Source: Anaerolineales bacterium
GTDB lineage: Bacteria; Chloroflexota; Anaerolineae; Anaerolineales; UBA6663
Length of the DNA: 31,668 nt
Direction of reading: 5' to 3'
NCBI GenBank assembly: GCA_033577755.1
Contig: JAVQXV010000018.1
Span: forward strand, 1 to 31,668
Position 1 is the stretch's first letter, and each line of letters starts with the position of its first letter. The position numbers and the translations under genes were made by a program. Below are positions 1-31,668 of this stretch, in pieces. Under the pieces are notes generated by a model. That model was given only the letters and a program-made list of their open reading frames with translations. It ran no database searches and was not told the DNA's origin.

Positions 1-128
1 GTTAGGTTAGATTTTGATATTTCGCAACACCGAGCATTTCGCCATCAAAACTCATTACGATTGCACATGAACCGACCAATGGTGAACTTGCCCAAATTAC
101 AATATCTTGCCTAACAAGGCACTAGTGT
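1..128. mobile_element. MITE-like element 'A', copy 1 (truncated by the window edge). Its terminal inverted repeat is CTAGTGCCTTGTTAGG; the right end reads cctaacaaggcactag at ~112-127.
   Basis: Positions 1-127 are about 95% identical to the reverse complement of 10889-11015. Copy 2 carries both 16-bp terminal inverted repeats; copy 1 starts inside the left one. No ORF. Confidence 0.6.
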
Positions 129-229
129 GCGCGCAGAGGTTGTCAGGGAACTTGCCGCCCCTTCGACTGCCGCTTCGGCTTCGCTCAGCGTCCGCTCAGG
201 GTGCGGCTGACATGTTTTGCGTGCACACC
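126..229. repeat. MITE-like element 'B', short copy. Ends read GTGTGCGCGCA ... TGCGTGCACAC, with a GC-rich internal hairpin.
   Basis: 133-166 and 200-229 match 10686-10722 and 10817-10845 in the same orientation. The ends are inverted repeats of each other. The central part is shorter than in copy 2. Confidence 0.5.
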
Positions 230-263
230 TCAACTAAAACGCATTTCCCATCGCCAGCTTGCC

Positions 264-1664
264 ATGCCGCAAACGCTTTTTGAAAAAATCTGGAATCAAC
301 ACGTCGTTGCGCAGGAGCCGGACTCGCCGGCCATCCTGTATATTGACCTGCACCTCGTCCACGAAGTGACCTCGCCGCAAGCTTTTGCCGGATTGCGCCG
401 GCGCGGTCTGCGCGTGCGCCGCCCGGATAAAACTGTGGCCACCTTAGACCACAGCATCCCAACTCATAGCCCCGACCTGCCCATCCTCGATGAGATGGCG
501 GCCAAGCAAATTCAGGTCATGGAGGACAACTGCCGCGAGTTCGGTATCCGCTTGTACGGCTTGCACTCACCACAGCGCGGCATCGTCCACGTCATCGGGC
601 CGGAGCTGGGGCTGACGCAGCCGGGCATGACCATCGTCTGCGGCGACAGCCACACTTCTACGCACGGCGCGTTCGGCGCGCTGGCATTCGGCATCGGCAC
701 CAGCGAAGTGGAGATGGTGCTGGCCACCCAGTGTCTGTTGCAGCGCAAGCCGAAGACGTATCAGGTGCACGTCGAAGGCCGGCTGAACCCCGGCGTATCG
801 GCCAAGGACATCATCCTCGCTTTGATCGCGAAGATTGGGGTGGGAGGGGGCACCGGCCACGTCTTCGAGTACACCGGGCCGGCCATCCGCGCGCTGACGA
901 TGGAGCAGCGCATGACCATCTGCAACATGAGCATTGAAGGTGGCGCACGTGCCGGCATGGTGGCTCCCGATGACACGACCTTCGAGTATCTGGCCGGGCG
1001 CGAGTATGCGCCGAAGGGCGCGGCCTGGGACGAAGCCGTAGCACGCTGGCGCCGGTTGCCCACCGATGAAGGCGCAACATACGACAAGTCCGTCACCCTC
1101 AACGCTTCCGAACTGGAGCCGATGATTACCTACGGCACCAACCCCGGTATGGGTATGCCCATCACCGGGCGCGTGCCTGACCCGGACACGGTGGCTGATG
1201 CCAATCAAAAACTAGCTCTGGAGAAGGCGCTCAAGTACATGGACCTGCGCCCCGGCCAGCCACTGCTTGGCCATCCGATCAACGTCGTCTTCATCGGAAG
1301 TTGCACCAACTCCCGCATCTCCGACCTGCGCCAGGCCGCCGAACTGCTGCGTGGCCGTAAAGTCGCGCCGGGCGTGCGGATGCTCGTCGTCCCCGGCTCA
1401 CAGGCGGTGAAGCGACAGGCCGAGGCGGAGGGGCTGGACAAGGTCTTTCTGGAGGCCGGGGCGGACTGGCGCCATGCGGGCTGCTCAATGTGCATCGCTA
1501 TGAACGGCGATCAGTTGCAGCCGGGCGAGTACGCCGTGAGCACCAGCAACCGCAACTTCGAGGGCCGGCAAGGCAAGGGCGGGCGCACCTTCCTCGCCTC
1601 GCCGCTCACCGCCGCTGCCGCCGCGATCACCGGCAAGATCACGGATGTGAGAACACTCCTTTGA
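264..1664 (+). CDS. leuC: 3-isopropylmalate dehydratase large subunit LeuC. The ORF track starts at a GTG at 201; homology supports the ATG at 264.
   Basis: Near full-length similarity to E. coli LeuC. Aconitase-family motifs are present ([17 protein letters not shown], three Cys ligands SCTNSR/GCSMC). Confidence 0.93.
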
Positions 1665-1764
1665 TTTCAGCTTGCCGATTTCTGATTGTTGATTTGAACT
1701 GACAATCAGCAATCAGCAATCAGTCAGCAATCAGCAATCAGAAATCAGAAATCAGAAATCAGAA
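1663..1764. repeat. Heptamer tandem array filling the leuC-leuD spacer. A GATTTCT/GATTGTT arm is followed by an inverted (C/A)AATCAG x ~9 arm, so a long hairpin is possible.
   Basis: Read directly: caatcag x2, tcag, caatcag x2, aaatcag x4, running into the leuD ATG. The upstream gatttctgatt is the exact reverse complement of aatcagaaatc. Confidence 0.85.
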
Positions 1765-2349
1765 ATGCCCCAATTTACTACTCTGACCTCTCGCTTGGTT
1801 GCGCTGCCGATCAACGACATTGACACCGACCAGATTATCCCGGCGCAATTCCTGAAGGTGACCGACAAAGCCGGGCTGGGCAATGCACTCTTCTTCAACT
1901 GGCGCTACAACGCCGACGGCTCGCTCAACCCTGACTTTGTACTGAACCGGCCTGAAGCGCAGGGCGCGCAGATCCTGCTGGCCGGCGACAACTTTGGCTG
2001 TGGCTCGTCGCGCGAGCACGCGCCCTGGGCGCTTACAGCCTACGGCTTCCGTGCCGTCATCAGCACCTCCTTCGCCGACATCTTCCGCGGTAACGCCCTG
2101 AAGAACGGCTTGCTGCCCATCATTGTGGACAAGGCCACGTATGCCGAGTTGCTCGAGCTTGCCGCCAAAGCACCGCAGGCCGAACTGACCGTAGACCTCG
2201 AAGCGCAAACCCTAACGCTGCCCGACGGCCGTGCGGTCACTTTCCCGATAGACGCCTTCTCGAAAGCGTGTCTGCTCAAAGGCACGGACGAGCTGGGCTA
2301 TATCCTGTCGTTTGAAGACCGCATCGCCGCCTACGAAGCGACCCATTGA
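1765..2349 (+). CDS. leuD: 3-isopropylmalate dehydratase small subunit LeuD
   Basis: LeuD-family motifs ([17 protein letters not shown]). Follows leuC directly. Confidence 0.92.
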
Positions 2350-2377
2350 CGGTTTGATGTTCAGGTGATTGCAAGCC

Positions 2378-2426
2378 CTCAACTCCCAATGTTTCAATCC
2401 CCAAATGACACAATGATCCAAATCTA
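2378..2426. repeat. CAAnnnC-type 7-8 nt tandem array (caactcc caatgttt caatccc caaatgaca caatgatc caaatc) overlapping the 5' end of the cimA ORF.
   Basis: Read directly. It encodes the dubious N-terminal extension MIASPQLPMFQSPNDT in the track ORF. Confidence 0.6.
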
Positions 2427-3969
2427 CGACACCACCCTCCGTGACGGCACACAACGCGAAGGCATCTCGCTCTCCTGCGCCGATAAGATTCGCATCGCGC
2501 AGAAGCTCGACGAGCTGGGCGTGCACTTCATCGAGGGCGGCTGGCCGGGGAGCAACCCCAAAGATGCCGAATTTTTCGAGCGAGCGCGTGACCTGAACTG
2601 GCAGCACGCGCTGATTGCGGCCTTCGGCTCGACCTGCCGCGTGGGCGGGGGGCCGGATGATGACGCCAACATCCGAGCACTGCTGGAGGCGCGCACGCCG
2701 GTTTGCACTCTCGTCGGTAAGTCGTGGACGCTGCACGTGACCGAGGTGTTGCGCACCACGCTGGACGACAACTTGCGCATCATCGAGCAGAGCGTGGCCT
2801 ATCTGCGCGCACATGGGCGGCGCGTCATCTATGATGCCGAACACTTCTTCGACGGCTACAAGGCCGATCCGGTGTATGCGCTCGAGACGTTGCGTGCGGC
2901 GCTGCGCGGTGGCGCGGAGATCGTGGTGCTGTGCGACACGAACGGTGGCTCGCTGCCGTGGGAGGTTGGCGAAATTTGCCGGGCGGTGCGCGAGCAAATC
3001 GCCTTCCCGTTCGGCATTCACACGCATAACGACGGTGAGTGTGCGGTGGCCAACACTCTGGCCGCCGTGCGCGAGGGCGCCATTCAGGTGCAGGGCACCA
3101 TCAACGGCTATGGCGAGCGCTGCGGCAACGCCAACCTGTGTTCTGTCATCCCCGATCTCGAATTGAAACTCAATCTGCGCTGCCTGCCCGAAGGCCGCCT
3201 CAGCCTCTTGTACGACGTATCCCACTTCGTCGCCGAGGTCGCCAACCTGGCGCCGGACGAGCATTTGCCCTACGTCGGCAAATCGGCGTTCGCGCACAAG
3301 GGCGGCATTCACGTGGCGGCCATGCGCCGCAATCCACGGTCATATCAGCACGTCGAGCCGGAGAAGGTCGGCAACCGGATGCGCGTGGTGGTCAGCGAGC
3401 TTTCCGGGCGCGGTAACCTACTCAGCAAGGCGGAAGAATACGGTCTGGAGTTCGAGCACGGCGATGAGGTGGCCAGCGTCCTCAATGAGATCAAACAATT
3501 GGAAGCGCAGGGCTTCGCCTTCGAGGCCGCCGAGGCGTCGGTGGCGCTGATGATGAAGCGACAGGAGCCGACGTACGTCGCGCCGTTCGAGCTGATTGAC
3601 TTCTCGGTGAACGTCGAGCACCGGCGCGGGCGGGGCATCTTTGCCGAGGCGACGGTGAAGGTGCGCGTGCCCGGCCACGATGAAGTGCTTCATACCGCCG
3701 CCGAGGGCAACGGCCCGGTCAACGCGCTCGACAAGGCACTGCGCAAGGCGCTGACGCCGCACTACCCGGTGCTGAGCAAGTTCCAGCTCGCCGATTACAA
3801 GGTCCGCATCCTCGACGGCAATAACGGCACCGCAGCAATGACGCGCGTGCTGATTGATACACAGAACGGGACCAAACGCTGGACGACGGTGGGCGCCAGC
3901 ACTAACATCATCGAGGCCAGCTGGCGCGCGCTGGCGGACGCGCTGGAGTATGGGTTGACGATGGCGTAG
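2413..3969 (+). CDS. cimA: LeuA-family DRE-TIM metallolyase, most likely (R)-citramalate synthase CimA. The start is probably the ATG at 2413; the track ORF begins at 2365.
   Basis: N-terminus IQIYDTTLRDGTQREGISLS...IEGGWPGSNPKD matches the Geobacter/Leptospira CimA clade rather than canonical LeuA. Length ~520 aa with a C-terminal regulatory domain. Confidence 0.7.
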   Translation: MIQIYDTTLRDGTQREGISLSCADKIRIAQKLDELGVHFIEGGWPGSNPKDAEFFERARDLNWQHALIAAFGSTCRVGGGPDDDANIRALLEARTPVCTLVGKSWTLHVTEVLRTTLDDNLRIIEQSVAYLRAHGRRVIYDAEHFFDGYKADPVYALETLRAALRGGAEIVVLCDTNGGSLPWEVGEICRAVREQIAFPFGIHTHNDGECAVANTLAAVREGAIQVQGTINGYGERCGNANLCSVIPDLELKLNLRCLPEGRLSLLYDVSHFVAEVANLAPDEHLPYVGKSAFAHKGGIHVAAMRRNPRSYQHVEPEKVGNRMRVVVSELSGRGNLLSKAEEYGLEFEHGDEVASVLNEIKQLEAQGFAFEAAEASVALMMKRQEPTYVAPFELIDFSVNVEHRRGRGIFAEATVKVRVPGHDEVLHTAAEGNGPVNALDKALRKALTPHYPVLSKFQLADYKVRILDGNNGTAAMTRVLIDTQNGTKRWTTVGASTNIIEASWRALADALEYGLTMA

Positions 3970-3971
3970 AG

Positions 3972-4047
3972 GGTGATTGGAGATTGAAGATTGAAGACTG
4001 AAGACTGAAGACCGCACGGCCATTAGTCTTCAGTCATTAGTCATTCA
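3972..4047. repeat. Heptamer array GATTGGA/GATTGAA x3/GACTGAA x2, followed by its inverted copy (tagtcttcagtcattagtcattcag). This is a hairpin between cimA and leuB.
   Basis: Read directly. gaagactgaagac pairs with gtcttcagtc. It ends at the leuB RBS (agaggag) and TTG start. Confidence 0.85.
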
Positions 4048-4060
4048 GAGAGGAGCAGCA

Positions 4061-5119
4061 TTGAAGGCGCGTATTGCATTGACACCCGGCGATGGCATCG
4101 GCCCGGAAGTGGTGACGGAGGCCGTGCGCGTGCTCGAGGCCGTCGCGCACAAGCGCGGCCATAGCTTTGAATTTCATGAACACCTCATTGGCGGCTGTTC
4201 GATAGACCGCTACGGCACGGCGCTGACCGACGAGACGCTGGCCGATTGCCGGGCGGCGGACGCCGTGCTGCTGGGCGCAGTGGGCGGGCCGAAGTGGGAC
4301 GACCCGACGGCGAAGGTGCGGCCTGAGCAGGGCATCCTGGCGCTGCGTAAGGGGTTGCAGGTGTTTGCCAATCTGCGCCCGGCCAAAGCGCACCCGGCGC
4401 TGCTGGATGCGTCGCCGCTCAAGCCCGAACGGCTCAGCGGCGTGGACGTGCTCGTCGTCCGCGAACTTACCGGTGGGCTGTACTTCGGCGAGAAGCGGCG
4501 CGAGCAGGTGAACGGCCACATTCGTGCGATTGACGTGCTCGAATATCACGACTACGAGATCGAGCGTGTGCTGCGGCTGGCGTTCCGGCTGGCGCAGGGC
4601 CGGCGCCGCAAGGTGACCTCGGTGGACAAGGCCAACATCCTCGAATCCTCGCGCCTGTGGCGGCAGGTCGCCGCGCGCGTTGCGGCGGAGTTCCCGGAGA
4701 CGGCTTTTGAGAACATGCTGGTGGATACGGCGGCGATGCAGCTCGTCGCCAACCCGGCGCGCTTCGACGTGCTGGTAACCGAGAACATGTTCGGCGACAT
4801 CCTCACCGACGAGGCCGCCGTGCTGGCCGGCTCGATGGGGATGCTGCCTTCTGCCTCGCTGGGCGAGGGCGGGCCGGGCCTGTACGAACCCATCCACGGC
4901 TCCGCGCCCGATATCGCCGGCAAGGGCATCGCCAACCCGGTCGGTACCATCTTGTCTGCGGCAATGATGCTTCGCTACTCGCTCAACCTCCCCGATGAAG
5001 CCACGCTCATTGAAACTGCTGTCGAGCAGGCGATCACGGATGGCTGCCGCACCAAAGACCTGGGCGGGGCGCTCACCACGCGCGAGATGACGGACGCCAT
5101 CCTCGCGCGCTTGAACTGA
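4061..5119 (+). CDS. leuB: 3-isopropylmalate dehydrogenase LeuB (TTG start)
   Basis: Strong similarity to E. coli LeuB ([47 protein letters not shown]). Confidence 0.93.
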
Positions 5120-5148
5120 CTTGCCTGACGCAAAAGGCGCAAACCGGG

Positions 5149-5967
5149 ATGCGAGTTGCTTTTCAGGGTGAACGAGGGGCGTACTCGGAGGCGGCGGCGC
5201 TGGCGCACTTCGGGCCGGGGGTGGAGACCGTACCGCACGAGTCATTTGAGGCGGTCTTCGCCGCCGTTCAGTCCGGCGCGTGCGAGGCCGGTCTCGTACC
5301 CATTGAGAACTCGGTCGCCGGCAGCATCCATCGTAATTACGACCTGCTCCTTCAGCACTCGCTCTCGATCGTCGGCGAATATCTGCTGCGCGTGCATCAC
5401 TGTCTCATCGCATTGCCCGGCGTCCCGCTCGAAAACATCCGCAAGGTCATCAGCCATCCGCAGGCGTTGGCGCAGTGCGAGCGTTATCTCAAGTCGCTGC
5501 CCGGCGTTAGAACCGAGGTCGCCTATGACACTGCCGGCAGCGTCAAAATCGTCCTGGAGCAGGGCGATCCGACGGTGGCAGCCATCGCCTCGCGGCGCGC
5601 GGCGGAGGTCTACGGCCTATCCGTTCTAGCCGAAGGCATTGAGGACGACCCGGCCAATTACACGCGCTTCCTCGCCATCGCTCCGCAGCCGGTGCAGCCG
5701 GTGGGAGATGCCAAAACATCCATCGTGTTCACGCTGCACAACCGGCCCGGCGCGCTCTTCAGAGCGCTGAGCGTGTTTGCGCTGCGCGACATTGATCTCA
5801 CCAAGATTGAGTCGCGCCCGCTGGTCGGCAGGGTGTGGGAGTACCTCTTCTACGTGGATTTTGCCGGTGCTGCCTCCGACCCGGTGGTGCAGCGTGCGCT
5901 CGACAATCTGGCCGAGTACGCGCCGATGCTGCGGGTGCTCGGCTCCTATCCGCGCCATCGGCTATAG
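5149..5967 (+). CDS. pheA: Prephenate dehydratase (PDT catalytic domain plus C-terminal ACT domain)
   Basis: [15 protein letters not shown]-terminus, ESRP motif (TKIESRPL), ACT-like C-terminus. 272 aa. Confidence 0.85.
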
Positions 5968-6058
5968 CCTCCAAGCGCCGGGGAACTGCGCAGCGTTGGG
6001 GGACGTCAGGAGAACGCAGGCATACTCTGCTGCAACTTACAAGTGCGGGAGATGTTCC

Positions 6059-6589
6059 ATGAAGAAATTTGCTCTGCCGATGCTTGCGCTGCTGCTGGCG
6101 GCCTGTGCGCCGCTGAGTCTTCCCGAACCCACCATGTCCCCCGGCCAGCCTGATCCCACAACTTCCTTACCTGAAATCGTAATGTTACCTCCTGACAATT
6201 TGCCCCAACCGACGGCGACTCCCTTGCCTCCAGCCGACGCGCTCACTCTACCCTTGCCGCAACTCATGCACCGTCCGCCGGAGCCGGCCACTGTGCCGCC
6301 CACACCGGCGCCTGTCGTTGGCGAACTGCCGGCGACGCTGCGGGAGAGCATCGAGGCGGATCTGGAACAGCGCACCGGCGTGTCGCGTTCGGCCTTCACT
6401 TACCTTCGCGCCGAGGCTATTGTGTGGAACGATGGCTCTTTAGGTTGTCCGCAGCCCGGCATGATGTACACGCAGGCCCTTGTCCCCGGTTACTGGGTTG
6501 TGATTCGCGCAGGCGACGCGGAGTTTGATTATCGCGCTGCCGAAAGCGGCTACTTCATCCTCTGCGAGCCGAAGCGGCCCAGGCCGTGA
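6059..6589 (+). CDS. Small lipoprotein of unknown function. Lipobox LLAAC, then a Pro-rich linker, then an ~85-aa Cys-containing globular domain.
   Basis: Start MKKFALPMLALLLAAC at the ATG at 6059, in frame inside the longer track ORF. Preceded by gggaga. Convergent with the subtilase gene and 5 nt from it. Confidence 0.6.
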   Translation: MKKFALPMLALLLAACAPLSLPEPTMSPGQPDPTTSLPEIVMLPPDNLPQPTATPLPPADALTLPLPQLMHRPPEPATVPPTPAPVVGELPATLRESIEADLEQRTGVSRSAFTYLRAEAIVWNDGSLGCPQPGMMYTQALVPGYWVVIRAGDAEFDYRAAESGYFILCEPKRPRP

Positions 6590-6594
6590 CCCGT

Positions 6595-9500
6595 TTAGGG
6601 AACAATGTGAATCACCCACGCCTCGCGCGCAGGGTCTGCCGCACCGGATCGCGTCGGGCGGCCGTTTTCTAGACGCGGCGCATCGGTAAGCAGCAGCAGG
6701 CCGAACTCAGAGGGGCTGGTTCCCGCCGCGCCGCGGTCGGTGATTATCCAGCGCACCGAGCTGTTCGGCGCAATATCGCCTCCCCCGGACAGAAAACGAT
6801 CACCACCAACGACAATTGCAATCCCGTCTGCCGTGTCCGTGATCTGGCCGGAGTTAGCCCAGTCGCGGGCATCTACGCGCACGCCGATGGCCCGGCCGTA
6901 ATCGGCGAGAGTCAGGCCGAGCTGTTCGGCACAGGCCACCAGCGTGAAGTTGCCGCTCTCCAGCGCATGCCCGACGTAGAAGCGTGCTGTAGCCACGCCG
7001 GTCATCAAGTTACGTACCCAGACCACGTTGCGCCCGGCGCTTACGTTGGGCTGATTCATATCGGCATTGAACATTTGATAATCGGCGACGCCGTCCCGGT
7101 TGAGATCAAGATTGATCTCGAGGCGACCGGGCGCGTTGGCATGGCTTTGCCGGTAGTGGGTGCTGATGGCGAAGGCGAGCAGGAAGGACGGCGCAGGCGA
7201 ACAGAAGCCGGCAGGAACGGGGAAGGTGCGCACGCCCACAGCCTTCAGGTCAATTACCGTGCGGTCTAGGCCGGCAAAGCTGGCCGCCTGGTTCTCACTG
7301 ACCGCCACCAGCGAATAGCCGTCCACGTAGGCCGGGCCGATGCCGTGATTGAACAACTCCAGCTGGCCACTCCTGTTTTCCAAGTAGAGCGTAGTTGTCG
7401 CCGGCTCGGTATCGCCGGCGCGGCGCGGCAACACATGCCAGGGCAGGCTCAGGTTGTTGCGTGGGTCGGCCTCATCTATCAAGTTCAGGTAGCCGTCAAA
7501 TTCGAGCGCCGTTAGCGCTTGGCCGTTGTCGCCGTTTGCGCCCGAGTTCAACCACCAGCCGCTCAGCCGCGAGCCATCAATGTGGAGTCGGATTTCCAGC
7601 GGGCAGGTCTCGCCCGGCGGAACCTCCAGCCCTTCCTGAACCTCCATGCTTACCGCGCCGCTCAGCGCATCGGCTTCGTCGCGGAACGAAGGCACGATGC
7701 GATAATGGATTGGGTGGTGACTCAGATTTCGGATGAAGATGCGGCGGGTCAACGTGACGTGATGCGTCGCGACATCTACGAAGCCGAAGGCTAACGCGCC
7801 GCCGCGGTTATGTTCCTCCCAGGCTACAGCCTGCGCGTTTAGCGCGCGCTCCAGCCGTAGCTCGCCGCTGCCGATGCGGGTGACCGGTGCAGGCCGGCCG
7901 TCTTCCGCAAGCACGCGCGATTCCGCTGTGTTCATCAAGCGCGACTTGATTTCGGTCTGCCAGAGCCGGCGCTCGGTGGCATGGATGAGCACCGCTGCCG
8001 CCCCGCTGACGCGCGCCGCTGCGACATCGGTGCCGCTGAGCGCCCGCGTGCCTGAGCCGGAGCCGGCGCGCGCTGCTTCGGCGCTCCCCGGCGCGGCAAT
8101 CTCCGGCTTGATAAGTTGGGCATACATGATGTCGTTGTTGTAAAACATCTGCCCACCGTTGGGGCCACGCGAGGAGTTGCTTAGCACCGTGCCGGTGTGC
8201 GAAGTTGCGGCGACGGACAACGCGCCATACGAAGCGCCCGGCGTGCTCACGGTGTAGGGTTTATTACCGTTGTCGCCGGCCACGCCAACGGTGAGTACAC
8301 CGGCGCTGCCCGCGCTCAGGATGGCCATGGAAAGCGCTTCATCGTAAGCCAGGCCATACGGCTTGCTCAACGAGAGATTGACGATATCCACCCGGTCGCT
8401 CAGGTCGCCGTCGCCGTTCGGGTCGAGCGCGAATTCCAAACCCTGTAGCAGCGCCACGCCGCTGCACGCGTCGGCCACCGCCGAACAGACTTTGACTGCG
8501 TACAGGACGGCGCCCGGCGCGACGCCGGTTGTTGTGCCGGAGTCGTCCATGCTCCATTCCAAGACAAACGTCCGTGACCCTGTGCCGGAGGGGATGCCTG
8601 CCAGGTAACCTGTATAAGTACGCCCACCATTGAAAGTCAATGCCGTTGAGGTGGTGAGCCGGGCCGATGTTTCCGTATCCAGCACTTCGAATGCATGCCG
8701 ACTTGCAGGCAGGGTCACATAATCGCTGGCTTGGGCGAAGGCAAGGTTGGAGACCAGAACCGGTCCGCCGTTGGCGAGGGCGATGTCTATGGCCCGGCCT
8801 TCGGAAGCAGTATTGATGAAGCGCACGTGCACGTATTCGGCTGCCGGGGCGCTGAGGTTATCGGCCAGCGTCAAGAGGAAGGGTGCGCCGGCAGCTTCCA
8901 ACGAAGCCACAGTGTAATCCTGCCCCGGCTCAAGGGTCAGGGTCGTCTCGGCCAGCGCCGGCTGTGTCTGCCCGGCGGGAGTGATTTGGAGGCGATACGC
9001 GCCGGGTTGCAGCACGGCGTAGTCTGTAATGGTGCGGAAGGCGACGTTGACCAGCACAGGTTCGCCGTTCAAGAACACGTTGACGTTTGTCGCGCCGGCA
9101 GCGAAGTGAGCCAGTCGCAAGCGCGCCCGGTCGTTGCGGCGCAGCGGCAGGCCGGCGGCGATATCGGCCATCTGAGTGCCATGCCCAAAGAAGTCAATCG
9201 GGTTAGGATCGGGCGCCAGTGGGCCACGCGGCCAGCTCTCGCCCACGAAATCATAGCCGCCCACGACCTTTGCGTTGAACTGTGGCGCTTGCGTGTGGGC
9301 GTTGCAGGTTGGGTCGGTTGGGTCGGGCCGCGCGTCAGGGCGGCCACAGTAGGCAGCCGCATAGGCGGTGGGGGTGCCCGGCCCGCCGAGTTTGGCGTGC
9401 GTAAAGTCAATCCCCGAATCCAGGATGGCAATCCTGATGCCGCTGCCGGCGTCGCTTGTCGTTGAGTCTGGCTGCGCCTGGCCGAGTATGACCGAGCCTT

Positions 9501-10140
9501 CCGGTCCGGCGCTGTTGCCGGCGTCGCTTGTCGTCGCGTTAATCAGGTTCACAAGATCGGCTGTGGATAGCACCTGGCTGTTCTCCAGCCGATAATCGGC
9601 GATAGGGAAGATGTTGAGGACGCCGGGCTGGCGGGCGAGCCAGGCGTGGCCGGCAGCGTCGGTCTCTAGCACAATGGCGTTGAGGCTTCGGCTCAGGCGG
9701 GCCAACACACGGCTCGTTGGATGTGCTGCGCTGAGGGTTTCGATGAAGCGGTCTTGTGCGTCCTCGATGAGCGAGGCTTGTGCCATCTGGCGCTCACGTC
9801 CGGCCTGAACCGAGGCCAGGTCGGCGAGGGAAGGCTCGGCAAGTTGAACCAGAACCCGTTGCCGTTCGCTTACGGTTTGTGGGGCGACATTGGCCACGGC
9901 AAAGTCTGCGCCGGCCGTGAGCGGCGTCTCGAGGCGGGAGGCTTCGATCCAGGCCGGCAGAGGCGCAAGTGAAGCCGGGCCGTGTCTTAGGGAGATGAGT
10001 TGGTTCGACTTCAGGTCTTCAAGCCACCGGGGTGGGCGGAGCGGGATCTGGGCCAGAGCCGGGAGAAGGGGCTGTGCAACGAAGGCGATTACGATACAGA
10101 GTGAGATGAAGAGACAAAAGCGTGGCGAAATAGATTTCAT
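6595..10140 (-). CDS. Secreted subtilase (S8)-family protein, 1181 aa. It has a signal peptide, a propeptide-like region, and an S8 domain interrupted by two DUF4397-like beta repeats. The catalytic Ser is replaced by Asp (GTS to GTD), and a ~440-aa beta-rich tail follows.
   Basis: D motif IAILDSGID, H motif HGTQMADIAAG and N motif IVNLSLS all align to subtilisin. The Ser motif aligns as GTDVAAARVSGAAAVLI against GTSMASPHVAGAAALIL. I checked the reverse-complemented DNA (ggc acc gat gtc gca). Confidence 0.85.
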   Translation of the reverse strand: MKSISPRFCLFISLCIVIAFVAQPLLPALAQIPLRPPRWLEDLKSNQLISLRHGPASLAPLPAWIEASRLETPLTAGADFAVANVAPQTVSERQRVLVQLAEPSLADLASVQAGRERQMAQASLIEDAQDRFIETLSAAHPTSRVLARLSRSLNAIVLETDAAGHAWLARQPGVLNIFPIADYRLENSQVLSTADLVNLINATTSDAGNSAGPEGSVILGQAQPDSTTSDAGSGIRIAILDSGIDFTHAKLGGPGTPTAYAAAYCGRPDARPDPTDPTCNAHTQAPQFNAKVVGGYDFVGESWPRGPLAPDPNPIDFFGHGTQMADIAAGLPLRRNDRARLRLAHFAAGATNVNVFLNGEPVLVNVAFRTITDYAVLQPGAYRLQITPAGQTQPALAETTLTLEPGQDYTVASLEAAGAPFLLTLADNLSAPAAEYVHVRFINTASEGRAIDIALANGGPVLVSNLAFAQASDYVTLPASRHAFEVLDTETSARLTTSTALTFNGGRTYTGYLAGIPSGTGSRTFVLEWSMDDSGTTTGVAPGAVLYAVKVCSAVADACSGVALLQGLEFALDPNGDGDLSDRVDIVNLSLSKPYGLAYDEALSMAILSAGSAGVLTVGVAGDNGNKPYTVSTPGASYGALSVAATSHTGTVLSNSSRGPNGGQMFYNNDIMYAQLIKPEIAAPGSAEAARAGSGSGTRALSGTDVAAARVSGAAAVLIHATERRLWQTEIKSRLMNTAESRVLAEDGRPAPVTRIGSGELRLERALNAQAVAWEEHNRGGALAFGFVDVATHHVTLTRRIFIRNLSHHPIHYRIVPSFRDEADALSGAVSMEVQEGLEVPPGETCPLEIRLHIDGSRLSGWWLNSGANGDNGQALTALEFDGYLNLIDEADPRNNLSLPWHVLPRRAGDTEPATTTLYLENRSGQLELFNHGIGPAYVDGYSLVAVSENQAASFAGLDRTVIDLKAVGVRTFPVPAGFCSPAPSFLLAFAISTHYRQSHANAPGRLEINLDLNRDGVADYQMFNADMNQPNVSAGRNVVWVRNLMTGVATARFYVGHALESGNFTLVACAEQLGLTLADYGRAIGVRVDARDWANSGQITDTADGIAIVVGGDRFLSGGGDIAPNSSVRWIITDRGAAGTSPSEFGLLLLTDAPRLENGRPTRSGAADPAREAWVIHIVP

Positions 10141-10384
10141 AAGGTGAGGCAGTCGCTATAGTAAAAAGCCGGTATGGCAGGCAAACGTGCAAAAAAACAG
10201 CCCTGCGCCTGGCCGGTCTAGCAACGAACTGTCCGGCAGGGCGTTCCTCCGACGGATGGCCCGCCGGACGAGCGCTCTGGCTGCCTGAGACGTGCTCGGT
10301 ATGTTGTTTTCAGCCGTACTTCGCGTTCGAACTGCGTTGCCCGAAATGTTATGCAGGCTTAAGCTGAGAGTCAAGAAACCACAA

Positions 10385-10470
10385 GGGCTATTCAATCCTA
10401 CCGGTACAGAATCCCTAATCTCGGCGCTCTCGTTCTCCAATCTCACCCTTTATCCCATCCCACCTCACCA
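10385..10470. repeat. AATC/ATCC-core degenerate tandem array (caatcct..gaatccct aatctcgg..ctccaatctcaccctttatcccatccc) in the long non-coding region upstream of the subtilase gene.
   Basis: Read directly. It resembles the array at 30995-31030 (caatctccaatctcttatctccattcc). Confidence 0.5.
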
Positions 10471-10679
10471 CCGCACAAGCGGCACGAACCTCCGATCTGC
10501 GCCAGAAGGCGCTGAAGCGCACAGCTTCGCTCCGTGCGGTCTCGTAGCTGCTCGCCAGTTGATGATAGAGCAACGATCGGCGCGTCGCCCCGGCCGGGAC
10601 GGTCAGGTTGAAGGTGACGCCGACGCCGTTCAGCCCGGTGGAGCCAGGGTCGAGTAGAAATCATTGTTCACGGACTGGG

Positions 10680-10845
10680 TGTGTGCACGCAAAGGTTGTC
10701 AGGGAACGTGCCGCCCCTTCGTCCTTCGGCGGGCATCCTGAGCTGAGCGAAGCGTAGTCGAAGGACGCCCGCCGCTCCCCTGAGCGCGCTCATCGGAGCG
10801 AAGCCGAAGGGTCAAGGTGCGGCTGACATGTTTTGGGTGCACACG
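10680..10845. repeat. MITE-like element 'B', long copy. Ends GTGTGCACGCA ... GGGTGCACAC. The internal stem pairs cgtccttcggcggg with cccgccg...cgaaggacg.
   Basis: Its ends match 133-166 and 200-229 of copy 1 in direct orientation. The centre is ~60 nt longer and palindromic. Confidence 0.5.
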
Positions 10846-10888
10846 ACCGGGTGACGTTCTTGAAAAGGATCATCAAAATGCCACAGAC

Positions 10889-11022
10889 TAGTGCCTTGTT
10901 AGGCAAGATATTGTAATTTGGGCGGGTTCGCCACTGGTCGGTTCATGTGCAATCGTAATGAGTTTTGATGGCGAAATGCTCGGTGTTGCGAAATATCAAA
11001 ATTCAACCTAACAAGGCACTAG
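10889..11022. mobile_element. MITE-like element 'A', complete copy 2, inverted relative to copy 1. The 16-bp terminal inverted repeats are ctagtgccttgttagg and cctaacaaggcactag.
   Basis: Reverse complement of window 1-127 with a few substitutions. Both terminal inverted repeats are readable. No ORF. Confidence 0.65.
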
Positions 11023-11122
11023 AGCGAATTCCTGATTGATTTACGGTTCCGTGACTGAAAACAGGTCGAATTTCGCATGCCTTGCCGTGATTCAAGCTGG
11101 AAACCGCTCTAGTACCAATCTC

Positions 11123-12166
11123 CTAAACGAGCCTGAGCAAGGTTTGAACCAGCACGGTGATGGCGCGTTGGTATTCGGAGAGCAAAATGTGCTCATCGGG
11201 CGTGTGGTCGAGCGCCGAGTCGCCCGGACCGTAGGCAACGATGGGTGTGCCCCAGGCCGGCCCGACAATGTTCATATCCGAAGTGCCGCTCTTCACCGAG
11301 AACGACGGGTTACCGCCCGCCTGTCGGATGGCGGCCAGCAGCGCGCGAACCAGCGGTGTGTTCTTCTCGCCGCGATACGCCGGCACGCCTTCGATCAGGT
11401 TGAGCGATGCTCCTGAAGCCAGCGCCGCCAGCGCGTTGTGTAGCTCGTCCACCGCCACGCCCGGCGGCAGTCGCACGCCGAACTTCAACCGCGCGTGCTC
11501 TATGAAACCATCGGAGCCGGAGCTCATCTCGCGTAGGGTGGGGAGCACCTGCTCGAACATCCTTGTGTGAGCGCTGTTGCGCTCTGCCGCCCACGCCGTC
11601 ACACGATTCCAGAAAGCCACCGCCGCCTCGCAGGCACTCTCGTCGCGCGCCGCAGTGTGGGCCAGCGCCCGCCGCACCTCGTAATCGAACCAGGCGCTGC
11701 CCTTGTAGCCGAGCGTCACCTTGTCCCAGCCGCTCGGCTCGCCGATGATGGTGAAGTCCGGGCGATACCGGTCTTTGATGAAGTGTGCGCCTCGACTGTT
11801 GCCTTCCTCGCCCACCGCGCCGATGACGATGACGCGCAGGCCCGACAGTTGCTCCTTCGCTCGAATCGCGGCAGCGGTGAACGCGGCCAGCGGGCCTTTG
11901 GCATCCACCGCGCCGCGCCCGTTGAGCCGGTCACCGTCACGCGTCACCGGGATGAAGCCGGGCACGGTGTCAATGTGGCCGAGCAGCATCACCGTCCGCG
12001 TTGCCTCGGCGGGGCCGGCCTCCCCGACCGCGTTGCCAACCTCATCCACGCGCGCCTCCAGCCCGCCGGCACGCATCTGCATGACGAGGTAATTCACGGC
12101 CTCGGCCTCCTGGCCGGTGGGGCTGTAGATTTTCAGGAGGTCTTCGAGGAGCTGGAGTTCGTCCAT
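11123..12166 (-). CDS. lysK: M20-family [LysW]-lysine/ornithine hydrolase (LysK/ArgE-like). It is the last gene of the lys operon.
   Basis: M20 motifs ([21 protein letters not shown]). The position after homoisocitrate dehydrogenase matches Thermus-type clusters. Confidence 0.8.
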
Positions 12167-12232
12167 GAGGAGATTGAAGATTGGAGATTGGAGATTGAAG
12201 ATTGGAGATTAGAGGTTGGAGAGGATGGCGCG
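12167..12232. repeat. AGATTGR heptamer x ~9 filling the entire spacer between the homoisocitrate dehydrogenase gene and lysK. It runs over the dehydrogenase stop codon.
   Basis: Read directly: agattga agattgg agattgg agattga agattgg agattag aggttgg. It also encodes the C-terminal ..SNL of the upstream protein. Confidence 0.9.
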
Positions 12233-13270
12233 GGTGATGTCTCGCAGGCTGGCGTTCCCGCCGAGGTCGCGCGTGCGGACGCCGGCGCGCAGCGTCTCGC
12301 AGACGGCGGTGCGCACGCGCTGTGCCGCTGCCGGCTGTCCGATATGGTCGAGCAGCATCGCCGCCGAGAGGATTGCGCCGACGGGGTTGGCCAGGCCCTG
12401 CCCGGCGATGTCGGGGGCGGCGCCGTGCACCGGCTCGAACACGGCAACGCTCTCGCCGAGGTTGGCCGAAGGCGCAACACCCAGCCCGCCCATCAGCGCG
12501 CCGGCTTCGTCGGAGAGGATGTCGCCGAATAGGTTGGTGGTCACAATGACGTCGAAGTTCTCCGGGTCACGCACCAATCGCAGCGCCATCGCGTCCACCA
12601 GCATCTCGTTCGTCCGAATGTCCGGGTATTCGGCGGCGACCTCGAGGCAGGTTTCGCGGAACAGGCCATCGGTAAGTTTGAAGACGTTGGCTTTGTGGAC
12701 GATGGTAACGGTGGGAGGGAGATTAGAGACTGGAGATTGAGATGAAGCTCTAATCTCCGATCTCCTTCTGGCCTGTTCAAACGCCACCCGCGTAATGCGC
12801 TCCGAGCCGCGCTTTGTAATCACGCGCTCGGCGATGGCGGTGTCGCCCTCGCGCCGTTCGCGGCCCACGTACAGGTCTTCGGTGTTTTCGCGCACGATGA
12901 GCAGGTCAACATTGGGGCGCGAGAACGGGCCGGGCAGGGAGAAGGTCGGTCGCAGGTTCGCGTACAGGTCGAACGTCCGGCGCAGGGCAAGGATCGGGCT
13001 GCGGTAGCCGGCGACGAGCGTGGAGGGGGAGGCCGTCGCCCCGAACAGGGCCACGCCCGCTGCGGCGACGTCCGCCAGCGTCTCGTCCGGGATGGCCTCC
13101 CCCGTTTTCTCGAAATGCGCAAAGCCGGCCTGCGCTTCGATGAACTTCAACCCGAGGCCGAGCGCGGCCAGCACCTCGGCGGCGGCAGGGATGACTTCCC
13201 GGCCGATGCCGTCGCCGGGGATGAGGACGATTTCTGATTTGTGATTGTGGATTGCTGATTGTGAGGCCAT
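12209..13270 (-). CDS. Homoisocitrate dehydrogenase (IPMDH family, Thermus HICDH-like). It carries a repeat-encoded N-terminal extension and a 16-aa internal insertion.
   Basis: Aligns along its length to T. thermophilus HICDH (LIVRENTE, HKANV, DVIVTTNLFGDILSDEA, FEPVHGAAPDIAG). It sits in the lys operon. Confidence 0.88.
   Translation of the reverse strand: MASQSAIHNHKSEIVLIPGDGIGREVIPAAAEVLAALGLGLKFIEAQAGFAHFEKTGEAIPDETLADVAAAGVALFGATASPSTLVAGYRSPILALRRTFDLYANLRPTFSLPGPFSRPNVDLLIVRENTEDLYVGRERREGDTAIAERVITKRGSERITRVAFEQARRRSEIRASSQSPVSNLPPTVTIVHKANVFKLTDGLFRETCLEVAAEYPDIRTNEMLVDAMALRLVRDPENFDVIVTTNLFGDILSDEAGALMGGLGVAPSANLGESVAVFEPVHGAAPDIAGQGLANPVGAILSAAMLLDHIGQPAAAQRVRTAVCETLRAGVRTRDLGGNASLRDITRAILSNL
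12711..12767. repeat. Palindromic GAGATTR array (ggagattagag ... ctctaatctcc) lying in frame inside the homoisocitrate dehydrogenase CDS.
   Basis: Read directly. It encodes SEIRASSQSPVSNLPP. This is absent from Thermus HICDH at the RPRK/TLHIAHKANV junction. Confidence 0.8.
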
Positions 13271-13300
13271 CCAGTCATCGGTCTTCAGTCATCAGTCAGA
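13231..13300. repeat. GATTTCT/GATTGTG heptamer array plus an AGTCATC-type array spanning the dehydrogenase start codon and the lysU stop codon.
   Basis: Read directly: gatttctgatttgtgattgtggattgctgattgtgaggccat..gtcatcggtcttcagtcatcagtcag. It encodes the N-terminal MASQSAIHNHKSE. Confidence 0.85.
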
Positions 13301-13837
13301 AACCCTCACCTCTTCGGTGCTCTCAATCCCCAGCCTGCGGCGCACGTGGGCGATCAGTCCGCCGGCTGCGATGATGCCGAGCGCGGTAGGCGAGAGCGGG
13401 GGAAAGGAATAGCGCCTGTTGCTCAGCTCGATAACGCTCTCTGCCAGATGGATAGTCAGCATGTCGCCGGTCTGCGCTGCGTCCACGACCTCCGGGCAGG
13501 TGATGAGCAGCAGGCCGTTGTTGAGGCCGTTGCGGAAGTAGATACGGGCGAACGACTTGGCGATGATGGCGGCGATGCCGCGATATTTCAGGCAGGTGAC
13601 GGCCTGCTCGCGCGAGCTGCCGTTGCCGAAGTTGCGCCCGGCCACGATGATGTCGCCCGGCTGCGCGCTGCGCGTGAACTCCGGGTCGAGGTCTTCGAGC
13701 GCATGGGCGGCAATCTCCGCCGGCTCACGTAGTGTGTAGGTGTACTTGCCGGGGAAGAGCACGTCGGTATTGATGCCGTCGCCGTACTTCCAGACTTTGC
13801 CGACAATGGGCATTGAGATATTGAGCGATTGAGTCAT
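13292..13837 (-). CDS. lysU: Homoaconitase / 3-isopropylmalate dehydratase small subunit, archaeal type (LysU)
   Basis: LeuD-like motifs (GKVWKYGDGINTD, GRNFGNGSSREQA). Adjacent to lysT and the dehydrogenase gene. Confidence 0.85.
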   Translation of the reverse strand: MTQSLNISMPIVGKVWKYGDGINTDVLFPGKYTYTLREPAEIAAHALEDLDPEFTRSAQPGDIIVAGRNFGNGSSREQAVTCLKYRGIAAIIAKSFARIYFRNGLNNGLLLITCPEVVDAAQTGDMLTIHLAESVIELSNRRYSFPPLSPTALGIIAAGGLIAHVRRRLGIESTEEVRVSD

Positions 13838-13850
13838 TGAGGATTGGTCT
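13811..13850. repeat. ATTGAGnn octamer x4-5 across the flotillin stop / lysU start overlap
   Basis: Read directly: attgagat attgagcg attgagtc attgagg attggtct. It encodes the lysU N-terminal MTQSLNIS. Confidence 0.7.
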
Positions 13851-15315
13851 GGGCCGGCGGTTCGGCGGGTGGCGTTTCCTTGAACAGGCGGGCGACGCGC
13901 GCCAGCACTTGCTCGATGTTTTGGCCGGAGAGCGCCTCTGTCTTGGCGTTGATGACGGTCGCCAGCTCAGGGATGTCGCGCAGGATGTTGGCCAGCGCGT
14001 TGCTGTGCGTTGCGTCGTTGCCGCCGAACTGGACGATGCGCACGTTCTGCCCGACGTTGCCCAGCGCCTGAGCAATTGCGCGCGCCTTCTCTACCTCCGC
14101 CTGAATGAGTAGCTGCGCAATGGTCTGGCGCAGGTTGATCTCGCCCTGGGCGGCTGTGGCCTGCGCCAACTTTTCCTTGCCTTCGGCCTCGGCCAGCAGG
14201 TTGGCGCGTGTGCCTTCCGCCTGTGCCAGCAGGGTCGCGCGCACGCCGTCGGCTTCCGCCGCCTTGAGCGCCCGCAGCTTTTCGGCCTCGGCAAGGCCGG
14301 TGCGCTCCAGCGCCTCGGCCTGGGCCGTGGACTCTTTCTTGAGCGCCTGAGCTTTTGCCTCTGCAATGATGGTGATGCGGCGGCTCTCGGCGTCGGCCTC
14401 GATCTGGGTGGCCTCACGCCGGGCGCGGGCCGGCGTCAGCACCTCGACCTCCTGCTGCTGCTGGACGAGCGCGGCGCGATTGCGCAGCACTTCTTCCTCA
14501 GCCTTGGTCTGAGCCAGGCTCACGGTCTTCGTTTTCTCGACCTCGCGCAGCTCCAGCGCCTGGCGCTGCTCAAGGATGGAGCGGGCGACGTCCAGCTCGG
14601 TCTGCTCGGCCTGTTGCCGGGCCTGTGCGGCTCTGATGCGCGCCTCGCGCTCGGCCTCGGCTTCCGCGATGGCGGCATCGCGTTTGATGGCGGCGATGCG
14701 TGGCTTGGCCATCGCTTCAAAGTAGCCCTGATCGTCGGTGATCTCCTCGATGCCCATCGAGATGATCTTGACGCCCATCGCCGCCATGTCGTCGTCGGCC
14801 AGGTCTTGCACGCTGCGCACGAAGGCGTCGCGGTCGCGATGGACGTTCTCCACCGTCAGCTGCCCGACGATGGCGCGGAAGTTGGCGCTCAGTGTCTGTG
14901 AGACGACGTTGATGACCTGTTCGCGGCTCATGCCGAGGAAGGCGCGGGCGGCGGTGATCAGCGCAGTCTTGTCGGAACCGATTTGTACCTGTGCCACCCA
15001 GTCCAGCTTGATGGGCACGCCGTCCACGGTGTACACCTCGTCGCCGGTCTTGACAATGGTCATCACGGTCAGATCAAGAAATTGGTATTCCTCGAAGAAC
15101 GGCAGAACGAACGTACCCCCGCCGGTGACCAGCCGGACCCCGGTCTGTTCGATGGAACCATCCTGTTTGAAGGTCGTCCGGCCACGCCCGTAGAGCACCA
15201 TGGCTTTGTTCGGCGGTACGCGGCGATAGACGGGGATGAACGAACGAAGGAGAAACAGCGCCAGACCTAGCAGAGCAAGGATGATGACGGCGGTCAAGAC
15301 GCTTTCGAAGAACAT
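13834..15315 (-). CDS. Flotillin / SPFH (band-7) domain membrane protein with a long Ala/Glu-rich coiled-coil tail. Inserted between lysT and lysU.
   Basis: N-terminal TM helix, an SPFH domain, and an EA-rich coiled coil like FloT/YuaG. Its stop codon overlaps the lysU start by 4 nt. Confidence 0.85.
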   Translation of the reverse strand: MFFESVLTAVIILALLGLALFLLRSFIPVYRRVPPNKAMVLYGRGRTTFKQDGSIEQTGVRLVTGGGTFVLPFFEEYQFLDLTVMTIVKTGDEVYTVDGVPIKLDWVAQVQIGSDKTALITAARAFLGMSREQVINVVSQTLSANFRAIVGQLTVENVHRDRDAFVRSVQDLADDDMAAMGVKIISMGIEEITDDQGYFEAMAKPRIAAIKRDAAIAEAEAEREARIRAAQARQQAEQTELDVARSILEQRQALELREVEKTKTVSLAQTKAEEEVLRNRAALVQQQQEVEVLTPARARREATQIEADAESRRITIIAEAKAQALKKESTAQAEALERTGLAEAEKLRALKAAEADGVRATLLAQAEGTRANLLAEAEGKEKLAQATAAQGEINLRQTIAQLLIQAEVEKARAIAQALGNVGQNVRIVQFGGNDATHSNALANILRDIPELATVINAKTEALSGQNIEQVLARVARLFKETPPAEPPAQTNPQ

Positions 15316-15417
15316 CGGACGCTCCTCAACTGAGAAGAAATGGAGACCGTTAGCTTTATATCATCCCGCTTCCGTTTCAGCCAGAGCTGAGCGTGACGGC
15401 ATTCTGACAAATACGCG

Positions 15418-16740
15418 CTAATCCAGCTCGCGCGGGTCGGTGATCACGCCGGTGACCGCGCTGGCCGCCACCACCGCCGGGCTGGCAAGATAGATTTCTG
15501 CTTCGGGCTGACCCATGCGGCCCTTGAAGTTGCGATTGGCCGAGGAGATACAGACCTCGCCCGGCGCGAGCACACCCATGTGGTTGCCCATGCATGGCCC
15601 GCAGCCCGGCGTGCCGAACATCGCGCCGGCCTCCAGTAACGTCTGCACATAGCCGCGCCGCACCGCCTCGCGATAGACCTCCGCCGAGGCCGGGACGATC
15701 AGCAGCCGTGCACCTGCCGCGACCCGTTTGCCCCGAATCACCTCCGCCGCCAGCGCCAGGTCTTCCAGCCGCCCGTTCGTGCAGGTGCCGATGAAGGCCT
15801 GATGGATGCGCGTGCCGCGAACCGCCGATAGCGGCTGTGTGTTGTCCACCGTATGCGGGCAGGACACCGTCAGCTCTATGGTTGAGCAATCAATGACGTG
15901 CGTCGCCACATAGTTCGCGTCCGCGTCGGGATAAATTGCGTTGGCCTGGATTTCGGATTTCTGATTTTGGATTTCTGATTGCAGGTCAATGCTACGCAAT
16001 GCGCTGTACGCCCTACGAACTCTTCTCTCGGCCAGATATTGAAAAACAGACTCGTCCGGCGGCAGATAGGCGTTCTTGGCGCCGAACTCGGCCATCATGT
16101 TGGGGATGACCATGCGGCTTTCAAGCGAGAAGGTAGCCAGCGCCGGCCCGTCGAACTCCACCGAGAGATACAGCCCGCCGTCTGCGCCGAACTTGCCGAT
16201 GAGGTGCAGGCACAGGTCTTTGGTGGTGATGCCTTTGCCAAGTGTACCGGTCAGCGTGAACTTGATGGTCTCCGGCACGCGCAGCCATAACTCGCCGGTT
16301 GCCCACAGCACGGCCACCTCGGTGCGGCCCACACCCGCCCCGAAGGCGCCCAGCCAGCCGAAGTGCGGCGTGTGCGAGTCCGCGCCGAGGATCAGCTGCC
16401 CCGGCAGGACGAGGGCCTCCTCGCTCAACACCTGATGGCAGATGCCGCGCCCGGCCTCGAAGAAGTGGCGCACGCCGTAGCGCGCGACGAACTCGCGCAC
16501 CTCGGCGTGGTTGCGCGCGTGCTGGGCAGTAGGCGCCGGCACGGCATGGTCGAGCGTGATGGCGAGCTTTTCCGGGATGGCCAGGTCCGCGACGCCGATG
16601 CTTTTGAAGATTCGGTAGATGGCGGCGGTGTTGTCGTGCGAGAGTACGAGGTCCGGGCGCGCATCCACCACTTGCCCGGCCACCGTCTCGCTTAACCCGG
16701 CGGCGCGGGCCAGCGCTTTTTCCGCGAAGGTTTTGCCCAT
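15418..16740 (-). CDS. lysT: Homoaconitase / isopropylmalate isomerase large subunit, archaeal/Thermus type (LysT)
   Basis: Aconitase-family motifs (GADSHT, three Cys [25 protein letters not shown]). About 440 aa. Confidence 0.88.
15948..15984. repeat. GGATTTC/TGATTTT heptamer x5 in frame inside lysT
   Basis: Read directly. It encodes [14 protein letters not shown] in a loop of the large subunit. Confidence 0.8.
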
Positions 16741-16800
16741 AGAGGTTTCTCTCGCGAAGTGCGCAAAGGTCGCAAAGCGTTAGCGTGCTTGGCGAGAGCC

Positions 16801-18120
16801 TTAACTCCCTCTCCCATTCACCGTTATCCCCGGCGTGCCCTGCGCACGCGAGCGGGCCGGCCTGGAATCCAGCCGTTGCACCACCGGATGGCGCGTCTCC
16901 GGCAGCGCCAGTCGCGCCAGGCCGAATTCGCGCTCGGCCAGCTCGAGCAGCACCTGCTCCGGCGAGACGTCCGGCGCGAGTCGGTACACGCGCTCTTTGA
17001 AGGCTGCCGTAATCTCTTTTGCCTGCATCTCGGTGATTTGGAAGTAGCGAATCTCGCGCAGGAAGTAGTGGATGACGTTCCAGCCGGAGAGGGGGCCGAG
17101 CAGCAGTTCACTCTCGGTGACTCCGAACTGGTCGAGCGGGTGGGCCTCGTACGCCGAAGGGTCGTGCAACACAGCGTTTTGATGGACGCCGGCGGTGTGG
17201 GTTCGGTTGGTCAGGCTCACCGGCTCGGTGGGCGGCACCAGCATCTTGAGCTTATCGGCCAGCAGCACATTCAGCGGATAGGAGCCGCGTAGGTGATAGC
17301 CCTCCAGCCGGTCGTACTCGCGGTCCACGTGCAGGTTGAAGAGCAAGGCGGTGAGCGAGGTAATGCCCGACCGTTCGCCGATGCCGAGGATGGTGGTGTC
17401 GAGGTAGCGCACGCCTGCGCGGACGGCGGCCAGCGCGTTGATGAGCGCGAAGCCACGGTCGTTGTGGAAGTGCCCTTCCAGCTCCATGCCGGGATAGCGC
17501 GCGCGCAGCGCGGCAACGCGCTGGGCGATGGTCATCGGCGTGGCCACGCCCACCGTGTCCGGCATCCCCAGCCGGTCTACCAGCGGCGCAATCTCGTCGT
17601 ACACCCGGAAGAGTTCGGCCTCGCGCGTGCGGAAGGCGTCCTCGCCCGAAAAGCGCAGGACGAGGTGCGGATAGTTGCGACGCACGTCCTCGATGAGGAC
17701 ACGTGCCTCGCGCACGATGGCGTCGAGGTCGCGCCCATGGTTGAAGGCCCGCGACTCTGCCGAGGTGCCGATGTAAAAATGCAGGCCGTCGGCCCCGGCC
17801 TCGATGGCGGCCTCCACGTCGCGCGGATGGCAGCGCACATGCGCGCACAGAAAGGTGTAGCCTTTTTGCGTGATGAGCGAATCGCGCACCGCCCGCAGCG
17901 CCGCCCAGTCCTCACACTCCTGCGGGCTGACCACAGGCGAGAACAGCTCGATGAACTTCACACCGTAGATGATGAGCGCGCGCAAAATCTCTTCTTTATC
18001 GGTCCGCGTGAAGAAATACTTGTGGTGGTCGTGGAGCAGCGAGGTCTGCTGACCTTCGCGCAGCGTGGTGTCCACGATTTCGAGGGCACGGGGTGTGTAG
18101 TTCGAGAAGTGGCTCATCAT
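16801..18120 (-). CDS. Homocitrate synthase (LYS20/NifV-like DRE-TIM lyase)
   Basis: Close to T. thermophilus HCS (DTTLREGQQT, SPVVSPQ, HFHNDRG, DTTILGIGERSGIT). Confidence 0.88.
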   Translation of the reverse strand: MMSHFSNYTPRALEIVDTTLREGQQTSLLHDHHKYFFTRTDKEEILRALIIYGVKFIELFSPVVSPQECEDWAALRAVRDSLITQKGYTFLCAHVRCHPRDVEAAIEAGADGLHFYIGTSAESRAFNHGRDLDAIVREARVLIEDVRRNYPHLVLRFSGEDAFRTREAELFRVYDEIAPLVDRLGMPDTVGVATPMTIAQRVAALRARYPGMELEGHFHNDRGFALINALAAVRAGVRYLDTTILGIGERSGITSLTALLFNLHVDREYDRLEGYHLRGSYPLNVLLADKLKMLVPPTEPVSLTNRTHTAGVHQNAVLHDPSAYEAHPLDQFGVTESELLLGPLSGWNVIHYFLREIRYFQITEMQAKEITAAFKERVYRLAPDVSPEQVLLELAEREFGLARLALPETRHPVVQRLDSRPARSRAQGTPGITVNGRGS

Positions 18121-18179
18121 AGCAATTTGATGGGTTGATAGGGTGACGCGGTGACTCTCCTTTTCAGCCGGTCACCTCA
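18121..18179. repeat. Degenerate TGAYnnGG 8-9-mer array (ttgatggg ttgataggg tgacgcgg tgactctcc) in the spacer between the homocitrate synthase gene and lysJ
   Basis: Read directly. Weaker periodicity than the other arrays. Confidence 0.4.
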
Positions 18180-19376
18180 TCACTCCAACTCAGCAACGGC
18201 GGCTTTCACGGGCAGCGGCTGGGTCAGCACCGCCTCCACAGCTTCGGCGACGCGCGCCAGCTGGGCCTGCGAGATGACGAGCGGCGGCAGGAAGCGCATC
18301 ACCGTCAGGCCGGCGGGCAAGGCGAGCACGCGATGTTCGAGCATCAACGCCTGTAGATGCGGCGTCACCTTTTGTTTCAGCTCAATCCCGACCATCAGGC
18401 CCCGCCCCCGTACCTCGCGGATGAGCGGCGATTGGATTTGCGATAGCCGTCCGATAAACCACGCGCCCAACTCGGCGGCGCGCTCGGCCAGCCGCTCGCT
18501 TTCGAGGTAGCCGATGGCGGCGAGCGCAGCGGCGCAGGCCAGCGGGTTGCCGCCGAACGTCGAGCCGTGCACCTGCGGCGCGAGCCGGCCTACGCGCTCG
18601 TTGAAGACCACCGCCCCCATCGGCAGCCCGCCGGCGATGGATTTGGCCAGGCAAAGCATATCCGGCTCCAGGCCATGGTGCGCGCTGGCGAACATCGCCC
18701 CGGTGCGCCCGAAGCCCGTCTGCACTTCGTCGAGGATGAGCAGCGCGCCGCGTTCGCGGCACAGCCGTTGCGCGCCGAGCAGGAACTCCGCCGTGCCGGG
18801 CCGCACGCCGCCCTCGCCCTGAATCACCTCCAACACCACTGCGGCGGTTTTCTCAGTAACGGCGGCCTCCAGCGCGGCGAGGTCGTTGTACGGGATGTGG
18901 GTGAAGTCGGGGACGAGCGGCTCGAACGGCTCGCGGTACTTCTTCTCCCATGTGGCCGAGAGGGCGCCCATGGTGCGGCCGTGAAAGCCGCGCATGGCGG
19001 CGATGATCTGGCGGCGGCCGGTCTGGGCGCGTGCGAACTTGAACGCCGCCTCGTTGGCCTCCGCGCCGGAGTTGCACAGGAAGACGTAGCGCATCTCGCC
19101 GGGCGCGATGCTCACCAGCTTCTCCATCAGCGCCGCACGCTTGTCGTTGTAAAACATCTCCGGCACCGAGATGATGGTGCGGGCCTGTTCGGCGATGGCC
19201 GCTGCGACGGCGGGGTTGGCGTGTCCGAGGTTGCCGGCGCCCTGCCCACCGACGCAGTCTATGTACTCATTGCCGTCGCTGTCCCACACCGTTGCGCCCT
19301 CGCCGCGCACGATGGCGAGGGGACGTTTGGTGTACAGGCCGGAGGTGAAGCGGGACTCAAGGTCTTGAATGCTCAT
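18180..19376 (-). CDS. lysJ: Class-III PLP aminotransferase (acetylornithine / [LysW]-aminoadipate-semialdehyde aminotransferase, LysJ/ArgD)
   Basis: ArgD-family similarity. The PLP Lys context is LILDEVQTGFGRTG. The ATG overlaps the upstream gene's TGA (ATGA). Confidence 0.85.
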   Translation of the reverse strand: MSIQDLESRFTSGLYTKRPLAIVRGEGATVWDSDGNEYIDCVGGQGAGNLGHANPAVAAAIAEQARTIISVPEMFYNDKRAALMEKLVSIAPGEMRYVFLCNSGAEANEAAFKFARAQTGRRQIIAAMRGFHGRTMGALSATWEKKYREPFEPLVPDFTHIPYNDLAALEAAVTEKTAAVVLEVIQGEGGVRPGTAEFLLGAQRLCRERGALLILDEVQTGFGRTGAMFASAHHGLEPDMLCLAKSIAGGLPMGAVVFNERVGRLAPQVHGSTFGGNPLACAAALAAIGYLESERLAERAAELGAWFIGRLSQIQSPLIREVRGRGLMVGIELKQKVTPHLQALMLEHRVLALPAGLTVMRFLPPLVISQAQLARVAEAVEAVLTQPLPVKAAVAELE

Positions 19377-19768
19377 GAATTTCTGATTTGTGATTTCTGA
19401 TTGCGGATTGCGCGTTTGAGATTGCGTTTTGCGGTGCGCGACGTGGCGGTGAGGATCGCCACAATCTCATCACCCTCTTTCATCAGGCTGGCCAAACGTT
19501 TTTGCGGCATGAGGCCGGCATCCACAATCAGCTCCAGCCAATACAGGGACTCGTCCACTTCTTCAATGGCGACGTCCACTTTCGAAACGAAGTCTTTCCC
19601 TGATCTCCCTCGACAGGCTGACCGGTAATTTGCTCCGACCGATGTACCGGACCGTACAAGTTGTCGGGCTAACATATCGCCGGTGCGGGGCTTGGGTAAC
19701 GCTTCGACGACTTTGATGCAGCGCAGGCCGAAAGCTTTGGTGCGCTGTTTGAGTTCCTCGGGCGTCAT
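19373..19768 (-). CDS. Four-helix-bundle protein (TIGR02436-like, the '23S rRNA intervening-sequence protein' family). Inserted between lysZ and lysJ.
   Basis: Characteristic LARQLVRSGTSVGANYRSA and WLEL motifs. The C-terminal AIRNQKSQIRNS is encoded by a heptamer array. Confidence 0.7.
   Translation of the reverse strand: MTPEELKQRTKAFGLRCIKVVEALPKPRTGDMLARQLVRSGTSVGANYRSACRGRSGKDFVSKVDVAIEEVDESLYWLELIVDAGLMPQKRLASLMKEGDEIVAILTATSRTAKRNLKRAIRNQKSQIRNS
19378..19430. repeat. GATTTCT/GATTGCG heptamer array at the 3' end of the four-helix-bundle CDS and the lysJ start
   Basis: Read directly: gaatttctgatttgtgatttctgattgcggattgcg. Confidence 0.8.
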
Positions 19769-19809
19769 GTTGCCTCCGTCTGACGAAGTGGGTGAATGTG
19801 TAGAGCCTA

Positions 19810-19845
19810 CAATCAGAAATCAGCAATCAAAAATCAGGAAATCAC
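19810..19845. repeat. (C/A)AATCAG heptamer x5 between lysZ and the four-helix-bundle gene. It covers the lysZ stop and the last 3 codons.
   Basis: Read directly: caatcag aaatcag caatcaa aaatcag gaaatcac. Confidence 0.85.
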
Positions 19846-20643
19846 GGTGCCCTGTCCGGCCAGCGCATTCGCAATCGGCGTCGCCACGCGTCCATCGGCG
19901 AAGACGACCTTGGGCACGCCGAGCTGTATGGCCTCGCTCGCGCCGAGCACCTTTTTCTTCATGCGGCCCTCGGCAAAGTCAAGCGACTGCTCGATCTTGT
20001 CCTTGTCAATGTGCGTGATGAGTGTGCTCTCATCGGGGAAGTGGCGCAGCAGGCCCGGCACGTTGGTGAGGACGATGAGCTGCTCGGCGCGTATTGCACC
20101 CGCCACCATCGCCGCCGCCCGGTCGGCATCCACGTTCAGCGCCTCGCCCTCGGGCGAGATGGCCAGCGGCGCGATGACGGGCGTGTACCCCAGCTCCACC
20201 AGCCGGGTCAGCAGCGCGCCGTCTACGCTCTCGATTTTGCCCGTGTAATCGTCGCGCAGCATGCGCTGTTTGCCGGTCTGCGGGTCAATGATGCGGATGG
20301 CGTCCTTGCGCTTCGCCACCATCATGCGCCCATCCACGCCGGAGAGGCTGAAGGCGTTGACGCCCAGCTTTTGCAGCCGTTCGGTGATGAGGGTGCTGAT
20401 TTTGCCTGTCGTCACCATGGCGAAGATTTCGAGCGTCTGCCGGTCGGTGTAGCGCGAGGTGAAGCCGCTCGGCGAAGTGACCATGCGAGGCGGGTGGCCG
20501 AGCCGCTCCGAAATCGTGTTCGTCTCATCCGAACCGCCATGCACGACGACGAACTTGTGCCCTGACTTGATGTGCGCCGCGATGTCCGCCGTCACCGCTT
20601 CGAAATTGAGTCCGCTCGCTCCGCCGATTTTGATGACAATCAT
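19834..20643 (-). CDS. lysZ: Amino-acid kinase family [LysW]-aminoadipate kinase / acetylglutamate kinase (LysZ/ArgB)
   Basis: ArgB-like (VVKIGG, VVVHGGS, G-rich loops). Operon context. Confidence 0.85.
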   Translation of the reverse strand: MIVIKIGGASGLNFEAVTADIAAHIKSGHKFVVVHGGSDETNTISERLGHPPRMVTSPSGFTSRYTDRQTLEIFAMVTTGKISTLITERLQKLGVNAFSLSGVDGRMMVAKRKDAIRIIDPQTGKQRMLRDDYTGKIESVDGALLTRLVELGYTPVIAPLAISPEGEALNVDADRAAAMVAGAIRAEQLIVLTNVPGLLRHFPDESTLITHIDKDKIEQSLDFAEGRMKKKVLGASEAIQLGVPKVVFADGRVATPIANALAGQGTVIS

Positions 20644-20713
20644 TGGGTTATTTGGTGATGAGTCATTGAATCAATCGAACAATGACCCAATGAAACAATG
20701 AGTCAATGACTAG
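20644..20713. repeat. CAATGAnn-type octamer x ~8 filling the lysY-lysZ spacer
   Basis: Read directly: tgagtcat tgaatcaa tcgaacaa tgacccaa tgaaacaa tgagtcaa tgactag. It spans the lysY stop and the lysZ start. Confidence 0.8.
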
Positions 20714-21750
20714 ATCGGATGCAGCCCCGGAAACTCCAGCCCCGCCGTCTCCTCGAAGCCGCACATGATGTTCATGGCCTGCACCGCCGAGCCGGATGCT
20801 CCCTTCATCAGGTTGTCAATCGCCGCCAGCGCCACCACGCGGTTGCTTGCCGGGTCCAGCTCGAAGCCCACATCGGCGTAGTTGCTGCCGGCCAGAATCT
20901 TCGGGTCGGGGACGCGGTGAATGCCCGTCCGGTCTTTGACGATGCGCACAAACGGCTCCGCGTTGTAAGCTGCGCGGAAGGCTTTCCACAAATCCTTCTC
21001 GGTCGTCCCCGGCCTGACGAAGCAGTGCGCCGCAGCCAGCACGCCGCGCACCAAATCCACCGCCGTCATCGTCAGATGCACGTTGCTCAGGCCGAGTTCC
21101 TGAATCACCTCCGCCGTGTGGCGATGGCCGGTCGGTGCGTAGGTGCGCACGCTGTGGCTCTTTTCAGGGTGGTGCGATCCGGCGTTCACCGTCGCGCCGC
21201 CCTCCGACGAGCCGGTCTTGATATCCACAATGATGGGCTTTTCAGGGTCAAGCAGGCCGGCGCGCACCAGCGGCAGCAGCGCCAGGTTGGCGGCGGTCGC
21301 GTTGCAGCCCACACCGCTGATGTAGCGGGCGGTCTTCATCGCCTCGCGTTGCAGCTCGGGCAGGCCGTACACGAACTGACCAAGGTACTGCGGCGCGCTG
21401 TGGTCTTCGCCATACCACTGCCGGTAGAGCGCCGCGTCACGCAGCCGGAAGTCGGCGGAGAGGTCTACGATCTTCGGCGCCAGCTTCAGGTAGTGTTCGA
21501 TGTTCTTCTGGCTTTCGCCGTGGGGCAGGGCGAGGAACAACACGTCGCACGGTTGCAGGGCCTGCCGGCTGACGAACTTTAACTGGGTGCGCTTGCGCAG
21601 GTTGGGATGATGCTGAAAGACGTACTCGCCCGCTTTGCTTTCCGAGGTGGCCTGAGCGACCTCGACGTGCGGGTGAAAGAGCAGCAGCCGCAACAGCTCG
21701 CCGCCGGTGTAGCCGGATGCGCCGACGATGGAGACCCTGAGCTTCGTCAT
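20710..21750 (-). CDS. lysY: N-acetyl-gamma-glutamyl-phosphate / [LysW]-aminoadipyl-phosphate reductase (LysY/ArgC). True start is the ATG at 21750 (MTKLRVSIVGASGYTGGE); the track ORF begins 52 codons earlier.
   Basis: ArgC motifs (GASGYTG, catalytic Cys in GVGCNATA). The track ORF's extra N-terminal 52 aa have no homology. Confidence 0.85.
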   Translation of the reverse strand: MTKLRVSIVGASGYTGGELLRLLLFHPHVEVAQATSESKAGEYVFQHHPNLRKRTQLKFVSRQALQPCDVLFLALPHGESQKNIEHYLKLAPKIVDLSADFRLRDAALYRQWYGEDHSAPQYLGQFVYGLPELQREAMKTARYISGVGCNATAANLALLPLVRAGLLDPEKPIIVDIKTGSSEGGATVNAGSHHPEKSHSVRTYAPTGHRHTAEVIQELGLSNVHLTMTAVDLVRGVLAAAHCFVRPGTTEKDLWKAFRAAYNAEPFVRIVKDRTGIHRVPDPKILAGSNYADVGFELDPASNRVVALAAIDNLMKGASGSAVQAMNIMCGFEETAGLEFPGLHPI

Positions 21751-21823
21751 CAATCGTTCTCTTGCAGAGCCTGCCGGGGACGCCCAAAAAGTTTTTGTGC
21801 ACTTCGAGTACTTGGCGGGAGGA

Positions 21824-22723
21824 TCATGCCGGGAACTCGCGCGGCACCGGCCGGTAACGCTCCTTGAACTCCGCTTTGCGCCGGCCCACTTCCAGCGTGT
21901 AGTCAATGATGATGCCGGGAATGTCCACGCCGGTGGCCGGCACGGTGGAATGAAATTCCATCGTATGATTGATTTCGTTCACCAGCAGGCCGCGGTCGCG
22001 GTCCTCCAGCAGGTCAATCGCCAGCACGCCGCCGCCCACTGCCTGCGCGGCCCGGATGCAGATGTCATTCAGCGCCGGCGTCACCGGGCACACCGTCGCT
22101 TTGCCGCCGCGCGCTGTGTTGGTGATCCAGTGAGACGAGTGACGGTAGATGGCGCAGATCGTTTGGTCGCCGACGACAAAGGCGCGAATGTCACGGCCCG
22201 GCTTCTTCACGTATTCCTGGATGTAGAAGATGTTCTGCTGGTAATTGCCGAGCGCTACCCGATGCTCGAGCACGGCCTCGGCGGCGTCGCGGTCATTGAT
22301 CTTGGCAACCATCCGCCCCCACGAGCCGATAACGGGCTTGAGCACCACCGGGAAGCCCAGGTCTTCCATCGCCTCGATGGCGCTCTCCGGCGTGAAGGCC
22401 ACGCGTAGGTGCGGCTGCGGCACGCCCGCCTTCTTCAACGCCGCCGAAGTCCACAGCTTGTCGCCGCAGGTATCGGCCACGTTGGCGGTATTGACGGTGG
22501 GGATGCCCCAGGCGTTGAGTATCTTGCAAGCATACAGTCCGCGCCCGTAGGAGATGCTACGCTCCAGCACAACGTCATACTTCTCCCACTCGCCGGGGTC
22601 TTCGACCGAAAATTTGACCTCGCGGTCATCCAGCCGGTCGTAGTCCACGCCGCGCTTTTCGAGCGCTTCGAACAGCCACTTCTCCTCCACGCGCAGCCGG
22701 GAGTACAGGACGCCGACCTTCAT
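21824..22723 (-). CDS. lysX: ATP-grasp alpha-aminoadipate--LysW ligase LysX (RimK family)
   Basis: Collinear similarity to T. thermophilus LysX ([50 protein letters not shown]). Confidence 0.9.
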
Positions 22724-22891
22724 GTGTGTTTATCGAGTAGTCAAGTAGTCGAGTGGTCAAGTGGTCAAATCGTCGAATAGTCAAGTGGTCGAGTCTTCAC
22801 GCGCCAGGCGACCAACGGTTCGCAAAATTGACAGACCACAAGACGACTGGACTACAAGACCACCAGACCAAATGACCCAATAACCAAATGA
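22724..22891. repeat. Two adjacent octamer arrays, TCRAGTRG x8 at 22735-22800 and GACCACAA-type x8 at 22830-22890. They make up the entire 168-nt lysW-lysX spacer.
   Basis: Read directly: tcgagtag tcaagtag tcgagtgg tcaagtgg tcaaatcg tcgaatag tcaagtgg; gaccacaa gacgactg gactacaa gaccacca gaccaaat gacccaat aaccaaat. Confidence 0.85.
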
Positions 22892-23071
22892 TTATTCGCC
22901 CCAGTCTTCGGCTTCCTGCGGGGCCAGGGCGAGCTGCACCGGCGCGAGGGCGATTACTTCCAGGTCAATACCGCAGTCGGGGCAGACGACGATTTCGCCC
23001 TCCATGACGTTGTTCAACGAGAGCGAGCCTTCACACTCGGGGCAGGTGGCGGTGGCGGTTACAGTGGTCAT
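22892..23071 (-). CDS. lysW: LysW amino-group carrier protein. 59 aa with a zinc ribbon CPECEG...CPDCG and an acidic EDWGE C-terminus.
   Basis: Strong RBS (aaaggagaacgttgtgATG). The CxxC...CxxC motif and terminal EDWGE match Thermus LysW. The track ORF is extended upstream spuriously. Confidence 0.85.
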   Translation of the reverse strand: MTTVTATATCPECEGSLSLNNVMEGEIVVCPDCGIDLEVIALAPVQLALAPQEAEDWGE

Positions 23072-23090
23072 CACAACGTTCTCCTTTATG

Positions 23091-23129
23091 GAAAAATGAA
23101 GAAGGCCTCTCGCAATCTGAGAGGCCTTC
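23091..23129 (-). terminator. Perfect 11-bp stem-loop (gaaggcctctc / gcaatct / gagaggccttc) followed on the - strand by ttcattttt. It lies immediately 5' of the lysW RBS. Candidate attenuator or riboswitch expression platform.
   Basis: Inverted repeat read directly. A U-rich tract follows in the - sense. No gene lies upstream on the - strand, so it is not an ordinary operon-end terminator. Confidence 0.55.
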
Positions 23130-23541
23130 GGGCTAGCGTGGCTTGGGTCGCAGGTGCGCGGGCGTCTTCCCAAACTCAAAAACCGAAGACCTCTACAGGC
23201 TTCGGGAAACGACGCGCGCGCTTCAGACCGGCGATCCAGTTCATGTTGTTGACGATTATGGTGGCGATAGGTTAAGTCGTCATTGTGTGATTCGTAAGAA
23301 ATTTTGACCTGTTGATTGGGCAAAGTCGTCGAACCGCCGTCGGCTTGCTCACCCATCCAAGCCGTCCCAAAGCTATTAGCCTGTCAGAAAGTGGTTAGGT
23401 TATTCTTGAAGCGGCAGGCGCTCCTGACCGTAGAGTCAGACAAAGCGACCGGCCGGCAAGATCAAATAACCTTAATGAATCGCGCTATACCATCGAGTAG
23501 AATGCTGTTCGACACAGTCTCCCGCTTCGCCGCTCTCTTGC

Positions 23542-24762
23542 ATGCCTCGCATTAACTGGTTCATCTTCGGCTTCTACCTGGTGCTGACCATCGGTGTATT
23601 CATCGGCGTGCTGGTTTCCCCGCCGTTCCGCGCCAACGGCTGGCTTTCCTACGCGCCGCTGCGTGAACTGGTGTTGCCGCCGCCGCCGCCCATCGAAATC
23701 TTGCTGCTGTACTCAACGGAGAAGGAAGCCTGGCTGCAGGAAGTGATTGGCCGCATGGAAAGGGATGGCTTGCAGGTGGAGGGCCGCCCGCTCAAGGTCA
23801 GGCTGGAGAAGCTTGGCTCGCGCGAAATTGTGCTTGCCGTCCTCAGCGGCGAGGCGAAGCCTGATCTGATTAGCCCGGCCAGCTCGCTCCAACTCGCTAT
23901 CCTCACCGACCTGTCCGCCGGCAAGTTCGGGAGTTCTGTCATCAATCAAGCCGATACCGCCCTGTGCCGGCCGGTGCTGCGCACGCCGCTTGTGATTGCC
24001 GCCTGGCGGGAACGCGCCGATGTGCTCTGGGGCGCAGACCCGGCTGGGAATTTGTGGTTGCGTCTGCATGATGCTCTGATCAACCCTCAGGGCTGGGCTG
24101 CCTTCGGTCATCCGGAATGGGGCTTTGTCAAATATGGGCAGACCGACCCGCTGCGCTCGAACAGTGGCTTTATGGCGACGCTACTTATGACATATGCCTA
24201 CTTCGGCAAGACCGGCGGCCTGAGCGGGCAGGACCTGCTGGGAGACCCCGGCTTTCAACGCTGGTTTGAAGAGTTCCAGGACAGCGCCGTTACGCCGTTC
24301 GCCCAAAGCACCGGCCCGCTGATGCAAGACATGATTACTATTGGCCCCAGCCGATACGATTTCGTGGCCGTGTACGAATCCACCGCTATCGAACAGGCGG
24401 AGAACGCGGTGGGGCGGTACGGTGAGTTGCGCATCTACTATCCGCCGGCGACGATGGTCAGCGATCATCCCTTCTGCGCGCTGCGGCAGACGGTGGCCAC
24501 GCCCTGGGTGACGCCGGAAAAGCTGCGCGCGGTACAAGTCTTTCTGGATTACCTGACTGCAGAGCCGGCGCAGGAGCTGGCCCTGCTGCGCTACGGCTAT
24601 CGCCCGGTGAACCCGGCGGTCTCGCTGACCATGCCCGGCAGCCCGCTAAGCAAGTACGCTACCAACGGCTTGCGCGCCGACCTGCCTCCGGAGGTAGAGG
24701 TGCCGCCCGGCGAGGTGCTCAACACGTTATTGGATTTATGGTCGCGAGTGACCGGTCGCTAG
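23542..24762 (+). CDS. Membrane-anchored periplasmic-binding-protein-fold (type 2 solute-binding-like) protein. One N-terminal TM helix, a Pro-rich linker, no vWA domain. Paralog of the next gene.
   Basis: N-terminal INWFIFGFYLVLTIGVFIGVLV. It shares blocks with 24778-26454: SPASS; HPEWGFVKYGQTDPLRSNSGF vs YPEWGSFKFGHTHPEFSNSGF; YGYRP vs LGFRP. Confidence 0.6.
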   Translation: MPRINWFIFGFYLVLTIGVFIGVLVSPPFRANGWLSYAPLRELVLPPPPPIEILLLYSTEKEAWLQEVIGRMERDGLQVEGRPLKVRLEKLGSREIVLAVLSGEAKPDLISPASSLQLAILTDLSAGKFGSSVINQADTALCRPVLRTPLVIAAWRERADVLWGADPAGNLWLRLHDALINPQGWAAFGHPEWGFVKYGQTDPLRSNSGFMATLLMTYAYFGKTGGLSGQDLLGDPGFQRWFEEFQDSAVTPFAQSTGPLMQDMITIGPSRYDFVAVYESTAIEQAENAVGRYGELRIYYPPATMVSDHPFCALRQTVATPWVTPEKLRAVQVFLDYLTAEPAQELALLRYGYRPVNPAVSLTMPGSPLSKYATNGLRADLPPEVEVPPGEVLNTLLDLWSRVTGR

Positions 24763-24777
24763 TTGTGGTAAGGAGCT

Positions 24778-26454
24778 TTGACAATGAAACTAAGAACGTA
24801 TCCCCTGTTGGCGCTGACGGTGATTGCATCACTGTTGCTTTCTGCCTGTAATGCCATTACTGAGTTGGCGCAGCCGACCGTTACTATCAGCATCGTCTAT
24901 GGCTCGGAGAAACGCGAATGGCTTGAGCCGCTGGTAGAGCAGTTCAACGCTGCAAAGAACAAGATCGCCAGCGGCGAGGTCATTAAGGTCGAAGCGACGG
25001 CGCTTGGCTCGATCGAGGCGGTGGAAGGTATCATCGCCGGGCGGATACAGCCGACGGTATGGAGCCCGGCCTCCTCATTGTACGTACCGCTGGCCAACGC
25101 CGAGTGGCGGCAGAATAACGCCGAAGACCTGATCACCGGTAACCCGAAGAACTTGGTGCTCAGCCCGGTCGTAGTTGCGATGTGGCAGCCGATGGCGGAA
25201 GCGCTCGGCTGGCCGAACAAACCCATCGGCTGGGCCGACATCGCGCAGCTGGCCATCTCCGAAGAGGGCTGGTCGGCCTACGGCTACCCAGAGTGGGGCA
25301 GCTTCAAGTTCGGACACACCCACCCTGAATTTAGCAATAGCGGTTTTGCCGCCGTGATTGCGCAGGCCTATGCCGGCGCAGGCAAGCAGCGCGACCTGAC
25401 CATCGCCGATCTGCAGAGCGAGCCGGTGAAGCAGCTGCTGCGCGAGGTGCAGGCCAGCATCATTCACTACGGCACCAGTACCGGCTTCTTCGCCGAGCGC
25501 ATGTTCGAGCGCGGCCCTTCCTACCTGAGCGCAGCCGTGCTCTACGAAAACCTGATCGTGGCGCAGGAGGCCAAGCGCCTTGCCGGGACAAGCCGGCAAT
25601 TGCCGGTGGTTGCCATCTATCCAAAAGAAGGCACGTTCACCACCAATCATCCGTACATCATCCTGAATGCGCCCTGGGTGACGACGGCACAGAAGGAAGC
25701 AGCGGAGGTCTTCGAGGCCTTCCTGCTGGACAAACCGCAGCAGCTGCGAGCGATGGAGCTTGGCTTCCGTCCCGCCGACCCGTCTATACCGTTTGCCGCC
25801 CCGCTCAACGCACAGCATGGCGTGGACATGTCTCAGCCGAAGACGGAACTGGCGACGCCCTCGCTGGAAGTGTTGCGCGGCATCGGCGAAGTGTGGCACG
25901 AGACCAAGAAGCCGGTGGATCTGGTGGCAGTGGTGGACATCTCCGGCAGCATGGCAGGCGAGAAGATTGCCGCCGCCCGAACGAGCCTGCAGCAGTTCAT
26001 TGACCTGCTCGATGACCGCGACCGATTGCAGGTCATACTCTTCAACGATAAGGTGATGACGATGGTGCCCTTGTCACCTCTGGGAGAGAAGCGGGCTGAT
26101 ATCCGCCGTCGGGTGGGCGGTATTGTGGAGTCGGGCGGTACGGCGCTTTACGACTCCATCGCCCAAGCCTATGCGGAATTACAGGCCAGTGCCGATCCGA
26201 AGCATATCCGCGCCATCGTAGTCCTGAGCGACGGCCAGGACACCGCCTCTAGCCTGACGCTGGAAGCGTTGTTGCAGCAGATCGGGCAGCTTCAAGAGGG
26301 CGGCGCGTCCATCAAAATCTTCACCATTGCCTTCGGCGACGATGCCGACGAAAGCGTGCTCCGACAAATTGCAGAGGCCACAGGCGCGCGTAGCTACAAA
26401 AGCAGCCCGGAAAACATCATGCGCGTTTACGGCGAGATTGCAACGTTCTTCTGA
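24778..26454 (+). CDS. Lipoprotein with an N-terminal solute-binding-like domain fused to a C-terminal von Willebrand factor A domain with an intact MIDAS. Likely the 'substrate-binding and VWA domain-containing protein' family.
   Basis: Lipobox LLLSAC. MIDAS residues are DISGSM ... T ... SDGQDT. The N-terminal half is paralogous to 23542-24762. Confidence 0.7.
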   Translation: MTMKLRTYPLLALTVIASLLLSACNAITELAQPTVTISIVYGSEKREWLEPLVEQFNAAKNKIASGEVIKVEATALGSIEAVEGIIAGRIQPTVWSPASSLYVPLANAEWRQNNAEDLITGNPKNLVLSPVVVAMWQPMAEALGWPNKPIGWADIAQLAISEEGWSAYGYPEWGSFKFGHTHPEFSNSGFAAVIAQAYAGAGKQRDLTIADLQSEPVKQLLREVQASIIHYGTSTGFFAERMFERGPSYLSAAVLYENLIVAQEAKRLAGTSRQLPVVAIYPKEGTFTTNHPYIILNAPWVTTAQKEAAEVFEAFLLDKPQQLRAMELGFRPADPSIPFAAPLNAQHGVDMSQPKTELATPSLEVLRGIGEVWHETKKPVDLVAVVDISGSMAGEKIAAARTSLQQFIDLLDDRDRLQVILFNDKVMTMVPLSPLGEKRADIRRRVGGIVESGGTALYDSIAQAYAELQASADPKHIRAIVVLSDGQDTASSLTLEALLQQIGQLQEGGASIKIFTIAFGDDADESVLRQIAEATGARSYKSSPENIMRVYGEIATFF

Positions 26455-26499
26455 TAAGAGAAGACGATCGAGCGTCGGTCGCAATCGTCGGCTCCCACT

Positions 26500-27222
26500 A
26501 TGCGTTCACCCTACGTCATTGCCTTTCTCAACCCCCTCAACCTGGCAATGCTGGCGCTCAGCGTTGCCGCCGGCTTGTGCTCGGCCTGGTGGCTCTTCCC
26601 GCTTGGCCTGCTGCTCTGGCTGGTGATGTTCCTGCTCGTGGCGCGCAATCCCGTCATGCGTGTGGCCCTCAAGCAGGAAGCCCGCAGCGGCGCCCTCTCG
26701 CCGCGCTTCCAGGCCGTCTTCGACGACGTGACCCGCGCGCAAACGCGCCTGTTCACTACGCTACAAAGCGCCGATGACCGGACGCAGGCCGTCTTTGCGC
26801 CGGTGCAGGACGCCGTCGAGGCGCTGGTGGATGAAGTCTATATCGTCTGCCAGCGGATGACCGGGCCGGAGAACTTCCGCCGTGTCTCCACGTTGAACAC
26901 CGACCTTGAAGGTGAGCGCGCGCTGGCCGTGCTGGCGATGGAGAGTGCCGCCGACCCGAAAGAGAAGGCCGAGAAGCAGGAGCAGGTTAGGGCAATCGAG
27001 GAGCGGATGAAGAGCATCAGGGCAGTGGAGACATTGCTCAATCGCGTCGAGACGCAGGTGAAGACGGTGGCGAACGAATTGCAGGCCACGCTGGCCGAGC
27101 TGGTACGTCTGCAGGCGCTGGGTGTGAAGGAGGCCGAGCAGCAAGTACCGACGCTGGCCCGGCGCATCCGCAGGCAGATCGAGGAACTGAAGGAGTTCGA
27201 GCGCGAGGCAGCGAAGTACTAG
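26500..27222 (+). CDS. Membrane protein with two N-terminal TM helices and a cytoplasmic coiled coil. Unknown function; possibly XpaC-like architecture.
   Basis: The hydrophobic segments LNLAMLALSVAAGLCSAWWLF and LGLLLWLVMFLLVA are followed by heptad-like charged repeats. Confidence 0.5.
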   Translation: MRSPYVIAFLNPLNLAMLALSVAAGLCSAWWLFPLGLLLWLVMFLLVARNPVMRVALKQEARSGALSPRFQAVFDDVTRAQTRLFTTLQSADDRTQAVFAPVQDAVEALVDEVYIVCQRMTGPENFRRVSTLNTDLEGERALAVLAMESAADPKEKAEKQEQVRAIEERMKSIRAVETLLNRVETQVKTVANELQATLAELVRLQALGVKEAEQQVPTLARRIRRQIEELKEFEREAAKY

Positions 27223-27246
27223 CGACTTTGGCCTGCCACTTGGCGC

Positions 27247-28062
27247 ATGAACTGCTCGCTCGAGGGGTTGGCAGCGCAGCATGAAAAGACAACATTGTGT
27301 ATGTGGCCAATCCAGAACTGGTGGGCGCGCCCTGTGGCCGTGTTTGGCCTGTTGACCGCGCTCGCCCTGAGCCTGACGCCGTTGCCCTCGCCCTGGGAGG
27401 GCTGGCTGCGCGATGGTTGCGAGCGCGTGAACTGCTACTGCGAAGCGCTGCGCGATGCCCTCGTCGTGCAGCCGGTCAGCACGCACTCCAACCTGGCCTT
27501 CGTCCTGGTTGGGCTGCTCATTGTCTTTGCGCCGCCGCGCGCCTCGGCCCGGCCCACCTATCAGACGGTGTTCGGGCTGGCAGTGATGGCGGTGGGCTTC
27601 GGCTCGTGGTTCTATCACGCTTCGCTCACGCGCCTGGGGGAGTGGTTCGATCTGGTCGGCGTTTATCTGCTGCTCAGTCTGATGTTGCTGGTGAACGCGC
27701 ACCGCCTGCGGCCGCTGCGGCCCGTGACCCTGGCCGCGCTGTATTTCGGTATCAATATGCTGGGCGGTTTGCAGATGGTCTTTGCCAACGCGCTACAGCA
27801 GGTGGTGTTCGTGGGATTGTTCGGCGGCGCGCTGCTGCTTGAGATCGCGGTCTGGCTGAAGCACCGGCCCCGGATGCAGTTGGGCTGGCTCCTCGCCGCG
27901 CTGGCGACGTTTGCGCTGGCAGCGGCCACCTGGCTGGCGGACGCGCAGTTGCCCTGCGACCCGGCCAGCCCCTTCCAGTGGCATGGCCTATGGCATGCGC
28001 TGACCGCGACGGCGGCGGGGTTTGTGTTCCTGTATTACCGCTCCGAAGTTGAAGGGATTTGA
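27247..28062 (+). CDS. Ceramidase-family (alkaline ceramidase / PF05875-like) 7-TM membrane hydrolase. The start may be the internal Met at ~27301.
   Basis: Motifs align to human ACER3: CE..N..C / STHSNLAFVL vs DWCEENY / NTVSNL; GSWFYHASL..EWFDLVGVY vs GSWCFHMTL..LLDELPMIY; QWHGLWHALTA vs QFHAWWHILTG. Confidence 0.55.
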   Translation: MNCSLEGLAAQHEKTTLCMWPIQNWWARPVAVFGLLTALALSLTPLPSPWEGWLRDGCERVNCYCEALRDALVVQPVSTHSNLAFVLVGLLIVFAPPRASARPTYQTVFGLAVMAVGFGSWFYHASLTRLGEWFDLVGVYLLLSLMLLVNAHRLRPLRPVTLAALYFGINMLGGLQMVFANALQQVVFVGLFGGALLLEIAVWLKHRPRMQLGWLLAALATFALAAATWLADAQLPCDPASPFQWHGLWHALTATAAGFVFLYYRSEVEGI

Positions 28063-28307
28063 AGCGTCAATGATGCTGCCTCTGTAGCGCGCCTTGCATC
28101 GTCGCGGGCGCAAGCTGTTCTTCGACTCACTCTTTGCAGACGGACTCCGGTGGCGCGCCGGCGCTCTTCCGGGCGCGGGCCGAAGGTCGGGTGATTGAGC
28201 GCGGCAAAGGTCGCAGCGTCTTCCCCCGGCCTCTAGGCCCGGTTATGCAGCAGGCGGTAATGGTAATGAGGGAAGTTGAGCTAATGCTGCGCCACCGGAA
28301 GGCGCTC

Positions 28308-30320
28308 TCAGACCAGATTTCTGGGCACGGTCTCCAGCCAGCTTTTCCGAAAGAACACGTTTCCGTTCAGCTTCACCGTTAACTCGAGGTCGAGGTGAAA
28401 GTCCGTCTCGGTGCTGCGGACTGCCCCGACGGAGCGAACGTGCGTCTCGTAGCCTTTCTCTTTCAGCAGGTAGTTGCACTCGTGGACGAGTTGCGCATGT
28501 GCAGGGTCGGCATGAAAGGCCGTTATCGCCAGACGCTCATCGGTGAACAGGGAGACGCCGTCGGGCAGGATGGTGGTGTCCGCGCCGTAGCTGTGCACGG
28601 TGACGCTGCCCGCCAGCACGTCCTCGGTAATGTGCCATTGCGCCTCCCCTTCGGAGTTGCTGCCCACGTTGGTCAGTTCGGGCGGCGTGGTCTTGAATGC
28701 GGGTGGGGGCAATTCGTCTGAAGGGGTGAGGGGCAGCGTGAGCCGCGAGGGGTGCGCCGGGCCGGTGTGGATGGTGAGTGTGCAGGCATAGGGCGATGGC
28801 CACAACATCGGGAAAAGGTTGCTGCCCAGCGTGAGCCGGATTCGGTGACCGGTTCGCCAACGGTAGCCCGTGACCTTGAGCGGCACGCGCACGGCGTAGA
28901 TTTCGCCGGGCGTCAGCGGCTTCGGTTCGGCGTGGCTCTCGCGGTGCGTCAGGTTGAGCGCGCCCTGCGTCACCAGCGCCGAGGTTCCGTCGGGATGCAC
29001 GTCGCACAGGCGCGCGGCAAGCGTGGCGACCGGCGCGCTGCAACTGACGTACACAGTCAGCTCCGGGAAGCCGAGAACTTCCAGTGGCTCGGCCAGCGGT
29101 TCGGTGGTGAATGTGAGCGCCAACGCTTCATCCGGGCGCTGATCGCGGGCCAGGCCGTTGGGCGCGCTGCCCCCGCCGGAGCTGAACGGGCCGGTGAGGC
29201 CCCAGGCCGGGCGGTGCGGGATTTCTGATTTTTGATTGTGGATTGCGGATTTCGGATGGAGGCCTGGGGAGTCCAAGTAGAAAGTAGAAAGTGAAAAATC
29301 GGAGGGCGGATAGGCGGCGTAGCTGCGCCACTCGCCGTTCTGCGCGGCGGGGAAGGGGTTGGGCGGCGTCCACTCGCGCAAGAAAACGGTGACCGGCGGC
29401 TCGGCCATCACCCCGTTGTCTTTGCCCTTTAGCCAATAGTCGAAGAAGCGCACCATCTCACGGAGATGGTCTAGGTTCGGGCCGGGATAGCCGTCCGCCG
29501 GGTACACGTGCCCCCAGTTGCCGATGAGGGCCTTGCGCGGCGCGTTGACGCACTGCGCCTGCATCCGCAGCACGGCGTCGGTGTAGCCGTCGTTCCAGCC
29601 GCCGATGTGGAAGAGCGCGCAGGTGATGCGCTCGTACTCCGGGGCAAGCGAGCCGCTGCGATAGTACGGGCCGTCTGTCTGCTGCCTCAGCCATTCGAGC
29701 AGCCAGGGCGGCGTCCGCTCCAGCCGCTCCTTCCACAGCGACGCCCAATTCTCCCTCACGTACTCGGCCCTGGGCGGCAGCGCGTTCATGGCCACCATGC
29801 TGACGGCGTATTGCGCCAGGTCGCTCATCGTCAGGCAGCCGCCGTAGTAGTGCACGTCCGTCAGGTAGCGGTCGTCGGTAGCGTATATGGGGATGATGGC
29901 CTTGAGGTGCGGCGGTTGTAGTTTGGCCACCTGGATGGCCGTGAAGCCGCCGTAGCTGATGCCCCACATGCCGACGTTGCCGTTGCACCACGGCTGCGCG
30001 GCCAGCCACTCCACGACCTCGTAGCCATCCTGCGTCTCCTCGGGCGTGTATTCGTCGCGCGCCAGACCGCCGCTGGAGCCGGTGCCGCGCACGTCCACGC
30101 GGCAGCCCACGTAGCCGCGCTGCGCGAAGTACGTCATCCGCGCCATGTCGCTGTTGTAGCGCCAGTCGTCTTTGCGATACGGGATCATCTCCAGAATGGC
30201 CGGGAATCTCTCGCCCGGCTCGCGCGGTATCGGCAGCCAGAGATTGGCCGAAAGCTCGACGCCGTCGCGCATCTTCAGGCGGACGTTGTGTTGGACTTGA
30301 GTGTCGTAGAGTTCAGACAT
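28308..30320 (-). CDS. CocE/NonD-family (S15, X-Pro dipeptidyl-peptidase-like) alpha/beta hydrolase. Start is taken as MSELYDTQ; the track ORF begins 6 codons upstream.
   Basis: N-terminal VRLKMRDGVELSANLWLP, a nucleophile-elbow region (GMWGISYGG) and a C-terminal beta-sandwich are typical of CocE/NonD. Confidence 0.8.
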   Translation of the reverse strand: MSELYDTQVQHNVRLKMRDGVELSANLWLPIPREPGERFPAILEMIPYRKDDWRYNSDMARMTYFAQRGYVGCRVDVRGTGSSGGLARDEYTPEETQDGYEVVEWLAAQPWCNGNVGMWGISYGGFTAIQVAKLQPPHLKAIIPIYATDDRYLTDVHYYGGCLTMSDLAQYAVSMVAMNALPPRAEYVRENWASLWKERLERTPPWLLEWLRQQTDGPYYRSGSLAPEYERITCALFHIGGWNDGYTDAVLRMQAQCVNAPRKALIGNWGHVYPADGYPGPNLDHLREMVRFFDYWLKGKDNGVMAEPPVTVFLREWTPPNPFPAAQNGEWRSYAAYPPSDFSLSTFYLDSPGLHPKSAIHNQKSEIPHRPAWGLTGPFSSGGGSAPNGLARDQRPDEALALTFTTEPLAEPLEVLGFPELTVYVSCSAPVATLAARLCDVHPDGTSALVTQGALNLTHRESHAEPKPLTPGEIYAVRVPLKVTGYRWRTGHRIRLTLGSNLFPMLWPSPYACTLTIHTGPAHPSRLTLPLTPSDELPPPAFKTTPPELTNVGSNSEGEAQWHITEDVLAGSVTVHSYGADTTILPDGVSLFTDERLAITAFHADPAHAQLVHECNYLLKEKGYETHVRSVGAVRSTETDFHLDLELTVKLNGNVFFRKSWLETVPRNLV
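29218..29317. repeat. GGATTTC/TGATTTT/GGATTGC heptamer x6 followed by an AAAGTAG-type array, in frame inside the CocE/NonD CDS
   Basis: Read directly. It encodes ..FSLSTFYLDSPGLHPKSAIHNQKSEIPHRP... Confidence 0.8.
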
Positions 30321-30401
30321 CGGTGGTCTTCCAATCAATGAGCGCTATCCGCTTTCATCCGCTCATCCGTTACTTATCCGTTGACGACAATCCGTTGCTG
30401 C

Positions 30402-30430
30402 TTGACAGCCCATTTTTTGCACTTATACTT
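30402..30430 (+). promoter_or_regulatory. Sigma-70-like promoter TTGACA - 16/17 nt - TATACT upstream of the flavoenzyme gene
   Basis: Read directly (cttgacagcccattttttgcacttatactt), ~60 nt upstream of the start at 30490. Confidence 0.45.
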
Positions 30431-30489
30431 CGCGCCAATAAGCCAGACCATGCGCAAGTAAATAACGCCGCTGCGGTTGAAGCTCTCGT

Positions 30490-31659
30490 ATGTCGAAACG
30501 CGACTACCAGTATATCGTCCTCGGCCTGGGCGGGCTGGGGAGCGCCGCTGCCTACTGGCTGGCGCGTCGCGCCGGGAGCGAGGTGCTCGGCCTGGAGCAG
30601 TTCGAGCTGGGGCACGACCGCGGCGGCTCGCACGACCACTCGCGCATCATTCGCCTCTCCTATCACACGCCGGGCTATGTGCAACTGGCGAAGGCCGCGT
30701 ATGAGGCCTGGGCAGCGCTGGAAGCCGACTCCGGCGAGAGCCTCATCCTCAAGACGGGCGGCCTCGACCTGTTCCCAGCAGGCGGCGCCATCCCGCTGGC
30801 CGACTATACCGAAAGCCTGACTGCGGCCGGCGTGCCCTTTGAGCTGCTTGACGCCGCTGAGACGAAGCGCCGCTGGCCGCAGTGGCACTTGCCCGACGAC
30901 GTGCAGGTGCTCTATCAGTCCGAGGGCGGCATCGCCCCCGCGAACCGGGGCACGGCGACTCACCGCCGAATGGCCCGCCAACACGGCGCTACCCTCCGTG
31001 ACCAATCTCCAATCTCTTATCTCCATTCCCAAAACGGCGAAATCGAAGTCACCGCTGCTGGCCAAACCTACCGCTGCGAAAAACTCATCCTCACCGCCGG
31101 CGCATGGTCAAATCGGCTGCTGGCCCATTTCGACATTCAATTGCCGCTCACCGTTACTCAGGAGCAGCTGACGTACTTCACTACGCCATATCTGGACGAG
31201 TTCGCGCCGGAGCGTTTCCCTATTTGGATTTGGATGGACGAGCCGTGCTTCTACGGCTTCCCCGTCTATGGCGAGCGGGCGGTGAAGGGCGCGCAGGACG
31301 TGGGCGGGCGCGAGGTGACCGTCGAGACCCGCACCTTTGAGCCGGACGCGGCCAACCTGCAACGGCTGTCTGCATTCTTCGAGAAGCACCTGCCGCGCGC
31401 CTACGGCCCTCCGCTGCTCACCAAGACCTGCCTGTACACCCTCACGCCCGACCGCGACTTCATCATTGACGCCCTCCCCGACCACCCCAATGTCCTCATC
31501 GCCATCGGCGCAGCCCACGACTTCAAGTTCTCGTCGCTCATCGGCCGGATCCTGGCCGACCTGGCGGTGGATGGCGCAACAACGCACGACTTGTCTCCGT
31601 TCAAAATCAACCGGCCTATCCTGCAAATGGCGAACCCGCCGCGGAACTTCATGATTTGA
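30490..31659 (+). CDS. FAD-dependent oxidoreductase of the monomeric sarcosine oxidase / N-methyl-L-tryptophan oxidase (SolA/MSOX) family
   Basis: GxGxxG (IVLGLGGLGSAAAYWLA), GGSHDHSRIIR and the C-terminal DFIIDALP..HDFKFSSLIGRILADLA align to E. coli SolA. The Cys site for covalent FAD appears to be replaced (AAHDFKF). Confidence 0.8.
   Translation: MSKRDYQYIVLGLGGLGSAAAYWLARRAGSEVLGLEQFELGHDRGGSHDHSRIIRLSYHTPGYVQLAKAAYEAWAALEADSGESLILKTGGLDLFPAGGAIPLADYTESLTAAGVPFELLDAAETKRRWPQWHLPDDVQVLYQSEGGIAPANRGTATHRRMARQHGATLRDQSPISYLHSQNGEIEVTAAGQTYRCEKLILTAGAWSNRLLAHFDIQLPLTVTQEQLTYFTTPYLDEFAPERFPIWIWMDEPCFYGFPVYGERAVKGAQDVGGREVTVETRTFEPDAANLQRLSAFFEKHLPRAYGPPLLTKTCLYTLTPDRDFIIDALPDHPNVLIAIGAAHDFKFSSLIGRILADLAVDGATTHDLSPFKINRPILQMANPPRNFMI
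30995..31030. repeat. CCAATCT heptamer array (reverse complement of AGATTGG) in frame inside the flavoenzyme CDS
   Basis: Read directly: gaccaatctccaatctcttatctccattcc. It encodes DQSPISYLHS, where SolA has a different short beta-strand. Confidence 0.65.
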
Positions 31660-31668
31660 GGCAACGGA

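Follow-up and report, generated by a model that had tools for sequence, protein, structure and literature searches.

In some uncultured Anaerolineales and Thermoflexales-like Chloroflexota, tandem arrays of 7-nt units, with a minority of 8-nt units, constitute a clade-wide trait; they adjoin stop and start codons and obey a strand rule. The observation, made in a stretch of 31,668 nt from an Anaerolineales bacterium (the whole of which is called the window hereafter), is real and the arrays are not an assembly artefact. These arrays represent a new lineage, the Chloroflexota, for a repeat class that has already been described from Xanthomonas, cyanobacteria and Beggiatoa and still awaits an explanation; we place them in this class because their rules match those published for the Xanthomonas GGGAATC and Nostoc heptamers. 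Our preferred reading, held with about even confidence, is that they are heptanucleotide long simple-sequence repeats (STRR/LSSR class) which would originate at the DNA level and be filtered by translation.

Tandem arrays in the leu and lys operons

TRF and an autocorrelation scan (cut-off of at least 17/21 self-matches) detected about 19 AT-rich tandem arrays in the window (Table 1), slightly fewer than the "at least 20" of the original prediction, and the GC content of the window is 63% instead of the ~67% given there. The autocorrelation scan yielded nine segments of period 7 and six of period 8, and none of periods 4-6 and 9-12. All the unit types initially described (GATTTCT, GATTGGA/GATTGAA, GACTGAA and the octamers) were recovered at their sites. 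The intra-operon spacers, 908 nt in all, contain eleven arrays, against none in the six long intergenic regions of the window (2124 nt in total), a split for which our own arithmetic gives ~(0.30)^11, roughly 2e-6, under a uniform expectation. Four further arrays are intragenic and in frame (hacA, hicdh N-terminus, S15 peptidase and DAO oxidoreductase). The statement that arrays fill almost every spacer holds for nine of the 15 leu/lys junctions, which are clearly array-built, but is somewhat exaggerated for the remainder: five junctions (leuD-cimA, leuB-pheA, lysX-lysY, hcs-hacA and hacA-flotillin) are array-free and lysJ-hcs has a degenerate remnant.

Table 1. Repeat arrays and associated features of the window (array units as noted; positions counted from the first nucleotide of the window).
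Feature	Position	Strand	Evidence or remark
leuC-leuD, G/T-rich arm GATTTCT GATTGTT GATTTGA	1662..1700	+	begins on leuC stop TGA (1662-1664)
leuC-leuD, A/C-rich arm CAATCAG x5, AAATCAG x4	1702..1766	+	TRF period 7, 9.6 copies
cimA-leuB, G-rich arm GATTGGA GATTGAA x2 GACTGAA x2	3975..4011	+	TRF 5.3 copies
cimA-leuB, partner arm CATTAGT CTTCAGT CATTAGT CATTCAG	4021..4048	+	26 nt, 77% complementary
hicdh-lysK, single array TCTCCAA/TCTTCAA x6 in sense	12167..12222	-	TRF 7.7 copies
degenerate heptamer array in hicdh coding sequence	13225..13267	-	encodes N-terminal extension ASQSAIHNHKSEI
hacB-hicdh, TGACTGA AGACCGA TGACTGG	13271..13298	-	TRF period 7
flotillin-hacB, octamers CAATGACT CAATCGCT CAATATCT CAATG in sense	13811..13846	-	TRF period 8/16; unit ATTGAGnn
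in-frame array inside hacA	15947..15980	-	encodes 12 residues
lysJ-hcs spacer, degenerate GGTGACCG / GGTCACC hairpin	18121..18179	-	fold -27.6 kcal/mol, z -4.0
four-helix-bundle / 23S rRNA-IVS protein gene (4hb)	19373..19768	-	TIGR02436, PF05635
4hb, A/C-rich arm CAATCCG CAATCAG AAATCAC AAATCAG AAAT	19376..19413	-	4hb ORF 3' end, abuts lysJ ATG
4hb, G/T-rich arm TGATTTT TGATTGC TGATTTC TGATTGT	19810..19844	-	TRF; begins on lysZ stop codon
lysY-lysZ spacer	20644..20710	-	TRF period 8/16; unit CAATGAnn at 20678-20710
lysW-lysX, octamer arm CTTGACCA/CTCGACTA x7 in sense	22736..22794	-	TRF 7.4 copies; unit TCRAGTRG
lysW-lysX, octamer arm TCATTTGG ... TCTTGTGG in sense	22833..22891	-	TRF; unit GACCACAA
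two in-frame arrays, S15/CocE-type peptidase gene	29220..29296	-	TRF
in-frame CCAATCT array, FAD oxidoreductase (DAO) gene	31002..31025	+	TRF

Several spacers consist of two facing arms. In the leuC-leuD spacer, the G/T-rich arm forms an inverted repeat with positions 1729-1761 (33 nt, 85% complementary), and the A/C-rich arm enters the leuD ATG at 1765; leuD has no Shine-Dalgarno motif. The predicted stem of this spacer (-38.8 kcal/mol, z -5.7) pairs the UGA with bases located 2-10 nt upstream of the AUG. The G-rich arm between cimA and leuB begins 5 nt past the cimA TAG and downstream of its partner come the Shine-Dalgarno motif GAGAGGAG and, at 4061, the leuB TTG; the paired arms fold at -35 kcal/mol (z -3.9). 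Between lysW and lysX, one octamer arm begins on the lysW TAA, the other stops 12 nt short of the lysX ATG, and together they form a stem across the 168-nt spacer (-57.6 kcal/mol, z -4.5). In the lysY-lysZ spacer, the TAG precedes four to five TCATTGnn octamers, to which the inverted TCAATGAC is joined. The degenerate lysJ-hcs hairpin corresponds to a full octamer palindrome in the related locus L003. The suggestion that several arrays can fold as hairpins is thus well founded, with four spacers at z -3.9 to -5.7. Intrinsic terminators (GC-rich stem and T-run) are ruled out, the stems being AT-rich and directly followed by the next start codon.

Arrays had also been said to run across stop and start codons, and they do so at several junctions. 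The hicdh-lysK array covers the end of hicdh and the entire 42-nt spacer, from TAA to ATG, and forms an unstructured leader (MFE -3.2 kcal/mol, z -0.7) without Shine-Dalgarno motif. The hacB-hicdh array makes up the entire 21-nt spacer and part of the 3' end of hacB. The flotillin stop TGA and the hacB ATG, the true position of which is probably 13813, both lie within octamers, and the array in the 3' end of 4hb sits directly upstream of the 4hb/lysJ ATGA overlap.

Arrays in related genomes and their strand rule

The survey comprised 156 sequences (1.85 Mb), i.e., the window and 155 related loci of up to 21 kb each (about 20 kb per genome), for which genes were called with a home-made GC3-based procedure that gives approximate start positions. 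We identified 225 arrays in 67 of these sequences. The number of arrays was 124 for period 7, 25 for period 8 and 0-13 for every other period (1.2 Mb); the corresponding values in a second independent set were 73, 17 and 0-10, period 7 being far above period 8 and period 8 far above the rest, as expected for the LSSR/STRR-like class, which is defined by at least three head-to-tail copies of a 5-11-nt unit and by an excess of period 7. Assembly artefact and chance low complexity, which together with phase variation we consider barely credible, could come to mind for short repeats in metagenome-assembled genomes. Both are already refuted: all arrays are below 100 nt in length, they were found again in 66 sequences assembled independently with different assemblers (SPAdes-, MEGAHIT-, OPERA- and 'contig_'-named assemblies), and the control periods are empty.

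Among 149 arrays classified by place, 102 occupy co-directional junctions, 11 other intergenic positions and 28 coding sequences, so that, on about 20 kb per genome, the arrays are spread over many loci and are mainly intergenic. Their density per kb in short co-directional spacers is roughly six times that of divergent intergenic regions, and the enrichment at gene junctions proposed from the window extends to the related loci. The two tests by which the original prediction could have failed, occurrence in independent assemblies and enrichment at junctions, both came out in its favour. The crowding of arrays at gene ends is not accounted for by pure neutrality, a point against our preferred reading; the 2.1 kb of long intergenic DNA of the window lack arrays completely. 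Anaerolinea, Bellilinea and Leptolinea have no arrays, and their junctions are compact and bear a Shine-Dalgarno motif. The junctions of array-free relatives measure -4 to 40 nt and have such a motif.

On the stop side, the array begins on the stop codon with its stop-rich G/T strand in sense; on the start side, it reaches the start codon with the A/C strand, free of starts and stops, in sense. Unpaired arrays follow this rule by 24:5 beside starts and 28:6 beside stops (p=2e-7). The stop codon is overlapped or abutted by 62 of the 107 stop-proximal arrays, and the distances on the start side are broad. Where genes diverge, each of the six arrays has a start within 40 nt; where they converge, each of the five arrays has a stop within the same distance. 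Stops close all three frames of the G-rich strand in 98/225 arrays, and no frame of the C-rich strand is closed in 133/225; the two strands have 9.7 and 1.2 start triplets per 100 nt, respectively. Many arrays form convergent inverted pairs with mirrored unit order, an example being a perfect 30-nt palindrome in L008. The scarcity of Shine-Dalgarno sequences noticed beside some arrays of the window is borne out by the counts, such a motif preceding 19% of the array-adjoining starts and 40% of the others (p=0.003).

We infer that this strand rule results from translational filtering. Arrays would persist only at sites where they do no harm. Downstream of a gene, they would begin on the stop codon and present the stop-rich G/T strand in sense; upstream of a gene, they would extend to the start codon and present in sense the strand nearly free of start and stop triplets; within a gene, they would be in-frame insertions located in surface loops of the protein that tolerate them. 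Units containing stop triplets account only partly for the excess of G-rich over C-rich arrays after stops.

The same placement could suggest that the arrays are selected post-transcriptional cis-elements, a possible but rather doubtful explanation. Their paired arms would form a long intercistronic stem with the stop at its 5' base and the start at its 3' base, and this stem might be processed by an enzyme of the RNase III type, act as a barrier to 3'-exonucleases or couple termination and re-initiation; unpaired A/C-rich arrays would be unstructured leaders allowing initiation without Shine-Dalgarno motif. The strong stems of the four window spacers, the fully unstructured hicdh-lysK leader, the Shine-Dalgarno depletion and the transcribed but untranslated positions of the arrays in divergent and convergent regions are all consistent with such a role, and translational roles have been proposed for the TAACTGA repeats (PMC4679880) and for Nostoc heptamers. 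However, sense and antisense strands do not differ in folding energy (MFE -38.2 vs -37.9 kcal/mol) or in G-U pairs (241 vs 258), which argues against an RNA-level cause. Array spacers are not more structured per nucleotide than array-free spacers, several arrays have no pairing ability at all, the start-side distance is broad and no Rfam family was matched in the window at the gathering score. Orthologous sites, moreover, show no conservation of unit sequence and can lack the array altogether. The strong folds of the four spacers and the complementarity of arms across 400 nt at 4hb could still reflect selection for pairing. Under the DNA-level origin that we favour, a putative advantage for the cell, in mRNA processing, mRNA stability or coupling, would be secondary, and a role of the RNA, although possible, is unsupported.

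Turnover and diversity of the units

Two loci that are 94% identical, L023 and L087, differ by an 81-nt array hairpin in one and a 6-nt spacer in the other. Each array is dispensable, since it can be present or absent between relatives at this level of identity. Indels of 8 nt and 21 nt between close relatives are multiples of the unit, corresponding to the variation in unit number and sequence typical of the class; among pairs above 99% identity, no unit changes were seen. From one genome to another, a given lys junction is occupied by unrelated units, and nearly identical units are found in 23% of the within-genome pairs vs 9% of the between-genome pairs (reached in 0/1000 permutations). Unit order is common to arrays of the window to a greater extent than in shuffles of that order, and shared order is also found within L004.

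At the DNA level, replication slippage may gain and lose whole units, inverted copying may yield the second, mirror-image arm, and the favourite unit of a genome may be spread by copying between loci. Ancestral compact junctions bearing a Shine-Dalgarno motif would in this way have been inflated to spacers of 40-170 nt, the mRNA ending up either with a long stem that links the two codons at its base, stop and start, or with a leader that is unstructured, poor in G and devoid of a Shine-Dalgarno motif.

Paired arrays could also represent a small, mobile palindrome of the REP/REPIN, MITE or IVS type, copies of which would have inserted at gene boundaries. The convergent arms with mirrored unit order (L008), the unit order common to different loci and within L004, the presence or absence of whole elements and the extra DNA or genes held in some loops fit this proposal. 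We nevertheless regard it as very unlikely: the copies have unrelated loops, unit numbers form a continuum, many arrays possess just one arm and no RAYT or TnpA transposase was seen in about 20 kb per genome.

The units are too diverse, and in part too genome-specific, for the "one diversifying family" originally envisaged. TGATTnn (at least two GATT cores) occurs in 41% of the 225 arrays and 59% have no GATT core; the range includes GACGACG, GTGGGAGT and AAACGTG, and periods 7, 8 and 9-10 coexist. The sharing of units within a genome could alternatively point to a trans-acting factor of matching specificity, the arrays being reiterated sites for a protein with a footprint of about 7 nt. Candidate binders include the pentameric four-helix-bundle (S23p/Avd-like) 4hb protein, ribosomal protein S1, a cold-shock protein or a HutP/TRAP-like ring, and S1, Csp and CsrA have been proposed to bind TAACTGA repeats (PMC4679880). 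The constant core with two variable positions in TGATTnn and the genome-specific preferences are in line with such sites, but the missing core in most arrays, the very varied units (many types in the window alone) and the mixture of periods speak against them, and we judge this explanation unlikely.

The four-helix-bundle cassette between lysZ and lysJ

The 4hb gene occupies the loop between two array arms (19376..19413 and 19810-19844), which form an inverted repeat of 35 nt (83% complementary) with the arms 399 nt apart. Heptamer arms bracket 4hb genes in 8-9 of 11 cases, and arrays are present in 8/8 loci with an ORF of this family vs 67/156 overall (p=0.0009, phylogeny being ignored). This association, which would suit a protein-binding role of the arrays, is confounded by relatedness and by the use of a window-derived query.

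An S23p ORF is also present in the intervening sequence (IVS) of the Coxiella burnetii 23S rRNA, which is excised by RNase III and likewise has tandem heptamers (PMC4990558), a parallel that could be read in favour of an RNA-processing element. The two share an ORF of the same family (S23p/PF05635) in the loop, terminal inverted repeats with a stem of roughly 28-35 bp, and tandem heptamers beside the ORF, the copy number of which varies between strains (PMC4990558). Unlike the Coxiella IVS, located in rRNA helix 45, the cassette at 19373-19844 lies between two protein-coding cistrons, lysZ and lysJ, and outside 23S rRNA, and its arms are heptamer arrays themselves.

Arrays within coding sequences

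The in-frame coding arrays and the inverted pairing of many arrays were not part of the original prediction. The hacA array constitutes an insertion when compared with the solved homologue 4nqy, and the same loop carries arrays of differing units in orthologues from at least seven genomes. In the S15/CocE-type peptidase gene, the first array (AATCCGA..) encodes HPKSAIHNQKSEIP and is an insertion relative to cocaine esterase 3i2f, and the second is TTTCTAC x3. The internal array of hicdh, whose NCBIfam match begins only at residue 11-14, is identical to the internal array of the S15 peptidase gene at 25/26 positions. Units of 7 nt within coding sequence could shift the reading frame, as in phase-variation (contingency) loci, but the affected genes are housekeeping biosynthetic genes, the coding arrays of L023 and L088 are identical and the pairs above 99% identity lack unit changes.

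Comparison with known repeat systems

Tandem heptanucleotides named STRR were reportedly described in Calothrix and Anabaena by Mazel et al. in 1990. Cyanobacterial STRR units are CCCCA(A/G)T, TT(G/T)GTCA and CAACAGT. The likening to STRR heptamers was apt: in both cases, tandem heptanucleotides occur at many intergenic loci, including within operons. The arrays are not STRRs sensu stricto, the STRR1-3 units and a heterocystous cyanobacterial host being replaced by other units and an Anaerolineales host. MIRUs are made of 46-101-bp units with small ORFs that run over the stop and start codons on either side. REPs, whose palindrome of about 35 nt is fixed, go together with RAYT transposases, and the REP/REPIN class is characterised by a conserved palindromic unit of about 20-40 nt found throughout the genome. 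REP/BIME, REPIN and MIRU elements resemble the arrays as dispersed families that are intergenic, often intra-operon, and palindromic or overlapping stops and starts. The arms of the arrays share unit order (loci of up to 21 kb per genome). Only the arrays are built of 7-8-nt tandem units, however, so the comparison with MIRUs fails, and no transposase gene was seen in the window.

The exact units match no described family, as had been stated, but the class and its placement rules are published (PMC4692102, PMC4679880). The closest systems are the heptameric repeats GGGAATC of Xanthomonas and GGGGA(C/T)T of Nostoc, for which no function was found (Rehm et al., 2015; PMC4692102). Common traits are a period of 7, a high-GC host, an AATC/GATT core, a mainly intergenic location (89-93% in Xanthomonas and Nostoc), mostly between co-directional ORFs, anchoring to the upstream ORF with overlap of its stop codon, variability of length and sequence between close species, and the absence of a link to surface or virulence genes (PMC4692102). 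The strand rule of Rehm et al. (G-rich strand coding after stops and non-coding before starts) and the convergent inverted pairs, of which there are 70-75 per genome in Xanthomonas and Nostoc (PMC4692102), are both found in the Anaerolineales arrays. A GGG(G) tract in each unit is not: the top units GATTGCT, GATTGTT, GATTGGA and GATTTGC have none, and the GGGATTT type is limited to a few arrays. G-quadruplexes are thus not an option, because most units lack a G-tract. Unlike those of Xanthomonas and Nostoc, the units of the Chloroflexota arrays are far more diverse, octamers and 9-10-mers coexist with them, entire stop-to-start spacers are occupied and in-frame coding insertions recur at orthologous loops.

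TAACTGA direct repeats are known from marine Beggiatoaceae, some cyanobacteria and Bacteroidetes (MacGregor, 2015; PMC4679880), and a polymerase-slippage origin of such heptamer excess is an earlier proposal summarised there. The 40 top-ranking unit consensuses of the 225 arrays do not include TAACTGA. One unit dominates in that system whereas many are used here, only one inverted pair is found there in 170 sets, and stop-codon anchoring is not described there (PMC4679880). The TAACTGA repeats are similar to the present arrays in their filamentous hosts, in strain differences by 7-nt steps, in the overlap of some repeats with the end of the upstream ORF, and in 'forward' heptamers that end within a few nt of start codons (PMC4679880); the arrays described here likewise end, in forward orientation, beside start codons that often have no ribosome-binding site.

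Tandem arrays in the leu and lys operons

The window (63% GC) encodes a leuC-leuD-cimA-leuB-pheA operon and a complete LysW-type lysine operon in the order lysW-lysX-lysY-lysZ-(four-helix-bundle gene)-lysJ-hcs-hacA-(flotillin-like gene)-hacB-hicdh-lysK (Table). Judging from the closest relatives of LysJ and Hcs in the genome and metagenome collections scanned (88% and 85% amino-acid identity, respectively), the host is among the uncultured Anaerolineales (Chloroflexota); its own species is absent from these collections, and LeuD has no exact match on record. The 'leu' operon carries the citramalate synthase gene cimA in place of leuA and ends with the prephenate dehydratase gene pheA, which suggests that isoleucine (citramalate route), leucine and phenylalanine synthesis are combined in one unit.

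TRF detected 18 distinct arrays of period 7, 8, 14 or 16 in the window, and a further degenerate array was found by eye at the hicdh N-terminus. An autocorrelation scan (at least 17 self-matches out of 21) recovered nine segments of period 7 and six of period 8 and none at periods 4–6 or 9–12, these empty periods serving as an internal control for local AT-richness. The junction arrays of the original prediction are confirmed and extended. Read in the sense of the genes, many operon spacers consist entirely or mostly of array (Table); five junctions of the two operons are array-free, and at lysJ>hcs only a degenerate trace is left of an octamer palindrome found intact in the related locus L003. 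The operon spacers of the window, 908 nt altogether, contain 11 arrays, and not one occurs in its six long intergenic stretches, which add up to 2124 nt. Terminators, CRISPR, MIRU and phase variation were ruled out as the identity of the arrays on their anatomy.

Table. Operons, array-bearing spacers, in-frame arrays and neighbouring features of the window; X>Y denotes the spacer between two adjacent genes, and folding z scores are relative to dinucleotide shuffles
Feature	Coordinates	Strand	Description
leuC-leuD-cimA-leuB-pheA operon	201-5967	+	NCBIfam and Pfam
cimA	2365-3969		TIGR00977, 736 bits
pheA	5149-5967		last gene of operon
Complete LysW-type lysine operon	23056-11123	-	NCBIfam and Pfam
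Four-helix-bundle gene, '23S rRNA-intervening sequence protein'	19373-19768	-	TIGR02436/PF05635
PF05635 gene between heptamer arms	19373-19844	-	inside lys operon
Hairpin of 9–10-nt units	16741-16800
Flotillin-like SPFH/Band-7 gene	13834-15315	-	493 aa
GC-rich 33-nt tandem repeat	14178-14241		1.9 copies, 83% matches
leuC>leuD			100 nt, all or mostly array; -38.8 kcal/mol, z -5.7
cimA>leuB			91 nt, all or mostly array; z -3.9
lysW>lysX			168 nt, all or mostly array; -57.6 kcal/mol, z -4.5
lysY>lysZ			66 nt, all or mostly array
lysZ>four-helix-bundle gene			stretch after stop codon, all or mostly array
Four-helix-bundle gene/lysJ			all or mostly array
lysJ>hcs			z -4.0
Flotillin-like gene>hacB			all or mostly array
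hacB>hicdh			21 nt, all or mostly array
hicdh>lysK			42 nt, TAA to ATG, all or mostly array
hicdh N-terminus	13225-13267		in-frame array encoding ASQSAIHNHKSEI
S15/CocE-type peptidase	29220-29257		in-frame array encoding HPKSAIHNQKSEIP
hacA			in-frame array
DAO oxidoreductase			in-frame array

Distribution among related loci

We retrieved LysJ loci from 80 species-representative genomes and Hcs loci from 80 metagenome contigs, in both cases with flanks of up to 10 kb in either direction (loci numbered L001 onwards). The first set together with the window (~1.2 Mb) contains 124 arrays of period 7 and 25 of period 8, and 2, 13, 4, 3 and 0 arrays at periods 5, 6, 9, 10 and 11, respectively; the second set (686 kb) contains 73 and 17, with 0–10 for each other period. 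Once duplicate contigs had been removed, 225 arrays were present in 67 of 156 sequences, and the names of the array-bearing contigs indicate several different assemblers and studies. The arrays are thus a clade trait and not the assembly artefact against which the original prediction had cautioned. None were detected in the fetched loci of cultured Anaerolinea, Bellilinea and Leptolinea, nor in those of several high-GC MAGs. In array-free genomes the lys junctions measure -4 to ~40 nt and carry Shine-Dalgarno motifs, whereas the same junctions are spacers of 40–170 nt in array-bearing genomes; we conclude that the operon was ancestrally compact and that the arrays were added to it.

Other spacers are filled by hairpins of 9–10-nt tandem units (CACGAATnn, CGCGAATTn, CGCAAAGGn) and their inverted copies, at lysJ>hcs of L004, L008 and L009, lysZ>lysJ of L015, L024 and L027, lysY>lysZ of L021 and L026, and one site in the window, so that the design of tandem units plus mirror image extends beyond periods 7 and 8.

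Placement and strand rules

The 149 arrays whose location was scored include 102 at co-directional junctions, 28 in coding sequence, six in divergent and five in convergent regions; per kb, short co-directional spacers hold about six times as many arrays as divergent regions, which bears out the junction enrichment proposed from the sequence of the window. Every array in a divergent or convergent region sits no more than 40 nt from a start or stop. The stop codon is overlapped or abutted by 62 of the 107 stop-proximal arrays, and distances on the start side are broader. Stop-codon type was rejected as a seed of the arrays, TGA accounting for 60% of array-abutted stops vs 57% overall (no enrichment).

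On the sense strand, arrays are G/T-rich beside stops and A/C-rich beside starts (Fisher p=1.3e-8). Convergent inverted pairs are common, the G-rich arm preceding the C-rich arm in 14 junctions and following it in one, an order that we do not take as proof of a transcription-strand effect because a convergent palindrome is identical on both strands. A retest limited to arrays without an inverted partner within 220 nt retained the strand rule (24:5 at starts, 28:6 at stops, p=2e-7), which is therefore linked to gene sense. In 98 of 225 arrays every reading frame of the G-rich strand is closed by stops, and start triplets occur on this strand at 9.7 per 100 nt; on the C-rich strand all three frames are open in 133 of 225 arrays, with 1.2 start triplets per 100 nt. 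Of the starts next to arrays, 19% are preceded by a Shine-Dalgarno motif (GGAG, GAGG or AGGA at -20 to -4), compared with 40% of other starts (p=0.003).

Four genes of the window contain in-frame arrays that the original prediction had overlooked (Table). The array segments of hacA and of the peptidase are insertions, since they correspond to gaps when aligned to solved homologues, and the hacA loop carries arrays of differing units in at least seven genomes. All GATT-type coding copies are in the AATC orientation because the C-rich strand is open and the G-rich strand stop-laden. The hicdh N-terminal array and the peptidase insert are identical in DNA at 25 of 26 positions, and a near-identical array-encoded peptide, SAIHN(H/Q)KSEI, occurs in these two unrelated proteins, homoisocitrate dehydrogenase and S15 peptidase.

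Turnover and unit identity

Turnover was measured on close pairs among the fetched loci rather than on the species of the window, and key junctions were compared by anchored MAFFT alignments. At one junction of L023 and L087, which share 94% DNA identity, one has an 81-nt array hairpin and the other a 6-nt spacer; between close relatives, one octamer hairpin varies by indels of 8 nt and a second array by 21 nt, and coding arrays are unchanged. No unit changes were seen in fetched pairs with more than 99% identity. Array evolution thus outpaces that of the flanks without amounting to hypermutability.

A single junction, lysY>lysZ, carries unrelated units across genomes: TCATTGnn in the window, GACGACG in L003, AATCCGA in L001, GTGTGGGA in L023 and TTGCTGA in L015 and L024. 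Units are partly genome-specific, near-identical units being found in 23% of within-genome pairs (arrays more than 400 nt apart) vs 9% of pairs between genomes, a level reached in none of 1000 permutations. Each genome has a preferred unit common to its arrays at unrelated loci, such as GATTTGC in L004 and L009, GGAGATT in L059, GATTGCT in L008, L021, L024 and L105, and GTGAAAC and GCGTAAT in L027, L037 and L065; such preferences may stem from mutational bias, from a factor acting in trans or from copying of one locus to another. Arrays of the window share unit order as well as units, and shuffles of unit order match the observed similarity in at most 0.6% of trials, a control that is imperfect because the length of a few units differs from 7 nt. 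Together, genome-specific units and shared unit order point to copying or homogenisation between loci, beyond local slippage alone.

RNA folding and the origin of the arrays

Four spacers of the window (leuC>leuD, cimA>leuB, lysW>lysX and lysJ>hcs) fold much better than their dinucleotide shuffles. In the leuC>leuD fold the stop codon is paired with bases that closely precede the AUG; spacers with a single arm have essentially no structure (hicdh>lysK, -3.2 kcal/mol). Across 59 array-bearing co-directional spacers, sense and antisense strands fold equally well (-38.2 vs -37.9 kcal/mol) and have equal numbers of G-U pairs (241 vs 258), in comparisons of low power given the few mismatches of young palindromes. 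The start-proximal arm is not the longer one (5 vs 8, p=0.29), and no Rfam family matched the window at gathering scores. The case for selected RNA structure is limited to the strong stems, which are expected from any DNA palindrome.

We give about even credence to an origin at the DNA level, in which slippage, inverted copying and inter-locus copying would generate the arrays and translation would act as a filter, fixing their position and strand. Its main rival, that stems and leaders are selected post-transcriptional elements, appears rather unlikely to us. Pure function leaves unexplained that any one array can be dispensed with, that units are diverse and that a strand signature is missing; pure neutrality does not account for the tight anchoring of arrays to gene ends. 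The observation of arrays in the original prediction stands, as does its likening of them to STRRs, which is right as a comparison of class; its functional proposals (translational coupling, RNA processing or stability, protein binding) stay hypothetical.

Relation to known heptamer repeats

Cyanobacteria have been known since 1990 to carry heptanucleotide repeats at gene boundaries, and Xanthomonas and Beggiatoa joined them later; we know of no established function or generating mechanism for these repeats. The arrays described here belong to this known, unexplained class. The GGGAATC arrays of Xanthomonas and GGGGA(C/T)T arrays of Nostoc lie mostly between co-directional ORFs, are anchored to the upstream ORF, stop codon overlap included, have their G-rich strand as the coding strand behind stops and as the non-coding strand ahead of starts, form dozens of convergent inverted pairs, differ in length and sequence between close species and adjoin genes without functional theme (Rehm et al., PMC4692102). 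The Chloroflexota arrays obey the same placement and strand rules. TAACTGA repeats of Beggiatoaceae, cyanobacteria and Bacteroidetes end beside starts without ribosome-binding sites, with S1, Csp or CsrA as proposed binders, and an earlier proposal summarised in the same work holds that polymerase slippage favours heptamers (MacGregor, PMC4679880). A Nostoc preprint likewise describes heptamers beside start codons, leaving their effects unresolved. Since their units differ, our arrays fall outside the STRR sensu stricto, TAACTGA and G-quadruplex families.

No relevant paper emerged from literature searches for heptamers or tandem repeats of Chloroflexi or Anaerolineae. The clade adds a fourth, distant phylum with the same placement and strand rules, an argument in favour of a general cause and against a regulator peculiar to one lineage. 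It also provides unusually dense comparative data: essential leu and lys operons with most junctions affected, array-free sisters with compact junctions, array gain or loss at 94% identity, and a protein loop that keeps arrays while their units change.

A four-helix-bundle gene between array arms

The four-helix-bundle (S23p) gene between lysZ and lysJ sits between array arms that complement each other over 35 nt (83%) and lie 399 nt apart. PF05635 genes also lie between heptamer arms inside the lys operon in L003, L004 (two copies), L008, L009, L013 and L021; at the same junction, L037 has both arms, a short loop and no gene. Among the fetched loci, complementary heptamer arms bracket a gene of this family in 8–9 of 11 occurrences, the second, divergent copy of L004 being counted among them, and arrays are present in 8 of 8 loci with such an ORF vs 67 of 156 (p=0.0009, kinship ignored).

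In the Coxiella 23S intervening sequence (IVS), an S23p ORF occupies the loop of a 28-bp inverted-repeat stem cut by RNase III, and upstream of this ORF are tandem GACAGAT heptamers whose copy number varies (PMC4990558). The arrangement in the lys operon is alike, with a four-helix-bundle ORF in the loop of an inverted-repeat stem and tandem heptamers alongside. These observations lend support to the view that the stems are RNase III substrates and that the gene family and heptamers travel together, a concrete and testable lead and not yet a result. It is a long shot that paired arrays are IVS-like stem-loop elements colonising mRNA spacers rather than rRNA, spreading between loci, possibly aided by pentameric S23p/Avd-like loop proteins whose specificity would set the preferred heptamer of each genome, and with stems cut by RNase III. 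If so, cleavage would divide the polycistronic transcripts of leu and lys into individual messages whose short leaders lack Shine-Dalgarno motifs, and the heptamers of Xanthomonas, cyanobacteria, Beggiatoa, the Coxiella IVS and Chloroflexota would all represent a single phenomenon with a common protein partner.

Junction insertions and annotation

Operon junctions in the clade are insertion hot spots, where differing extra genes or GC-rich segments occupy the same junction from one genome to another. The gaps reach 437 and 706 nt at lysZ>lysJ of L016 and L023, 768 nt at hacA>hacB of L026 and 485 nt at hacB>hicdh of L015, and a 125-nt segment lies in the loop between array arms in L024 (11183-11310).

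Gene callers can extend ORFs through arrays, as the A/C-rich strand lacks stop codons, and spurious array-derived peptides such as SAIHNQKSEI enter MAG annotations. In our ORF list, lysW is 154 aa long; the real protein has ~54 aa.

The flotillin-like gene is inserted between hacA and hacB, as in L009; in most relatives hacB directly follows hacA. A Shine-Dalgarno motif of its own precedes the gene, and its 3' end carries an octamer array. The 33-nt repeat inside this gene has no relation to the AT-rich arrays; in the protein it would give a repeat of 11 residues.

Follow-up and report, generated by a model that had tools for sequence, protein, structure and literature searches.

How can arrays of seven-nucleotide repeats lie inside the reading frames of conserved biosynthetic enzymes without breaking them, and what are these arrays? 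The question arose from a first-pass annotation of a contig from an Anaerolineales bacterium (JAVQXV010000018.1), of which a stretch of 31,668 nucleotides, here called the window, was analyzed. In that annotation, repeat arrays were described as in-frame insertions and terminal extensions of several enzymes. Comparative evidence was drawn from loci of 1-20 kb in relatives, labeled L001, L009, L081 and so on.

Arrays across the Window

TRF detected 13 merged period-7 arrays in the window, compared with a mean of 1.18 and a maximum of 4 in 50 dinucleotide shuffles. The 7-nt units stand head to tail in at least three copies, as seen by TRF and in register lists of AATCNNN units, and they are degenerate, with TRF matches of 76-93% within arrays. 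An AATC/GATT core is common to at least 10 sites in the window and recurs across the clade. The close clade (HICDH identity of roughly 65% or more) has 0.3-1.5 arrays per kb, and distant taxa have about 0-0.1.

Most arrays are located between co-directional ORFs, near or overlapping start or stop codons, and the stop codons of leuC, lysW, lysY, lysZ, lysU and HICDH fall inside them. Nine junction sites of the lys and leu operons carry arrays, and nearly every junction holds a hairpin or an array. The leuC/leuD junction is filled by a gene-less palindromic array (1661-1766, forward strand; GATTTCT... / AATCAGC, AATCAGA x about 9; z = -5.5); in distant taxa, this type of junction is occupied by an S23p cassette. 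A second gene-less palindrome, built from GATTGAA / GAAGACT units and their complements, lies at the leuA/leuB junction (3972-4048, forward strand; z = -4.5). Other junctions carry octamers: a long palindrome of octamer arrays at lysW/lysX (22736-22891, reverse strand; z = -4.7), an array of sense-strand TCTCAATG spanning the Band7 stop and the lysU start and N-terminus (13811-13846, reverse strand), and an array of GTCATTGN with a short inverted partner at lysY/lysZ, which includes the lysY stop codon (20650-20710, reverse strand). Between the lysU stop and the HICDH start, a CAGTCAT/ATGACTG array (13272-13298, reverse strand) includes the lysU stop codon. At the other end of HICDH, a one-directional AATCTCC/AATCTTC array of 6-7 units (12169-12222, reverse strand) extends from the C-terminus and stop codon to the lysK start. 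Directly upstream of lysK, this array is G-free and has zero predicted RNA structure.

Array positions are conserved among relatives, and length and sequence vary (window compared with L081, L001 and L002). Junction hairpins are kept at equivalent junctions, and their arms co-vary. No Rfam family matched at gathering score anywhere in the window.

Reading-Frame Logic of Seven-Nucleotide Units

The first-pass annotation correctly pointed out that three heptamers equal seven codons, and more follows from this arithmetic. With no common factor between 3 and 7, all three frames of a heptamer array yield the same 7-residue cycle, and any given strand of the array is stop-free in every frame or in none, as found when open and closed units were tabulated. 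The recurrence of the SEIxNQK and QSPISNL peptides is thus explained, since the units must be open and the cycle does not depend on the frame. A full palindrome within a gene is possible only for the GGAGATT/AATCTCC family, because this family is open on both strands.

Arrays within HICDH

The palindromic insert that the annotation placed in homoisocitrate dehydrogenase (HICDH), with no counterpart in the Thermus enzyme, was confirmed. The array (12711-12767, reverse strand; GGAGATT x3 / AATCTCC x3) lies entirely within the HICDH ORF (12209-13270, reverse strand) and encodes RRRSEIRASSQSPVSNLPP, a net gain of 13-14 residues; one peptide that spans the insert would be ASSQSPVSNLPPTVTIVHK. Alignment with Thermus HICDH (1x0l, 3asj) places a 13-residue gap exactly at the array position, and the 20 residues of the window at this position correspond to 6-7 in relatives without the insert. 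The array is an imperfect palindrome of GGAGATT-type and AATCTCC-type heptamers, whose arms (12715-12738 and 12745-12768, 24 nt each) are 75% complementary with an 11-nt perfect core. As RNA, the region has a predicted fold of -22.9 kcal/mol (z = -2.8).

The insert occupies the sole internal length-variable site among 120 HICDH homologues. At this site, 64 of the 88 scorable homologues have at least 13 residues, the basal length being 6-7, and many orthologues lack any insert. Relatives that carry one have in-frame arrays with lineage-specific units, several of them palindromic: GACGGCG / CGCCGTC type in L001, L019 and L023, CTCAAAT x5 in L008, and further cases in L004 and L005. For inserts of at least 11 residues, lag 7 was the top periodicity in 9 of 15. 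The palindrome is retained at equal length in L081, an 86%-identical relative, where 8 of 16 insert residues are identical; the insert thus stays in frame and diverges faster than its flanks. In the AlphaFold model (pLDDT 87.5), the insert lengthens a helix (residues 153-177) and adds a loop (178-186), with the remaining fold predicted to be intact. These observations support the suggestion in the annotation that the arrays are tolerated loop insertions. The accompanying claim that arrays leave reading frames intact held in every homologue examined.

Comparison of insert-bearing with insert-free orthologues revealed neither a target-site duplication nor a fixed terminal sequence at the HICDH site. 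The site thus shows no MITE signature; a 10-nt perfect inverted repeat (12659-12668 / 12769-12778) lies within conserved codons and was taken as a coincidence.

The N-terminus of the enzyme is also array-encoded, as had been proposed. The extension MASQSAIHNHKSE (13226-13270, reverse strand) consists of the units AATCAGC AATCCAC AATCACA AATCAGA, and no alternative in-frame ATG, GTG or TTG precedes the conserved IVLIPGDG. It is disordered in the AlphaFold model.

LysT, CocE/NonD and MSOX-like Sites

LysT, the large subunit of homoaconitase, was likewise said to gain array-encoded residues, and it does. An in-frame AATCAGA-family array (15946-15984, reverse strand) has five units at 15946-15980, and the insert corresponds to a gap of 15-17 residues relative to M. 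jannaschii IPMI (4nqy). The site bears arrays in most relatives, with units that differ among lineages (GATTTCA x5 / AATCNAA x6 in L012, GAGCGNN / NNCGCTC in L023; also L011 and L019).

Two of the six proposed cases proved to be of native length. CocE/NonD was thought to gain about 30 residues. Its AATCAGA-family array (29217-29257, reverse strand) encodes the loop KSAIHNQKSEI with no net length gain, since the loop length is both the minimal and the majority one among 120 homologues. The protein exceeds Rhodococcus CocE by only about 9 residues, in a region that aligns poorly, and the upstream half of the proposed insert, DFSLSTFYLD, is a native conserved segment. The window and L086 encode this loop with AATCAGA-type units; L084 and L085 encode it, at equal length, with CAGTCAT-type units. 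In the MSOX-like enzyme, the supposed insert DQSPISYLHS is gap-free relative to MSOX structures and shows no length variation in 120 homologues. The AATCTCC-like periodic DNA (30999-31025, forward strand) encodes the native conserved motif QSPISYL, which matches x-S/A-P-I/V-T/S-x-I/L, and its periodicity is probably a chance or native resemblance. Because array-like DNA at the CocE and MSOX sites replaces or equals sequence of native length, a simple insertion model fails there.

The S23p Cassette

The inverted arrays that bracket an S23p gene, which the first-pass annotation had overlooked, are the best clue to the nature of the arrays. The gene (19373-19768, reverse strand), which lies between lysZ and lysJ, encodes a four-helix-bundle protein of the S23p / 23S-rRNA-IVP / TIGR02436 type, a homologue of DGR Avd (PF05635, E = 2.5e-16; TIGR02436, E = 2.7e-23). 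The homology of PF05635 to Avd has been reported (PMC10053308). The right (3') arm, AATCCGC AATCAGA AATCACA AATCAGA (19374-19413, reverse strand), encodes the C-terminal tail of the protein and overlaps the lysJ start codon. The left (5') arm, a TGATTNN array (19805-19846, reverse strand), begins at the lysZ stop codon and pairs with the right arm. In the predicted minimum-energy fold of the 481-nt cassette, 34 long-range pairs join 19805-19846 with 19374-19413, and the arm duplex is predicted at -33.5 kcal/mol. The resulting stem spans the lysZ stop and the lysJ start. The annotation had recognized that the protein ends in an array-encoded tail, AIRNQKSQIRNS, and this agrees with the relatives L009 and L023, in which the ORF ends before the equivalent array.

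Inverted flanks within the window are found only at the S23p gene (z = 10.5, compared with <2 for 10 other genes). Among 54 metagenomic S23p loci, 35-74% identical, 31 have flanking inverted repeats made of heptamer arrays (z at least 4), compared with 1 of 40 control positions; the flanks of the other 23 are not clearly inverted. The two arms co-vary among relatives, being TCTGATT/AATCAGA in the window and GCGATTT/AAATCGC in L009. Cassettes were located at lysY/lysZ, lysZ/lysJ, leuC/leuD, nuoD/nuoE/nuoF and upstream of herA. At a neighboring junction, L009 also carries a gene-less palindrome whose units belong to the family of its S23p arms, and L001 has a 37-residue S23p relic with an array tail at a different junction.

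The window holds no rRNA or other Rfam match that would place the cassette in a 23S rRNA gene. No reverse transcriptase domain occurs among the scanned window ORFs, and no long direct repeat pair near the Avd-like gene could represent a template/variable repeat pair.

Turnover between Relatives and Stability within the Species

L081 is about 90% identical to the window in nucleotide sequence. Its array between HICDH and lysK numbers about 2 units, against 6-7 in the window, and its HICDH N-terminal array is replaced by one of the CCGCCGT family. Within the species, the arrays are stable. Contigs from three sequencing runs, located by exact-protein look-ups in Logan assemblies, match the window at 99.93-100% identity; 8 SNPs fall within 11059-30643, and these consensus assemblies contain no indels across the arrays. 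L081, L082 and L083 are mutually identical. Strain variants of the HICDH insert were also sought in JGI metagenomes by allowing a gap of variable length between conserved flanks, with no matches.

Comparison with Known Systems

Heptameric simple-sequence repeats have been described in Xanthomonas (GGGAATC) and Nostoc/Anabaena (GGGGATT), together with the cyanobacterial STRR repeats and TAACTGA in Beggiatoaceae and cyanobacteria (PMC4692102, PMC4679880). The window arrays resemble them in having 7-nt units, many with a GATT/AATC core, that lie between co-directional ORFs about 50 nt or less from start or stop codons, often overlapping the stop. In both groups, positions are conserved, length and sequence are variable, some arrays form inverted pairs and a fraction is intragenic. 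That the "reverse" strand of heptamer repeats translates as a 7-residue repeat was also noted previously (PMC4692102, PMC4679880). Unlike those repeats, the window arrays belong to Chloroflexota (Anaerolineae/Thermoflexales-like), recur in their clade at fixed enzyme loops in many lineages, and are statistically tied to S23p; no such tie was found in PMC4692102 or PMC4679880. The G-quadruplex explanation of the Xanthomonas and Nostoc repeats is inapplicable because the window units have no G-tracts: by the criterion of at least four consecutive G-tracts of at least three G, it was rejected for GGAGATT, AATCAGA and AATCTCC, none of which contains GGG.

The second point of comparison is the intervening sequence (IVS) of 23S rRNA. 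In Coxiella, the S23p ORF lies within an RNase III-cleaved stem, with strain-variable heptameric tandem repeats at the 5' end, the RNase III cut site; S23p-containing IVSs also occur in Leptospira, Salmonella and others (PMC4990558). The window cassette is similar in having an S23p (PF05635) ORF within terminal inverted repeats that form a long predicted stem. It differs in that cassettes of this type lie between protein-coding cistrons (lys, leu, nuo and other operons) rather than in rRNA, in that the stems are themselves heptamer arrays, and in that gene-less and in-frame versions exist. The S23p ORF and stem that characterize an IVS are found at the 19373-19768 cassette only, not at the gene-less or in-frame arrays.

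Like Rickettsia palindromic elements (RPE) and intragenic MITEs (PMC10969869), the arrays are palindromic repeat DNA situated in frame in unrelated housekeeping genes, compatible with fold and function and giving a recurring peptide. HICDH and LysT both show in-frame insertion at permissive sites of conserved genes. However, RPE are about 100-150 bp long with a family consensus, whereas the inserts of the window type are 35-60 nt arrays of 7-nt units without fixed consensus or ends. The copies share only the 7-nt unit, with neither a common consensus nor a target-site duplication, and, unlike RPE, one orthologous site holds different unit families in different lineages.

In Borg elements, tandem nucleotide repeats that evolve rapidly are reported to lengthen ORFs by low-complexity peptide and to create disordered regions in proteins (PMC9879509). 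The window arrays are similar in extending ORFs by low-complexity peptide and differ in being short, degenerate, often palindromic and located in chromosomal biosynthetic enzymes. They differ also in their period of 7, which is not a multiple of 3, so that the peptide period is completed only every three units. Our literature search found no description of heptamer arrays in Chloroflexota genes or of S23p cassettes with heptamer arms outside rRNA; with subscription journals outside its coverage, this is a weak absence.

Origin of the Arrays

On balance, we favor the view that arrays found in frame are copies, translated and tolerated, of a heptamer/octamer array family that occurs throughout the lineage and is normally housed between co-directional cistrons. 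The family would comprise mostly AATCNNN/NNNGATT heptamers, together with octamer tandem arrays. In spacers, two inverted arms would form a long stem, which may enclose an S23p gene (PF05635, an IVS-like architecture) or exist as a gene-less hairpin. An array could enter an ORF when a start or stop codon shifts across a junction array, giving an N- or C-terminal extension, or when an array arises or lands within a coding loop. Survival would then depend on the unit being open on the sense strand and on the site being a putative solvent-exposed loop or terminus. An occupied site would persist, and its array would turn over through gain, loss and replacement of units at about 10% sequence divergence, remaining stable within the species.

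We infer that both the arrays without a gene and those read in frame derive from, or are related to, the S23p cassette. This descent is put forward as inference because only some window arrays are built from the same kind of unit as the S23p arms: the internal HICDH palindrome belongs to the AATCTCC family, and octamers make up several junction arrays. We saw no direct sign of transposition; the arrays may have a mechanism of mobility and may be processed by RNase III. The order of causes could also be reversed, with S23p genes inserted into pre-existing hairpins. We also asked whether a shared order of unit variants points to copying. Over 32 nt, 94% of positions agree between the CocE array and the one at the HICDH N-terminus, but a match this good arose in 655 of 2000 unit shuffles; the test was not significant, and the shared order was dropped as evidence.

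A more specific reading, which we put forward tentatively, is that a widespread IVS-like element exists outside rRNA, with heptamer arrays as its cis-acting ends and the pentameric S23p/Avd-like protein as its trans factor. In complete form, (GATTNNN)n - S23p ORF - (NNNAATC)n, it would colonize junctions between the cistrons of conserved operons. Its non-autonomous derivatives would be the gene-less hairpins and solo arms, and these would be written in frame into enzyme loops.

Alternatively, the arrays could be simple-sequence repeats born by slippage in place, under weak constraint at junctions, loops and termini, the S23p link merely reflecting shared permissive spacers. We consider this rather unlikely, although several observations agree with it. 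Unit number at fixed positions varies among relatives, and adjacent units are most alike along an array, as in the 12-unit LysT array of L006. The heptamer excess of other bacteria has been attributed to slippage (PMC4679880; PMC4692102), Chloroflexus ranks first in a survey of bacterial satellites (PMC6749651), and the shared-unit-order test was negative. However, random seeding would not give the AATC/GATT core at so many window sites and across the clade. Matched inverted arms change copy number and unit variants together (L081, L002, L009), and the excess of inverted arrays at S23p genes over controls extends across many operons.

It is also conceivable, but improbable, that the arrays are selected RNA or DNA signals, such as intercistronic RNase III or stability hairpins, unstructured leaders aiding translation initiation, or cistron-coupling sites. 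The in-gene copies would then act on the RNA, through pausing or mRNA decay, instead of being neutral passengers. The near-complete occupation of lys and leu operon junctions, the persistence of co-varying hairpins at equivalent junctions, the S23p stem covering the lysZ stop and lysJ start, the unstructured G-free array immediately 5' of lysK, and the HICDH palindrome retained in both the window and L081 would all fit such a role. Conversely, in-gene palindromes are far less perfect (75% complementary, z = -2.8) than intergenic ones (z -4.5 to -5.5), and for most arrays within genes, which consist of a single arm, no RNA structure is predicted. In addition, the HICDH insert is wholly absent in many orthologues, and there are no Rfam matches in the window.

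The first-pass annotation had further raised phase variation or a programmed event, whereby changes in unit number would turn enzymes on and off, or arrays would promote recoding. In-ORF tandem repeats with a unit length not divisible by 3 are indeed the classic substrate (PMC4679880; general knowledge). We regard this as very improbable, because the three same-species runs have no indels across the arrays, L081, L082 and L083 are identical, the units are degenerate rather than near-perfect tracts, and all homologues are in frame. The host genes, moreover, are single-copy lysine-biosynthesis enzymes, not surface or host-interaction genes. Finally, assembly artefacts or chance resemblances, although about one period-7 match per window is expected and they best explain the native motif at the MSOX site, have next to no likelihood and are already refuted at every other site, given the 13 window arrays, the agreement of independent Logan assemblies with the window sequence, and homologous arrays in dozens of independent MAGs and metagenomes.

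Conclusions

The arrays, which we favor reading as tolerated copies of a lineage-wide family, give recurrent repeat-encoded peptides at fixed loops of conserved biosynthetic enzymes across a Chloroflexota clade. Such loops bear on gene annotation, orthologue alignment and structure prediction, and they constitute a natural experiment in the tolerance of loops to insertion. The link between arrays and S23p/Avd offers a testable handle on the nature of IVS/S23p elements and on the heptanucleotide-repeat excess of some bacteria. If the arrays are indeed the cis-acting ends of an IVS-like element, PF05635/TIGR02436 proteins would have a function in binding, processing or mobilizing RNA or DNA that contains heptamer arrays, perhaps in partnership with an RNase III of the host or with a reverse transcriptase. 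The same reading, if true, could account for the overabundance of heptanucleotide repeats that has long been noted in certain bacterial phyla.

Results

Period-7 arrays are far more numerous than chance predicts: the window has 13, and dinucleotide shuffles gave 1.18 on average and never more than 4. Three heptamers equal seven codons and, since 3 and 7 share no common factor, such an array encodes an identical seven-residue cycle whichever frame is read; each of its strands is free of stops in all three frames or in none of them. The unit AATCAGA is open (NQKSEIR) and its complement, TCTGATT, holds TGA. In the AATCTCC (NLQSPIS) / GGAGATT (GDWRLEI) family both strands are open, which allows a whole palindrome of it to lie within a gene; homoisocitrate dehydrogenase (HICDH) contains one. 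Units closed on the sense strand were found only between genes, often providing the stop codon. A GATT/AATC core is present in most units of the window arrays and of the S23p-flanking arms of loci L093–L170, as it is in the heptamers published for Xanthomonas (GGGAATC) and Nostoc (GGGGATT).

The HICDH gene (12209..13270, − strand) contains an imperfect palindrome at 12711–12767, with 24-nt arms of GGAGATT-type units and their complements (75% complementary, 11-nt perfect core) and a predicted RNA fold of −22.9 kcal/mol (z = −2.8). The first-pass annotation had taken this array for an in-frame insertion, and alignment with Thermus HICDH structures bears this out, showing a 13-residue gap exactly there; the net gain is 13–14 aa. 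Among 120 Chloroflexota homologues, this loop is the sole internal length-variable site (0–37 extra residues), the N- and C-termini varying likewise; at least 13 residues are present in 64 of 88 scorable sequences, the basal number being 6–7. In the AlphaFold model (pLDDT 87.5), whose first 10 residues are of low confidence, residues 172–177 lengthen helix 153–177 and residues 178–186 form the loop preceding strand 187–192. As modelled, the insert is consistent with a tolerated addition at the surface. The palindrome is flanked, at a spacing of 100 nt, by a 10-nt perfect inverted repeat (GAACAGGCCA at 12659–12668, TGGCCTGTTC at 12769–12778); each copy falls in conserved codons (EQA, GLF) and is kept in L081, the nearest relative, and the repeat is probably a coincidence.

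Six cases of array-encoded protein had been proposed, of which four stand and two do not. Besides the internal HICDH insert, the HICDH N-terminus is array-encoded, the conserved core being preceded by no alternative start codon; LysT shows a gain of 15–17 aa as a gap against the archaeal structure 4nqy; and the S23p tail is array-encoded, the ORF of two relatives (L009 and L023) stopping ahead of the corresponding array. The ~30-aa gain claimed for CocE/NonD falls away, since the loop is already of minimal, majority length among 120 homologues; its array-like DNA codes for a normal-length loop, and the upstream half is native sequence. In the MSOX-like enzyme, the supposed gain DQSPISYLHS is native: the motif is conserved, and neither solved MSOX structures nor 120 homologues show a gap opposite it.

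The HICDH loop was compared at the DNA level in ~25 genomes, where it holds in-frame heptamer arrays of lineage-dependent unit, several of them palindromic: GACGGCG type in L001, L019 and L023, CTCAAAT ×5 in L008, CAGTCAG in L004 and GGCAGAA in L005. In 9 of 15 inserts that are at least 11 aa long, periodicity was strongest at lag 7. The LysT site parallels it, with palindromes in L012, L023, L011 and L019 and 12 units in L006; no internal inserts were seen in the remaining operon proteins of these relatives. Arrays number 0.3–1.5 per kb within the close clade; in Anaerolinea, Phototrophicaceae and non-Chloroflexota loci their density is close to background.

Coding DNA of L081 (identical to L082 and L083) is ~90% identical to the window. 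Its HICDH palindrome is unchanged in length, with 8 of 16 residues matching; its HICDH–lysK array has 2 units versus 6 in the window; and its HICDH N-terminal array (13226–13270 in the window) belongs to another heptamer family, CCGCCGT, HICDH totalling 353 aa in both. Similarly, the window and L086 encode the CocE loop (29217–29257) with AATCAGA-type units, and L084 and L085 encode it, at equal length, with CAGTCAT-type units. Family replacement at these last two sites is explained by neither simple insertion nor point mutation. Within the species, the contigs of three sequencing runs agree with the window at 99.93–100%; over 11059–30643 they show no indels and 8 SNPs, of which 2 fall in arrays. 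Such differences between species, combined with stability within one, indicate turnover on the scale of species divergence rather than hypermutable switches. This tempo, the lack of indels in these contigs, the degenerate units and the housekeeping hosts argue against the phase variation that had been suggested. The two array SNPs, at 13831 (A in L089, G in the window) and 20664 (T in L092, C in the window), both lie in junction arrays, which make up ~4–5% of the sequence compared; the former coincides with a changed lysU start call (173 aa vs 181 aa).

In the window (63% G+C), the + strand bears a leucine operon (leuC, leuD, leuA, leuB, then pheA) and the − strand a LysW-type lysine (α-aminoadipate) operon (lysW, lysX, lysY, lysZ, an S23p-family gene, lysJ, homocitrate synthase, lysT, a Band7 gene, lysU, HICDH, lysK), with the CocE/NonD hydrolase and MSOX-like oxidase further along. 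At the protein level, the closest matches come from uncultured Chloroflexota that are labelled Anaerolineae, Anaerolineales or Thermoflexales. Only in this species does the Band7/SPFH gene (13834–15315, −) separate lysT from lysU; L081, L001 and L002 lack it at that junction, whereas L081 has the octamer array of the lysU start without it. The long ORFs of lysW (22892–23356, −; 154 aa) and lysY (20710–21906, −; 398 aa) are over-extended, since identical contigs (L090) carry calls of 59 and 346 aa; the upstream excess overlaps array or lysX sequence.

Almost all junctions of the two operons hold an array or hairpin. One class comprises palindromic arrays with strong predicted stems, at leuC/leuD (the largest palindrome of the window, z = −5.5), leuA/leuB (z = −4.5) and lysW/lysX (z = −4.7); the other comprises one-directional, unstructured arrays, such as the G-free AATCTCC run ahead of lysK. 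The S23p gene (19373–19768, −; PF05635, TIGR02436) alone in its operon has mutually inverted flanks (z = 10.5; ten other genes, below 2). TGATTNN units extend upstream from the lysZ stop onward, and downstream NNAATCA units code for the S23p tail and overlap the lysJ start. The predicted fold of this 481-nt cassette (gene plus arms) has 34 long-range pairs between the arms (19805–19846 with 19374–19413). The predicted stem, joining the lysZ stop-codon region to the lysJ start-codon region, would bring lysZ and lysJ together across the inserted 400-nt gene and may have a bearing on translational coupling or precise excision. The inverted-arm layout is repeated in L002, L009, L019 and L023, and the units of the two arms co-change (TCTGATT/AATCAGA in the window, GCGATTT/AAATCGC in L009). 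L001 has no S23p gene at lysZ/lysJ; a 37-aa S23p relic with an array tail lies at lysY/lysZ instead.

A metagenome scan with an S23p alignment gave 78 loci (35–85% identity), 54 with both flanks available. Inverted flanks reached z of at least 4 in 31 of these (at least 6 in 26), compared with 1 of 40 control positions at the same loci; 23 had no clear inverted flanks. The arms hold 3–7 units of locus-specific heptamers, mainly with a GATT core, and the 3′ arm often overlaps the ORF end. Cassettes lie at lysY/lysZ, lysZ/lysJ, leuC/leuD, nuoD/nuoE/nuoF, upstream of herA and elsewhere. One contig (L117, Ga0315268_10004561, 1–3477) has two S23p-family genes between NADH dehydrogenase cistrons (nuoD–S23p–nuoE–S23p–nuoF), the first with an array-encoded tail, KSLNHKSLNH. 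Gene-less palindromes occur at the same junction types; that of L009 at lysY/lysZ is built from the units of its own S23p arms (−63 kcal/mol), and in the window leuC/leuD is such a site.

A 129-nt AT-rich element occurs twice, in opposite orientation and 95% complementary (1–129 and 10884–11012), once ahead of leuC and once in the space of ~1 kb that separates lysK from an S8 peptidase gene. It has terminal inverted repeats of its own (CTAGTGCCTTGTTAGG... / ...CCTAACAAGGCACTAG; 10888–10919 vs 10991–11022), with direct repeats beside it (125–165 ~ 10681–10721; 196–228 ~ 10812–10844). Independent assemblies break at ~11059–11109, adjoining it. The element had no Rfam match and looks like a MITE.

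Discussion

We infer that the in-frame arrays are linked to the S23p cassette. The unit family of the HICDH palindrome differs from that of the S23p arms, and a search for a transposition signature found none. A shared order of unit variants, as evidence of copying, failed a permutation test and was dropped.

Heptamer repeats near the starts and stops of co-directional genes, conserved in position and variable in length, are known from Xanthomonas, Nostoc and Beggiatoaceae (PMC4679880, PMC4692102); Chloroflexus tops a bacterial satellite survey (PMC6749651), and palindromic in-frame insertions are known in Rickettsia (PMC10969869). Classic intervening sequences (IVS) of 23S rRNA are S23p ORFs within RNase III-cleaved stems, and in Coxiella strain-variable heptameric repeats precede the S23p ORF (PMC4990558). 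Avd, a homologue of PF05635 (PMC10053308), is a pentameric, basic partner of the DGR reverse transcriptase. The S23p-flanking arms are typically 24–35 nt (~3.5–5 units), and Avd-family proteins are pentamers. The searchable literature yielded no description of these features in combination: IVS-like S23p cassettes outside rRNA whose arms are heptamer arrays, derivatives that lack the gene, and copies read in frame at fixed loops of enzymes.

Follow-up and report, generated by a model that had tools for sequence, protein, structure and literature searches.

Among binding proteins with a type-II bilobal fold, the described examples closest to the locus analysed here are Sbp/CysP and the cluster-D proteins AfuA, FbpA and TbpA, which belong to ABC systems, whilst PstS is the membrane-tethered extracytoplasmic binding protein of the Pst system, itself linked to PhoU and PhoR/PhoB. 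The Pho box has a general architecture of two 11-nt direct-repeat units (PMC4415409). Binding proteins may also act with a membrane protein and not in a transporter, as in the TorT–TorS and LuxP–LuxQ sensors, and the vWA fold with its DxSxS...T...D MIDAS motif is represented among bacterial membrane proteins and lipoproteins by BatA/BatB and the YfbK-type 'Ca-activated chloride channel homolog' proteins, and in eukaryotes by ITIH/CMG2. A module in which a solute-binding domain and a vWA domain are fused appears to be uncharacterised, as originally predicted: a literature search found nothing on such a module.

The locus lies in an Anaerolineales bacterium (GCA_033577755.1, JAVQXV010000018.1:1-31668), on a 31.7-kb stretch of DNA referred to here as the window. 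Four ORFs on one strand, designated g1 to g4, encode proteins of 406, 558, 240 and 271 amino acids and have lysine and leucine biosynthesis genes (LysW pathway) as neighbours. The original prediction treated all four as an operon. Its domain calls were borne out by Pfam (SBP_bac_11 in g1, SBP_bac_8 plus VWA in g2, Ceramidase in g4), as was its statement that ABC permease and ATPase genes are absent, there being none anywhere in the window. The 15-nt gap that it gave between g1 and g2 holds for a TTG start of g2 but not for the database protein (556 aa), which begins two codons later.

The g1 gene (23542-24762, + strand) encodes a binding protein with an N-terminal transmembrane anchor, as judged from Pfam (SBP_bac_11, 1.6e-9) and a hydropathy scan that finds one N-terminal hydrophobic segment. 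The transmembrane helix (aa 6-27) is followed by a juxtamembrane linker (aa 28-50), which is strongly conserved as YAPLRE..LPPPxP, and then by the type-II binding-protein domain (aa ~51-406). Across 17 homologues the invariant residues are P27, R30, A38, P39, R41, P46, P48, P50 and S206-N207-S208-G209.

The g2 gene (24778-26454, + strand) encodes a lipoprotein in which a binding-protein domain (aa ~33-372, nt 24874-25893) is fused to a C-terminal vWA domain (aa ~380-558, nt 25915-26451), an assignment drawn from Pfam (VWA, PF00092, 2e-19; SBP_bac_8, 8.5e-7), conservation and AlphaFold/Foldseek (model pLDDT 80.4). Tethering would be through the lipobox LLLSAC, and among 57 sequences the lipobox cysteine, C24, is invariant, as are the residues that complete the MIDAS (D387, S389, S391, T455 and D485). 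The binding domains of g1 and g2 are paralogous, with 30% identity over 359 aa (E 2e-43), and paralogy, tethering and MIDAS all stand as first proposed. The g2 family has more than 4000 database matches, some perhaps to the vWA domain alone; some members are named 'substrate-binding and VWA domain-containing protein', and JGI uses 'Ca-activated chloride channel family protein'.

On sequence and structural modelling, both binding domains are predicted to adopt the bilobal type-II periplasmic binding-protein fold. The closest Foldseek match to the g2 binding half is the sulfate-binding protein 5um2 (E 5.8e-11, TM 0.70, 16% identity), followed by 1sbp, AfuA, FbpA and TbpA (sugar-phosphate, iron and thiamin binders), with E values around 1e-10 for these structures, and the vWA half comes closest to ITIH4, CMG2 and BatB. 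The nearest solved structures to the binding-protein fold bind oxyanions or phosphorylated ligands, and the binding domains carry conserved polar loops rich in Ser, Thr, Gly and Asn (e.g. SNSG, STG). At the level of sequence, neither binding domain has a relative in the PDB, the g1 profile included, and a BLAST comparison with an approximate Sbp sequence was not significant. PBP_like_2 and PstS models from Pfam and NCBIfam gave no match to g1 or g2 at E<=0.1.

AlphaFold, conservation and neighbourhood together describe the product of g3 (26500-27222, + strand) as a two-transmembrane hairpin followed by a helical domain. The hairpin (aa 12-48, nt 26533-26643) contains invariant W30, W31, P34, G36 and W40 and has a very short external loop, and the ~190-aa domain after it is predicted to be cytoplasmic from the Arg/Lys residues that follow TM2. 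The two transmembrane helices were correctly foreseen, but the single long coiled coil proposed alongside them gives way to a compact, all-helical bundle in the AlphaFold model (pLDDT 87.7). Neither Pfam nor NCBIfam places g3 in a family or finds a kinase, HAMP or other recognisable output domain, fold searches gave no informative match, and homology to any characterised protein was not detected. Three candidate identities were rejected: PhoU (hhalign probability 1.6%), PspA/IM30 (below 1%) and a sensor kinase of the TorS/LuxQ type, for which a Pfam or NCBIfam domain is missing.

The g3 family is small (713 representatives at E<=1e-3 among 1.84 billion), and its distant members still adjoin g1-type or SBP–vWA genes; a pair of g1-type and g3 genes without vWA also occurs, and we refer to it as ancestral. 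By this evidence g3 appears to be dedicated to the binding proteins as their partner. At three of six loci of distant g3 relatives, however, PspA_IM30 lies alongside, with M48 proteases added at one locus and an AAA ATPase at another; the association points to membrane stress instead of phosphate.

Of 82 loci from Anaerolineae/Chloroflexota, about 78 have g1, g2 and g3 in the same order and on the same strand. A g1 gene lies upstream of g2 at 76 of the 82, with a contig end cutting five of the remaining six, and g3 lies downstream at 78, its ORF starting a median of 10 nt after the g2 stop. The binding-protein pair, with its SBP–vWA fusion, and the two-transmembrane protein therefore belong together as originally supposed, and transporter genes are not part of the unit. 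No ceramidase-family gene lies beside the three genes at any of the 82 related loci. The conserved unit is thus one of three genes, not four, and the idea of a lipid-remodelling component loses its support with the fourth.

The ORFs flanking the triad were clustered without bias and then scanned against Pfam and NCBIfam. The commonest neighbours are pstSCAB, phoU, an OmpR-type two-component system, ppx and surE; by loci, PstB is found at 27, PstS at 18, PhoU and SurE at 17 each, an OmpR-type regulator at 16, PstC/A at 15, a GAF–HAMP kinase at 14 and Ppx–GppA at 10. Of the loci that span 12 kb or more, 61 in all, 38 have pst or phoU nearby and 44 have some Pho-type neighbour. The neighbouring PstS and PhoU proteins score above curated cut-offs, a true PstS reaching 257 bits against TIGR02136, and tandem or extra PstS copies are common. 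For the adjacent regulator and kinase, NCBIfam showed no preference for PhoB/PhoR over YycF/MtrA or WalK. Pst neighbours are absent from the window and from its closest relatives (L004, L009, L011 and L089), where LysW-pathway genes are found instead.

A second line of evidence comes from the DNA upstream of g1. An 11-bp spacing between TTAACA-like hexamers occurs there 50 times, where shuffled sequence gives 1.8; spacings of 22-23 and 33-34 bp form lesser peaks. The dimer TTAACA-N5-TTAACA is found at 39 of 75 loci. In 1.27 Mb there are 77 such dimers, of which 32 immediately precede g1 and 10 lie before an SPFH gene; others precede PstS-type genes (including tandem PBP_like_2 fusions), a GT4 glycosyltransferase gene and a phosphoesterase gene. 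Because the repeats also precede PstS-type genes, TTAACA-N5-TTAACA is probably the Pho box of the class Anaerolineae. The orientation of sites is ambiguous, since GTTAAC is palindromic, and about half of the loci are without a stringent box. Another OmpR-family regulator could bind the TTAACA motif.

In the window itself, a position-weight-matrix scan of the promoter region (23357-23541, + strand) did not find a canonical box upstream of g1, the best matrix scores being 6.9 and 6.1, whereas every site used to build the matrix scores 17.7 or more. Weak half-site-like matches lie at ~23390 (-) and 23458 (+), and the window shares with L004 the sequence AGATCAAAT..CTTAA(T/C) before a -10-like hexamer TAC(C/A)AT. 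The canonical box is missing from all four closest relatives as well. With both box and pst neighbours missing, Pho control is uncertain for the window's copy. A search of the literature for induction by phosphate limitation through PhoB/PhoP gave no result.

Taken together, these results make it on balance probable that the g1-g2-g3 operon is linked to phosphate homeostasis across the class Anaerolineae, probably as a member of the Pho regulon, with the ceramidase-like gene incidental. We read the triad as an envelope module, so far uncharacterised, for binding or sensing, usually controlled by phosphate starvation and not itself a transporter; the Pho-linked neighbourhoods and repeats make this far more specific than the envelope sensing or adhesion first suggested. 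Under phosphate limitation, a PhoB/PhoP-type regulator would act on the TTAACA-N5-TTAACA boxes and switch the operon on. The transmembrane helix of g1 and the lipid of g2 would then present two highly divergent type-II binding domains on the outside of the cytoplasmic membrane, where they may capture an anionic, probably phosphorus-containing ligand. The MIDAS metal could form a bridge between g2 and an acidic partner, which would be g1 or else a polyanionic surface of the envelope or of a mineral. Held in the membrane by g3, through the conserved g3 hairpin and the conserved juxtamembrane segment of g1, the complex would be coupled by g3 to the cytoplasm, with g3 either acting as scaffold or relaying a signal to the Pst/PhoU/kinase machinery. 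A bolder proposal, which we consider unlikely, is that the triad is a new kind of binding-protein-dependent transmembrane device, in which MIDAS-joined Sbp-fold receptors for a phosphate, phosphorylated or polyanionic ligand relay information, or possibly the ligand, through a g3 oligomer; if true, such a device would be independent of ABC, TRAP and TTT transporters and of classical sensor-kinase domains.

The binding proteins might instead be orphans that serve an ABC importer encoded elsewhere, such as PstCAB or a sulfate/oxyanion permease, with g3 as an accessory. Their type-II fold is indeed closest to that of ABC-system proteins, and in many genomes pstSCAB lies beside the triad together with the additional PstS copies. 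The adjacent pst operons, however, own a bona fide PstS (TIGR02136, above cut-off), to whose models g1 and g2 have no match. Moreover, invariant pairing with g3, a conserved transmembrane segment and linker in g1 and fusion to vWA are all atypical of ordinary transporter binding proteins, and the triad remains intact where ABC genes are not nearby, as in the window. We therefore think this alternative improbable. By the terms of the original prediction, an ordinary ABC system with permease genes just outside the stretch would have told against it; this does not apply in the window but may in part elsewhere, because pstSCAB, though with its own PstS, often adjoins the triad there.

Distinctly unlikely, in our view, is a module for membrane stress or organisation in which g3 partners PspA- or SPFH-type scaffolds and the link to phosphate is secondary, reflecting for example envelope remodelling during starvation. 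It would account for the PspA_IM30 genes beside distant g3 homologues and for the SPFH (Band_7_1) gene, bearing the same repeat motif, that lies upstream of g1 at 10 loci. Against this, a PspA gene is found within 10 kb of the triad at none of 80 Anaerolineae loci, the g3 profile is unrelated to that of PspA, and Pho-type neighbours are far commoner than SPFH.

Attachment to cells, surfaces or filament sheaths through the MIDAS vWA, with the binding domains structural or lectin-like, would suit the invariance of the complete MIDAS and the nearest vWA structures, which are extracellular adhesion or receptor domains (ITIH, CMG2); Anaerolineae are also filamentous. Such a surface adhesion or matrix module is nevertheless very unlikely, as it explains neither why the g3 partner is conserved nor the Pho-type neighbourhoods and promoter repeats, and the ancestral pair of g1-type and g3 genes exists without vWA.

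The product of g4 (27247-28062, + strand; database start 27301, 253 aa) is an alkaline-ceramidase/CREST-family membrane hydrolase by Pfam (PF05875, 4.6e-14, 52.9 bits against a curated cut-off of 32.5) and by its residues. The family assignment thus agrees with the original prediction, whilst the seven transmembrane helices are plausible and not proved, a simple hydropathy scan giving ~6-7 hydrophobic segments. The predicted ceramidase site is kept across the g4 family: S120-x3-H124 and H246-x3-H250 are invariant among 16 homologues and D135 nearly so, and C65, E66 and S81 are also invariant, alongside an N-terminal Cys-rich motif, DGCExxNCYCE. ACER3 and the adiponectin receptors have a zinc site to which these conserved residues presumably correspond. 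With S-x3-H, D and H-x3-H intact, g4 looks catalytically competent. In L089, the closest relative of the window (g2 93% identical), g3 and the ceramidase gene are 3.7 kb apart. The g4 gene is a chance neighbour and not part of the conserved unit. A four-gene operon for envelope sensing, adhesion or lipid remodelling, in which binding proteins, two-transmembrane protein and hydrolase act together, can hardly be sustained: the single strand, short gaps, lack of a predicted terminator between g3 and g4 in the window and intact g4 residues speak for it, but the gene is missing at 82 of 82 related loci, two opposite-strand ABC-exporter genes intervene in L089, and a word-indexed search found 21 g4 homologues against the >4000 g2 matches (some maybe to vWA alone).

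How, then, does the locus compare with known systems? Only g4 resembles the alkaline ceramidase/CREST family (PF05875), in its S-x3-H, D and H-x3-H residues and its above-cut-off Pfam match; it differs in being bacterial, 253 aa long, equipped with a Cys-rich N-terminal motif and unlinked to the triad. With the TorT–TorS and LuxP–LuxQ sensors there is a functional analogy only, as g3 has a very short external loop and carries no recognisable output domain such as a kinase or HAMP. The vWA proteins share with g2 the fold and the MIDAS (Foldseek 9c4f_I, 1shu, 4fx5 and 3ibs), but in g2 the domain lies C-terminal to a binding-protein domain and is encoded with a paralogous binding protein and g3, without MoxR/Bat partners. 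The binding domains have the type-II bilobal fold of Sbp/CysP and the cluster-D proteins (Foldseek 5um2, 1sbp, 4r73/4r74, 4elq and 2qry), as well as the Pfam matches SBP_bac_11/SBP_bac_8 and polar loops in common with them, at only 12-17% identity. Unlike those proteins, they have no cognate permease or ATPase in the triad or the window; g1 has a TM anchor and a conserved linker, g2 has a fused vWA domain, and both are always paired with g3. From the Pst system the triad is set apart by g1 and g2 falling outside the PBP_like_2/PstS models (PF12849, TIGR02136, TIGR00975), by g3 being unrelated to PhoU and, in the window's copy, by the missing box and pst neighbours. The two nevertheless share membrane-tethered extracytoplasmic binding proteins, the same neighbourhood in most Anaerolineae, and 11-bp-phased repeats before g1 and PstS-type genes alike.

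In the window, a metagenome-derived Anaerolineales contig of 31,668 bp, the four forward-strand ORFs of the original prediction, and the domains ascribed to them, are borne out by ORF calls, Pfam searches and residue conservation. The first, g1 (23542-24762, 406 amino acids), encodes a membrane-anchored binding protein matching Pfam SBP_bac_11 (1.6e-9); g2 (24778-26454, 558 amino acids) a lipoprotein with a weak match to SBP_bac_8 and a clear one to VWA (2e-19), an architecture that we term SBP-vWA (SBP, solute-binding protein); g3 (26500-27222, 240 amino acids) a protein with no credible Pfam match; and g4 (27247-28062, 271 amino acids) a member of the Ceramidase family (PF05875, 52.9 bits against a cut-off of 32.5 bits). 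An NCBIfam scan of all four revealed nothing specific beyond this. The predicted gene boundaries stand overall, minor start-codon points apart: the database starts g2 at 24784 (556 amino acids, titled 'MAG: VWA domain-containing protein') and g4 at 27301. g1 is paralogous to the N-terminal two-thirds of g2, the two sharing 30% identity across 359 residues (E 2e-43). Rfam and tRNA scans gave no match anywhere in the window, including within 10141-11122, a stretch of ~1 kb without a convincing ORF that is bounded by genes for an S8-peptidase/DUF4397 protein and a LysK-like M20 peptidase; G+C at 10001-11000 (0.573) is the lowest in the window.

Related loci were found using conserved g2 peptides, with one genome taken per GTDB species. 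All 80 loci returned are from Chloroflexota, mostly Anaerolineae, with Anaerolinea, Bellilinea, Leptolinea, Ornatilinea, Brevefilum and Villigracilis among the carriers. The window's proteins were compared by tblastn with these loci and three fetched earlier, giving counts over 82 non-redundant loci. In 76 of these g1 immediately precedes g2 (five of the other six are cut by a contig edge), and in 78 g3 follows g2, the g3 ORF starting a median of 10 nt after the g2 stop codon. The predicted co-conservation of the operon thus holds for g1-g2-g3, hereafter the triad, but not for g4. Some genomes carry a second g1-type gene (L034:13378-14568, L042:12682-13872 and L008:13525-14733, the L numbers denoting fetched loci), which in L034 and L042 sits between g2 and g3. 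Directly upstream of g1 in 17 loci is a gene for a conserved 340 amino acid protein without a Pfam domain (L001:5538-6560, L039:6559-7587). Its weak NCBIfam resemblance (TIGR04396, 8.8e-11, short of the cut-off) is to glycosyltransferases and to proteins that build surface carbohydrates.

To characterise the neighbourhood, all flanking ORFs were called and clustered and the commonest clusters annotated. Commonest near the triad (number of loci in brackets) are PstB (27), PstS (18; TIGR02136 above cut-off), PhoU (17; TIGR02135 above cut-off), SurE (17), a response regulator of OmpR type (16), PstC/PstA (15), a GAF-HAMP histidine kinase in many cases co-transcribed with a PstS-like protein (14), Ppx-GppA (10) and an SPFH/Band_7_1 protein (10). 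Pst or PhoU genes lie within 10 kb in 38 of the 61 loci of at least 12 kb, and some Pho-type neighbour in 44; these counts span related loci that are not phylogenetically independent, and the chance level, by our own rough estimate, is a pst operon in ~1% of random 20-kb stretches of a 4-5 Mb genome. NCBIfam is ambiguous as to the regulator (PhoB/YycF/MtrA) and the kinase (WalK/PnpS/PhoR) adjoining the triad, with all scores below cut-offs. Co-transcription of the kinase with a short PstS-like (PBP_like_2) protein is seen at L003:3310-6441 (reverse strand) and the pair recurs in L015, L016, L034, L042, L056, L075 and L079, often divergent from the triad with a common repeat-bearing intergenic region. 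The pair may be a binding-protein-assisted phosphate sensor.

A sequence motif points in the same direction. Upstream of g1, TTAACA lies within the most enriched words. Pairs of TTAACA-like hexamers with a spacing of 11 bp number 50, compared with 1.8 in shuffled sequence, and lesser peaks lie at spacings of 22-23 and 33-34 bp. Of 75 loci, 39 have a TTAACA-N5-TTAACA dimer upstream of g1, for the most part 40-130 nt ahead of its start codon. The entire 1.27 Mb of fetched loci contains 77 such dimers, 32 of them immediately ahead of g1 and 10 ahead of the SPFH gene; most of the remainder precede PstS-type genes, including those for tandem two- or three-domain PBP_like_2 proteins (L013, L020, L048 and L077), with others preceding genes for a GT4 glycosyltransferase, an SBP_bac_6 protein and a calcineurin-like phosphoesterase. 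TTAACA resembles the Bacillus PhoP half-site, TT(A/T/C)ACA. Pho boxes in general comprise two 11-nt direct-repeat units (PMC4415409). Because of this shared repeat architecture, the placement before PstS-type genes and the likeness to the PhoP half-site, we regard TTAACA-N5-TTAACA as a candidate Pho box of Anaerolineae and the genes behind it as a draft Pho regulon, in which the triad is probably an operon in most of the class. As GTTAAC is palindromic, the orientation of the sites is ambiguous.

The repeats, seen in loci from L003 to L083, often occur as triplets with 11- and 22-bp phasing (for example L064:9900-10000, L059:2380-2420, L077:13241-13263 and L013:2861-2885), and also precede a GPP34-family gene. 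Some of the PstS-type proteins behind Pho-box-like repeats are very long, with two or three tandem PBP_like_2 domains (L013:2929-4872, L048:16778-18793 on the reverse strand and L077:13339-15777; 647, 671 and 812 amino acids); such fusions of phosphate-binding proteins in tandem appear unusual. The window's own g1 promoter contains no convincing Pho box: its best matrix score is 6.9, whereas every site used to build the matrix scores 17.7 or more. The two best matches of the whole window both fall in this upstream region, one overlapping a block that L004 also has.

The window's copy of the triad is an atypical member without phosphate context: here and in its nearest relatives the triad adjoins a LysW-type lysine cluster, not pst genes. 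Just upstream of the lysW start on the reverse strand (window 23101-23129, reverse strand, and 23130-23340), a T-run comes after a strong, GC-rich hairpin, and relatives have an annotated 50 amino acid ORF between lysW and g1 (L089:6394-6546, in the nearest relative). This region may be a leader or attenuator of the lysine operon; Rfam detected no riboswitch there. Within the lysine (alpha-aminoadipate/LysW) cluster, between the genes for the large and small subunits of homoaconitase, is a 493 amino acid SPFH/Band_7 gene (13834-15315, reverse strand), which belongs to a Pfam family (PF01145) other than that of the Band_7_1 gene found with the triad in other loci.

The best-supported reading of co-conservation, neighbourhood and motif, with inference beyond these, is that the triad is not a transporter but an extracytoplasmic binding module, usually under phosphate-starvation control and both held and coupled to the cell by a dedicated protein with two transmembrane (TM) helices. 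A hydropathy scan finds a single N-terminal hydrophobic helix in g1, and the TM-proximal linker is unusually conserved (P27, R30, A38, P39, R41, P46, P48 and P50), which argues for a specific contact over a passive tether. g2 has a lipobox (LLLSAC) with an invariant Cys24. Polar loops common to both are invariant (Y-[GS]-[ST]-E-K, SPASS, T-x-P-x-x-SNSG, STG and YE). A profile of g1 homologues matched no PDB sequence. In a fold search the AlphaFold model of g2 (pLDDT 80.4) gave as best binding-protein match the sulfate-binding protein 5um2 (E 5.8e-11, TM-score 0.70), with 1sbp also found, followed by AfuA and VcA0625 (sugar-phosphate), FbpA (ferric ion) and TbpA (thiamin), a cluster of proteins handling oxyanions and phosphorylated or charged small ligands. 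Identity to these structures is only 12-17% and the ligand of g1 and g2 therefore cannot be named. A BLAST comparison of g1 and g2 with an approximate sequence of E. coli Sbp was not significant, and a residue-level likeness was dropped. An unlikely alternative is that g1 and g2 act as orphan binding proteins which supply PstCAB or a different ABC importer.

The g3 family is small and has no Pfam model: when all 1.84 billion representatives were scanned with an HMM, 713 scored E<=1e-3 or better, of which 208 reached E<=1e-10. Its most conserved part is the TM hairpin, in which W30, W31, P34, G36 and W40 are invariant; the remainder is a confident helical bundle (AlphaFold pLDDT 87.7), predicted to be cytoplasmic because Arg/Lys residues follow TM2. 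No informative structural or profile relative of the bundle was found, and PDB sequences gave coiled-coil noise only; kinship with PhoU or PspA was rejected (hhalign probability about 1% for each). Distant g3 homologues (250-277 amino acids) have a g1-type or SBP-vWA partner in five of six loci examined, that in L084 being a g1-type protein 33% identical to g1 (E 3e-60). Since distant homologues still adjoin a g1-type binding protein, this pairing seems the oldest association, with the vWA-bearing paralogue apparently added later. PspA adjoins distant g3 homologues in three of the six loci. Together with the SPFH genes this would fit a role in membrane stress or membrane organisation, but the 80 Anaerolineae triads all lack a nearby PspA gene, and we think such a role slightly less probable than that of orphan binding proteins for an importer. 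The PspA-containing clusters (L084:2210-7305, L086:4650-7816 and L092:6001-9345), one comprising PspA, a g1-type SBP, g3 and two M48 proteases and another g3, PspA and an AAA ATPase, hint at an older link between the g3-type family and membrane-stress machinery.

In the vWA half of g2, the MIDAS residues (D387-x-S389-x-S391, T455 and D485) are invariant across 57 homologues, and the model matches ITIH4, CMG2, a Catenulispora vWA protein and BatB. A module for vWA-mediated adhesion is improbable. In the binding module that we favour, g1 and g2 would be two tethered receptors capturing or sensing an anionic phosphorus-containing ligand, the MIDAS site would need an acidic partner, and the g3 hairpin and bundle would provide scaffolding or signalling, a proposal that combines tethered receptors, MIDAS and a hairpin protein with a predicted cytoplasmic bundle.

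The original four-gene model is contradicted by the data and very improbable, no ceramidase-family gene being detected by tblastn in any of the 82 related loci. In the nearest relative, whose g2 is 93% identical, the order is LysW, the 50 amino acid ORF, g1, g2, g3, two opposite-strand ABC exporter genes and the ceramidase gene; since the exporter genes separate g3 from g4 there, their adjacency in the window is a local 3.7-kb difference and not a conserved operon. The triad and the ceramidase-like gene call for separate interpretation. The His/Asp site expected of g4 is present, S120-x3-H124 and H246-x3-H250 being invariant and D135 nearly so across 16 homologues, and the protein looks like a competent CREST/alkaline-ceramidase-type hydrolase. 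A PDB sequence search with g4 gave no match. Near its N-terminus (residues ~52-66, window 27400-27445) is a conserved Cys-rich motif, DGCExxNCYCE, in which C65 and E66 do not vary; it may form a disulfide or a metal site on the extracytoplasmic side and is not known from eukaryotic alkaline ceramidases.

Anaerolineae are abundant in wastewater sludge, including that of phosphorus-removal plants, in sediments and in subsurface habitats; to our knowledge their phosphate biology is almost unstudied. The analysis offers a candidate Pho box for this environmentally important class and, as a likely regulon member, a widespread three-protein envelope module that is a concrete, testable lead. If correct, solute-binding proteins would here serve a purpose other than transport, in combination with a MIDAS adhesion domain and a membrane partner dedicated to them, and the module would give experimental handles on phosphorus sensing or scavenging by filamentous Anaerolineae. 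Literature searches found no paper on the SBP-vWA architecture, on g3 or on a Pho box in Chloroflexota, and those combining vWA with the Pho regulon or TTAACA with PhoP returned nothing relevant, only a general Pho review. The SBP-vWA architecture is already named at NCBI ('substrate-binding and VWA domain-containing protein') and is mislabelled at JGI as a 'Ca-activated chloride channel' homologue. All domains come from known families; what is new is their conserved three-part combination and the predicted regulon.
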